DNA from: Macrostomum lignano
Lineage: Eukaryota
Assembly: GCA_002269645.1 (NCBI GenBank)
Contig: NIVC01000027.1
Coordinates: 806,001-870,000 of the forward strand
DNA length: 64,000 nt
Reading direction: 5' to 3'
How positions within the stretch are numbered: the first letter of the stretch is position 1; every line of letters begins with the position of its first letter. A model generated the notes under the pieces. It was not told the origin of the DNA. It ran no database searches and saw nothing but the letters and a program-made list of their open reading frames with translations. The position numbers were made by a program, and so were the translations under genes. Shown here in pieces: positions 1-64,000 of the stretch.

Positions 1-2372
1 CTATGATTTATATGACGTTTCTATGATTGTTTACATGACGCTTCTATGATTGTTTACTTGACGCTTCTATGATTGCTTACATGACGCTTCTATGATTTTT
101 TACATAACGCTTCTATGATTGTTTACATGACGCTTCTACGATTTTTATATGACGCTTCTATGATTGTTTACATGACGCTTCTACGATTTTTTAATGACGC
201 TTCTATGATTTTTTACATGACGCTTCTATGATTTTTTAAATGACGCTTCTATGATTGTTTACATGACGCTTCTACGATTTTTTACATGACGCTTCTATGA
301 TTGTTTACATGACGCTTCTATGTTTGTTTACATGACGCTTCTATGATTGTTTACATGACACTTCTATGATTTTTTACATGACGCTTCTATGATTGTTTAC
401 ATGACGCTTCTATGATTTTTTACATGGCGCTTCTATGATTTTTATATGACGCTTCTACGATTTTTTACATGACGCTTCTATGATTTTTTAAATGACGCTT
501 CTATGATTTTTTACATGACGCTTCTATGATTGTTTACATGACGCTTCTATGATTGTTTACATGACGCTTCTATGATTTTTTAAATGACGCTTCTATGATT
601 GTTTACATGACGCTTCTGCGATTTTTATATGACGCTTCTATGATTTTTTAAATGACGCTTCTATGATTGTTTACATGACGCTTCTATGATTTTTTACATG
701 ACGCTTCTATGATTTTTTAAATGACGCTTCTATGATTTTTATATGACGCTTCTACGATTTTTTACATGACGCTTCTATGATTGTTTACATGACGCTTCTA
801 TGATTTTTTACTTGACGCTTCTATGATTGTTTACATGACGCTTCTACGATTTTTATATGACGCTTCTATGATTGTTTTTATGACGCTTCTATGATTTTTT
901 ACATGACGCTTCTATGATTGTTTACATGACGCTTCTATGATTGTTTACATGACGCTTCTACGATTTTTATATGACGCTTCTATGATTTTTAAAAGACGCT
1001 TCTACGATTTTTTAATGACGCTTCTATGATTTTTTACATGACGCTTCTATGATTTTTTAAATGACGCTTCTATGATTTTTATATGACGCTTCTACGATTT
1101 TTTACGTGACGCTTCTATGATTGTTTACATGACGCTTCTATGATTTTTTACTTGACGCTTCTATGATTGTTTACATGACGCTTCTACGATTTTTATATGA
1201 CGCTTCTATGATTGTTTTTATGACGCTTCTATGATTTTTTACATGACGCTTCTATGATTGTTTACATGACGCTTCTATGATTGTTTACATGACGCTTCTA
1301 CGATTTTTATATGACGCTTCTATGATTTTTTAAAAGACGCTTCTACGATTTTTTAATGACGCTTCTATGATTTTTTACATGACGCTTTTATGATTTTTAC
1401 ATGACGCTTCTATGATTGTTTACATGACGCTTCTATACTTTTTTACATGACGCTTGTATGATTTTTTTACATGACGCTTCTATGATTTTTTAAATGACGC
1501 TTCTATGATTTTTATATGACGCTTCTACGATTTTTTACGTGACGCTTCTATGATTGTTTACATGACGCTTCTATGATTTTTTACTTGACGCTTCTATGAT
1601 TGTTTACATGACGCTTCTACGATTTTTATATGACGCTTCTATGATTGTTTTTATGACGCTTCTATGATTTTTTACATGACGCTTCTATGATTGTTTACAT
1701 GACGCTTCTATGATTGTTTACATGACGCTTCTACGATTTTTATATGACGCTTCTATGATTTTTTAAAAGACGCTTCTACGATTTTTTAATGACGCTTCTA
1801 TGATTTTTTACATGACGCTTCTATGACTTTTTAAATGACGCATCTATGATTTTTATATGACGCTTCTATGATTTTTTACATGACGCTTCTATGATTGTTT
1901 ACATGACGCTTCTATGATTTTTTAAATGACGCTTCTATGATTTTTTAATGACGCTTCTATGATTTTTTACATGACGCTTCTATGATTTTTTACATGACGC
2001 TTCTATGATTGTTTACATGACGCTTCTATGATTGTTTACATGACGCTTCTATGATTTTTTACATGACGCTTTTATGATTGTTTTTATGACGCTTCTATGT
2101 TTGTTTACATGACGCTTCTATGATTGTTTACATGACGCTTCTATGATTTTTTACATGACGCTTCTATGATTGTTTTTATGACGCTTCTATGATTGTTTAC
2201 ATGACGCTTCTATGATTGTTTACATGACGCTTCTATGATTTTTTAAATTACGCTTCTATGATTTTTTTTAGATAACGCTTCTGCGATTTTTAAATGACGC
2301 TTCTACGATTTTTTACATGACGCTTCTATGATTGTTTACATGACGCTTCTATGATTTTTACATGACGCTTCT
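1..2372. repeat. 23-bp satellite array (consensus ACATGACGCTTCTATGATTGTTT / ...TTTTT), open at window start
   Basis: Directly visible tandem units of 22-24 bp with recurring variants. Confidence 0.98.
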
Positions 2373-4259
2373 TTTTAAAAAGTCTTTTAGTTTTCCTGAT
2401 GTTGAAAAGCTTTAATTAAAAAAATTATACTCTATGAAAATTCGAACCAATTCGAACCAAACTGCATTTAGCAGTTCAGTTTGTTCACCTCTAGGCTAGC
2501 TCTCATCGTTTTGATAACATCAAATTTTTCACTTATATAATTCAACACTTTAAAATCCAAGCATAGAGTAAATTACACGAAGCAGTTATGACATAATCAG
2601 TTTCTCAGTCAGTCAGTATCAGTTAACAATATGGTTACGCAATTTAAATCAAGTCTGGTGCTACGCTTCCACACTGAGTTACAATTCAGTTATGATGCAA
2701 TCTATTTCAGAATCAGAATTCAACCAGTCAGTTTTTTCTCTAGCATTCTTACAATGCATTTCAAGTCGAAAAGTTTGCTTGACCTTTGCAAAAAAGCATG
2801 TTTTTCGAATATTTAATGCCTTTAGCATCGAGCAATTTCTTAGCCACGATGCATGTACCGTCACGGGAAAATTTCTGATCGAACAGTGCAAGTTCGAACA
2901 AATGAAATACACGTTTTTTAATAAGCTACATGTAGCCTTGAAATCCTAAAAAATCTCCTGTCAAACTTCTAATAGCCCTATCCCCAACCCTAAACATAAC
3001 CCTAAATTTAATATTTTGTCCATGAGTTTTTGCATGATGCTTCTATGATTTTTTGCATGACGCTTCCATGATTTTTGCATGACGCTTCTATGCTAAACAT
3101 TTTTAATAAGCTACATGAGCTAAGTTATAAGCTACCCTAACCCTAGCACTAACCCGAATCTTAACGCTATAACCCTAACCCTAACCATATACCCTAACAC
3201 TAACCCTACAGCCTGACATCTGTATAAGTTTGTGAAGCGCTAGTAGTATTTTTTTAGCTTAGTATCTTAGCGTTGGGGAGCCAAAAAATGCAGTACAAGT
3301 TTTGTAATAAGCTACATGTAGCATCACTTTGCAATATCTCTCTGCAATATTTGCATCTCTTTGCAATAATATACTGCTTTGCAAGCAGTCCCTTGTAAGC
3401 CTTGACATGTCAGTAATCCCCCCCCACAAGCTTTAACATTTCAACTTCCCCCCTTGACATCTCAGCGATGCTCCCCATAAGCCATGAAATCTAAAAAAAT
3501 CTGTCAACTTTCTAACCCTAACCCTAACCCTAACCTAACCTAACCCTAAAGCATTGACATTTCAGTAATTCTCTCTAAGAGTCATTATAGCACTACTACA
3601 GCATTATAGCGATTCCCTGCAAGCCTCGACATCGTAGGGATTCCCAAATGAATCTCTTAACTTCGACATGAAGCTTCTTATTTTTTACATTACGCTTTTT
3701 CTATCAGCGATCCCTCCCGTGAGGAGCCAACAAATAATGTAATAAAAAGTTTTCAATAGACTACATGTAGCTTCTGACTTTAGCCTTGACATCTCATTTA
3801 TTCCCCCATGAGCCTTGACATCTCAGCTATTCCCCTCGTAAGCCTTGAAATGTCAGCAATGCCCCATAAACCTTGATATCTGAAAAATCCCCTGTTAACC
3901 TTGAAACCCGCTAAAATCTAACCCTCAACCTTTGACACTACGCTTTGACATCGTAGCAATTCCCAAATTAATATTTTAACTTCGATATGACTCTTCTTTT
4001 ATGTATACATAGTGCTTCTTTTCTTTTTTACATGACTCTTCTTCTATCAGCGCCCCCCCGTGGCGAGCCAACAAAGAAGGTAATAAAAAAATTGAGTAAA
4101 CTACATGTACTTTGAAGTAGCTTCTGACTTTTGCTTTGACATCTCAGAAACCCCCCCCCCTAATCTCAGTTATTCTCCGTGAGCCTTGACATCTCAGTAA
4201 TTCTCCCCAGCACAGCACAATAGCTTCATTTAATTTTTACATGACACTTCTTTCATGTC

Positions 4260-5396
4260 TGACATGACGCTTCTTTTGATTTTTACATGACGCTTCTATG
4301 ATTTCTAAAATGACACTTACATTAGTTTTTATATAAGGCTTCTATGACTTTTTACATGACGCTTCTATGATTGTTTATATGACGTTTCTATGATGTTTTT
4401 AGCTCATTAGCTTTTGATGTTTGACGCTTCTATGATTTCTTAAATGCCACTTCCATTAGTTTTTATATAAGTTTTGTAATAAGTTTTGTATAAGTTTTGT
4501 AATTTTTACATGACGCTTCTACGATTGTTTACATGACGTTTCTATGATGTTTTTACATGACGCTTCTATGATTTTTTACATGACGCTTCTATGATTTTTT
4601 ACAGGACCCTTTTTTTTATTTTTACATGACGCTTCTATGATTGTCTACATGACGCTTCTATACTTTTTTACATGACGCTTGTATGATTTTTTTACATGAC
4701 GCTTCTATGATTTTTTACATGACGCTTCTATGATTGTTTACATGACGCTTCTATGATTGTTTACATGACGCTTCTATGATTTTTCTACATGACGTTTCTA
4801 TGATTTTTTACATGACGCTTCTATGATTTTTACATGACGCTTCTATGATGTTTTAAATGTCGCTTCTATGATTTTTTAAATGACGCTTCTATGATTTTTT
4901 ACATGACGCTTCTATGATTTTTTACATGACGCTTTTATGATTTTTACATGACGCTTCTATGATTGTTTACATGACGCTTCTATACTTTTTTACATGACGC
5001 TTGTATGATTTTTTTACATGACGCTTCTATGATTTTTTAAATGACGCTTCTATGATTTTTATATGACGCTTCTACGATTTTTTACGTGACGCTTCTATGA
5101 TTGTTTACATGACGCTTCTATGATTTTTTACTTGACGCTTCTATGATTGTTTACATGACGCTTCTACGATTTTTATATGACGCTTCTATGATTGTTTTTA
5201 TGACGCTTCTATGATTTTTTACATGACGCTTCTATGATTGTTTACATGACGCTTCTATGATTGTTTACATGACGCTTCTACGATTTTTATATGACGCTTC
5301 TATGATTTTTTAAAAGACGCTTCTACGATTTTTTAATGACGCTTCTATGATTTTTTACATGACGCTTCTATGACTTTTTAAATGACGCATCTATGA
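4260..5396. repeat. 23-bp satellite array
   Basis: Tandem ATGACGCTTCTATGATT units. Confidence 0.95.
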
Positions 5397-6118
5397 CTTT
5401 TTATGTGTCAAGCATTTTTTCTCCAGTTCTATTGTTTTGAATGATTCTAGGTATTCGGATAGGTCATACAAATCATTACAACCCAGCATGTCTTTATAAA
5501 AGTCCTCAGTCTCTGCATTCAGAATTAAACTGTCTGTGTCAGTATATAACAGTTTGATTTTATCTTTATATTGCTGCTTCAGGTTATAGAAGAACTTATA
5601 CATTAGACACTTTGATTCATCCAATATAGTGACCCCAGTAAATATTGGCTTTGCTAATTTTGTTTTAGTTTTATAGAATAGGATTGCACCCAAGTGATCA
5701 TTAAATGGATGAAGTTCCTTAAAAGTAGGCTTCGATATACTGGTTAAAAAAACATCCGACTCGGAGGACTTAACGAGCTTCAAGTTTGCTCTTTTTCGTT
5801 CGTTCTCTAGAGTCTTGCCGTAGACAGAATTATTGGCCAGTTTGAACAGATCCTTGTCAAAATATTAGTAGCTTCTGTTCTAAACTGGGTGTTCTTATCG
5901 ATGTAGGGTTTCATCCAGGCTTATTCTGTAAAAGTGAGAGCTCTGTGAACTTTGGTGACCCTACAGCCCAGAGAGATGAAGTATTGAAACAGTTTGTAAT
6001 GGATTTTACACCGTGTCTTGTTGTTCATATTTTGTGTGAGTTTCTTTGTATGTTCTTTCTCCTTCTTAGACAGATACCAAGTTCTATCGTGAGTTTCAAT
6101 AATTTTTGGACATTGAAC
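5397..6118 (-). pseudogene. pPolB: Polinton/Maverick protein-primed DNA polymerase B, C-terminal remnant
   Basis: KPIFTGVTILDESK...LLYTDTDSL (motif C); in 5784-5920 WMKPYID..KLANNSVYGKT.EN (motif B); KLTQNMNNKT..IHY..LG..VTKVHRAL; frameshifted. Confidence 0.9.
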
Positions 6119-6305
6119 TGTAGTCTGGCTTGTTGGTGCGCGTGCACATAGATGTGCACGTTTGGGGGTTGGGGTTTTGCGCTGCAGCGTGTGCGTGCTT
6201 AGGGTGGTTACACCCACCCCAACTTTGGCAATAAATATATTGGCGTGAGCCAGTGAGGTCTCCTCACGTTTTGTTATTCACTGCAACTCAACCCACGGTC
6301 TTACA
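6119..6305 (+). mobile_element. 5' LTR of Gypsy element A (TGTAG...TTACA, 187 bp)
   Basis: TG...CA ends, AATAAA inside, immediately followed by a PBS and a gag start. Confidence 0.8.
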
Positions 6306-6306
6306 C

Positions 6307-6319
6307 TGGTGGCAGCGGT
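6307..6319 (+). other. Primer-binding site TGGTGGCAGCGGT (tRNA-Leu AAG/UAG type)
   Basis: Complementary to the ...ACCGCUGCCACCA 3' end of animal tRNA-Leu; 1 bp after LTR end. Confidence 0.75.
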
Positions 6320-6600
6320 CTCAGTATGGCCAAATCAGAGCAAGCCAGTTTATTGCCTCCAAAGTTTAGCGGTGACTAGCAATCTACGCCCCCCGTTGGG
6401 GAGCCAAAGAAATGCAATACACGTTTTTTTAATAAGCTACATGTATCCTTGAAATCTTAAAAAATCTCCTGTCAAACCTTGTAAGCCTTGACATGTCAGT
6501 AATTCCCCCCCCCACAAGCTTTAACATATCAACTTCCCCCCTTGACATCTCAGCAATGCCCCCAATAAGCCTTGGAAATCTAAAAATATCTGTCAACCTT

Positions 6601-6645
6601 CTAACCCTAACCCTAGCCTAACCCTAACCCTAACCCTAACCCTAA
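6601..6645. repeat. Interstitial telomere-type (CCCTAA)n tract; sister tracts at ~3512-3549, 11961-11997, 15587-15624, 19916-19977
   Basis: Direct reading of CCCTAA units in the same position of each Helitron monomer. Confidence 0.9.
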
Positions 6646-7489
6646 AGCATTGAAATTTCAGTAATTCTCTCTAAGAGTCATTATAGCACTACTACAGCAT
6701 TATAGCGATTCCTTGCAAGCCTCAACATCGTAGGGATTCCCAAATGAATCTCTTAACTTTGACATGAAGCTTCTTTTATTTTTTACATTACGCTTTTTTA
6801 TCAGCGATCCCTCCCCTGAGGAGGCATCAAATAATGTAATAAAAAGTTTTCAATAAACTACATGTAGCTTCTGACTTTAGCCTTGAAATCTCATTTATAC
6901 CCCCGTGAGCCTTGACATCTCAGCTATTCCCCCGTAAGCCTTAACATGTCAGCGATGGCCCCCATAAACCTTGAAATCTGAAAAATCCCCTGCTAACCTT
7001 GAAACCCGATAAAATATAACCCTCAACCCACACCTGACCTAAACCTAACTTTAACCCAACCTAAAGCCTTGAAATCTCAGCAATTCTTCTCCCCTAAGCC
7101 TTGACATTTTAGTGATTCCTTCTTTAAGAATCACAGCACTATAACGATTTCCACCTAGCTTTGACATCGTAGCAATTCCCAAACGAATCTTTTAACTTCG
7201 ACATGACTTTTCTTTTATGTATACATAGTGCTACTTTTATTTTTTACATGACTCTTCTTCTATCAGCGCCCCCCCCCGTGACGAGCCAACAAAGAATGCA
7301 ATAAAAAATGGAGTAAAGTACATGAACTTTGAAGTAGCTTCTGACTTTTGCTTTGACATCTCAGAAACCCCCCCCCGTAATCTCAGTTATTCTCTGAGAG
7401 CCTTTACGTCTCAGTTTTTCTCCCCAGCACAGCATTATAGTTGCATTTAATTTTTACATGAACCCTTCATGTCTGACATGACGTTTCTT

Positions 7490-10400
7490 TTATTCTACCA
7501 TGACGCTTCTAATTTTTTAAATGACACTTTCATTAGTTTTAAATGAGGCTTCTATGATTTTTTCTTGACGCTTCTATGATTTTTACATGATGCTTCTATG
7601 ATTTTTATATGACGTTTCTATAATTGTTTACATGACGCTTCTATGATTGTTTACATGACGCTTCTATGATTGCTTACATGACGCTTCTATGATTTTTTAC
7701 ATGACGCTTCTATGATTGTTTACATGACGCTTCTACGATTTTTTACATGACGCTTCTATGATTGTTTACATGACGCTTCTACGATTTTTACATGACGCTT
7801 CTATGATTGTTTACATGACGCTTCTATGATTGTTTACATGACGCTTCTATGATTTTTAATGACGCTTCTATGATTTTTACATGACGCTTCTATGATTTTT
7901 ATATGACGTTTCTATGATTGTTTACATGACGCTTCTATGATTGTTTACATGACGCTTCTATGATTGCTTACATGACGCTTCTATGATTTTTTACATACGC
8001 TTCTATGATTGTTTACATGACGCTTCTACGATTTTTTACATGACGCTTCTATGATTTTTACATGACGCTTCTACGATTTTTTACATGACGCTTCTATGAT
8101 TGTTTACATGACGCTTCTATGATTGTTTACATGACGCTTCTATGATTGTTTACATGACGCTTCTATGATTGTTTACATGACGCTTCTACGATTTTTTACA
8201 TGACGCTTCTATGATTGTTTACATGACGCTTCTATGTTTGTTTACATGACGCTTCTATGATTGTTTACATGACGCTTCTATGATTTTTTACATGACGCTT
8301 CTATGATTGTTTACATGACGCTTCTATGATTGTTTACATGACGCTTCTATGATTGTTTACATGACGCTTCTACGATTTTTTACATGACGCTTCTATGATT
8401 GTTTACATGACGCTTCTATGATTTATATGACGTTTCTATGATTGTTTACATGACGCTTCTATGATTGTTTACTTGACGCTTCTATGATTGCTTACATGAC
8501 GCTTCTATGATTTTTTACATAACGCTTCTATGATTGTTTACATGACGCTTCTACGATTTTTATATGACGCTTCTATGATTGTTTACATGACGCTTCTACG
8601 ATTTTTTAATGACGCTTCTATGATTTTTTACATGACGCTTCTATGATTTTTTAAATGACGCTTCTATGATTGTTTACATGACGCTTCTACGATTTTTTAC
8701 ATGACGCTTCTATGATTGTTTACATGACGCTTCTATGTTTGTTTACATGACGCTTCTATGATTGTTTACATGACACTTCTATGATTTTTTACATGACGCT
8801 TCTATGATTGTTTACATGACGCTTCTATGATTTTTTACATGACGCTTCTATGATTTTTTACATGACGCTTCTATGATTTTTATATGACGCTTCTACGATT
8901 TTTTACATGACGCTTCTATGATTTTTTAATGACGCTTCTATGATTTTTACATGACGCTTCTATGATTGTTTACATGACGCTTCTATGATTGTTTACATGA
9001 CGCTTCTATGATTTTTTAAATGACGCTTCTATGATTGTTTACATGACGCTTCTGCGATTTTTATATGACGCTTCTATGATTTTTTAAATGACGCTTCTAT
9101 GATTGTTTACATGACGCTTCTATGATTTTTTACATGACGCTTCTATGATTTTTTAAATGACGCTTCTATGATTTTTATATGACGCTTCTACGATTTTTTA
9201 CATGACGCTTCTATGATTGTTTACATGACGCTTCTATGATTTTTTACTTGACGCTTCTATGATTGTTTACATGACGCTTCTACGATTTTTATATGACGCT
9301 TCTATGATTGTTTTTATGACGCTTCTATGATTTTTTACATGACGCTTCTATGATTGTTTACATGACGCTTCTATGATTGTTTACATGACGCTTCTACGAT
9401 TTTTATATGACGCTTCTATGATTTTTTAAAAGACGCTTCTACGATTTTTTAATGACGCTTCTATGATTTTTTACATGACGCTTCTATGATTTTTTAAATG
9501 ACGCTTCTATGATTTTTATATGACGCTTCTACGATTTTTTACGTGACGCTTCTATGATTGTTTACATGACGCTTCTATGATTTTTTACTTGACGCTTCTA
9601 TGATTGTTTACATGACGCTTCTACGATTTTTATATGACGCTTCTATGATTGTTTTTATGACGCTTCTATGATTTTTTACATGACGCTTCTATGATTGTTT
9701 ACATGACGCTTCTATGATTGTTTACATGACGCTTCTACGATTTTTATATGACGCTTCTATGATTTTTTAAAAGACGCTTCTACGATTTTTAATGACGCTT
9801 CTATGATTTTTTACATGACGCTTTTATGATTTTTACATGACGCTTCTATGATTGTTTACATGACGCTTCTATACTTTTTTACATGACGCTTGTATGATTT
9901 TTTTACATGACGCTTCTATGATTTTTTAAATGACGCTTCTATGATTTTTATATGACGCTTCTACGATTTTTTACGTGACGCTTCTATGATTGTTTACATG
10001 ACGCTTCTATGATTTTTTACTTGACGCTTCTATGATTGTTTACATGACGCTTCTACGATTTTTATATGACGCTTCTATGATTGTTTTTATGACGCTTCTA
10101 TGATTTTTTACATGACGCTTCTATGATTGTTTACATGACGCTTCTATGATTGTTTACATGACGCTTCTACGATTTTTATATGACGCTTCTATGATTTTTT
10201 AAAAGACGCTTCTACGATTTTTTAATGACGCTTCTATGATTTTTTACATGACGCTTCTATGACTTTTTAAATGACGCATCTATGATTTTTATATGACGCT
10301 TCTATGATTTTTTACATGACGCTTCTATGATTGTTTACATGACGCTTCTATGATTTTTTAAATGACGCTTCTATGATTTTTTAATGACGCTTCTATGATT

Positions 10401-10809
10401 TTTTACATGACGCTTCTATGATTTTTTACATGACGCTTCTATGATTGTTTACATGACGCTTCTATGATTGTTTACATGACGCTTCTATGATTTTTTACAT
10501 GACGCTTTTATGATTGTTTGTATGACGCTTCTATGTTTGTTTACATGACGCTTCTATGATTGTTTACATGACGCTTCTATGATTTTTTACATGACGCTTC
10601 TATGATTGTTTTTATGACGCTTCTATGATTGTTTACATGACGCTTCTATGATTGTTTACATGACGCTTCTATGATTTTTTTAAATTACGCTTCTATGATT
10701 TTTTTTAGATAACGCTTCTGCGATTTTTAAATGACGCTTCTACGATTTTTTACATGACGCTTCTATGATTGTTTACATGACGCTTCTATGATTTTTACAT
10801 GACGCTTCT
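7490..10809. repeat. 23-bp satellite array inside Helitron A, monomer 1
   Basis: Tandem units; start boundary approximate (degenerate edge). Confidence 0.95.
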
Positions 10810-12709
10810 TTTTAAAAAGTCTTTTAGTTTTCCTGATGTTGAAAAGCTTTAATTAAAAAAATTATACTCTATGAAAATTCGAACCAATTCGAACCAAACT
10901 GCATTTAGCAGTTCAGTTTGTTCACCTCTAGGCTAGCTCTCATCGTTTTGATAACATCAAATTTTTCACTTATATAATTCAACACTTTAAAATCCAAGCA
11001 TAGAGTAAATTACACGAAGCAGTTATGACATAATCAGTTTCTCAGTCAGTCAGTATCAGTTAACAATATGGTTACGCAATTTAAATCAAGTCTGGTGCTA
11101 CGCTTCCACACTGAGTTACAATTCAGTTATGATGCAATCTATTTCAGAATCAGAATTCAACCAGTCAGTTTTTTCTCTAGCATTCTTACAATGCATTTCA
11201 AGTCGAAAAGTTTGCTTGACCTTTGCAAAAAAGCATGTTTTTCGAATATTTAATGCCTTTAGCATCGAGCAATTTCTTAGCCACGATGCATGTACCGTCA
11301 CGGGAAAATTTCTGATCGAACAGTGCAAGTTCGAACAAATGAAATACACGTTTTTTAATAAGCTACATGTAGCCTTGAAATCCTAAAAAATCTCCTGTCA
11401 AACTTCTAATAGCCCTATCCCCAACCCTAAACATAACCCTAAATTTAATATTTTGTCCATGAGTTTTTGCATGATGCTTCTATGATTTTTTGCATGACGC
11501 TTCCATGATTTTTGCATGACGCTTCTATGCTAAACATTTTTAATAAGCTACATGAGCTAAGTTATAAGCTACCCTAACCCTAGCACTAACCCGAATCTTA
11601 ACGCTATAACCCTAACCCTAACCATATACCCTAACACCAACGCTAACACTAACCCTACAGCCTGACATCTGTATAAGTTTGTGAAGCGCTAGTAGTATTT
11701 TTTTAGCTTAGTATCTTAGCGTTGGGGAGCCAAAAAATGCAGTACAAGTTTTGTAATAAGCTACATGTAGCATCACTTTGCAATATCTCTCTGCAATATT
11801 TGCATCTCTTTGCAATAATATACTGCTTTGCAAGCAGTCCCTTGTAAGCCTTGACATGTCAGTAATCCCCCCCCACAAGCTTTAACATTTCAACTTCCCC
11901 CTTGACATCTCAGCGATGCTCCCCATAAGCCATGAAATCTAAAAAAATCTGTCAACTTTCTAACCCTAACCCTAACCCTAACCTAACCTAACCCTAAAGC
12001 ATTGACATTTCAGTAATTCTCTCTAAGAGTCATTATAGCACTACTACAGCATTATAGCGATTCCCTGCAAGCCTCGACATCGTAGGGATTCCCAAATGAA
12101 TCTCTTAACTTCGACATGAAGCTTCTTATTTTTTACATTACGCTTTTTCTATCAGCGATCCCTCCCGTGAGGAGCCAACAAATAATGTAATAAAAAGTTT
12201 TCAATAGACTACATGTAGCTTCTGACTTTAGCCTTGACATCTCATTTATTCCCCATGAGCCTTGACATCTCAGCTATTCCCCTCGTAAGCCTTGAAATGT
12301 CAGCAATGCCCCATAAACCTTGATATCTGAAAAATCCCCTGTTAACCTTGAAACCCGCTAAAATCTAACCCTCAACCTTTGACACTACGCTTTGACATCG
12401 TAGCAATTCCCAAATTAATATTTTAACTTCGATATGACTCTTCTTTTATGTATACATAGTGCTTCTTTTCTTTTTTACATGACTCTTCTTCTATCAGCGC
12501 CCCCCCCGTGGCGAGCCAACAAAGAAGGTAATAAAAAAATTGAGTAAACTACATGTACTTTGAAGTAGCTTCTGACTTTTGCTTTGACATCTCAGAAACC
12601 CCCCCCCCTAATCTCAGTTATTCTCCGTGAGCCTTGACATCTCAGTAATTCTCCCCAGCACAGCACAATAGCTTCATTTAATTTTTACATGACACTTCTT
12701 TCATGTCTG

Positions 12710-14437
12710 ACATGACGCTTCTTTTGATTTTTACATGACGCTTCTATGATTTCTAAAATGACACTTACATTAGTTTTTATATAAGGCTTCTATGACTTTT
12801 TACATGACGCTTCTATGATTGTTTATATGACGTTTCTATGATGTTTTTAGCTCATTAGCTTTTGATGTTTGACGCTTCTATGATTTCTTAAATGACACTT
12901 CCATTAGTTTTTATATAAGTTTTGTAATAAGTTTTGTATAAGTTTTGTAATTTTTACATGACGCTTCTACGATTGTTTACATGACGTTTCTATGATGTTT
13001 TTACATGACGCTTCTATGATTTTTTACATGACGCTTCTATGATTTTTTACAGGACCCTTTTTTTTATTTTTACATGACGCTTCTATGATTGTCTACATGA
13101 CGCTTCTATACTTTTTTACATGACGCTTGTATGATTTTTTTACATGACGCTTCTATGATTTTTTACATGACGCTTCTATGATTGTTTACATGACGCTTCT
13201 ATGATTGTTTACATGACGCTTCTATGATTTTTCTACATGACGTTTCTATGATTTTTTACATGACGCTTCTATGATTTTTACATGACGCTTCTATGATGTT
13301 TTAAATGTCGCTTCTATGATTTTTTAAATGACGCTTCTATGATTTTTTACATGACGCTTCTATGATTTTTTACATGACGCTTTTATGATTTTTACATGAC
13401 GCTTCTATGATTGTTTACATGACGCTTCTATACTTTTTTACATGACGCTTGTATGATTTTTTTACATGACGCTTCTATGATTTTTTAAATGACGCTTCTA
13501 TGATTTTTATATGACGCTTCTACGATTTTTTACGTGACGCTTCTATGATTGTTTACATGACGCTTCTATGATTTTTTACTTGACGCTTCTATGATTGTTT
13601 ACATGACGCTTCTACGATTTTTATATGACGCTTCTATGATTGTTTTTATGACGCTTCTATGATTTTTTACATGACGCTTCTATGATTGTTTACATGACGC
13701 TTCTATGATTGTTTACATGACGCTTCTACGATTTTTATATGACGCTTCTATGATTTTTTAAAAGACGCTTCTACGATTTTTTAATGACGCTTCTATGATT
13801 TTTTACATGACGCTTCTATGACTTTTTAAATGACGCATCTATGATTTTTATATGACGCTTCTATGATTTTTTACATGACGCTTCTATGATTGTTTACATG
13901 ACGCTTCTATGATTTTTTAAATGACGCTTCTATGATTTTTTAATGACGCTTCTATGATTTTTTACATGACGCTTCTATGATTTTTTACATGACGCTTCTA
14001 TGATTGTTTACATGACGCTTCTATGATTGTTTACATGACGCTTCTATGATTTTTTACATGACGCTTTTATGATTGTTTTTATGACGCTTCTATGTTTGTT
14101 TACATGACGCTTCTATGATTGTTTACATGACGCTTCTTTGATTTTTTACATGACGCTTCTATGATTTTTTACATGACGCTTCTATGATTGTTTACATGAC
14201 GCTTCTATGATTTTTTACATGACGCTTCTATGATTGTTTTTATGACGCTTCTATGATTGTTTACATGACGCTTCTATGATTGTTTACATGACGCTTCTAT
14301 GATTTTTTTAAATTACGCTTCTATGATTTTTTTTAGATAACGCTTCTGCGATTTTTAAATGACGCTTCTACGATTTTTTACATGACGCTTCTATGATTGT
14401 TTACATGACGCTTCTATGATTTTTACATGACGCTTCT
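12710..14437. repeat. 23-bp satellite array inside Helitron A, monomer 2
   Basis: Tandem units. Confidence 0.95.
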
Positions 14438-16339
14438 TTTTAAAAAGTCTTTTAGTTTTCCTGATGTTGAAAAGCTTTAATTAAAAAAATTATACTCTAT
14501 GAAAATTCGAACCAATTCGAACCAAACTGCATTTAGCAGTTCAGTTTGTTCACCTCTAGGCTAGCTCTCATCGTTTTGATAACATCAAATTTTTCACTTA
14601 TATAATTCAACACTTTAAAATCCAAGCATAGAGTAAATTACACGAAGCAGTTATGACATAATCAGTTTCTCAGTCAGTCAGTATCAGTTAACAATATGGT
14701 TACGCAATTTAAATCAAGTCTGGTGCTACGCTTCCACACTGAGTTACAATTCAGTTATGATGCAATCTATTTCAGAATCAGAATTCAACCAGTCAGTTTT
14801 TTCTCTAGCATTCTTACAATGCATTTCAAGTCGAAAAGTTTGCTTGACCTTTGCAAAAAAGCATGTTTTTCGAATATTTAATGCCTTTAGCATCGAGCAA
14901 TTTCTTAGCCACGATGCATGTACCGTCACGGGAAAATTTCTGATCGAACAGTGCAAGTTCGAACAAATGAAATACACGTTTTTTAATAAGCTACATGTAG
15001 CCTTGAAATCCTAAAAATCTCCTGTCAAACTTCTAATAGCCCTATCCCCAACCCTAAACATAACCCTAAATTTAATATTTTGTCCATGAGTTTTTGCATG
15101 ATGCTTCTATGATTTTTTGCATGACGCTTCCATGATTTTTGCATGACGCTTCTATGCTAAACATTTTTAATAAGCTACATGAGCTAAGTTATAAGCTACC
15201 CTAACCCTAGCACTAACCCGAATCTTAACGCTATAACCCTAACCCTAACCATATACCCTAACACCAACGCTAACACTAACCCTACAGCCTGACATCTGTA
15301 TAAGTTTGTGAAGCGCTAGTAGTATTTTTTTAGCTTAGTATCTTAGCGTTGGGGAGCCAAAAAATGCAGTACAAGTTTTGTAATAAGCTACATGTAGCAT
15401 CACTTTGCAATATCTCTCTGCAATATTTGCATCTCTTTGCAATAATATACTGCTTTGCAAGCAGTCCCTTGTAAGCCTTGACATGTCAGTAATCCCCCCC
15501 CACAAGCTTTAACATTTCAACTTCCCCCCTTGACATCTCAGCGATGCTCCCATAAGCCATGAAATCTAAAAAAATCTGTCAACTTTCTAACCCTAACCCT
15601 AACCCTAACCTAACCTAACCCTAAAGCATTGACATTTCAGTAATTCTCTCTAAGAGTCATTATAGCACTACTACAGCATTATAGCGATTCCCTGCAAGCC
15701 TCGACATCGTAGGGATTCCCAAATGAATCTCTTAACTTCGACATGAAGCTTCTTATTTTTTACATTACGCTTTTTCTATCAGCGATCCCTCCCGTGAGGA
15801 GCCAACAAATAATGTAATAAAAGTTTTCAATAGACTACATGTAGCTTCTGACTTTAGCCTTGACATCTCATTTATTCCCCCATGAGCCTTGACATCTCAG
15901 CTATTCCCCTCGTAAGCCTTGAAATGTCAGCAATGCCCCCATAAACCTTGATATCTGAAAAATCCCCTGTTAACCTTGAAACCCGCTAAAATCTAACCCT
16001 CAACCTTTGACACTACGCTTTGACATCGTAGCAATTCCCAAATTAATATTTTAACTTCGATATGACTCTTCTTTTATGTATACATAGTGCTTCTTTTCTT
16101 TTTTACATGACTCTTCTTCTATCAGCGCCCCCCCCGTGGCGAGCCAACAAAGAAGGTAATAAAAAAATTGAGTAAACTACATGTACTTTGAAGTAGCTTC
16201 TGACTTTTGCTTTGACATCTCAGAAACCCCCCCCCCCCTAATCTCAGTTATTCTCCGTGAGCCTTGACATCTCAGTAATTCTCCCCAGCACAGCACAATA
16301 GCTTCATTTAATTTTTACATGACACTTCTTTCATGTCTG

Positions 16340-18600
16340 ACATGACGCTTCTTTTGATTTTTACATGACGCTTCTATGATTTCTAAAATGACACTTACAT
16401 TAGTTTTTATATAAGGCTTCTATGACTTTTTACATGACGCTTCTATGATTGTTTATATGACGTTTCTATGATGTTTTTAGCTCATTAGCTTTTGATGTTT
16501 GACGCTTCTATGATTTCTTAAATGACACTTCCATTAGTTTTTATATAAGTTTTGTAATAAGTTTTGTATAAGTTTTGTAATTTTTACATGACGCTTCTAC
16601 GATTGTTTACATGACGTTTCTATGATGTTTTTACATGACGCTTCTATGATTTTTTACATGACGCTTCTATGATTTTTTACAGGACCCTTTTTTTTATTTT
16701 TACATGACGCTTCTATGATTGTCTACATGACGCTTCTATACTTTTTTACATGACGCTTGTATGATTTTTTTACATGACGCTTCTATGATTTTTTACATGA
16801 CGCTTCTATGATTGTTTACATGACGCTTCTATGATTGTTTACATGACGCTTCTATGATTTTTCTACATGACGTTTCTATGATTTTTTACATGACGCTTCT
16901 ATGATTTTTACATGACGCTTCTATGATGTTTTAAATGTCGCTTCTATGATTTTTTAAATGACGCTTCTATGATTTTTTACATGACGCTTCTATGATTTTT
17001 TACATGACGCTTTTATGATTTTTACATGACGCTTCTATGATTGTTTACATGACGCTTCTATACTTTTTTACATGACGCTTGTATGATTTTTTTACATGAC
17101 GCTTCTATGATTTTTTACATGACGCTTCTATGATTTTTTACATGACCCTTTTTTTTATTTTTACATGACGCTTCTATGATTGTCTACATGACGCTTCTAT
17201 ACTTTTTTACATGACGCTTGTATGATTTTTTTACATGACGCTTCTATGATTTTTTACATGACGCTTCTATGATGTTTTAAATGTCGCTTCTATGATTGTT
17301 TACATGACGCTTCTATGATTTTTCTACATGACGTTTCTATGATTTTTTACATGACGCTTCTATGATTTTTACATGACGCTTCTATGATGTTTTAAATGTC
17401 GCTTCTATGATTTTTTTAAATGACGCTTCTATGATTTTTTACATGACGCTTCTATGATTTTTTACATGACGCTTTTATGATTTTTACATGACGCTTCTAT
17501 GATTGTTTACATGACGCTTCTATACTTTTTTACATGACGCTTGTATGATTTTTTTACATGACGCTTCTATGATTTTTTACATGACGCTTCTATGATTGTT
17601 TACAGGACGCTTCTATGATTGTTTACATGACGCTTCTATGACTTTTTTACATGACGCTTCTATGATTGTTTACATGACGCTTCTATGATTTTTTAAATGA
17701 CGCTTCTATGATTTTTTAATGACGCTTCTATGATTTTTTACATGACGCTTCTATGATTTTTTACATGACGCTTCTATGATTGTTTACATGACGCTTCTAT
17801 GATTGTTTACATGACGCTTCTATGATTTTTTACATGACGCTTTTATGATTGTTTTTATGACGCTTCTATGTTTGTTTACATGACGCTTCTATGATTGTTT
17901 ACATGACGCTTCTATGATTTTTTACATGACGCTTCTATGATTTTTTAAATGACGCTTCTATGATTGTTTACATGACGCTTCTATGATTTTTTACATGACG
18001 CTTCTATGATTGTTTTTATGACGCTTCTATGATTGTTTACATGACGCTTCTATGATTGTTTACATGACGCTTCTATGATTTTTTTAAATTACGCTTCTAT
18101 GATTTTTTTTAGATAACGCTTCTGCGATTTTTAAATGACGCTTCTACGATTTTTTACATGACGCTTCTATGATTTTTATATGACGCTTCTACGATTGTTT
18201 ACATGACGCTTTTATGATTGTTTACATGACGCTTCTATACTTTTTTACATGACGCTTGTATGATTTTTTTACATGACGCTTCTATGATTTTTATATGACG
18301 CTTCTACGATTGTTTACATGACGCTTCTATGATTATTTACATGACGCTTCGATTATTTTACATGACTCTTCTATGATTTTTTACATGACGCTTCTATGAT
18401 TGTTTACATGACGCTTCTATGATTGTTTACATGACGCTTCAATGATTCTTTAAATGACGCATTTATGATTTTTATATGACGCTTCTATGATTTTTTAAAT
18501 GACGCTTCTACGATTTTTTACATGACGCTTCTATGATTTTTTAAATGACGCTTCTACGATTTTTTACATGACGCTTCTATGATTTTCACATGACGATTCT
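16340..18600. repeat. 23-bp satellite array inside Helitron A, monomer 3
   Basis: Tandem units. Confidence 0.95.
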
Positions 18601-19626
18601 TTTTAAAAAGTCTTTTAGTTTTCCTGACGTTGAAAAGCTTTAATTAAAAAAATTATATTCTATGAAAATTCGAACCATCGTCGCTGCATTTAGCAGTTCA
18701 GTTTGTTCACCTCTAGGCTAGCTCTCATCGTTTTGATAACATCAAATTCTGCACTTATATAATTCAACACTTGAAAATCCAAGCATAGAGTAAATCACAC
18801 GAAGCAGTTATGACATAATCAGTTTCTCAGTCAGTCAGTATCAGTTAACAATATGGTTACGCAATTTAAATCAAGTCTGGTGCTACGCTTCCACACTGCA
18901 TTTTCAATTCAAGTCGAAGTTACAATTCAGTTATGATGCAATCTATTTCAGAATCAGAATTCAACCAGTCAGTTTTTTTCTCTAGCATTCTTACGAGCTA
19001 CAATACATTTCAAGTCGAAAAGTTTGCTTGACCTTTGCAAAAAAGCATGTTTTTCGAATATTTAATGCCTTTAGCATCGAGCAATTTCTTAGCCACGATG
19101 CATGTACAGTCACGGGAAAATTTCTGATCGAACAGTGCAAGTTCGAACAAAATCGGTCCAGCCATTTTTTCTCTAATCGATCACATAGACACAGACAGAC
19201 CATTTTTAGTATATAGGAAGTATATTTAGAAGAGATTTAGTATATTTAGATTATGGACATTCAAGCAAGCAAGCATACAAACCTTAGAGATTTAGTATAT
19301 TTAGAAGGACTCCAACGTGAGAATGTGGCTAAGCACGTTTGAAGACTTCGCCGACGACTGCGAATGGGACGACAAGAAGAAGGCAAAGAAGCTGTGACTG
19401 CTGGTGACAGGAGAAGCGCAAATCTTCGTCTGGGAGCAGCCGGCAGACGTGTCAGCCAGCTATGAAAGGCTGAAGGAGAAGCTGATCGAGTGCTTCGGCA
19501 ACAGTCTGAGCTGCTACAGAGCAATGGAGGAGTTTGAAGAGCGAAAGCGACAGCCCAACAAGTCGCTGAGGGAGCTCGCCTACAGCCTGAAGCTTCTCCA
19601 CCTTCGGGCCCGCCCGGACGACTCCG

Positions 19627-19690
19627 GGTCCAGCCATTTTTTCTCTAATCGATCACATAGACACAGACAGACCATTTTTAGTATATAGGA
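19627..19690 (-). mobile_element. 64-bp Helitron 5' head fragment fused head-to-tail to the CTAG end of Helitron B
   Basis: Minus strand reads ...GATTGCTAG|TCCTATATACTAAAAATGGTCTGTCTGTG...; matches ~19155-19218. Confidence 0.85.
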
Positions 19691-22553
19691 CTAGCAATCT
19701 ACGCCCCCCGTTGGGGAGCCAAAGAAATGCAATACACGTTTTTTTAATAAACTACATGTATCCTTGAAATCTTAAAAAATCTCCTGTCAAACCTTGTAAG
19801 TCTTGACATGTCAGTAATTCCCCCCCCCACAAGCTTTAACATATCAACTTCCCCCCTTGACATCTCAGCAATGCCCCAAATAAGCCTTGGAAATCTAAAA
19901 ATATCTGTCAACCTTCTAACCCTAACCCTAGCCTAACCCTAACCCTAACCCTAACCCTAACCCTAACCTAACCCTAAAGCATTGAAATTTCAGTAATTCT
20001 CTCTAAGAGTCATTATAGCACTACTACAGCATTATAGCGATTCCCTGCAAGCCTCGACATCGTAGAGATTCCCAAATGAATCTCTTAACTTCGACATGAA
20101 GCTTATTTTATTTTTTACATTACGCTTTTTTTATCAGCGATCCCTCCCCAGAGGAGGCATCAAATAATGTAATAAAAAGTTTTCAATAAACTACATGTAG
20201 CTTCTGACTTTAGCCTTGAAATCTCATTTATACCCCGTGAACCTTGACATCTCAGATATTCCCCCGTAAGTCTTAACATGTCAGCGATGGCCCCCATAAA
20301 CCTTGAAATCTAAAAAATCCCCTGTTATTCTGTTAACCTTGAAATCCGATAAAATATAACCCTCAACCCACACCTGACCTAAACCTAACTTTAACCCAAC
20401 CTAAAGCCTTGAAATCTCAGCAATTCTTCTCCCCTAAGCCTTGACATTTTAGTGATTCCTTCTTTAAGAATCACAGCACTATAACGATTTCCACCAAGCT
20501 TTGACATCGTAGCAATTCCCAAATGAATCTTTTAACTTCGACATGACTTTTCTTTTATGTATACGTAGTGCTACTTTTATTTTTTACATGACTCTTCTTC
20601 TATCAGCGCCCCCCCGTGGCGAGCCAACAAATAATGCAATAAAAAAATTGAGTAAAGTACATGAACTTTGAAGTAGCTTCTGACTTTTGCTTTGACATCT
20701 CAGAACCCCCCCCCTCGTAATCTCAGTTATTCTCTGAGAGCCTTTACGTCTCAGTTTTTCTCCCCAGCACAGCATTATAGCTGCATTTAATTTTTACATG
20801 ACACCCTTCATGTCTGACATGACGCTTCTTTTATTCTACCATGATGCTTCTTAATTTTTTAAATGACACTTTCATTAGTTTTTAAATGAGGCTCCTATGA
20901 TTTTTTCATGACGCTTCTATGATTTTTACATGACACTTCTATGATTTTTTATATGACGCTTCTATGATTGTTTATATGACGCTTCTATGCTTTTTACATG
21001 ACGCTTCTATGATTTTTTTACATAACGCTTCCATGATTGTTTACATGACGCTTCTATGATTGTTTACATGACGCTTCTATGATTGTTTACATGACGCTTC
21101 TATGATTTTTTACATGACGCTTCTATGATTGTTTACATGACGCTTCTATGATTGTTTATACGACGCTTCTATGATTTTTACATGACGCTTCTATGCTTTT
21201 TACATGACGCTTCTATGATTTTTTACATGACGCTTCTATGATTGTTTCATGACGCTTCTATGATTTTTTACATGGCGCTTCTATGATTGTTTACATGACG
21301 CTTCTATGATTTTTTACATGACGCTTCTATGATTGTTTACATGACGCTTCCATGATTTTTTACATGACGCTTCTATGATTGTTTACATGACGCTTCTATG
21401 ATTGTTTACATGACGCTTCTATGATTGTTTACATGACGCTTCTATGCTTTTTACATGACGCTTCTATGATTTTTTACATGACGCTTCTATGATTGTTTCA
21501 TGACGCTTCTATGATTTTTTACATGGCGCTTCTATGATTGTTTACATGACGCTTCTATGATTTTTTACATGACGCTTCTATGATTGTTTACATGACGCTT
21601 CCATGATTTTTTACATGACGCTTCTATGATTTTTTACATGACGCTTCTATGATTGTTTACATGACGCTTCTATGATTGTTTAAATTACGCTTCTATGATT
21701 GTTTACATGACGCTTCTATGATTTTTTACATGACGCTTCTATGATTGTTTACATGACGCTTCTATGATTTTTTACATGACGCTTCTATGATTGTTTACAT
21801 GACGCTTCTATGATTTTTTACATGTTGCTTCGATTTTTTTACATGACGATTCTTTTTAAAAAGTCTTTTAGTTTTCCTGACGTTGAAAAGCTTTAATTAA
21901 AAAATTATACTCTATGAAAATTCGAACCATCGTCGCTGCATTTAACAGTTCAGTTTGTTCACCTCTAGGCTAGCTCTCATCGTTTTGATAACATCAAATT
22001 TTGCACTTATATAATTCAACACTTTAAAATCCAAGCATAGAGTAAATCACACGAAGCAGTTATGACATAATCAGTTTCTCAGTCAGTCAGTATCAGTTAA
22101 CAATATGGTTACGCAATCTAAATCAAGTCTGGTGCTACGCTTCCACACTGCATTTTCAATTCAAGTCGGAGTTACAATTCAGTTATGATGCAATCTATTT
22201 CAGAATCAGAATTCAACCAGTCAGTTTTTTCTCTAGCATTCTTACAATGCATTTCAAGTCGAAAAGTTTGCTTGACCTTTGCAAAAAAGCATGTTTTTCG
22301 AATATTTAATGCCTTTAGCATCAAGAAATTTCTTAGCCACGATGCATGTACAGTCACGGGAAAATTTCTGATCGAACAGTGCAAGTTCGAACAAAATCGG
22401 TACAGCCATTTTTTCTCTAATCGATCACATAGACACAGACAGACCATTTTTAGTATATAGGAAGTATATTTAGAAGAGATTTAGTATATTTAGATTATGG
22501 ACATTCAAGCAAGCAAGCATACAAACCTTAGAGATTTAGTATATTTAGAAGGA
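19691..22553 (-). mobile_element. Non-autonomous Helitron B, monomer (2.86 kb) with internal 23-bp satellite (~20815-21853)
   Basis: Same hairpin-CTAG 3' end at 19691 and same 5' ends (22462 inner, 22553 outer) as Helitron A. Confidence 0.85.
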
Positions 22554-23256
22554 CTCCAACGTGAGAATGTGGCTAAGCACGTTTGAAGACTTCGCCGACG
22601 ACTGCGAATGGGACGACAAGAAGAAGGCAAAGAAGCTGTGACTGCTGGTGACAGGAGAAGCGCAAATCTTCGTCTGGGAGCAGCCGGCAGACGTGTCAGC
22701 CAGCTATGAAAGGCTGAAGGAGAAGCTGATCGAGTGCTTCGGCAACAGTCTGAGCTGCTACAGAGCAATGGAGGAGTTTGAAGAGCGAAAGCGACAGCCC
22801 AACAAGTCGCTGAGGGAGCTCGCCTACAGCCTGAAGCTTCTCCACCTTCGGGCCCGCCCGGACGACTCCGTGGCGGCTCGGGAGAAGGACGTGAAGTTTC
22901 GCCTGATGCGCCTCCTGCCATCTGCCGTGAGAGATGCGCTGCTGAAGGACCAGGAAGCGGACTCGTGTTCGCTGGCCGCCGTCGTCGACAGAGCTGCGCA
23001 GCTTGAGCTGGTGAGCCACGCGACTACAGCCTCATCAGCTGCGGTGTCGGTGGATGACAGACGGCTGAGCCAGCTGGAGCAGCAGATGCAGCAGCTGACA
23101 GCCAGCGTGCGAACGGGACCACCCGGAAGAGACAGGCGTCAGAAGGGACCCAATAAGTGCTTCAGCTGCGGCGAGCCGGGTCACATCGCTAGGCGGTGCC
23201 CAAAGGCGATCGGCAGCCGTTGCAGCCGATGATCAGGCAAGGGTCACTCCGCCGCA

Positions 23257-24132
23257 AAATTGTACGTATCGATATCAGTTAATAGTTCAATGTATCAATC
23301 TGGGTCTTGATCCCATTTCATTTTTAACAATGATTCCTAACTGGCAGTAGGCAAAGAAATAAAATGCGCAGGGTCAAGGCCGTAGGCTATGTACCAGGTA
23401 TCTCTAAAGGTTTCAAACACATCAGCTAGTAGGAAAACATCAGTGAACAGATAAATTAAGTGGTAATCAAGAAATTTTTTACAATTGAATTGATAATAAA
23501 CATGCTTTGCATGCTCATAGTCATCATCAGAGATTCCAGAGTTCGTCAGCTGAGAATGAAAATTTTCTTTAGAGAGAAGTCCTTTTTCAAATACATGTAC
23601 GTGATAATCTTTCACATATTCATACGGGTAAAATCCTTTTTTCTCAAAAGTTTAAATGTCTCATCAGGGTTATTATGCATTTTGCTAGCAAATATTTTAG
23701 TAAAAAGTGCACTGATTGTCAGTTAAATTTTTACTTAAGGTATCCAAACTCGCGCCTAGAAACTGATAGGAGTCTTTTATTTTTACTTTTCCTGTTTTCT
23801 GTTTAATTCCGAGACACTTAAACTTTTCTTTATTCTCCGCGATGCAATCAAGTTTGATGTTTGGAATCGCCCCAATTTTTTCAACCAATAAATGAAAATC
23901 ATAGCCACGCCCGTTGTGGAAAAATACAGTTAAATCCCGAATATTTGATTTTAATTTTAGATTGCAATTGTTATGTGCAGCACCCCTAAATTTACCTGTT
24001 AAGTGGCCGTGGTCTTCGACTTTGGGATTTTTTATGTCACTGGGGGTTAATTGCTTTTGACAGATGTGGCAATGAGTAGCTGATTAAAAAACCTCTTCAT
24101 CAGCTTGTGACATGTTGATTGGTTCTACGATG
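23257..24132 (-). pseudogene. pPolB: Polinton/Maverick pPolB, N-terminal/exonuclease remnant
   Basis: CHICQK...EDHGHLTGKFRGAAHNNCNL, FFHNGRGYDFH, DSYQFLGASLDTL, ISDDDYEHA...TDVFLLADVFETFR..YGLDPAHF, IELLTDID; motif A region deleted at the gag junction. Confidence 0.9.
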
Positions 24133-24136
24133 AATT

Positions 24137-24190
24137 AAATTCCTAAATTCTAAATTCTAAATTCTAAATTCTAAATTCTAAATTCTAAAG
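24137..24190. repeat. 7-bp tandem repeat (AAATTCT)n
   Basis: About 7 consecutive units. Confidence 0.9.
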
Positions 24191-24202
24191 ATTCAAAATT
24201 CC

Positions 24203-24775
24203 TCACTTTACCTGTGTTTGTGGAAACTCTTCCTTCAAAAAATGCATCCGGCTATCAGTGGCATTTCTCAGAAGATTAATTGCCGATGCTAAATTTGTTC
24301 TCAAGCCATTAATTTGCGCGACTACCGAAGTTATTTCTGACCTTAGTTCATTAGTTGCGTGTACAAACTGCATATGAAGCTTATCACTTTCAAACTTCTG
24401 CTTGGCTACTTTATATCGGAGATCTTCTATGTTTACGAGCAGTTGGTGTACCGACCGTTCCAATTGTTTTAGTCGATTTTTTATTGGCCCTATGGGTATT
24501 TTGTTGTACTCTTTATTTGCAACTCAGTTTGTCCTAAATTACCATAGACTAATTTCCTTTTACAGTTCTTTCTCGCAGTTAAGTTTCTCGCCCCAAGCCT
24601 TCTCATCGTTAACTCATAAAATAAATGCAATTCAAATCTAAGTTAAGTTGTAGTTTCACTACAGCCCGATCTCTGGGATCTGTTCATCAGTGTTAATATA
24701 GCGCCTGTCAAGGAAGGATGTTGTGAGAGTTCCATTGCCTGTAGTTGACTCACCTGCAAAATTTACAGACAGCAT
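24203..24775 (-). pseudogene. Uncharacterised Polinton ORF with coiled-coil C-terminus, interrupted by a solo LTR
   Basis: Removing 24491-24663 plus one TSD gives the continuous frame MLSVNFAG...EIG|PIKNRLKQLERSVHQ... Confidence 0.6.
24491..24663 (+). mobile_element. Solo LTR related to Gypsy B LTRs (TAT...CTACA), 4-bp TSD GCCC
   Basis: Aligns end to end with 25836-26007; GCCC at 24487-24490 and 24664-24667. Confidence 0.85.
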
Positions 24776-24824
24776 GGTTCCTAAAGAATAAAGAATAAAA
24801 AGAATAAAAAATTAAAGTAAAATT

Positions 24825-25600
24825 CTTTTCTCCTTGTTAATCATGACAAACTGATAGGGTTGGTTCCACTTTTCATAGCACAGGTTGACAAATTCCTCCT
24901 GTGATATTTTTCCGTTTTGAGAGTTCGGTTGGGAATTGGGTTTGAAGCTTTGATTAGTGAGATGGTGAAATTACCTCGTTAAGAATCTTTTTAGTCGATC
25001 CTGTGGTATGGTTGGGAAAAGGAGAATCAAATTACAGTTTCCACGAATCGTTTTATTTAGCAATTCAAACCAGTTTTGGGCAATATAAATAACGTTGCAA
25101 TTATTGTGTCTACCCCGGGTGAAATAATTTTCTATCTGTTTCTGGGGACCGGTCATGCAGTCATCGAAGACAATCAGGTGCTTTCTCCCCTTTTCTAGTT
25201 CATCAGGTTGAGGTAAGAGTTTAGTTTTAGGATCTATCTGTGGATCTCCATAAGTGAAAACTTTAATGCTTTGCCACTTTTCATTGTCTGGGATGTGCTT
25301 TGCGTATTCAGTGGCTACAACTTCCGGGTTGCTGTTGAGGTCTTCTTGATGTCTAAAGCACTGAATAATATCTTCCTTGTTGAGTTTGTTTTGCAATCCT
25401 GCTACTAGCAGTTTATATTCATCTTGGTACAGAGTGGGTGAATGAATATGTAGTGTGTCATAGTCGGAGAATCCAGGTCTGAGGAGCATGTTAAAAACTC
25501 TGAAGGTTTTCCCTGAACCAGATGAGCCAACAAAAATGCATCGGAAGTACCCTGGAATTAGCTGGTTGTGAGCAAATTTTATCTGATTGCGTGTCCAATG
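24825..25600 (-). pseudogene. Polinton A32/FtsK-like packaging ATPase
   Basis: Walker A FVGSSGSGKT (25518-25547) in frame with ORF 24971-25489; Walker B LIVFDD; YFTRGRH..CNVIYIAQNWF..IRGNC; C-terminal tail out of frame. Confidence 0.9.
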
Positions 25601-26077
25601 GGGATAGAAGTCGTTTGTAAAGTCCTTTTTTATTTAATATTTATTTTTTGTGTCTTTACAGCTACACTACTGGCTGCTTCAGCAATATTCTTTATGTTTT
25701 CTTTGTTCTCACCAACCACCTTAAAGATCCGGGCCCCTTGTGCGATCAGATCGGCGAGGCCATTTCCAGAGCGTTCTTTTCTTGGATAGTGACCTGCATG
25801 AAATAGACCAGATCCCCTTTTCATGAGATTGAGTTTATAGATATTTTGTTATACTTTTATTTGCGGCTCGGTTTGCCATGATTTTACCATAGATTAATTT
25901 CCTTTTAGCTCGTACAGTTCTTTCTCGCAGTTAAGTTTCTCGCCCCAATCCTTTCATCTTTTAACTCATAAAATATATTTTTCAAGTTTACTTGTAGTTT
26001 CACTACATATTGGTCCGGTGAGGCGGATCTGATAAAGATATTACTCGCATACTCAGTACTCACAGAAGACAAACCCA

Positions 26078-26979
26078 ATGACGGACAGTGCCAGCAACAA
26101 TTCCGCTCCTACGCCAACACCTACAACCACGCAAGCCGCACCAAGTTCAGCCGCACCAGTGGTTACAACTGCAGTAGGAAACGCCGCCGATACTGCTACC
26201 GTCTCCCTGGCTCACCTGAAGCTGCCAACCTTCTATCGCAACAACCCGGAAGCATGGTTCCTCACCCTGGAGGCCCAGTTTATGCTCAACAGGGTGACCA
26301 ACGAGACTGCCAAATTTTACCACCTAGTCTCTCATCTACCGGAGGATATTGCGGCCCTGCACTTGTCCGCTCAGACTCCGAAACAGTACGAACAACTGAA
26401 AACAGCGATAACATCAACTCTGCAGAAGTCCAAGCAGGAGAAGGTTTCGGAAGTATTGCACTCGGAGGAGACAAGCCATCGATTTTCATGCGCAAGCTCC
26501 GGAGCAAGATGGAGCAGTGCCAGATACAGCCCGATGAGGAACTCCTCAAGGCCACACTGATGCGCTGTCTTCCACAGGACCTTCGTATCGCACTTTCGGG
26601 ATTCCAACAGCAGTCATCCCAGCAAATTTCCGAGATTGCTGACTCGATGTTGGTCGTCAGAGGCCTTAGCTCTCCATCACCAGCGACAGTTTGCCCAATT
26701 CAGCAGACCAGTGCAGACCGGGCACACCAAAAGCACTTTGAGCAAGCTCCACAGCGACAAGCACCTGCTGGTAAGCCCACTGGAACAGACCCATTTAAGC
26801 CTGGCCAACGCCCCGTCGTTTGCCGCTCACACCTCTACTATGGCCGCCGTGCTCGGTCGTGTCGCCCCTGGTGCCAGTTTCCCAAGGACAGCTCGCGTCC
26901 GATCCGAGTGCTGCATCCCAATGAAAAAACTCCATCTCAGTCGCGTTCATCATCACCTTCTCGACAGCCGGAAAACTAA
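26078..26979 (+). pseudogene. gag: Gypsy B gag (frameshift near 26470)
   Basis: LKLPTFYRNNPEAWFLTLEAQF...TAKFYHLVSHLP, GGDKPSIFMRKL, C-terminal CRSHLYYGRRARSC..WC. Confidence 0.88.
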
Positions 26980-29900
26980 GTCGCACTGCGACCGAGGTCG
27001 CGGTGCGCAGTGCCGAGATTCCATCGACCACCTGTTTGGAGTTAGACGTTAAAATCAACAATACCTACAGCAAGTTTCTTGTGGATACCGGAGCCTCGGT
27101 TTTCATTGTTCCACCTCACCTCGTTAACGCACTCGTTCAAGATACGAACGTTCGTTTAATTACTGCTACCAGAGCCGCCATACCAGTTCGCGGGTCGGTC
27201 CTACTGGATATCTCAATCCGCGGTTTGCGTCGCGCCTTCCAGTGGACCTTTCTCGTGGCCTCGGTGGTAAAACCCATCATCGGTTACGACTTCTTGGCTC
27301 ACCATGGGTTAGTTGTCGACTGTCAGCGCAAACACGTTCGAGACTCAGAAACAGGACTGTCTACTGTTACCTTGTCAATTTCAAATGTTCATTGTGGCCC
27401 GTTAACTGTGTCGCTAGAACTGCCACCCAACCTGGATTCTCGGACGAGTACGCTGTTGACAAAGTTTGCAGATTGTTTTTCTTTCGTTGAAGGCGCAATC
27501 CTTCCGCCAGCTTTAGAGGTAAAGCACGACACTGTTCACCGACTAGACACTGGCAGTGGACAACCGGTTCACTTGCGACCCCGGCAACTGCACCCTGCAA
27601 AACTACAAGCTGCAAAGCAGGAGTTTCAGCAGCTAATCGATGCTGGCTACCTCAGACCTTCCTCAAGCGCTTGGGCGTCACCCCTCCACATGGCACCCAA
27701 GGGAGCTGGCTGGCGTCCGTGCGGTGACTATCGTGAATTGAACAAACGAACAAAGCCGGACAACTATCTGGTTTTACATATTCAAACCTTCACTCGGTAC
27801 CTACACGGAAGCACTGTGTTTTCAAAGTTAGACCTTGTTCGTGCCTTTCATCAAATTCCAGTCGCCGAAGAGGATATTTGCAAAACCGCCATCACTACAC
27901 CGTTTGGATTGTTCGAGTACACACGCATGCCCTTTGGTTTGAGGAATGCAGCACAAACATTTCAACGCTTCATCGACTCTGTTTTTCACGGACTGCCATT
28001 CGTCATCTCTTACATCGATGATGTCCTGATATTCTCAAAGACTCGAGAGGACCACTACTCACATTTGGAAGAAGTTTTGAACCGCCTAAGAACACACGGC
28101 CTGCAGGTTCATTTGAAGAAGTGCGAGTTCTTTCAGTCCGAGGTAGATTTCCTTGGCCATCGCGTGACTCCTGAAGGAATAAGACCTCTTCAGAAAAAGA
28201 TCCAAATAATCACTGACTGGCCGACACCCACGGATTCGAATGCACTTCGGCGCTTCCTCGGCGTCGTCGGTTTCTACCGCCGATTCGTTCCCAACTTCGC
28301 TGAACGCATCTGTCCGCTGCAAGACCTACTCACTGCATCACTACAGTCAGCAGGAAACTTTCAATGGACAGAGCAGCATCAGAAATCTTTCGAAAACATC
28401 AAACAAGCTCTCTCAGAGAGAGACTACTGCTGCATCATTCGAACCCAAGCTGTAATGCGTACCACCTGTACACTGATGCCTCAGCCGACTGTGTTGGTGC
28501 CGTTCTGCATCAAACCTCTTCAACCGGAACGTCACCTCTTGGCATGTTCAGCAAGAAGTTGTCGTCATCTCAAAGGACGTACAGCACGTTCGACAGAGAA
28601 CTACTCGCGGCGTACCTGGCAGTGTTGCACTTCCGCAGCCTCATTGAAGGACTGAGCGTGACCTTGTTCACCGATCATAAACCACTAGCTCAGGCCTTCC
28701 ACGCCAATCGCACCACTACATCAGATCGCAATCAGCGCTACTTGACCGTCTTGTCCGAGTACGTGGCAGATGTCCAATACATTCGCGGTGCAGACAACGT
28801 AATAGCTGATGCCCTTTCTCGACTGCCTGACTTCCCAGTGAATGATCACGTGTCCAACATAGCAACAGTCGCTGTAGTCGCTGCCCCATCAAGCCAATTC
28901 CCTGTTGATTTGCCCAGTATCGCTGAAGCACAACGACCGGAGTCGTTCTCACCTGCACCAAATATTCGATCGTATTCTCTGGACAAAGACGTCGTCGTTT
29001 GGTGTGAGACGTCAACGCCGTATCTTCGTCTGATCATTCCGCCGTCTCTCCGCGACGCCGTGATTGCTTCCTTCTATCGACTTGGTCATTTCGGCTACCG
29101 TAAAACAGCAAAACTCATCACAGAACGCTACTTTTGGCCCGGAATGCGCAAGTCCATCAAGACCTACTGCTGGAACTGCCAGGACTGCCAACGGAGTAAA
29201 GTCACTCGCCACACTGTCTCCCCGCAACAGGCCTTCGCACTACCATCAAATCGCTTTGAGGCGGTACACATCGATATTGTGGGACCACTTCCACCAGCTA
29301 ATGCCACCACCTTTGGCCACCAGTCTGCCCGCTACCTTCTCACGATGGTCGACCGCTCGACTGGCTGGCTAGAAGCTACTCCACTGGAATCAATAACCAC
29401 GGAAGTAGTCGCCCATGCATTCGTCTCGTCCTGGGTCTCGCGCTACGGAGTGCCACTGTATGTAATCTCTGATTGGGGACGCCAGTTCGAATCAGAATTC
29501 TTTCACTCGGTCTCGTCATCAATTGGTTTTCATCGATTACGCACAACGGCCTACCACCCTCAAACCAATGGCAAGGTCGAGCGAGCCCATCGCACCCTGA
29601 AGACGATGCTACGTGCTCGAGGCAATGACTGGCTGACAGACCTACCTGGTAGCTCTTCTCGCGATGCACGTTGCACCTGACGACCAAGGAGTATCACCGT
29701 TCACCAGGGTTACAGGAGAGCTTCCGATGGTTCCGCGCGTTCTAACTTCCGAACCACTCGCCCCAACGGACATCCGGACACGGCTGCAGGAACTGCTGAC
29801 AGAGTTACCGAGTCCACACGCGAAGACGCACGAACCACGGAGCTACGTACCCAATGACCTGGAAATGGCTGAATTCGTCTGGGTTCGGGTCGATCGCGTG

Positions 29901-30185
29901 CGGTCGCCGCTCGAGGCGCCGTACTCAGGACCGTATCGCGTTAAACAGCGAGCCGACAAGTTCTTCGTTATTTTCCTACCGTCAGGCGACACCGAATCTG
30001 TCTCTATCGATCGCCTCAAGCCGGCGCGACTGTCGTCTCCAAAGCATGCTGTTAAGCCGGCCGCGAACTCGCTGCCGGAAAAAGCAGCCAAACCAGAGGA
30101 AACGGTAGACTCATCACCTCCTAGAGCGACCTCTAGCGGGCGCCGAGTCCAATTCCGACGCCATAATGATTACATTTATTATTAA
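26980..30185 (+). pseudogene. pol: Gypsy B pol: protease-RT-RNase H-integrase (frameshifts near 28420 and 29660)
   Basis: FLVDTGAS; [11 protein letters not shown]; YIDD; LYTDAS..ELLAAY..DHKPL; HHCC; DIVGP; HPQTNGKVERAH; SGPYRV (GPY/F). Confidence 0.95.
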
Positions 30186-31025
30186 CCTTCTAATATATAA
30201 TGTTTACTGACTATTCTTCTCACTGTTCTCAGTATTTCTAAATATTCGACCTCTCGTAAACCATTTTTTTATTGCATTCCCACCCACTTCGTTTTGATCG
30301 TTGAGCCATCCCACCATCTTTGACTTCAGTTACGGTCTCTTTTCTTCGTGCTCCGCATTTGGAGGGGGGAGTCATATAGATATTTTGTTATACTTTTATT
30401 TGCGGCTCGGTTTGCCATGATTTTACCATAGATTAATTTCCTTTTACAGTTCTTTCTCGCAGTTAAGTTTCTCGCCCCAATCCTTTCATCTTTTAACTCA
30501 TAAAATATATTTTTCAAGTTTACTTGTAGTTTCAGTACAAGTTCCTTTTCATCGTAGTATTTTAGTATGTCCTTTTCGAAAATGATTGGGATCTTTTTAA
30601 ATGGAAATTTATTTTTTGTTAAACCGTGAAAGCAAAAGTTCTCTTGCTCTTTTATCGATGTACGAGTACTTCCTCTCTAGCATTTTGTCTAGGTTGTGAA
30701 CAAACTATTTTCTATTCTCATCCTTTTGCCGGTCTTTGCTGCGCCAAGGAGAACAGCTAACCGCTTGTAAGCATCTGGCAAGCCATCACCTGTTGGTGAT
30801 TTAAAAGACAGATCGGAAGATGAAGTCCCTGGAGACGATTGTCGGGGTGTAAATACTCTATCACTGATTCGCTTAATAGATTGGATAGATTTGTTGCAAA
30901 CGCTGCCACTCATCTGGGTGCTGGTTTCTGTACTGGGCAATCTTATTTGGTTCTACTTCGCTTCTATTACTTCTTCGGTTGTAAGTTGCTTTTGAGTTTG
31001 AGTTTGAGTTTGAGGAGTTTGAGCT

Positions 31026-31825
31026 GTAGCCGCTTGGGATCGGGTTTGTGATATAGCCGCTTGGGATCGGGTTTGAGATATAGCCATGGATGAATGAATA
31101 GAATGGATTGCTATTCTGGCTCTGGCTATTTTCGTTTTTGACTCTTTTGAATCCGGTTCCCCCCGTGCCTTTTCATTGGTTGATGATTGCCATAGACAAT
31201 TTTCGGCCTTCGCCCCTTTCTTTCGATGCACAAGTGCAAAGAACTGATTTTATTGTAGACGAATCGACTCTCGAATCGTGCTTGTAGGTCTTCCCCCTTT
31301 ATTTCAAAACACGAGCGAAAGCGCTTGTGCATCGAAAGAAAGGGGCGAAGGCCGAAAATTGTCTATGGCAATCATCAACCAATGAAAAGGCACGGGGGGG
31401 AACCGGATGCAAAAGAGTCAAAAACGAAAATAGCCAGAGCCAGAATAGCAATCCATTCTATTCATTCACCCATGGATATAGCCGCTTGGGATCGGGTTTG
31501 AGATATTGCCGCTTGGGATCGGGTTTGAGATATAGCCGATTGGGATCGGGTTTGAGATATAGCCGCTTGGGATCGGGTTTGAGATATAGCCGCTTGGGAT
31601 CGGGTTTGAGATATAGCCGCTTGGGATCGGGTTTGAGATGTAGCCGCTTGGGATCGGGTTTGAGATATAGCCGCTTGGGATCGGGTTTGAGATGTAGCCG
31701 CTTGGGATCGGGTTTGAGATATAGCCGCTTGGGATCGGGTTTGAGATATAGCCGCTTGGGATCGGGTTTGAGATATAGCCGCTTGGGATCGGGTTTGAGA
31801 TGTAGCCCCTTGGCATCGGGTTTGA
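31026..31825. repeat. 27-bp tandem repeat GATATAGCCGCTTGGGATCGGGTTTGA (~15 copies, split by the MITE)
   Basis: Direct reading; in frame with the Polinton ORF as SQTRSQAAI units. Confidence 0.95.
31085..31474. mobile_element. MITE with ~150-bp TIRs (CATGGATGAATGAATAG...), 8-bp TSD GATATAGC; P-like or hAT-like
   Basis: 31085-31233 is the reverse complement of ~31325-31474; TSD at 31077-31084 and 31475-31482. Confidence 0.88.
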
Positions 31826-32219
31826 GGAGCCCTATTTATAACCTCTTCTTGATCCGGCAAATTAAACCATTGTTTAAAGTGTTTAGATTTTCTAAACGTG
31901 TTCAAGAATATTCCGTTTTCATGTAAAAAGAATCGAATTTCCGGGTTCTTGAGGATGTCTATATCTCTCTCTAAAGCGAAGGTAACCAGATCTCTATAAT
32001 TCTTTAACTGCTTCTCGGATATTTTTTTCTGATTTTTGGTCATGTAGTCAAGTAAACTTTGAGTGAAGGGGATTCGTTTAGAATTTTGACCTTTTGTGAC
32101 GTTGTCAGTTTAAGGTGGTCCCAAAAAGGGCCGTTGGACTGCTGTTTCTCTATAGTTTCAACCCTTCAGTTTCACCGTTTCAACTAAACTTTTCCATTTG
32201 TTTATTGCGACGTTTACTT

Positions 32220-32848
32220 GTAGTAGTGCCCAACGATTTTGTGGCAATTTCTAATTCACTGTATATTTTACTATCCTCTCTCGCGACCGTATAAAATTGG
32301 CACGATCGATAATTTCAAGTTCTCTCGCCAGCCAATGAAAACTCTCCGTGTTTGCGCTACCCCCTTTTCGCTCTTTATTAGCCCCCCCGTCTGGCGGCGG
32401 GCTGGTTTTTCACTTTCCTTCGTTCTGTGCTTGTCTGTTCTTCGCGGCTCTTGTTTTCCTTCTCCTGCCTTCTGTCTGCCGCCTTATCTCTCGCCACGGC
32501 TCCGCTGTCTGGGCCAGCCTGTTTACACTGCCACTGTCTGCCACGGCTAACGCCAATCTCACCACTACGCATCTGCCTCTTCTGTGCTCATCGCCGCTAC
32601 TCACCACGTTGCATCGCCCTGCATCAATCGCCTACCACTCGACTACAATTTCTAATTCACCTTCAATTCAAAACCATTGTTGCAGCCGCCAGTGCCCCAA
32701 AAGTACAATAAGTTCTGTATTAACGTTAACCAAATTTGAATATTGATTTAAACAATAAACAACTACGACAGTTACCTGCCTTGTATGCCAAGTGCTCCGC
32801 TACACAATCCGCTTCTCAAGACTTGACTCGATTCATTTTGGGACTACG
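32220..32848 (+). mobile_element. Probable solo LTR (degraded TGTAGT...ACTAC ends), candidate TSD ACTT
   Basis: ACTT on both flanks; TATAAAA near 32290 and AATAAA near 32753; interrupts the Polinton ORF; ends imperfect. Confidence 0.45.
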
Positions 32849-33072
32849 ACTTACGGCAACTCTCGTAAAACGGCCCTTCTAAGGGTCATAGCCTCAACAC
32901 CAATAATCGTGACACCTTTGATAACTGATATCCTTTGTGTTGTGACTTCTAGGTGACAGTCCGCTGGTTGATTAGTGATTTGTTCTCGCCATTTGCTAAT
33001 TCCAAAGACGTATTTAAACCCGCCGGCTGCTTGCTCCCCTACTGGACCAAAAAAGTTATCAGTCACTTTTAG

Positions 33073-33134
33073 TTGTTGAGGTTGTTGAGGTTGCTGAGGT
33101 TGCTGAGGTTGCTGAGGTTGCTGAGGTTGCTGTG
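33073..33134. repeat. 9-bp repeat (CTGAGGTTG)n encoding PQQ on the minus strand
   Basis: Direct reading. Confidence 0.9.
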
Positions 33135-33432
33135 GGGTTGTGACAGTTGGAATGTTAGACAAAACATTTTGCAGCTGACTCTCTTGAATATCACCTATAG
33201 TTTCCTTTACTGTGTCAATGTTTTTCTTTGCTTCTGTGTATCCAGGTTTGTGAAACTCGGTGGCTGCTTGAATAAACTCATTGTACGACTGCTGCTCTTT
33301 GTTGATTAAGTATTAAGTTAGTGACTCGTTTCTCCGCTTGTGCTAGCTTATCCAGTTCAGTGATATGATTAAAAATTTCTGTTTCATTTTAAATATATAT
33401 TTTTATTTTCATCTAAAATATTTGCTAAAAAA

Positions 33433-34170
33433 ATAAACGATCCTCTGACACCAGTTTTCTACAAGATTAACAAACCAATTTTAAGCGATTACAGCACCAT
33501 CAAAGCGTCACAAGTTAGATTTCTTAGTCATGAGAACCAGAATGAAACTAATCTAGGTCCAGGTCAAACGCTGACTTTCACATACAATGGTTGCTCGTCA
33601 TTGGTCAATGTCCACAGTCTAAGAAGTGGATTCTACATGACTTTCCAATTCAAGACAAAAGGTGGAGACGATGCTGCTCATGCCAATGACGATAAGCATA
33701 ATGCAAATGTGGCATTAATCAGTAACTTCTGGGCGTACATGTTCAAAGAGTTTAGCGTGAACGAATGGAAGCACAAATTTGGAGAGAATAGCCAACTTTG
33801 GCATTGTTTATGACACGCAGTGTTTGATTGAGAACCCGGATTTCATCCAGTTGGGAAGTGGAGCTGGCTTTATTCCCAATGAGCACAAAGGGATGTGGAT
33901 GATCCTGGTTACAAAAAGAGAAAGGAGAGATACAACTATGCTCTTGCGGGTGCAACCGAGGCTGTTAAGAATTCACTGCATAGGGCTGTAGATATTTTTG
34001 CACCTTTGAGGTTTATGAGTGGCTTCTGTAATACGCTCGTAGTTTCAATCGGTTGACAAGCAACTTTAGCTACACATTTAGGTTGACTAGAGATGATCGA
34101 GATCGAGGACTTTGGACTAGAGCTAACCAGATGGAGGTAAAATTAGCTGGTGTGGAGTTGTATATTGAAA
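33433..34170 (+). pseudogene. Polinton/adintovirus major capsid protein, N-terminal remnant
   Basis: KPILSDYSTIK...TLTFTYNG...NFWAYMF...VDIFAPLRFMSGF...FRLTRDD pattern recalled from Polinton MCP; several frameshifts; lies upstream of the C-terminal part and penton. Confidence 0.6.
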
Positions 34171-34585
34171 CCTGTAATAACTTTGAAGGCAAAGGCTGGC
34201 TTGTTGCACGAATTAGTTTGCTCTGCTGAACTGAGGATTGCAGACACATACCGGAAAAGAAGTGCCCTTCCCAAGCAGAGTGGGAGGCACCCACAGACCA
34301 AGAAGTATCTAGACTGCGCAAGCCCCATTCCCTGCCTTGGCGTGTTTTTTTTGACAAAAACGCTGTGGAAAAAATGGTCCCTTGCTCCTGCCAAAAAAAA
34401 TCGATAATATGTGAAGGTGAAGGGGAACAGGATAGTGGGTACAGAGCATTTTACTGGTCATTATGGTTTCTAACCCACCTTTTATATGCGTTCAAATAAG
34501 CCATTCTCTCAGTGCTAAAACAACACAAAATTTACCTACCTACTAGAATCAAACCGATTTAATTCAAGCAACTTTGTATCAAGCG

Positions 34586-37500
34586 ATGGAAGAAGTTAAT
34601 TCCTCCAAGCCGTCGAAGACTCGAAAATGTGGCAGCTATTGCAGTGCTTTTGGTTGCACGAATAGCGCAGCTTCAACTTCCGGAGTCTCCTTCCATTCCT
34701 TTCCCAAGGACGATCAGACGAAGAAGAAGTGGGTCGCAGCACTGAGGCGAAAATACTTCAAACCGTCAAAAAGTTCAAAAGTCTGCTCAGAACACTTTTC
34801 TGAGTCTTGTTTCAAGGAGCAGTTTGAAGGCTTCTTGCCCAACGCCAGAAGAAGACTGTATCCGCACGCTGTTCCTTCAATCTTTCCTGCGTTTCCGGAA
34901 CATCTGCAGCCAGCTGAGAAGAAGAGAAAGACAATCACAGCAGCCGCGGCCGCTCGAGAACTTGATTTTGAAATATTTCAGGCGCCTCAAGTAGGCAGCG
35001 AGACGAAATCTGATTTGGAAGCCATTACTAACAATGACGATCTTCCTCAGCCAGACCTTCATGCCAACTGTGTAAGCAGGGAAGATTTCAATACGAAGGT
35101 AAGAGCTTTGAAAAATCTGAGGCGCAGGTACAATAGGCTTCTAGCGGCTCATGCCAAGTCCAAGAAAGGTGCGAAAGCTATTGAAATCTTACAGCGTTCT
35201 CTTCGAAACAAGTACCGCAAAATTCGATCATTGCGCTCAAAGCATAGGCAAATTAAGCGAAGAGCGAGAACCCTGAAGGAGGCAATCGGAGAGTTGAGGA
35301 AAAAGAGCATTCTGAATGAAGCGGCTGCGTCGCGCCTGAATTTTTTGACCTCGAATTCTTTGATTAGCAGCATTTTGCCTCAAAGCAATAAGCGGACAAG
35401 AAAGTTTCCTACTGAAGTGCGAAAATTCGCGTCCACCTTGCACTTCTACAGCCCCAAAGCCTATGAATATGTCAGAAAGTATTTTCAGCTTCCGCACCCT
35501 GCGTCTCTTCGTAGATGGATTTCAAACGCTAAATGCTTTCCTGGATTTTGTGATCAGGCTTTCCAAGAACTTTCTCATCGACGCAGCTCCGACGACGGCA
35601 CTGCCTTTGACTACTGCAATGTAGTGGCCGATGAGATGTCATTGGAATCAATGATTGAATGGAATTCGAATGAAAGCATGTTCTTCGGCTATGTTGACAA
35701 AGGAGATGGCAAGGCAAGTGATCAGGAGGCGACGTCGGCGTTGGTAGTGATGGCTGTGGGTCTGAAGAACTATTGGAAGTTGCCATTGGGTTATTTTCTA
35801 GTAAATGGTGTGGATGGTGAATTTTTGTCTAGTGTTGTAGAAGAATCAATTCAGAGGCTTTATCAGGTTGGCGTTCTCGCCACATCGTTCACATGCGATG
35901 GAACGCAGCACAACATTCGAGCTATTGAACTTCTTGGGGCTAAAATTAGTTCTCCGGACTCAATTGTCGCCACGTTCCCTCATCCTTGTGACCCAAGCAT
36001 TCAGGTTTCTGCCTTCCTCGATCCGCCTCATATGTTGAAGCTGATTCGCAATCAGTGGCAATCAATGGGCACGATAGTTTGGCCAAATAGGGGGAATATT
36101 GATAGGAAATGTTGCAGCAAGTTCAGGAGAGTCAAGGGCTCAAAATGGGAAATAAACTAAGCAGGCATCACATTAACTTTGCCAATTTAAAGATGAAGGT
36201 CCATTTGGCATCCCAGCTTTTTAGTAAGTCAGTTGCTGACTCCCTGCGGTGGGTACATCAGCAGGCTTTGGCCGGATTCGAGCACCATGATGTACTTGTG
36301 ACGGCAGATTTTATTGAGTGTAACAGCCCTAGCTCGTGCCTACGTAATTTACGCGCATTATTTTTCCTATATTCTTATTCAGTCTATACAATTATTTCCA
36401 TAAATTCAATTACTTTGCATTGAGCACTATTTTTATATATATTCATGTCTGTAGTGCTAAAACCGAAATATTATTGTTATAATGCATACGCCATGATGGC
36501 AAAAAATTACTATAAAAGCGAGCTAAAATATACGGTAGAAAATCATCCTTCGATCCTTCCTTCCGATGGGCTTGGTATATGCAAGCTTCTTCCCTGTTCT
36601 CGAGCACTAGATGAACAGTTGTGCTAAAAATAGAACTTAGATTCGTCAGCTTTCCTTCCTTTTCTTAGAGAAGCGTACGATAAAGGCGTACAGCCACTCC
36701 CTTCCCCTCGAGCGCTCCCCAGAGCGATCCAAACCCACTCAAACCCCCCCCCCCTTTCTCGGACGTACAATAGTCCCAAGAAACCCTTCCCGCGCTTCCC
36801 CAGACATAGTGATTGCCAAGCCGTCCCGGCTAATTTTCCCTTAATATTAGACTCCTAATTCCGCCACGTAATTCCCAATGAAGCAACCTGCCCTCCCTGC
36901 CAGCATTCCCTATTAAGCACTAGAATTCCCCACTAGCGCGCCAGGCAACTCTAATCCACCGCGAAGCCCTTTAACCCCCCATCCATATCCCCCGGACTGA
37001 GAAGAAACTTGTGTCTTGCCGCTCGGACACACCACGCCACCAGGAGCAACCTACGGCTTACTCCTGTTAGTAGTATAAATTGCGCAGTTCTCCCCCGAAT
37101 CCGAAGACATTCCCAAGAAATCCCCAATAAGCCCCGACCCCTACAACAAATTGGTAGCAGCGTTGTCTACCCTACGACAAATTGGTGTCAGCAACAAGGA
37201 AACCACTTCCCTCCCCCAAGACCCCTGTAGCATGAGCACATGAATTACTTGTTCGACGCCTTTAACTCCAAGCGACTAGTAAATTACGGGGCCAAAATGG
37301 CTCTAAGAGCTGACAACCAGTCGGACTCTATTGACTTCTTTTCTGACTCGATTAAGCTTCTCGGAAGTCTTGAAAATCTGTCTGGACGCAAAATTGTTGA
37401 AACTGCAAAGAAAACAGGTTTTCTCGGCTTCATGGTGAATTGTGAGGCTGTTATGGCCCTTGCCAAGTATTTGCTTTCAAGTTGTGCTTTTTTCTTTCTT

Positions 37501-38200
37501 TGCACTTACAAGTTGTCGCAGGATTTTCTTGAGTTATTTTTTAACGCCGTCAGACTTCGAAATGGCTGGAATCACAATCCGACTCCGAGACAGTTTCGCC
37601 CAGCCTTTAGACAGTTACTAGTGCACGCTGGAGGTGGAATTCTCCAATCGACTAGTCCCAATGTTAAGCAACAGGATGCCACTATTCAGTTGTCATTATC
37701 TTGTCTGCCTTCGTCACAATCAAGAGGCAGGAAAACCTTAATGGAAGCAGATAAGTGCTCAGAACAGTTTGGGTTTAAGCCTTAATTCCATTCAACATTG
37801 TGTGAATGCATCAAAATGCGAAGTATGCCAGTCGATTGTGTATTACATTGCAGGCGCAGTGGTCCGTAGTATGCTTAAATTAATTGAATGCGCCCCGTGC
37901 AGATCAGCACTCATTTCCAGCACTGAAATGTCAGCGGCTGCACGGTTGCCCTGCTCTCTTGTCACCATGAAAAATGTGCTGAATAAAGAAGGGACTGGGG
38001 GGTTGATTTTTCCAAGCAACAATGTCTTGCAAGTTTTGCTTCATGCCGAAACAATCATTCGACGTTCAAACTATAACAGCGGATTTTCTAGCGATGTGGC
38101 TGTCCAGGATTGCGCATGTCAGTTGATGCATTTCCCGAACTTGACTTGCATTCCGCGGCTGCCAGCATTGGCATTGAATCCCACAAATTTCATTTGATTC
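34586..38200 (+). pseudogene. THAP-domain P-element transposase, disrupted
   Basis: THAP (CSAFGC..W..VCSEHF..AVPSIF); TLHFYSPKAYEYVR; DEM; TCDG; DPPHMLKLIRN; KMKVHLASQLFS; LSQDFLELFF; frameshift ~36110 and solo-LTR insertion. Confidence 0.93.
36319..37232. mobile_element. Solo LTR (914 bp, TGTAACA...TGTAGCA), 4-bp TSD TGAG, inside the transposase
   Basis: TG...CA ends; TGAG at 36315-36318 and 37233-37236; removal restores ADFIE|HMNYLFDAFNS in frame. Confidence 0.85.
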
Positions 38201-38879
38201 GCATCATGGCGCTGCTCTACATGCGGGTTTGAATGAAGGTGGCGAAAGACCTTTCATGTCTCAGAAGAAAATCAGGAAAGAGACAAAAGCTTCTACGAAC
38301 AGCGGTATTTCTTAATCTGTAGTTTAGCCTATTCTAGTGGATACCTGGTAAGTTGAACTCATTATTTTGATTCTGCAAGTTTGTATACAGGCAAGCTTTA
38401 ATTAAATTAAAATAGTATTTAGAAAGAATCTCCTGAAAAATACTTATAAACGAGTCTAAAAAGCTATGATAATATTTTTGTTGTTGTTGTGCCCTGTAGG
38501 AACCGAAAAGCAAACGAGTGGGAGTGGTTTAGGAAGGGAAATTTATTACCCACTATCGACCGCGGAGAGGGGTTTGCTGGGTGCCATTTTTATAACTGGG
38601 AAAGAGGCACACTTTTTTTACTCTCCATGCGCAGTCTAGTCTTACTTATTGGTCTGTGGAAGCACCTATAAGGAAGTATATTTGGGGTGGGTACGCCCCG
38701 AGCTTCGCAGAGGGAAGGCATGATTGGGACGCCCATAGACAGTGGAGAGATACGGACAATGGGTGAGTCACACGCAGACGGACGGACAGACAGAGAGAGA
38801 TGTTGGAACCAGACAGACACGCAGTGATTCAGTCAAGGGGAAGGTGCATACGCAAAACACTAAGAGTTCATAATGTCCG

Positions 38880-39413
38880 TGGCACAAACGCTACAAAATC
38901 ATTGAGCCAAAGACTGCACTAAAAGCAGAATACTTGAAGGCTATTGAGAATGATATTGATGTTGCCTATACAGCTTATATGTGTAGATATGAGCGCAATG
39001 ACTCAAGACACAATATTTGCATTAAAGAAGGCTCCTGTAGCAACCCAGGGTACATTATTGTCACTCTGAGGAGTACGACGACTAGTGTAGGTAAATATCT
39101 ACATGGAAATGTTCGATCGATTCAACATGAGATCAGTGACAATTTATACCCTGCATTGCCACAGAATGGAGAGTTCCCAGAGAACAAGATTAGTAAATTT
39201 TACAATGAACTGGCGGACTTGGCTGTAAAAGAGAATAATGGGATCGCCATGACAGCACTGCAGTATAAAGAGTTGTACCCAACTTTCGGAGTTGACGTGT
39301 CAGCTAGACAAATGCCTGCAGACAATAGACCTGTTAATATTGTTACAAATATTGAGCGGAAAGAACAAGGTGCCGCAACGGCTGGTGATCTGTTTATTAT
39401 CTATGCGTTTTAG
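38880..39413 (+). pseudogene. Polinton major capsid protein, C-terminal remnant
   Basis: PGYIIVTL...LYP...FPENKISKFYNEL...YPTFGVDVS..Q pattern of the MCP C-terminus; directly upstream of penton. Confidence 0.65.
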
Positions 39414-39495
39414 ATGAAAATAAAGGTAAACCTGATCAACAATTCATCCAGTAAAGTTTATGTTTAAAAAATAAAGTAAAAAGTAGGTTAGAAAA

Positions 39496-40040
39496 ATGGA
39501 AGCCATTGTCGAAAGATTAAATAACGTTGTTTCACACTCAAAGGAAAGCATTCCGATTACCGTTACTGGAAGGATTACTGAATCTAGTGGAGTGTTTATA
39601 GAAAATCTGGAGCAGCCTATTCGATTGGATGCTGAGGCAAATTATCATGTTTATCTGAATGATTTTACAGGTTGGTCGAATGTTCCCAATGTGACCCTGG
39701 CTAATAACAAGTTCTATTACAAATGGAAATATGTGACAGCAGATGTGATTTCCCTTCCCGTAAGCACACAGGGGATAGATACTTATAATTATTTCTTTTA
39801 ATTCGTAGTAATTTGAGTCTTGATTGGGTCTTCAAAGGTAAACGTACAAATGTACTTTTTAATATTTCAAACTCTGTTGCTGGCGGTCAGATGTTGGTAG
39901 AGAAACCCAATCCAGTGAAGAGAGTTGTTCTGAGCAATAAAGAAATTAATGAGATTGCTCTGAAGTTTGAAACAGAGGATGGAGATGGAGTGGATTTTAA
40001 TGGTGAAGAGTTTGCGTTAACAATTGTGATTAAGAGAATG
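39496..40040 (+). pseudogene. Polinton minor capsid (penton) remnant with internal deletion
   Basis: PIRLD...YHVYL...SNVPNV..NNKFYY...ISLP and VAGGQMLVEKP...EDGDGVDFNGEEFALTIVIKR. Confidence 0.78.
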
Positions 40041-40199
40041 TTATGCTGTGTTTTGTGTCAAAAATGTAGCAGTCAGTTGGTCGCGAGATGTGAATGTTTT
40101 CTTAAGCTTTATAGTTTTATATTTTGTGGTAGCTGATTATAGATTTTAGTAGATGTTTATTTTTTCCGTCCTAGAGAGTTGTTTTGCACTTTAACCCCT

Positions 40200-40437
40200 T
40201 TAGATAAACAATTGTAGATATTGCAATGAGATAGCTGATTTTAAATGTAAGCGCATTGTGTATGAATAGATTTTAGTAGATGTTGATCTAAGGGGGATTT
40301 AGGTTGTTTTATGGATGAGGTGTGGTTGACTTTTTTATCGCCCTTAGATGAGCGGTTGTAGATATTGCATGGAGGTAGCTGATTTTAAATGTAAGAGCAT
40401 TATGTATGAATAGATTTTATTAGATGTTGATCTAAGA
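40200..40437. repeat. Two diverged ~90-bp copies spaced ~145 bp apart
   Basis: TTGTAGATATTGCA...GCTGATTTTAAATGTAAG...GATGTTGATCTAAG occurs twice. Confidence 0.75.
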
Positions 40438-40545
40438 GACTTTTTGAAAATTTTGTCCTAGAACTCCCTTTTACTTACTACTAATTGAAAAAAATTTCTG
40501 ACTTTGTGCCAGACCATCGGCTTCGTGACTTTGTGGCGAATAGTC

Positions 40546-40705
40546 ATAAAATGGCCTCTGCGCTTATGTCTCAGCCGTAAAAATTGCCTCAGTGCTTATG
40601 TCTCAGCCGCAAAAATTGCCTCAGTGCTCATGTCTCAGCCGTAAAAATGGCCTCAGTGCTCATGTCTCAGCCGTAAAAATGGCCTCAGCCGTAAAAATTG
40701 CCTTC
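40546..40705. repeat. 32-bp tandem repeat (~4.5 copies)
   Basis: AAAAAT(T/G)GCCTCAGTGCT(T/C)ATGTCTCAGCCGT units. Confidence 0.85.
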
Positions 40706-41137
40706 GCGGTAGGTAAAGTCACTATGGTTTTTGCAGGCTTATTTCTACACTTGCAAAAAATACACATGCGCGCTTATGTCACGCGCGCTTAGTCAGCCCT
40801 CCCCTTAGAGGGCGAAACTTTTGACTGTTGCTGAGTACAGACTTGTGGACGTTGGAACGAATCTCTATGCCCGAACTCCCGGAAAGTTTAGTTCTCCCTG
40901 CAAATTTTGACAAATGAGTACGCATGTACACCGACAGCGTATAGAATTTTAAACTTTAAAAATAAGAATATTTTAATAGGAGTTTGATACGAAAAGCCCT
41001 GGGTTCCTTCTTGTCGACAAAAAGATGGGAAACTTTTACCAACTGGTGATTCACAACCAGACTTTATCTTACAAGTTAATACTCGTATGCTCGTCCATCA
41101 GCAGATTTTATTCTGTATGGTAGTAAAAACCCTTATC

Positions 41138-42909
41138 TCACCTCACGTTCGGTGTCTGCGCCCTTGCCAGCACTGCGACCACTTCCGAGTGTCCTTTGCT
41201 CTCTGCTACCTTCAGCGGAGTGGCATCCGAAAAGTTCCTCTTATCGCGGGAAGCATCTTTTCTGAGGAAAAGCTCAACGACTTCCGCGTTGCCAGCATCA
41301 GCAGCCAAGTGCAGAGGCGTATTTCCCTCCAGATCCGAGGCGTTAAGATCCGCACCCAGCTGGAGCAGCAGCTCTGCACAGCTGAGGTGGCATTTTCTAG
41401 ACGGTCGCAAGCCTCCACTGGCAGCCACCATGAGGGGAGTTCTTCCCTCCCAGTCTCTCCAGTTGCAGTTCTCTTCGCTGACAGTTTTTGTAAATTCCTT
41501 CTTCCTAGCTTGGCTGATGAGGCAGTTCAGCTTCTCTGCTTCCTGACAATTTTATGACATTTTTTAGGGGACGCAGTGTGGTTTTCACTTGTTTTCTCAG
41601 GAAAAAAAGAAATGTTTTCTTACCGAAATGGAGTGCTCGGTCAACCCAAATTTCGTACTGAAATGGTTTGTTTGAACCATTTGTTTGTTTGCATAAGAGG
41701 CTTAAAATAACAGGTCTAATAATCAGCTATCACATTTCACCCAATTGTACTTTTAGCGTAATAATGGTGCTTTTGTTGTGAAATATTTAGAATATTCGCA
41801 GGACGGCTAGGGGCCCCATGGCTAAATGACTACTGCGGCATCATCCCACAACCATCGCTGACTTCTTCTCAATCCGGTGACTCCTGAGCGCGCCAATAAT
41901 GTACGCAGACATGCACTTATACACAGGGTGCACAGCGCTCCTGACTTTCTAATCGTGCCTTAAGGGCTGGCCCTCATGGATGTAAACCGCACGACAACCC
42001 TCCAACCAATGATTCGTGCACGAGCCCCACATGAATGCGGCAGAATCGAACCACGGCCGCGGCACGAGAGTCAGACGCGTTTGCCGCTGAGCTGCTCTGC
42101 CCCTTGTTTGGTTCCCAGACCTTAAGCCTGACCAGTTCAGGTACAATATTTCTACTCACTGCAGAAGATGCAAGCAGATGTCTTGGTAGCCCTGCTTCCA
42201 CGCAGACCAGTAGATGCTGGCGTATTTCTCAGCACCGCTGTCACGCAGAATCTCCGGCTCATGCTTCAGAACAGTCTTCACCAGCTCCAGGTTTCCAGCA
42301 GAAACAGCCATGGTCAGGGCAGACTGACCGGCCTTGTCAGTGAGCTGAGAGTTGGCCCCGTTGTCCAACAACATCTCTGCTACCGGAGCATTCTCCTCTT
42401 CTACTGCAAGCAGCAACGGCGTCATGCAGCTTCCATCTGCGCTGTTGATGTCTGCCCTGTGGTTTGCCAGCAAAGTGTTTAGCAGAGGAATGTTGTTGGA
42501 GAGGACGGCGCAGTGCCAGACGGAGTGCTTCCGGCTGTCCGCAGCTTGCGGATCAGCTCCTCTGCTGATGAGGATTTCGAAACACTCGGCATGAGCCTCG
42601 GAGCCTTGAGAGAAGTCCGCGACTGAGGCTGCTGCGGCACAGAGAAGGGCCGTGCGATGAGGAAACGATTTGTGTGGGTCTTGCAGCACTGACGGATCGG
42701 CTTCAAGGAGTTGAGCGAGCTTTGATGCATCTCCGGTGGCTGCGAGAAAATGCAGAGCTCCGGGAGTCTGTAAAGTTTATTGTGAATCATATTTACATTA
42801 AATCTTGGTACCTTAACTGGCTTTGGTGAAATTATATCGCCAGCAGTTGTCACTGGGGCTTTCAGTACAGAGCAGAGTCTGTATTGCGAGTGCATTCCCA
42901 AGAAGTCTG
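41138..42909 (-). CDS. Multi-exon ankyrin-repeat protein (exons ~42909-42811, 42767-42160, 41542-41138; likely more)
   Basis: GRTPLMVAA, GNTPLHLAA, MTPLLLAV, GQSALTMAV ankyrin motifs; AG/GT splice sites; one phase mismatch implies an unresolved exon. Confidence 0.8.
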
Positions 42910-43499
42910 TGAAAAATGTACTTACGAAGTAGATAGAAAGACTTGCAACGTCATATTCGCTACTCTTTTGCTATTTAATTAATCTATCAATGAAGTACTG
43001 TTAGGAGACAATTACCAAATAATAAATTTACAACAAAAATGTACCCAGGTATCTCACCAGGTTCCTGTTGATATTTTTTTATTAAATATTAGGTAAACAG
43101 CACAAGCCCCATTTGAAACAAAAGTACCTGTGCAAGTAGGCATGCACCCAGTACATGCAAGAGTTCTGACCTCATGTTGAAATTAACTTTCCAAATGTAA
43201 ATCAGGCATGGAGTGATAGTTAATGATCATGACAGCTACTCTTAATTTACAATCCAAGTTGAGGCTTCTACTGTAAGATTTCCTAACTTAAACATCCATC
43301 TCTATACGGAAGTTCAGACTTTCAAAGAGTAGCTAAGCTTCGATACTTTCAGCAAAACGTGTACATCGAAGCGCATTTTATACGTTTTTACCGTATCTTA
43401 TAATTAATTTGAAATTCAATATGCACGCTGATGGAGATATGCAGATAGGCAATTTTAATGCCACTTTCTCTCAATGATAGGAAAATAAACGTCAACAAA

Positions 43500-45590
43500 A
43501 ACACAAAAAGTAAACTTTGTTTAATTCTAGCCAACGCGTTTCGTCAAACACAAGACGTCGTCAGGGCAAATTCAATCAACCTAAGATCACACCACCAATA
43601 TATTTGAGCAAAAATCACTGTACAGTCCAGAGGCGGGTCAAAACAGTCCGGTAGAATTAAGAAAGTGCCAAGTACACAACAAAGTGAGAGAGAGAAAAAA
43701 AAATAAATAGGCACGGCTCTGCTCACAGTACTCTTAGCTCACGCCCCACCCCATTGCCAGCAAGCTGCACATTCAGGTTGAGTTTGTGCATTCTGATATA
43801 CGAAGCTTCGATAATCTTAAGCTTATGGTCAAATTTGCACCCATCCAGCACTTTAAAGAGCTGAATCGGTTCACCGTCACAGCATTTTTTACAAACAAGC
43901 AGATGGTCATTAATCGCAGAGCTTTTTAGCCAATGTTCCCTAGCTCTAGTGTGCAGGTGTCGCTTCGTTTTTCCAATGTAAGAAACGCTCTGATCCTCAG
44001 AGCAGCGAAATTGGTAAACAACACCAGCCCTTAGAGCAAGTGGAACAGCTGACTTGAGCCTGCTAGCATAGCGACCGATCTTTTCGGTGCGAAACACAAT
44101 CCTAACGGTGCACTTAAGCCATTTGCTAAACGTTTTCTCAAGTTTTTTTCCTGAAGTCAAGCGAAGCGTTGCCAAAAAATGGGAGAACCAACAGAGCGTC
44201 CCAAGAATTTATCTCCGGTTGCCTGGGTCTCGCATCGCTAGAAACTTTCTTAGTGACAAACGCATTGATAATACGGCTGACAAAACTGAGAGGGTAACCG
44301 TTAGATCTAAGGATTTTAGTCAGGGCATGAACCTCTTGGTGAAATAAACTCCAAGAACTGCTCACCTCGTAGGCTCTGTGAAGAAGGCACCTAACTAACC
44401 CGGATTTCCAGTGAGTCGGACATAAAGCATGAAAATTTAACATCAGCCCAGTAAACGTTGGTTTACGGTAAACTTTCACAAGAGGACGGTGTCCAGAACA
44501 GTCAACCTCGGTATCAAGAAACGGGAGATTCTTCCCTCCGCCCTCAACGGTGAACTTAATGTTCGGATGGGTGGAATTGATAATAGTAAGAAACTCGTCG
44601 TGGTCTTTTTTAGTGTCAAAAACAGCAAAAGTATCGTCAACATAACGCTTATAAAACCGTAGGGCATTGGGGAGTTTCATCCATTCAGTCTCCCAATGGC
44701 TCATGCACAGATCAGCGAGCGTAGGGGCAAGAGGACACCCCATAGCGACACCATCAATTTGGCGGTAGTATTGGTTTTCAAACATGAAAATGCCAGAGAC
44801 CGCAAGACCAAGCCTCTTTTTAAAAGCTTTCTTAGGAATAGTCAGAGGGTTATTCTGGTAGACAAGGTCAGTGGCCAGGTCAATCGCAAATTCAACCGGG
44901 ATGTTAGTGAACAGGAAAGTCACATCGTAGCTAAACAACAATTCTTTACCGGTTAATTGGATTTGGCTAATAGCTTCAACAAATTCTCAATTCGATCTAA
45001 CCGAATGATCACGGACAATGTGAGGCTTGATGAGATCGTCAAGATTTTTAGCGAGCTCATATTCAGCGGTGTTAACCATAGAAACAATCCGCCTTAACGG
45101 CTTGTCCGGTTTGTGGACTTTACACAATCCGTACATCTGACTAGGCTGAATACCACTGGGCAAGATCCTCTTGAAAACTTCGGCGTCAACATGGGGTTTG
45201 ATGTGATTTTTAAGAAAACTTTGAACAGATCTTTCAAATTTAAGAACCGGGTGCGACATCTTGACTTCAGGAGAATAGCCAAGACATTGAAATTTTGTAT
45301 TGTCACAAAGAATGGCATTCAATTTGTTAACGTAGGCATCAGCGTCTAAGATAGCCACACCGTATCCTTTATCATAACCCACTATCCTGATCTTGTCATT
45401 CTCACGCAGCTTTTTAAGGGTTTGATGCAACAGCCTGTTTTGTTTGTTCTCAATGATACCCTGAGCCTGAGACATGAACCTATCAACATCAGACCTAATT
45501 CTAGACTTAAAGTTCTCGGGCAAATTGGGTGAGCAAGAGCCTGAAGCACTAACCTGAGACAAACACCTGCCTATCGCGCTCTCAATCTCT
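43500..45590 (-). mobile_element. Penelope-like retroelement (RT + GIY-YIG endonuclease), 5'-truncated and frameshifted
   Basis: YGLCKVHK..PLR.IVS; GVAMGCPLAP; RYVDDTF; LPFLD; VYRKPT; GVVY..C....YIGKT.R.L..R..EH; two frameshifts. Confidence 0.93.
43523..43573 (-). ncRNA. Type I (minimal/dimeric) hammerhead-ribozyme-like motif at the PLE 3' end
   Basis: Minus strand GCC-CUGACGA-C-GUC(UUGUGUUU)GAC-GAAA-CGCGUU-GGC: both core boxes, stem II, palindromic stem III, short stem I. Confidence 0.6.
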
Positions 45591-45599
45591 GCCGTAATG

Positions 45600-45830
45600 T
45601 AATGTGATGCCAGACTTAATAAACATCACATTACTTAGACGAGCTACACTTCCACAATTTCTCTCAATGAGAATCGTTAGCGTCAACTTTTCACCGTTAA
45701 AATCCACCTCGACTCCTTCCTCAGTCTCAAAATGCAGAAAATTTTATGATTTTCAAAACAACACTCTTTTACTGGTCAGGGTTTTTCTACAAGTATCTGA
45801 CGACCAGCAACAGAGTTTGAAATATTAAAT
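45600..45830 (-). pseudogene. Second, diverged Polinton penton C-terminal remnant, inverted relative to 39855-40130
   Basis: 26-bp exact match TTTAATATTTCAAACTCTGTTGCTGG, then colinear similarity (VEKP, VDFNGE..LTI). Confidence 0.75.
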
Positions 45831-45870
45831 AGAAATATATAGATCTATATATCTTCGCTCTAGAGAGAGA

Positions 45871-47083
45871 CTAGCATTCTTCGCCCCCCGATGGGGGACA
45901 TCTGGATAGAGTATTTGTTCTTACAAGTAACAAATAGACAGCGGAATAAAGCCTTCATAAAAAAAGACAGACATTCCCTCTAAAAAGAAAGCATCCTAAG
46001 ACAGCAAGCATCCCCAGACAGCACGCAAGCATCTCCCAGATAGCAAGCATCCCCCAGATAGCAATCATCTCCCAGATAGCAAGCATCCCCCAGATAGCAA
46101 GCATCCCCCAGATAGCAAGCATCCCCCAGATAGCAAGCATCCCCCAGATAGCAAGCATCTCCCAGATAGCAAGCATCCCCCAGATAGCAAGCATATCCCA
46201 GATAGCAATCATCTCCCAGATAGCAAGCATCCCCCAGATAGCAAGCATCCCCCAGATAGCAAGCATCCCCCAGATAGCAAGCATCCCCCAGATAGCAAGC
46301 ATCCCCCAGATAGCAAGCATCCCCCACATAGCAAGCATCCCCCAGATAGCAAGCATCTCCCAGATAGCAAGCATCCCCCAGATAGCAAGCATCCCCCAGA
46401 TAGCAAGCATCTCCCAGATAGCAAGCATCCCCCAGATAGCAAGCATATCCCAGATAGCAATCATCTCCCAGATAGCAAGCATCCCCCAGATAGCAAGCAT
46501 CCCCCAGATAGCAAGCATCCCCAGATAGCAAGCATCCCCCAGATAGCAAGCATCTCCCAGATAGCAAGCATCCCCCAGATAGCAAGCATCCCCCAGATAG
46601 CAAGCATCCCCCAGATAGCAAGCATCTCCCAGATAGCAAGCATCCCCCAGATAGCAAGCATCCCCCAGATAGCAAGCATCCCCCAGATAGCAAGCATCCC
46701 CCAGATAGCAAGCATCTCCCAGATAGCAAGCATCCCCCAGATAGCAAGCATCCCCCACATAGCAAGCATCCCCCAGATAGCAAGCATCCCCCAGATAGCA
46801 AGCATCCCCCAGATAGCAAGCATCCCCCAGATAGCAAGCATCTCCCAGATAGCAAGCATCCCCCAGATAGCAAGCATCTCCCAGATAGCAAGCATCCCCC
46901 AGATAGCAAGCATCCCCCAGATAGCAAGCATCTCCCAGATAGCAAGCATCCCCCAGATAGCAAGCATCTCCCAGATAGCAAGCATACCCCAGACAGCAAG
47001 CATCTCCCAGATAGCAAGCATCCCCCAGATAGCAAGCATCCCCCAGATATCAAGCATCCCTGGATACAAAGAATCCTTATAGA
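45871..47083 (-). mobile_element. Non-autonomous Helitron C (1213 bp) filled with an 18-bp minisatellite (CCCCCAGATAGCAAGCAT, ~46005-47058)
   Basis: Canonical A|TCTATA...CCCCATCGGGGGGCGAAGAATGCTAG|T on the minus strand, no TSD. Confidence 0.85.
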
Positions 47084-47176
47084 TGGCTAGCAACCCCCTG
47101 TCAGATGGCTCTTTTATGTTTGACATGGCGGCTAAAACATTGCAATTAAAAGTATCAAGAGAGAAGATATTCTACA

Positions 47177-47287
47177 TGAAGCACTTCAGCTGAAACGAGT
47201 GCTCCTGAGCCAGCTGCTCACACTTGGAAATCGCCTCACGCAGGAACTGGTCATCGCTGAACTCGCTTAGTACCTGTTCCGCTGGCA
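47177..47287. repeat. 111-bp local duplicate of 47675-47785
   Basis: Near-identical sequence; flanked by TTCTACA on both sides. Confidence 0.85.
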
Positions 47288-47621
47288 AGAGAGTTCTACA
47301 TCTTATCTTGTAGAAGATGTTCCACTAAAGTGGAAGCACCTTTTCCAGTTTTCTGCATACAATCGTAGCTCGTACAGACAGAATTAATGCGATTTTGGGG
47401 CAGTGTGTCCTGAAGTGTGTTCAGGCTTTCTGTCTTGAAAGCCCCTCATAGCAAGTACTACAAAAGCATTGTGCTGCTCTGCGACCACTTACATGTGCTG
47501 GCGATGCTGCCTCAGCGCTCTGCTTTTGAGCTTCCTGAGCTCTGAAAGGGACGCGAAATCAATATATGTTTATTGTGTCACCACAATGATAATGATAAAA
47601 TTGCACTTTCAAAACTTTGTC

Positions 47622-48708
47622 TTACACTTCCGCTGCTGCCTGCAGCATGTGAGCGGTGTTTCGGCAGGGCACCGTGAAGCACTCCAGCTGAAACGAGTGC
47701 TCCTGAGCCAGCTGCTCACACTTGGAAACCGCAGCACGCAGGAACTGGTCATCGCTGAACTCGCTTAGTACCTGTTCCGCTGGCAGAGCTCCTGTGTCCT
47801 GATAGCATTCTCCTTGTTGAAAATCGAATAGAATTACTCGGATTTTCAGGCCAGAATCCGATTTCACTTGAACTCGTGTCACGTCATGGTTGGGCAACCG
47901 CTTACGTTGACATTCAACTTCTTTTCTGGTCTTCAGGTACCATTCGCAGGTTCTGATCTCGTTGAACAGAATGCACAGATAAACTGGCGCAGAACGCTTT
48001 GAGCTCTCAGCGATGCAGTGCTCCAACTCTTCATTGACTGCTTCATCTTCTCCGTTTAAGCAGGAACTCACAGCGACTCTCATCGAGCACTGGGGCTGAT
48101 CTCCGATCGTCACCAGCGCATCGCCAGCCTTCAAGTCCAAAAGTGACTCGAGACGGGTTTCTCCCGGGACCCTTAGTAGATGGCAGAACACAAAAGCGGA
48201 TGACAGGAAATGCCTGATTGAGACGTTATCTAGCAGCTTCGGTTGGACTGATGATTGGGGTATTCGCTCAGCAGTGCTTGGATCGACTTGAATCCTGAGC
48301 TGCTTGACTCCAGTCACTTTAATCAGTTGCGATACAAGTCTGCACAGATCACCGAGCACTGGGGGAAAGGTTGCACTGAATCGCTCGCTTAAATTCGGTA
48401 AGCCCGTGAAGGTGACTTTTACCGAGTGCAGTGAAGACACCACGGCATATGGAGTTTGATCCGATCCGGTCGTGTCTTCAGAATCCTCAGCTTCCAGACT
48501 GGCAATCAAGATCTCACAGTTGGCGTCTTGGCTGTCGGAAGTCGTTGGAGGTGTCAGCCTCAGAATTGGGCATGCCTCAGATCTGGTTATTTTGTTACGC
48601 TTTGACTGAGAAGATCCCAGAATATCGCACAGGGTGAGCACGGTTTGCCGGACGCTCTCGGATTGCAGTAGGTCCATACTGTCTTCGGATATGCAGCTGG
48701 ATACCCAG
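47622..48708 (-). CDS. Long open exon/ORF of unknown function (351+ aa)
   Basis: Over 1 kb uninterrupted non-repetitive ORF; possible acceptor near 48709; no domain recognised. Confidence 0.55.
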
Positions 48709-49398
48709 CTATTTAGTTATTTTCTTGCCTGCTTTTGTTGGCTGTAAAAAGGGCTCTCTTTAATACTTAAGCTTCGTTTGAGATACCTTTATGGCTACTG
48801 TGAGAACAATAGCCTCTTTTATACAATTTGAGAAAATCTGTGCATAACTCGAGTTGTGAAGACTGAGAAGAAAGGGTTGTGCCAGACAGTCAGAGATAAA
48901 GCCCTGACAACAGTTGTACAGTTGCAATGCAATGCAGCCACTTTGCAGGTTCATGCCCGTAAAAGCAGATGGATAGAAGGTGAAAAATTGGTTTCCTACC
49001 CTCAGACGAAGCCTGAAACCCGCAGTCCTTAAAGTTTTGTTTGCTCTGTACAGGTAAGACGCCCGAGGCGAGACGAGAAAACGAAGAAAATAGAAATGTG
49101 AACACATTTCTACACAAAATGTGAAGCTTTGCCACCAGAGACGAAAACGAAAAAAACAAAAAAATTCTACTGGTCTTTAAACGCTAGTCGAATTAGCATA
49201 GCTTTTGATACAAACTTTTTCTGTAAGCTGTATGGTGAGTGGAACTTACTAATAATTTAAATGCTATTTAGAAATCATTATGAGTCTTTACGCTGGTACA
49301 TAACAAAAAAGTGATTACACTGATTATTGCGTGATTGTTCGGAGACTTCAATTCAAAAAGAACATAATGTAAACTGAACATTCAAACTTCTCTTGCAG

Positions 49399-50529
49399 AT
49401 GGACCGTGACAACTATAAACTATTTGAGCAAAAACTGACTGAAAGTGCCGTCTCCGAGATCGAAGACCTGATGCAAATCGACCAGCTGCGAAACGACCCA
49501 AAGCTAAAACGCAGTCTCGCCTTGATGGTCGTCCTCACCTACGAGACGAATACAGGAGAACCATTTTTTGAGTTTCATGAGAGGCTGGTAACACTTTTTA
49601 GGTCTGTGACGTCAGTAGACCAAGGTGAAGAGCGCAGAGTATTCGGGAGGCCAATAATTAGAAAAAAAGAGGGCCAAATATCGGCAGATATGAGTGAGCG
49701 ATGTCTGTGCACCTGGATGAACGAAGGTGTGTCAGTAGACATACCGGTAAGCTACATGGAGGGATTTAAGTCGGCCATCCTTTACCTGACCGTCTCAGAT
49801 ATCCAGTTTTTCTCATATCGGTGCCCCCCAGCTGCCGCTACATCAGCAATTGAAATTCCTTGCTTCCTTGAGATGTTTCTCAGGAGCAGCCTCAACAACC
49901 AAAATAATTTTGCTGCCTTAACTGGAGAATACGTGGCCCTGAACGGCATGTGCTTTGAGAAGGGGTACATCGGTAAAGACTTCAAGTACAGCTGCCTGGA
50001 GCAAAAGTTCGATTTCGCTGTGCATAATGGAACCATAAAAACGAGTGTTTCTGTAAAAAGTGTCAAGTTTTCTACCGGCAAACACTTTGAAAGCCCGAGA
50101 AGCAGCGATGTCTGGAACTCGAAGCGAGACTGCAAAACTGCAAAATTCGTGAGGCAGTCGGAGGGTAAAAACGTGCTGCTGCACAACTGCGACTGTCGGC
50201 ACTGCGCTCTGCAGCCGCTCCGGCGAATCACAGTCCAACAGTCAATGATCGTCGATGAAAACCGAGTGTTCTTGGGAGATCTGGAGTGTGAGTGCAAAGC
50301 AACACTGGAAGAAGCTTTTGCAAAATGGTTGCCAAGAGATTCATTTAGAATTAGCGATTCAGGCTCAAACTCGGAGGGCGATGAAGATTCTGACGACAGC
50401 TTGGAGGAGACGGAGGCAATCCAGCATGGTAGCTGGATTGACACTCATCTGAAACAACAACAACAAAAAAACAAAAAACAAAAACAACTAAAACAACAAA
50501 ACAACAACAAAAATCTATACCAACAATAA
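49399..50529 (+). CDS. Long open exon/ORF of unknown function (~376 aa) ending in a CAA/AAC microsatellite
   Basis: 1.1-kb ORF preceded by a polypyrimidine-CAG acceptor at 49398; no domain recognised. Confidence 0.55.
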   Translation: MDRDNYKLFEQKLTESAVSEIEDLMQIDQLRNDPKLKRSLALMVVLTYETNTGEPFFEFHERLVTLFRSVTSVDQGEERRVFGRPIIRKKEGQISADMSERCLCTWMNEGVSVDIPVSYMEGFKSAILYLTVSDIQFFSYRCPPAAATSAIEIPCFLEMFLRSSLNNQNNFAALTGEYVALNGMCFEKGYIGKDFKYSCLEQKFDFAVHNGTIKTSVSVKSVKFSTGKHFESPRSSDVWNSKRDCKTAKFVRQSEGKNVLLHNCDCRHCALQPLRRITVQQSMIVDENRVFLGDLECECKATLEEAFAKWLPRDSFRISDSGSNSEGDEDSDDSLEETEAIQHGSWIDTHLKQQQQKNKKQKQLKQQNNNKNLYQQ

Positions 50530-50600
50530 CGATATCAACAATATCAACAATATCAACGACGACGCCACAACAACAGTAGCAGCGACAATAACTAAATCAA
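50452..50600. repeat. (CAA/AAC)-rich microsatellite
   Basis: Direct reading. Confidence 0.85.
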
Positions 50601-51359
50601 CAAGCGCCGTATTTGTATGAAATTTTTGCTACTCTAACTCTTTCCCTCTCCTTTCCGCTCCCTCGTCTTTTGTTTCAAGGGCTCTTTCCTTGTTTTAAGC
50701 AGACTCATGTTTCATGTAAAGTAAATTAAGTACTTTTTAATTCTCTGAAACGCAAAAATCCAAAAATTCAATGGTTTTTTGATAATTGGTTTCTAAACAC
50801 CAATTCGATACACTTATATTTTACCATAAATTTCTGTCATAGATTGCGCCATAAAAACTGTTCTAATTGTTACTCCAGTCAAACTTGTGCTCTGTACACA
50901 AATAAGAGTAATCAGATTTTGAACAATTTTTATGCCCATTGGCGGGATGCTCTTTTTGTCTATGGCTTTGACCGGGTCATTGTGCCCTGAAATTGTATGA
51001 GAGTTGCATCACGCTTTATAAGAAATAATTAAGCATGGTTTTCCGGGCACTCTTTATATTTATCCCTTATCCTATACAATTTTGCGACATACAGTATTGG
51101 CCCAGGTGCTCGTAGTATATATTGCAAGTATGTGCCTAATAATAGATTCATCTTTATTGCCTTATTTAGATTACTAGTACTTATTTAGATTACTAGGAGT
51201 TTTTCAACTAGATAATTAAATATAAATATATAGTGAAGCCTATTCTCGGCGCATTCGAAATCGTGTGTTGAATTTTCATTAAGTTTGACAGGCTCAGCAG
51301 AGGATAGAGCAGTGGTGAGAGGAGAGAGCGGTGTCAGTGTAGGTAACTAAAAGGGTAGA

Positions 51360-51610
51360 GGGACAACTGGAAGGGCAGAGGGGAGAACTGGAAGGGCAGA
51401 AGGGGAGAACTGGAAGGGCAGAGGGGGAGAACTGGAAGGGCAGAGGGGGAGAACTGGAAGGGCAGAGGGGGAGAACTGGAAGGGCAGAGGGGGAGAACTG
51501 GAAGGGCAGAGGGGGAGAACTGGAAGGGCAGAGGGGGAGAACTGGAAGGGCAGAGGGGGAGAACTGGAAGGGCAGAGGGGGAGAACTGGAAGGGCAGAGG
51601 GGGAGAAATG
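51360..51610. repeat. 22-bp purine-rich minisatellite GAGGGGGAGAACTGGAAGGGCA (~11 copies)
   Basis: Direct reading. Confidence 0.95.
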
Positions 51611-53761
51611 GAACTGGAACGTCCAGGCTGATCCTAGCCGGAACCCCAAACTCCATCGACTCCCGTTCCCCATCATCAGCAGTCCCGTGTCTCCTCAGCA
51701 TCCGCAGCTGATCAGCCGGAAGTTAGTTTGGAAGCAGAATCGCTGAGATCGGTTCTGGAAGCTGCCGGCGGCCGTACGGAGGAAAAACATCGACCCAGAC
51801 AGTCGACCGGAACGACCAACGCAGAGTTCCGTCATGCGGCGCCGGTCGGAAACTCAAATAGGCGGGCCTGGATGTCCATGCTTTACACGAACTCCTGCTT
51901 GCGGCAGCTGTGCCAGCCGGGGTCCGCAGTCACCAGTACCGGGATGCTCAGTTCCCACACGGAGATCACGCACTCATAGTGAGGCTCCTCGAGATGATGC
52001 AGCCTCTGCTTTCGTTCTTTGAGTTCCAGCTGGTTCCGATAGTTTTTGTGGGAACTCTTGATGCAATTCTTGTCGGATTTGCTCGCATTTCTGCTCCAAG
52101 TGAGCGATCTGGTTTTAAGGCTACGCAGTCTTTCGTTCATCAGACACAGGTGCTCATGCCTGGCGTCTGAGGACTCGTAGCGCCGAGTCTCTTTAACCTC
52201 GTAGAAGTCACACCGGCAACTCCCCCCCTGGCGGCGTCTGAGCGGACGTTATTGAATTCGAGAAATTTTAGATCAGTTGCTCGGCTGCATGTATACACTA
52301 AATGTCCCAGCGAATTTCTGCTAGCGAAGGGGCAACATAGTTTATATTAATAGCTGAAGAGCCGAGAGGAACTTCTTTATATTTTGGAGTTCGAAGAAAT
52401 TCAATAGTTGATCCGATGCGTTAATAGTGCATAAATATTTTAAGAGTACTTAAAGTGAGTCAAGCATCCGTGAGTCACGCACTCGAGTCCGGGATCAAAC
52501 ATATGCATATGCAAACATAGGCACACAGTTTGCTGTATTTAAAAATGCAGCTGTTTACCCTAAAACCCACAGTTAAACATTCTCCCCTGATTTCTGTATC
52601 CGTTTAGATTAGGCAATTCAATGCCGATGATATCATGACAGTCGCTAAAACATTTTGGAGCACAGAGAAAGCGATGCTTGAGGACTTTACCTTGTGACTA
52701 AAGACATGAGTTGTTAGAAAAAAAGTTCATTTGCCCCGCAATAAATCTAATGGCTGATTTACAAAGCGACCCATACTTGCCGTGAGGAGTGAGCCTCGGA
52801 ATTATTGAAGTGTTTTTAAAGGCCACTAAAGTAGCTTTGTGTCTTTACCTTCACCCTACAGTATCCTGCTCATATCACTTGGCTAGAGTGAACTCTGCCT
52901 GTCAGTTCGGGTGGCGGGCGGTAGAGCAGCTTCAATCCGTTCAAAGGCGCTCTCTTGGACGCGTTGGTGCAGCTGCAAGGATGCAAGGCGGTTCATTCAG
53001 CTTCAGTGGTTGGATGGCGTAAGCCAGAGCAGCATCGGAAGGTTTACTAGAGGCAGCCTAAATATGATTGTCAAAAAACTGCAATTCAAAATTTCCAACT
53101 CAAAAATTACTACTACGTCGCTTTTTCTCCATGTAAATTTTAACGCTTCTACCACTCCCTCGCTAGCATCCTAGCATTTTCTTTAATTTTGATTGCTTCT
53201 CCTGGTGCTGGATTCCCGTCGTGTTGACCATGATTTTACTTTCGGTTGGTGGCTTCGACATGAACTCTGTGCGTTGTTAAATAATAATGGCTTCTTGTTG
53301 CCAACTATGATTGTCTCATTCTTGTCTTCTGCACAAAAGTACAATAGAAATACATTTTAATGTTGAACAGCTATACGCATAGATACATGTACTCGTAAAT
53401 CATAGATATAGACTGTACTGACTGTAGAAACTCGTATGACACCCGAAAATCTCTGGAAACAAAGCATCGAAGATCCAGTTGGCTATAACTCATTTGTGGA
53501 ATGGTACACACACCTGTCACCGTCTTATTGATAACACACGCGTTTCTTTCTCCACTGAAACGACTGTTCAATTCTAATAAAATTCAAACGGATTGATACC
53601 TGCCCAATATATTCTGGTTTCTGCGTTAAAGAATATTTTAAATAGTTTCATTTTGTTCTTGAACTCGATTAGTAGCTCAAAAGAAGGTTTCTTGTAATCA
53701 TTCAAGCTTGGTGTGAGCTTGAAAGGTATCTGACAAGACGGGTGACAGAGCCGCGCACCTG

Positions 53762-54313
53762 GGGCAGATTTCATGAGAAAACTACAAGCGACAAGTGAGA
53801 ATTTGACAAGTGACAAGTGACAAATTTCAGTTATTTCTGTTTCATGAAACTTTTACAAAACGCTTGAAAATTTTCACTTGTCAGGATAGCGCTTGACAAA
53901 TTGTCACTTGTCAGGATAGCGCTTGACAAATTGTCACTTATCAGGATAGCGCTTGACAAATTGTCACTTGTCAGGATAGCGCTTGACAAATTGTCACTTA
54001 TCAGGATAGCGCTTGACAAATTGTCACTTGTCAGGATAGCGCTTGACAAATTGTCACTTATCAGGATAGCGCTTGACAAATTGTCACTTGTCAGGATAGC
54101 GCTTGACAAATTGTCACTTGTCAGGATAGCGCTTGACAAATTGTCACTTGTCAGGATAGCGCTTGACAAATTGTCACTTGTCAGGATAGCGCTTGACAAA
54201 TTGTCACTTATCAGGATAGCGCTTGACAAATTGTCACTTATCAGGATAGCGCTTGACAAATTGTCACTTGTCACTTGTAATTTGTCTGACAAGTGGCTTC
54301 ATGAAATCCACCC
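53762..54313. mobile_element. PIF/Harbinger-like MITE with internal 30-bp minisatellite, TSD CTG
   Basis: TIRs GGGCAGATTTCATGA / GGGTGGATTTCATGA; CTG on both flanks; inverted subterminal GACAAGT repeats; ~13 units of TTGTCAGGATAGCGCTTGACAAATTGTCAC. Confidence 0.8.
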
Positions 54314-56133
54314 CTGGCATCCCGGCGGTACCACCTATAGCTGCTAACACTGCGTCCAGTGACAGAACAAAGTTCTTGTATTAACGTGGTAAAAATATCA
54401 AGTTTTATGCGTATTATTTACACTGTACATAGTTTAATCTATTATAAGAGTTAGAAATCGGAATGGAAATTAGAGAGCCCCAGAGCAACTTGAGGATTAA
54501 AATAGCACAGGGAAGAGCAAACGGTCGCTAACATGAGTAATGAGCTCATCCCCCTATATCAGCCAGCCAGCCCGACCCGGAGGTAACCGCCCAGAACCGG
54601 ATCGGAGGGCAGGCCCGCGGAGAACAACCTAGAGAGCCTGGACACTCCGTGAAAATAAACAAAATGTAACTGCTTGATGGTAAGACACTGAGAGTACTGT
54701 GTAGGACAGATGCCTCCACAGTCTCCTCCTTAGAAGGGGGAGAACCGCATCTAATTCAACGAATGGGAAAAAATCCTCACTCTGCCACCGTTGTGAAGGC
54801 GCTTCTCTCCGCTTCGAAGTAGAAATGTTTTGAAAATATTATAAACGGAGCGAAGCGCTTAATCTGCTCTCTTGGGTGAGGAGTCGTTGGAATACTTCTT
54901 TGTCTTTTCTATCTTGGCTCAGGATCCCTTAAGACTTGGCTTTGTTCTACAATATAATTTCGCTAAAGTAATCGATAGAGTCAGGACTCTTTTAGGCCTT
55001 TGAGAGTCCAATCTGACTGCACACCTGGCACGAGAGTTACTGAGAATGATGGAAGACAATACCACTAGACCCTACCTCCTTAAAATCCATGCTCAAACAA
55101 GGCACCCAAACAAAGATGATATTAATGATCTTGTTCACTCTCGCCTAATTTGTTAATTAGTATCAGCATGACCTCCAGGCCCGAGTTGATCTTTTTGACC
55201 CACTGAGTCGCCGATAAAGAATAGCCAGTTATCAGTGATGGACCCATGACTTTTGTTTAGGTTAGGTAAAAAAGCCGATTAGGGTCCACGACAATGCCGC
55301 ATATGCCTGAGACCAATAAGGCAGTTTGAGAAAATAGCAGACCTCAGTGATAGCTCAAATTCGTATATTTAGGGATACAAAGTTGACGAGAAAATGTCTA
55401 GAACTGTGTGGAAAGGACTAAATAGAAAATAATCATTATGAATGACACATATGAATGAATGATTATGAAATATGCAAGTAATTCAATATCTCAGAGGGAA
55501 TTTAGAGTAAGACACCTGAAAACCTCGACACGCCGAAAGCAAATACGGTAGTTAATTGTTGATGGTTCGGTGATGCTGTCAGGCTGACTTTATTGACACA
55601 CGGAAAGAATGATGTGCGGTAAGAGTACAATCATCAGGTTGATAGCCATCATTAAGGCCAGCGACTCAAGGGCAAACTGGATGGAGTCCTCAGCTGCAGC
55701 AAGGCGCAGGAACTCACACAGAATAGAAGTTTAAGAAGCTGACCCACACTTGGGTGTCTACGGAATCTGTAACTAATTAGTGAATTACCATTTGTCATCG
55801 TGCGAATATAAAATGGAATGGAAAATAAATTTGTACAAAAAAGCCTAAATAGCAGTCACTGGATCAACAATAGTAATCAAATTTTTATCAAGAATATAAT
55901 CTAGACAGGGGTTAAACAGACAGGTCTGATTGACTAGACTTATAAAAAGGCTGAAACTGAAAATTGGCAGCAAAGTAAAGGAAGTTAAGGAGAAGAAAAA
56001 AGCAAACAGACGGAACTCGGGACAGAAGGATATCCAACAGGTGATCGCGCGAAAAAAGAAATCTGAAAAATAATATATTTGCAGCACACGCAAAACTGCA
56101 TGCCTTAACTGGGTCGATGTAGTTAAAAAGAAT

Positions 56134-58285
56134 TCAGGTGAGCATGAGCATCTCCAGCTGCTTGAAGCTGTAGTACCATCCATCGGTGATGTTCTTGGGA
56201 GCATTGCAAGCCCAGACGATGCCCTTGGCTCGGTCTGCAACTGGTACATTCAGCGCCGTCGGGTAGTTGAAGTACTTGCCGAACAGACCGGAGTCGTGGC
56301 AGCAACCGTGCCAGTGAGGCTGCTCGTATTGAACTGCACAGCTTTGTATGCAGTTGCTCGATCCGCGATCGCGGGTGACGAACTGCCTGTTCGACTCTTT
56401 AACCAGACAGTCTTCGAGGCCACCAGCAGCTGCGAATGTAAAGTTAGACAGCATGTAGTTGGTGCTCTCGGCCAGAATGAGCACGTTCAGGTAGTAGGCG
56501 TAGATGTAGGTGTCGTTCCAATACAGCAGGTCGACGCGGAACCGGTTGTTGTTGGGCTGAGCGCTGGTCCGGTTGTGCAGCCACTCGAGGCCTGGCGTTA
56601 CGAGATTTGCATTTAAAAGAAATTTTTTCATCACTTATAAATAAGCGGGCTAGCTATTTTGCTTGCTATTAACACCCAAGCAAAGGCACAGCCAGCGCGC
56701 AGCAAAAGAAATTGTTCAAGCCATGCAATTGTTTGATCTTAATGTCCTAACCAGTAGTGTGGTGGGGCATGACTATACATAGCCTGAGGGGCTGTTTTGC
56801 TTTGATTGAAAGAACCCTTGCTTTCAGCCGAGGTTGCAAATTTGGAAACCGAGGACGACTCGAGTATCGTTTATGAAGTCTTCTTAAGTAGTCTTTGATG
56901 GGAACTGGTAAGAAAGAAATAGTATAAAAAGAGGATTACTGCTAGTACTTAAACAGTAGTTAGTAGTTACTGGTAGTAGCTGTCGCTCACGCTTTGTTAA
57001 CATCTCGGCTCTATCTACGGCGTTTGCGTAACTGTATCCTCGAGCAAAGGAGCCTCGGGAGACTAGTAGACTGGTGTTAGCAAGGTCTACTAAAAAGACT
57101 GCAACTTGCATTTGGCTTGGCCCGCCCAGACCCGATGGCGGAACTCAGGCAGGGTACAGCAAGCAGCCACCGAAATCCATTTATTAATGGAGACAGCGAA
57201 CAGCTGAACACATCTTCCCGGCCTAGGAGCACTGAATTCCCTATGGGTCCCACTAGAAGGGTAACAACTTCCGGGGCTCCTGCCTCACGGGTGGCACTTT
57301 CGGATACCAAGCTCCTGGAGCATTAAGACTCCCAGGATCACTTTATACTGACTCCATACAAGTAAGCCACCTAGAGCAGAGACGGCTCAACTAACGTCAG
57401 CGCGCTTATCTTCCAAAATGTAGGCAATTCGAGCAACTCCTATAAGAGGCCATCTGGTCGAATAAAACGACACACTCCACACAAAAAGTTAAGATGTCAG
57501 AATTCATCGTAACTAGTGGCTCCCCCAGCAGTCTCGCCTGTTGAACTATAAAATGTATTCATTAAATTTGCCTTTCAACAACCTCTCGCCAATTTCGCAT
57601 GTAACATTTGATTATACGAGTACGCGTTAATTCGATGCGTTAAGTAGTCTTAAGGTCCAGACTAAAAGCGAATCTACCAGTAAACTAGTAGCTAATTTTC
57701 AAGAGAATAATAAAACAGGTAAATCCTCTAAGACCACAAGTAAAAAACATTAGATATAGATCAACAGGCCGCGATTTCAGCAGTAATGATCTGCAGCAAT
57801 ACCGATTTGCATTTTGTCTCACCAACAAAGTAGTTGCTATGATAAGTGCCGAAGCCGGTCTTGTACTCGGCCCAGAGCCGGTCGAAGCTCAGCGCGTCCG
57901 ACACTCGCAGGTTGACGGTCTCGAAGCACTGCTGAGTGGCCACAGTGTGGAACTCCTGCGTTTGAAAGTTTGATGTGCAATTATGAGAAATGCCTATTGT
58001 GATAGCACCTGTCGAGAATCGCTTTCTTAACACTCACATAGACGGCCAGCTCAGAGCTGCCCGGAGGCTGCTCAAACCAGCGGCACAGCGGGTAGTCGGT
58101 GAGCAGAGAGCAGTTGCTGGAGTTGAACACAATCCCGCGACAGGCCGGCACCTCGCTGCACTTGTCAACGCAGCCAACGAGCGATGAGACAGCTGGCTGG
58201 TGTAGAAGAAATTCAGCGAAGATCTTCACCGAGTTGTTGGGAATGTGGACCCGCTTGTGAGTCACGTTTCTAGAAGCTAGGTACT
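56134..58285 (-). CDS. PAN/apple-like + fibrinogen-related domain protein (exons 58285-58038, 57955-57823, 56591-56134; 5' exon not located)
   Basis: FReD motifs SFDRLWAEYKTGFG...G-LEWLH...FRVDL..YAYY...FVTRDR..CA...WH..C...LFGKY...W...YSFK..EM; N-terminal CVDKC..PAC..IVF...C; splice phases consistent. Confidence 0.82.
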
Positions 58286-58856
58286 CTGTGGAATGAATGA
58301 TAGATTAGTTTCTATGCTTCAATTCATTTGCGTTTAGAAGCTGCTAGAGACAGATATAGTTTGAAATTGGTCGCCGCTTTCAGAGGCTCGATGGAGCTAA
58401 GCGGCGAGTTTTAGTGCGGACTTGTGGATTCTTTACGAGTATTTAGTCATTTTGTTAGCCTATTTCATCCATCCCAAAGTCGCGTCAGTTCTAATGGGCG
58501 TGTTATCTCTCGCATACTGGAAGCACTGGAATGAATCTCGAACCTGTTGTGGTGTGCCTTTTTGGAACTCAGCTTGCACTTAATTGGCTCCTAATGGCCT
58601 GGTGACATTTCTTTTTATATGAAATCCGAATTACGAGCTACTTATTTTTGTAGCTTTCTCTTGAGCCGGGCCGAATGCGGTGCAGCCAGTCGGCAAAGAC
58701 CCGACTGGGGGTGTCGGGGCGAAGTCCCGACTGGGGGTGTGGGGGCGAAGCCCCCAGATTGGAACCATAGACAAATTTTCCATAAATTTAAGACAGTACT
58801 AGCTAGACGAAATCCGAATTACTTTCTTTCGTAGCTTTCTCTTGAACCACACCGCG

Positions 58857-59380
58857 ATGGAAGAAGAATTTGATAGCGACAACTTTTATAATTTTTTTTA
58901 TCCAGCCCCTGCTGGAAATGTAGTTCCGCCGCCCCTCGGAAACGCTAAAACACTGCCGACCAAACCTAGCTCTCGTTTCGGTGAGTTGCTTGATGAGACC
59001 GCTTTGGAGCGCAGAATGCTAGAGAGCTTACCTGAGTCTACACTAGCAAGAGAAAAGTGGGCGATGAATGTGTTCCGGACGTGGAAGGAGAATCGTGTCC
59101 AACTGCAAATGCAAGGCCGTCTGTCAGGACTCGCGGTGATTAAGCCTGTCGAAGAGCTTACAAAGAATGAGATCAATGAACTGTTGCACTTCTTCGTTTT
59201 TGAGGTGAGGAAGGAGAATGGCGAAAAATATCCGCCGGGAACTCTGAAAAACTTGGTATCGATGATCCAACACTTTTACGTGAGCCTGTCGCTTCTGGAG
59301 ATTCCAGCGCTTCTATTACTGACCACGGTGTCAAGTCTATCATCATTGATGGAGCTAAAATCGAAATTCAGTTTAAGTGA
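58857..59380 (+). pseudogene. CryptonA/DUF3504-like tyrosine-recombinase element, internally deleted
   Basis: SRF...LPESTLAREKWAMNVFRTW...LLHFFVFEVRKENGEKYPPGTLKNL..IQ motif; homology stops near 59280; catalytic R-H-R-Y region not seen. Confidence 0.72.
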
Positions 59381-60247
59381 GTTTGTGAAACGTTTAATGC
59401 ATTGCCTATTATTGAAAAAAAACGTAATATGTTTCCTATATAACCCTACCAATTGTCTATGCTTTGGCTAGAAAATTGTCTTTTTGTTGCTTCGTTATTG
59501 AAAAAAACTAAATATGTTTCCTATATAACCCTACCAATTGTCCATGGCTTGGCTAGAAAATTGTTTTTTTTGTTGCTTCGTTATACAGTATAAAATAACA
59601 GTTTTTTTGTTGCATCCAAGTACGCTGTCTAGTTCTGTTTAGTCTATGGTTCAAACTGCTTTCATTTAGGGACCATCAAATCATTTGATGGTCTCCATTT
59701 TGGAGCCCATCAAATTATTTGATGTGCCTGGAATTATAGCACTTTAAACCATAGACTAGGCTTTCCTGAGTCAGAATGAGCCCAAAAAATGTCAATAAAA
59801 TAAGTAATCGGATTTTATAACCCTATAATGCACATTAAACATCCATGATTATATATTTAATTTCCATTGAAGCAGCTTCCGATCTTTCTCAAGCCCCCAA
59901 CAGTGTATTGGTACACTCACGGCTCTAAGGTTGAACCCATAGATAAATATAACGTCTCTGCATCTCTGCTTGGCTTGGCTTGTCCACAGCAGAACTAGGC
60001 TCTGTATCGAACCTGGATGCGGTGCCCCGTGATGAGATGCCCCTATTGGACCTACGAACTATCGAAATACAACCCTTGTTCGCTCGAGGGCCTTCAAGTG
60101 ACCTTGCGGCAAGACTGGCTAAACAGTTTACCATGTCAAGTTGAAAGCTTAATTAGATCACAATGAGTTAATAAGCGATGGCCATTAAAAATCAAGTCAA
60201 GCCGTCTGCTTCACTGCTTGTTAGTTGGTACCTTGCATACGATATGA

Positions 60248-60766
60248 TCAGACTTCATTCGTCATTTTTGCAAACTCACCGAGTAGGCGGCCGCTGTCAG
60301 TGCCTCTGAGCACCTGCTGCTCAAAGTCGTCAGCTTTCCAGATCTTCACACCGGGCTCAAGCCGAATCTTCCTGGCAACAAAGCTGCTGTTGCTCAAGCC
60401 CGGCTCGCTTACAGTGTTGATGACGAGCATTTGGCATTCGAGGATTTCAGCTTCCTTGACGATTGCGACAGCGCAGGACGTTGCCCAGCACTTCCACAAG
60501 CAGAGAGCATTGGATTGAAGGCCCGTCTCGTTGAGCAGCTCGCTGCTCACGTAGTTGCCGATGCTGATGGAGCCACTGGTCAACTTATTATAGGTGCGAG
60601 CACTGGCGGTTCTGGGAGCAGAGGTGCCCACAGCTAAAAGGGGTGTTTATGAGTAGTGAGCGCGATTTCGAGTCTTCAAGGTGGCAGCATTCTATTCAGA
60701 CTCACCCGTGAGCAGCTGGCACAGAAGCAGCTGCAGCAGCTCGGACTGCTTGGTTGTCAGTTTCAT
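60248..60766 (-). CDS. Putative secreted PAN/apple-like domain protein (exons 60766-60706, 60633-~60248)
   Basis: Hydrophobic leader MKLTTKQSELLQLLLCQLLTA joined in phase (GTGAGT / TTTTAG) to an exon with LCLWKCWATSCAV...ECQML. Confidence 0.55.
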
Positions 60767-62699
60767 TGCAAGCAGGAGTTGCTAGGCAGATATTTGATTT
60801 TGCTAGTTGACTTTTCTGATAAGAGATATTCCGCGACACAGCTCTAGATGGGGGCTCTTAAATTATGGGATCCGCTGCCCCCTAAGTGTTGGGAAACAGA
60901 CGGTTGTCAAGGGACAAAACTCCCCACCCTCCTTTTTCTCTGTCCCACAGTTACTGGACACGGCTTTATCAGTGTCCGGAAGTGAGGCTTAGGAACCCCT
61001 ACTCAAGTTGAGTGGGGTTTGGGAGGCCATTAATATTGCATCTATTAAAAACAACAACCGTGCGCTGTGCAGTGATAGCTGCATTCCATATTGAATCCGC
61101 TTTTTAATTTCAACCATTGGGAGGTGGTGGCATCCACTCTGCTTACTTCGCTTACTCTCTGCTTCAGCTCAGGCCCGCAGCATGCAGCCAGGGGCAGGAG
61201 CAAGAGTGTACACCTGCATGATGCGGAGCGGCGTAAAACAACACAGAATCCAACCTCCAGGTCGCATCAATTTTGCAGCATATGCTTTAGCTAGTTATAT
61301 AGGAACTTTTTATCACTAACTATCGCATCCGTTATACTAGCAATTTTGTTTTAACTCAATATGGAAAAATGCTGCAGTTTTCAAACGTTTTCAAACTAAT
61401 AGATTAGCCGTTCTAAGAAACTCCCAGAGGCATAGACTGACGTTTTTTAAATATACTGGTATCAAGCACTCAGCAACAGTCAAAACCTCCACCCTAGACC
61501 CAGTGCTCCTGAGCATCATTAGAGTGCAGTGAGCTTAAGTCATTCTCTTAACCTATCTTTCTTCAGCTTGAGCTATAAGGCTTTAATAAATCATTGACAT
61601 GTTCATTTCTATATACATGTAAGGGTATAAGTAGTATATTTATGCGGATGCCATGTCGCTTGTCTCCTTAAACTCTTTATTAAGACTTGACTCGTACTAA
61701 ACATTGGGAGGACGAAATTCACTGCTAATTGGTTGTCTAACTGTTGTCAATCACACCAAGGAAATTAAAGAATGCATTTTAAAACCTCTAGTTAGAGAAA
61801 AAAGTTATCCATGAGTTCATGGCGTCCTCAGCACTAATATGATCTCTTATTGTTACTTTTACGCTCGTAATAATAAACTATACAGCATAATCAATGAGCT
61901 ACTCATTCTAGTAGTACAGTAAAAATCTGAGAAATATTTTTGGTTCACATATTTAGTATCACCGTCCGAGTCAGTGACACGGTGGCTACTGCGAGCTCAG
62001 ACCCACCTCATTCTGCATCATTTAGAGGTGCCAGCCTCCTCACTGCACAGGCTCTGAGCAGCTCATTGTGCCTCCGTACTGACCGCCTTCTGCTCTGCTA
62101 AACAAAAAAATTGACCTATTATCTCAGCTGCACCACTTTGGACTGCCCTTGTCTTGGGGAGGTTGCTTGCTTACTTTAAACTTGGGCCTGTTCCGTGGGC
62201 CTCCGTGTAAATTGTGTACCCCACCCCACTCCCTTGCGCCCTCTTTTTGTCCGCGCCCCCTCCGCTGCCTGCCGAGGGTCTTTCACCCCTTATTTTCAGG
62301 CTCAGCCTTGTCTGTGTGTAATTGCTCTGACTGCACCACTTCGGACTGCCTTTGGCTTGTGAAGGTTGCTTAGTAACTCTTCAGAGCACCGCTCACTGCA
62401 CTCTCCTCTTACGTGATGGAGAAGTACACTTGATAGGCTGCTCACCTGCTAAAGCTGCTCAGCAATGAAATCAACTGATTCCCCATCCAGCATCCACTCT
62501 GCCTGCAGCCTCTGCATTTTCCAGCTCAGGTTCCATTAGCCACCAGCTCGGTGCCTGTCCAGGACAGTGCGGGACTCACATATGGGCTGATTTTGGATTC
62601 CACACAGTTTATCTGTGCACTGCGGCTGCCTGTCTTATTTATTGCTTTTTGCATTCGGTGACCGGCACTTCAACATTTCACTGCTGAGATTGTCAACTC

Positions 62700-64000
62700 G
62701 ACAGCTCAGCTTCTCTATTCTCCATCAGATCCCAGCTCAGCTTCTCTCTTCTCCATCAGATCCCAGCTCAGCTTCTCTATTCTCCATCAGATCCCAGCTC
62801 AGCTTCTCTCTTCTCCATCAGATCCCAGCTCAGCTTCTCCATTCTCCATCACATCCCAGCTCAGCTTCTCTATTCTCCATCAGATCCCAGCTCAGCTTCT
62901 CTATTCTCCATCAGATGCCAGCTCAGCTTCTCCATTCTCCATCACATCCCAGCTCAGCTTCTCTATTCTCCATCAGATCCCAGCTCAGCTTCTCTATTCT
63001 CTATCAGATCCCAGCTCAGCTTCTCTATTCTCCATCACATCCCAGCTCAGCTTCTCTATTCTCCATCAGATCCCAGCTCAGCTTCTCTATTCTCCATCAG
63101 ATCCCAGCTCAGCTTCTCTATTCTCTATCAGATCCCAGCTCAGCTTCTCTATTCTCCATCACATCCCAGCTCAGCTTCTCTATTCTCCATCAGATGCCAG
63201 CTCAGCTTCTCCATTCTCCATCACATCCCAGCTCAGCTTCTCTATTCTCCATCAGATCCCAGCTCAGCTTCTCTATTCTCCATCAGATGCCAGCTCAGCT
63301 TCTCCATTCTCCATCACATCCCAGCTCAGCTTCTCTATTCTCCATCAGATCCCAGCTCAGCTTCTCTATTCTCCATCAGATGCCAGCTCAGCTTCTCTAT
63401 TCTCCATCACATCCCAGCTAAGCTTCTCTATTCTCCATCAGATCCCAGCTCAGCTTCTCTATTCTCCATCACATCCCAGCTCAGCTTCTCTATTCTCCAT
63501 CAGATGCCAGCTCAGCTTCTCCATTCTCCATCAGATCCCAGCTCAGCTTCTCTATTCTCTATCAGATCCCAGCTCAGCTTCTCTATTCTCTATCAGATCC
63601 CAGCTCAGCTTCTCCATTTTCCATCAGATCCCAGCTCAGCTTCTCTATTCTCCATCAGATGCCAGCTCAGCTTCTCTATTCTCCATCAGATCCCAGCTCA
63701 GCTTCTCTATTCTCCATCAGATGCCAGCTCAGCTTCTCTATTCTCCATCAGATCCCAGCTCAGCTTCTCTATTCTCCATCACATCCCAGCTCAGCTTCTC
63801 TATTCTCCATCAGATCCCAGCTCAGCTTCTCTATTCTCCATCAGATGCCAGCTCAGCTTCTCCATTCTCCATCACATCCCAGCTCAGCTTCTCTATTCTC
63901 CATCAGATGCCAGCTCAGCTTCTCTATTCTCCATCAGATGCCAGCTCAGCTTCTCTATTCTCCATCAGATGCCAGCTCAGCTTCTCCATTCTCCATCACA
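62700..64000. repeat. 31-bp minisatellite CAGATCCCAGCTCAGCTTCTCTATTCTCCAT, open at window end
   Basis: Direct reading, ~42 units. Confidence 0.97.

Follow-up and report, generated by a model that had tools for sequence, protein, structure and literature searches.

The stretch analysed here (the window; 64,000 nucleotides from Macrostomum lignano assembly GCA_002269645.1, contig NIVC01000027.1, positions 806,001-870,000 of the forward strand) carries, between window positions 5397 and 40545, pieces of Polinton genes spread across 35 kb, namely pPolB, an A32-type ATPase, a double jelly-roll major capsid protein (MCP) gene and a penton gene. The question is whether these pieces make up a possibly undescribed virus that can be recovered by peeling away later insertions, as was originally predicted from the sequence alone, or whether they are remains of an element better read elsewhere. 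The evidence indicates that the locus is probably a decayed, partly deleted remnant of a high-copy Polinton family, and specifically of the minor form of this family, in which a block of genes is inverted. In itself, the locus is an ordinary fossil, leftovers of this sort being common, and the family is more useful than the locus.

Composition of the locus

All gene pieces of the original prediction were recovered on the strands assigned to them, with pPolB, a small ORF, the ATPase and a large ORF on the minus strand and MCP and penton on the plus strand. The Polinton identity was likewise borne out, by Pox_A32 and pPolB matches and by the folds of the family capsid and penton proteins, which are double and single jelly rolls, respectively. 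The anticipated six or seven insertions agree with the six sites interrupted by host elements but not with the number of elements, which rises to nine in this range when nested ones are counted. The viral DNA, put at ~7-8 kb beforehand, came to 6,263 bases (~6.3 kb) plus ~290 bases of terminal repeat, and insertions, the damage named beforehand, are accompanied by deletion of five genes or gene parts and by tandem duplication of a pPolB piece. Besides a loss of ~4.7 kb, there are smaller deletions at three further places. The element starts ~4.4 kb upstream of the window.

The first pPolB copy is located in that upstream sequence together with the gene end, the protease and the left terminal repeat (L047:5623-7873, outside the window). 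The adenain-type protease is broken (L047:6013-6601), and Peptidase_C5 was matched in a relative at the cut-off (E 2.6e-4). Within the window, a polymerase-domain piece of pPolB (5407-6116, minus strand; tblastn, 67-73% to family pPolB) belongs to a segment (5405-6290) that is a tandem duplicate, identical at 886/886 bases, of a piece 8.4 kb upstream (G000:C27:802993-803873 region). Inserted in pPolB is the LTR of a retrotransposon (6117-6377, plus strand), a dispersed repeat for which 40 matches were scored among 1239 candidates and which is contiguous with a gag piece in L120. It is followed by an array (6378-22551) in which a host element that has CTAACC runs and a 23-bp satellite is repeated as ~3.6-kb tandem units. 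Another gag fragment (19308-19626) and the remainder of the 8.4-kb duplication also lie in this array, and its host element is present, at a different site, in the family copy C85. A cut-off gag piece of the same retrotransposon (22552-23255, plus strand; zf-CCHC, E 1.8e-7; 96.6% to L120) comes next, and ~280 pPolB bases are absent at its end, the C85 counterpart (L061:4527-4809) having no match in the window. The middle piece of pPolB (23256-24139, minus strand), which contains stops and frameshifts, encompasses an endonuclease-VII-like zinc domain and the start of the exonuclease (PF02945, E 1.1e-5; PF03175, E 2.9e-5, below cut-off). Overall, the window pieces are 63-81% similar to family pPolB, which identifies them as parts of a protein-primed family B polymerase.

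The ~4.7 kb of missing family genes would lie at 24140-24191, a junction with a short microsatellite (period 7): the end of the small ORF, a 250-aa ORF, PLA2, the integrase, pX and the N-terminal half of pPolB are all absent here, so pPolB and the small ORF adjoin in the window only because of deletion. Of 40 scored matches, none spans this junction as it stands in the assembly. The conserved small ORF, of ~280 aa in relatives, survives as a piece at 24192-24489 (minus strand; 94% to three type-B copies) and a 5' part at 24664-24772; between the two lies a solo LTR (24491-24663) of the LTR family of the Gypsy element described below, with a 4-bp target-site duplication and with a left junction bridged by contigs in 4/4 runs from 3 studies. 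The A32/FtsK-type packaging ATPase (24824-25633, minus strand) retains an open frame at 24974-25633, broken near its end, with a Pox_A32 match above the cut-off (E 3.6e-7) and 87% similarity over 264/267 residues of the family ATPase.

In the family, an ORF of ~165 aa sits between the ATPase and the large ORF. Here, with its 3' part deleted, it is divided into pieces at 25660-25835 (minus strand) and 30533-30724 by a Gypsy LTR retrotransposon (25836-30539, plus strand) that has gag, protease, RT, RNase H, integrase, both LTRs and a 4-bp target-site duplication; its two LTRs differ at 1 of 165 aligned positions, apart from gaps. The large ORF (30612-33367, minus strand; ~400 aa in relatives), which carries an expanded 27-bp repeat and whose family protein has no usable match in Pfam or Atlas, persists at 30612-31076, 31766-32094 and 32915-33367. 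It is interrupted by a 390-bp hairpin element (31085-31474; arms with 150 matches and 3 mismatches), which we take to be of the hAT type judging by its 8-bp target-site duplication, and by a dispersed 820-bp repeat (32095-32914) with TG...CA ends and a 5-bp target-site duplication that is likely a solo LTR.

The MCP gene consists of a frameshifted first piece (33430-34172, plus strand; 67% to the family MCP and 92% to C85) and a second piece with a premature stop (38896-39452, plus strand; 85% to the family MCP), separated by a nest of three host elements (34173-38894). An LTR-like sequence (34173-34291 and 38659-38894) probably arrived first, followed by a P-type transposon (34292-38658; THAP and P transposase, 8-bp duplication matching at 7/8) and then by a 914-bp LTR-like repeat (36319-37232). 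In the penton gene (39499-40041, plus strand), ~100 central codons have been deleted, and the surviving parts match residues 8-107 and 208-291 of its family counterpart, at 78-81%. The window's own MCP and penton pieces yielded no Pfam match, and their folds were identified through the family proteins. The family MCP matches PF21738 (E 1.1e-8) and its model (pLDDT 53, low) matches the Sputnik and PBCV-1 capsids at E 1e-11, indicating a double jelly roll; the penton model (pLDDT 67), indicating a single jelly roll, has its best match in mavirus (E 2.8e-6, TM 0.30) and also matches adenovirus pentons.

A Polinton family with two gene orders

The M. lignano genome contains at least 150 matches to the ATPase at 85-100% identity (150 scored of 674 candidates); the 11 best-matching copies, self excluded, share 98.8-100% with one another at this gene but 92.9-93.8% with the window. 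The gene set of the family includes rve, pX, PLA2, pPolB, adenain, A32 and DJR genes. The rve integrase was detected in two main-form copies (E 1.2e-8 and 8.2e-10) and in the flipped-form copies C85, C3483 and C305. For the window copy, there was no rve match in the window, L047 or L052, and because of this we treat it as a deleted remnant rather than a complete member. PLA2 (PF08398) and the pX-like domain (PF05829), both absent from the window copy, are encoded by separate ORFs on opposite strands, and PLA2 aligns as a single piece in all 16 locus rows matched. An Rfam search found no intron in 7 family stretches, and GGNCC shows at most a mild reduction (5-23 observed vs 7-25 expected). Three main-form copies with both ends span 14.4-16.9 kb. 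A further candidate, C1424:26500-36400, was rejected as a family member, being a different Polinton family (27-33% identity) that falls outside the clade.

In the main form, a PLA2-integrase-pX-pPolB-protease block faces the ATPase, as seen in 22 of 26 copies (9/10 and 13/16, with 4 undetermined) that were taken from hit lists and not at random, so that the share per form is no estimate. The block is flipped, with pPolB co-directional with the ATPase, in the window and in a few other decayed copies (C85, C3483, C305 and C38), of which C3483 and C305, with identical scores, may represent a single locus that was duplicated; in L047 and some ten further fragments, the protease borders the terminal repeat. 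All flipped-form copies are fragmentary, and none has the whole gene set in one piece. The gene order at the locus is accordingly not the preserved original order that had been proposed but that of the minor form shortened by deletion. The lineage, which was to be reconstructed from this locus, is plainly readable from many other copies. For pPolB, an unbroken frame was found in 0/13 stretches with the whole pPolB span, the longest being 955 of ~1280 codons; assembly errors may add breaks to these frames.

When 13 pieces from the window or L047 were compared with C85 and with seven main-form copies, 12 had C85 (86-95%) as the closer match; the exception is the ATPase, which is equally close to main-form copies and to its own form. 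In the pPolB tree, the window piece belongs to a clade of 17 own-genome rows (support 1.0) and, within it, to a subclade containing flipped forms (0.87-0.88); in the MCP tree, the window's second MCP piece is sister to C85 (0.90) within a clade of 14 own-genome rows (0.96), the two trees being built on 143 and 169 residues and the support being FastTree local support. Failure of the capsid and penton pieces to match, or affiliation of the pieces with different lineages, had been named beforehand as evidence against the original prediction; instead, MCP and penton match the family, and both pPolB and MCP pieces group with the genome's own copies in a single clade.

Whether the lineage is undescribed depends on the module. 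Of 7992 sequences scored against family pPolB, 3732 are homologs at E<=1e-30, with PF03175 listed for part of the best 120, and the proteins nearest to this pPolB, from cnidarians, an echinoderm and molluscs, are 42-47% similar. For MCP, only 10 matches were found in a 5.8-billion set (66-76% and 40-44%), none with an informative name, so this capsid gene fills a gap where no named protein is close; no related locus was confirmed for the MCP alignment among viral and metagenome contigs, and the ancestral gene order is therefore unreadable from outside relatives. The label is thus fair for the capsid module and less so for pPolB. Orthopolintovirales-related insertions in flatworms have been reported in the accessible part of 10.1101/2025.04.19.649669, which may list this family; the literature available to us, Repbase lying outside its scope, describes neither this family nor any family having two module orientations.

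Origin of the window copy

A flipped-form Polinton likely integrated into the chromosome by its own integrase and would then have lost its function through deletions, the tandem duplication and the insertion of at least nine host elements. Flipped copies at several unrelated sites, together with the perfect 6-bp target-site duplication of C85, suggest that this form once copied and integrated itself; it may predate the main form's most recent burst. A site-specific inversion switch is disfavoured, no inverted repeats having been seen at the block ends, and we prefer a single historic inversion on this ground and because flipped copies cluster in the pPolB tree. In the left part of the copy, once non-functional, the LTR element would have come first, then the satellite array and then the duplication.

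How many insertions the locus represents is less clear. We give equal credence to and against a single old flipped-form copy, inserted once, which lost 4.7 kb by internal deletion and whose ends drifted in place. Both ends carry the family motifs, (AGT)2//(ACT)2, in the correct orientation, the right terminal inverted repeat (40190-40482) ending in (ACT)2; the protease and pPolB end are 91-94% similar to C85, like the right half; and internal deletions in this region are also seen in C38, C85 and C1159. However, the ends, ~290 bp each and 73-80% alike, are 79.7% alike over 133 aligned bases, compared with 91.5% in C85 by the same measure and 296/298 in C1293, and each resembles other copies (88% and 86%) more than its partner. 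Twenty-seven mismatches in 133 are improbable (P 0.0003 at 10% expected, with a ceiling of 5-8% coding divergence from C85), although internal repeats within the terminal repeats blur such alignments. The flanks match at 3/6 bases, so that the 6-bp target-site duplication fails, against 6/6 in C85 and C864 and 5/6 in C1293, whereas the main-form copy C2034 likewise has no matching duplication (1/6). As the flanks of C85 and the window differ, the two are not the same insertion. A union of two different flipped-form copies at 24140-24191, through ectopic recombination or break repair, would account in one step for the large gap, the dissimilarity of the ends and the failed target-site duplication, and the chance of this we judge to be about even. 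The window copy, then, belongs to the rarer form, with its DNA-copying genes reversed, and its ends may derive from two copies.

It is rather unlikely that part of the left 22 kb is an assembly artefact, with the duplicated pPolB piece and tandem units misjoined across satellite arrays. The identity of the duplicate, the 99.0-99.7% similarity of the larger units and the kilobase satellite arrays flanking the duplicated piece are consistent with misjoining, but the 5-8% divergence of other units indicates that some of the array is real and older; the right-half junctions, present in runs of three studies, bear on the right half only. Far less probable still is the lone undescribed virus, its original order pPolB-small ORF-ATPase-large ORF-MCP-penton kept and masked by insertions only. 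The truly co-directional pPolB and ATPase of the flipped form and the scarcity of MCP matches are in its favour, but the abundance of the family, the deletion-made adjacency of pPolB and the small ORF, and the lack of integrase, pX, PLA2 and half of pPolB, with the protease outside the window, refute its strong form. Starting from the deleted remnant of a minor form, a more comprehensive scenario can be tentatively proposed, which we consider possible but somewhat doubtful: a hitherto undescribed clade of Polintons, whose capsid module is deeply divergent, would have entered the genome as two successive forms that differ by inversion of the whole block, each self-integrating and gene-swapping, and the locus would combine two copies of the older form as a chimera. 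The hundreds of candidate copies, some near-identical, provide a dataset for timing two waves, and exchange of genes between co-resident copies bears on how Polintons reshuffle their modules.

Relationship to known elements

As described in the available portion of PMC8502044, alpha-class adintoviruses share with the M. lignano family a PF03175-type pPolB, a parvovirus-type PLA2 and an adenovirus pX-like domain. The PLA2X fusion with a C-terminal pX-like domain described there is replaced by two ORFs, and the MCP is far from named proteins. As regards a hexon clustering with the Mayetiola class, the MCP matches carry no informative names. For an N-terminal OTU domain of PolB, Pfam, Atlas and PDB sequences gave no match; that study used profile-profile methods. 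The family works like an Alpha element, and we do not assign it as a member. Clustered Polinton remnants and a proposed ectopic recombination between copies or terminal repeats, as here, also feature in what could be consulted on Caenorhabditis elegans eri-6/7 (10.1101/2024.01.15.575659); there, host genes are inverted, whereas here a block inside the element is rearranged and a chimera is suspected.

With animal Polintons/Mavericks, as far as covered by the accessible text of PMC8097293 and 10.1101/2023.08.22.554363, the family shares pPolB, rve, adenain, packaging ATPase and DJR major and minor capsid genes, (AGT)2//(ACT)2-type ends, 6-bp duplications and mostly degraded loci (96% of vertebrate Maverick loci are degraded; PMC8097293); the window copy differs in having neither an integrase nor a clean target-site duplication. 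Compared to the two-module plan of vertebrate elements, the M. lignano integrase travels with pPolB and the protease, and the penton follows MCP. Module orientation varies between hosts, as in Rhinella and Xenopus (same two sources), whereas in M. lignano both orientations of one module reside in one family and one genome. This family shows that inversion of the module for replication and integration does not keep a Polinton from spreading.

Viral pieces and their interruptions

Six-frame translation combined with Pfam scans of the window recovered the pieces expected from the original prediction of a shattered Polinton. The minus strand carries pPolB (5407-6116 and 23256-24139), the small ORF, the A32-type ATPase and the large ORF, and the plus strand fragments of capsid protein (MCP) and penton, which themselves produced no Pfam match. 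Peeling away the insertions had been expected to leave ~7-8 kb of viral DNA; the viral sequence within 5397-40450 instead amounts to 6,263 bases, to which the terminal repeat adds about 290. The observation of a virus spread over 35 kb is confirmed in part, and its reading as a possibly undescribed lineage is likewise supported in part.

The element extends from 4.4 kb upstream of the window (L047:5623, L047 being the upstream stretch) to 40482, that is, over 44,860 bases. Between 5397 and 40450, nine host elements occupy six sites. The pPolB site holds an LTR retrotransposon remnant with a 16-kb satellite-bearing array nested inside; the small ORF is interrupted by a solo LTR, the 165-aa ORF by a complete Gypsy element of the same family, the large ORF by a 390-bp hairpin element and an 820-bp LTR-like repeat, and the MCP by an LTR-like sequence containing a P-type transposon that in turn contains another LTR-like repeat. 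A tenth host element, a ~340-bp insertion 77% like a stretch of L104 elsewhere in the genome, lies in the protease upstream of the window (L047:6148-6484). The solo-LTR junction at 24490 is bridged by contigs in all four runs, from three studies, evidence that covers that junction alone. All three Gypsy-family LTRs (at 24491, 25836 and 30375) start with TAT and end with ACA, the usual LTR start being TGT. The related copy on contig C85 carries a LINE with RT plus endonuclease (L039:5087-8388) within ~25 bases of the Gypsy site of the window (25836), and the 165-aa ORF possibly contains an insertion hotspot. The tandem host element at 1-22551, with a 23-bp satellite and CTAACC runs, may resemble Helentron or DINE-1-like elements.

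Deletions have also shortened pPolB by about 280 bases and the penton by about 100 codons, and the 165-aa ORF has lost its end. As assembled, about 4.7 kb is absent at 24140-24191 (the 250-aa ORF, PLA2, integrase, pX and codons 1-546 of pPolB), and an 8.4-kb tandem duplication begins inside pPolB, so that the first pPolB piece is the second copy. The locus is an ordinary copy, heavily decayed.

Beyond the element by 5 kb, an inverted 180-bp penton fragment (45659-45832), 74% like 39855-40038, is a trace of another copy. Two ankyrin-repeat ORFs (41141-42773) may be exons of a gene that belongs to the host or to a transposon, and the tandem RT and GIY-YIG ORFs at 43726-45625 are likely a Penelope-type retroelement. 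An ORF with a QRICH1-type domain (58803-59468; E 7.9e-7, narrowly under the cut-off) and minisatellites at 46025-47060 (18 bp), 51360-51613 (22 bp), 53861-54273 (30 bp) and 62702-63998 (31 bp) were also observed.

A family with two gene orders

The ATPase yielded 150 scored matches, from 674 candidates, in the Macrostomum genome at 85-100% identity; among the 11 best non-self copies this gene is 98.8-100% alike, versus 92.9-93.8% to the window. The family encodes penton, MCP, 400-aa and 165-aa ORFs, ATPase, ORFs of ~280 and ~250 aa, an adenain protease, pPolB with an endonuclease-VII-like domain, a pX-like protein, an rve integrase and a parvovirus-type PLA2. Three copies of the main form in which both ends are present measure 14.4-16.9 kb, and none of the 13 stretches with the whole pPolB span has an unbroken pPolB frame.

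In the main order, protease, pPolB, pX and integrase are oriented against the ATPase block, with PLA2 by the end. Of the 10 copies drawn from the ATPase list, 9 have this order, as do 13 of the 16 drawn from the lists for MCP, pPolB and the small ORF, the remaining four not being typeable; these are biased samples of match lists, and the counts do not measure how common either form is. In the window, pPolB runs in the same direction as the ATPase. This is not a local accident, because the entire PLA2-integrase-pX-pPolB-protease block is inverted in the copies on contigs C85, C3483 and C305, the C38 copy has the same direction across a deletion, and the protease adjoins the terminal repeat in about ten further fragments. 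Among 40 scored matches of 268 candidates, three span the flipped junction in full and one more in part. The C85 copy has a perfect 6-bp duplication and flanks unlike those of the window, which makes independent integration of the flipped form likely. Differences between the two copies are enriched at third codon positions, yet include many replacements (e.g., 24/41 and 27/52), a pattern that fits divergence under selection followed by decay.

On contig C1159, an element of the flipped form (L111:79-5083; 5 kb) has its two terminal repeats and, of the genes, retains only protease, pPolB and penton pieces. Five near-identical protease-plus-terminal-repeat ends on C462 and C1424 (L095, L096, L098, L101 and L102; 98-100% where compared) were apparently spread by segmental duplication. 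Terminal-repeat sequences at L109:50-320 (C2747) and L110:9597-9868 (C571), with no family genes within 9.9 kb, may be solo ends or non-autonomous derivatives.

One element or a join of two copies

Of the 13 pieces, 12 resemble C85 (86-95%) more closely than they do any of the seven main-form copies compared, and the margin is wide in all but the first MCP piece (92 vs 91%). The ATPase is 92% identical to that of C85 and 93-94% to those of five of the seven main-form copies, a possible sign of gene exchange between the forms. FastTree phylogenies were each built from a single natural piece. In the pPolB tree (143 aa, 62 rows; 47 of 120 listed homologs used), 17 of 18 own-genome rows form one clade (support 1.0), the 18th belonging to another family, and the window groups with C85, C538 and three fragments (0.87-0.88). 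In the MCP tree (169 aa, 88 rows; of 159 proteins, 74 gave alignments of sufficient length), the window is sister to C85 (0.90), and the 14 own-genome rows together form one clade (0.96).

Over 133 aligned bases the two ends of the window element share 79.7% identity, where the same comparison gives 91.5% for C85; each end finds closer matches in other copies than in the opposite end, and the flanks agree at three of six bases. The 27 mismatches in 133 have a P of 0.0003 at an expected 10%, the coding divergence of the right half from C85 being 5-8%. The unlike ends, the partial flank match and this P value therefore favor a join of two flipped-form copies. For a single element speak the protease and pPolB end, which is as near to C85 as the right half, the similar internal deletions in other copies, and the C2034 copy, likewise without a matching duplication; moreover, internal repeats blur the alignment of the ends. 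On balance, we give the join and the single element about equal chances.

Relation to known elements

Compared with the defining features in the available portions of PMC8097293, 10.1101/2023.08.22.554363, PMC4028283 and PMC8502044, the family is a Polinton; the window copy, lacking the integrase and a target-site duplication, is a Polinton remnant. The family pPolB is 42-47% identical to the best 120 homologs, of which the named ones come from cnidarians, an echinoderm and molluscs; such kin, together with the repeats of the host, suggest an animal host. The MCP produced 10 matches, some at 66-76% and the others at 40-44%, all of them uninformatively named, and the penton 13; an MCP profile search gave 654 proteins at E<=0.001 but only 24 at 1e-30. 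Judged by these matches, the MCP is isolated. In the literature as accessible, we found no account of the family, nor of any single family with both orientations; Orthopolintovirales-related insertions in flatworms are reported in 10.1101/2025.04.19.649669, the supplements of which may cover the family described here.

Alpha adintovirus, as described in the portions of PMC8502044 consulted, works alike but differs in that PLA2 and pX of our family are unfused; the OTU domain had no match in the family among Pfam, Atlas and PDB sequences, profile-profile methods having been used in that study. According to the available text of PMC8097293, degradation affects 96% of vertebrate Maverick loci and module orientation varies in two amphibians, and decay and a flipped module are therefore not new in kind. 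The family is of modest interest for its two genome forms, mosaic genes and unplaced capsid.
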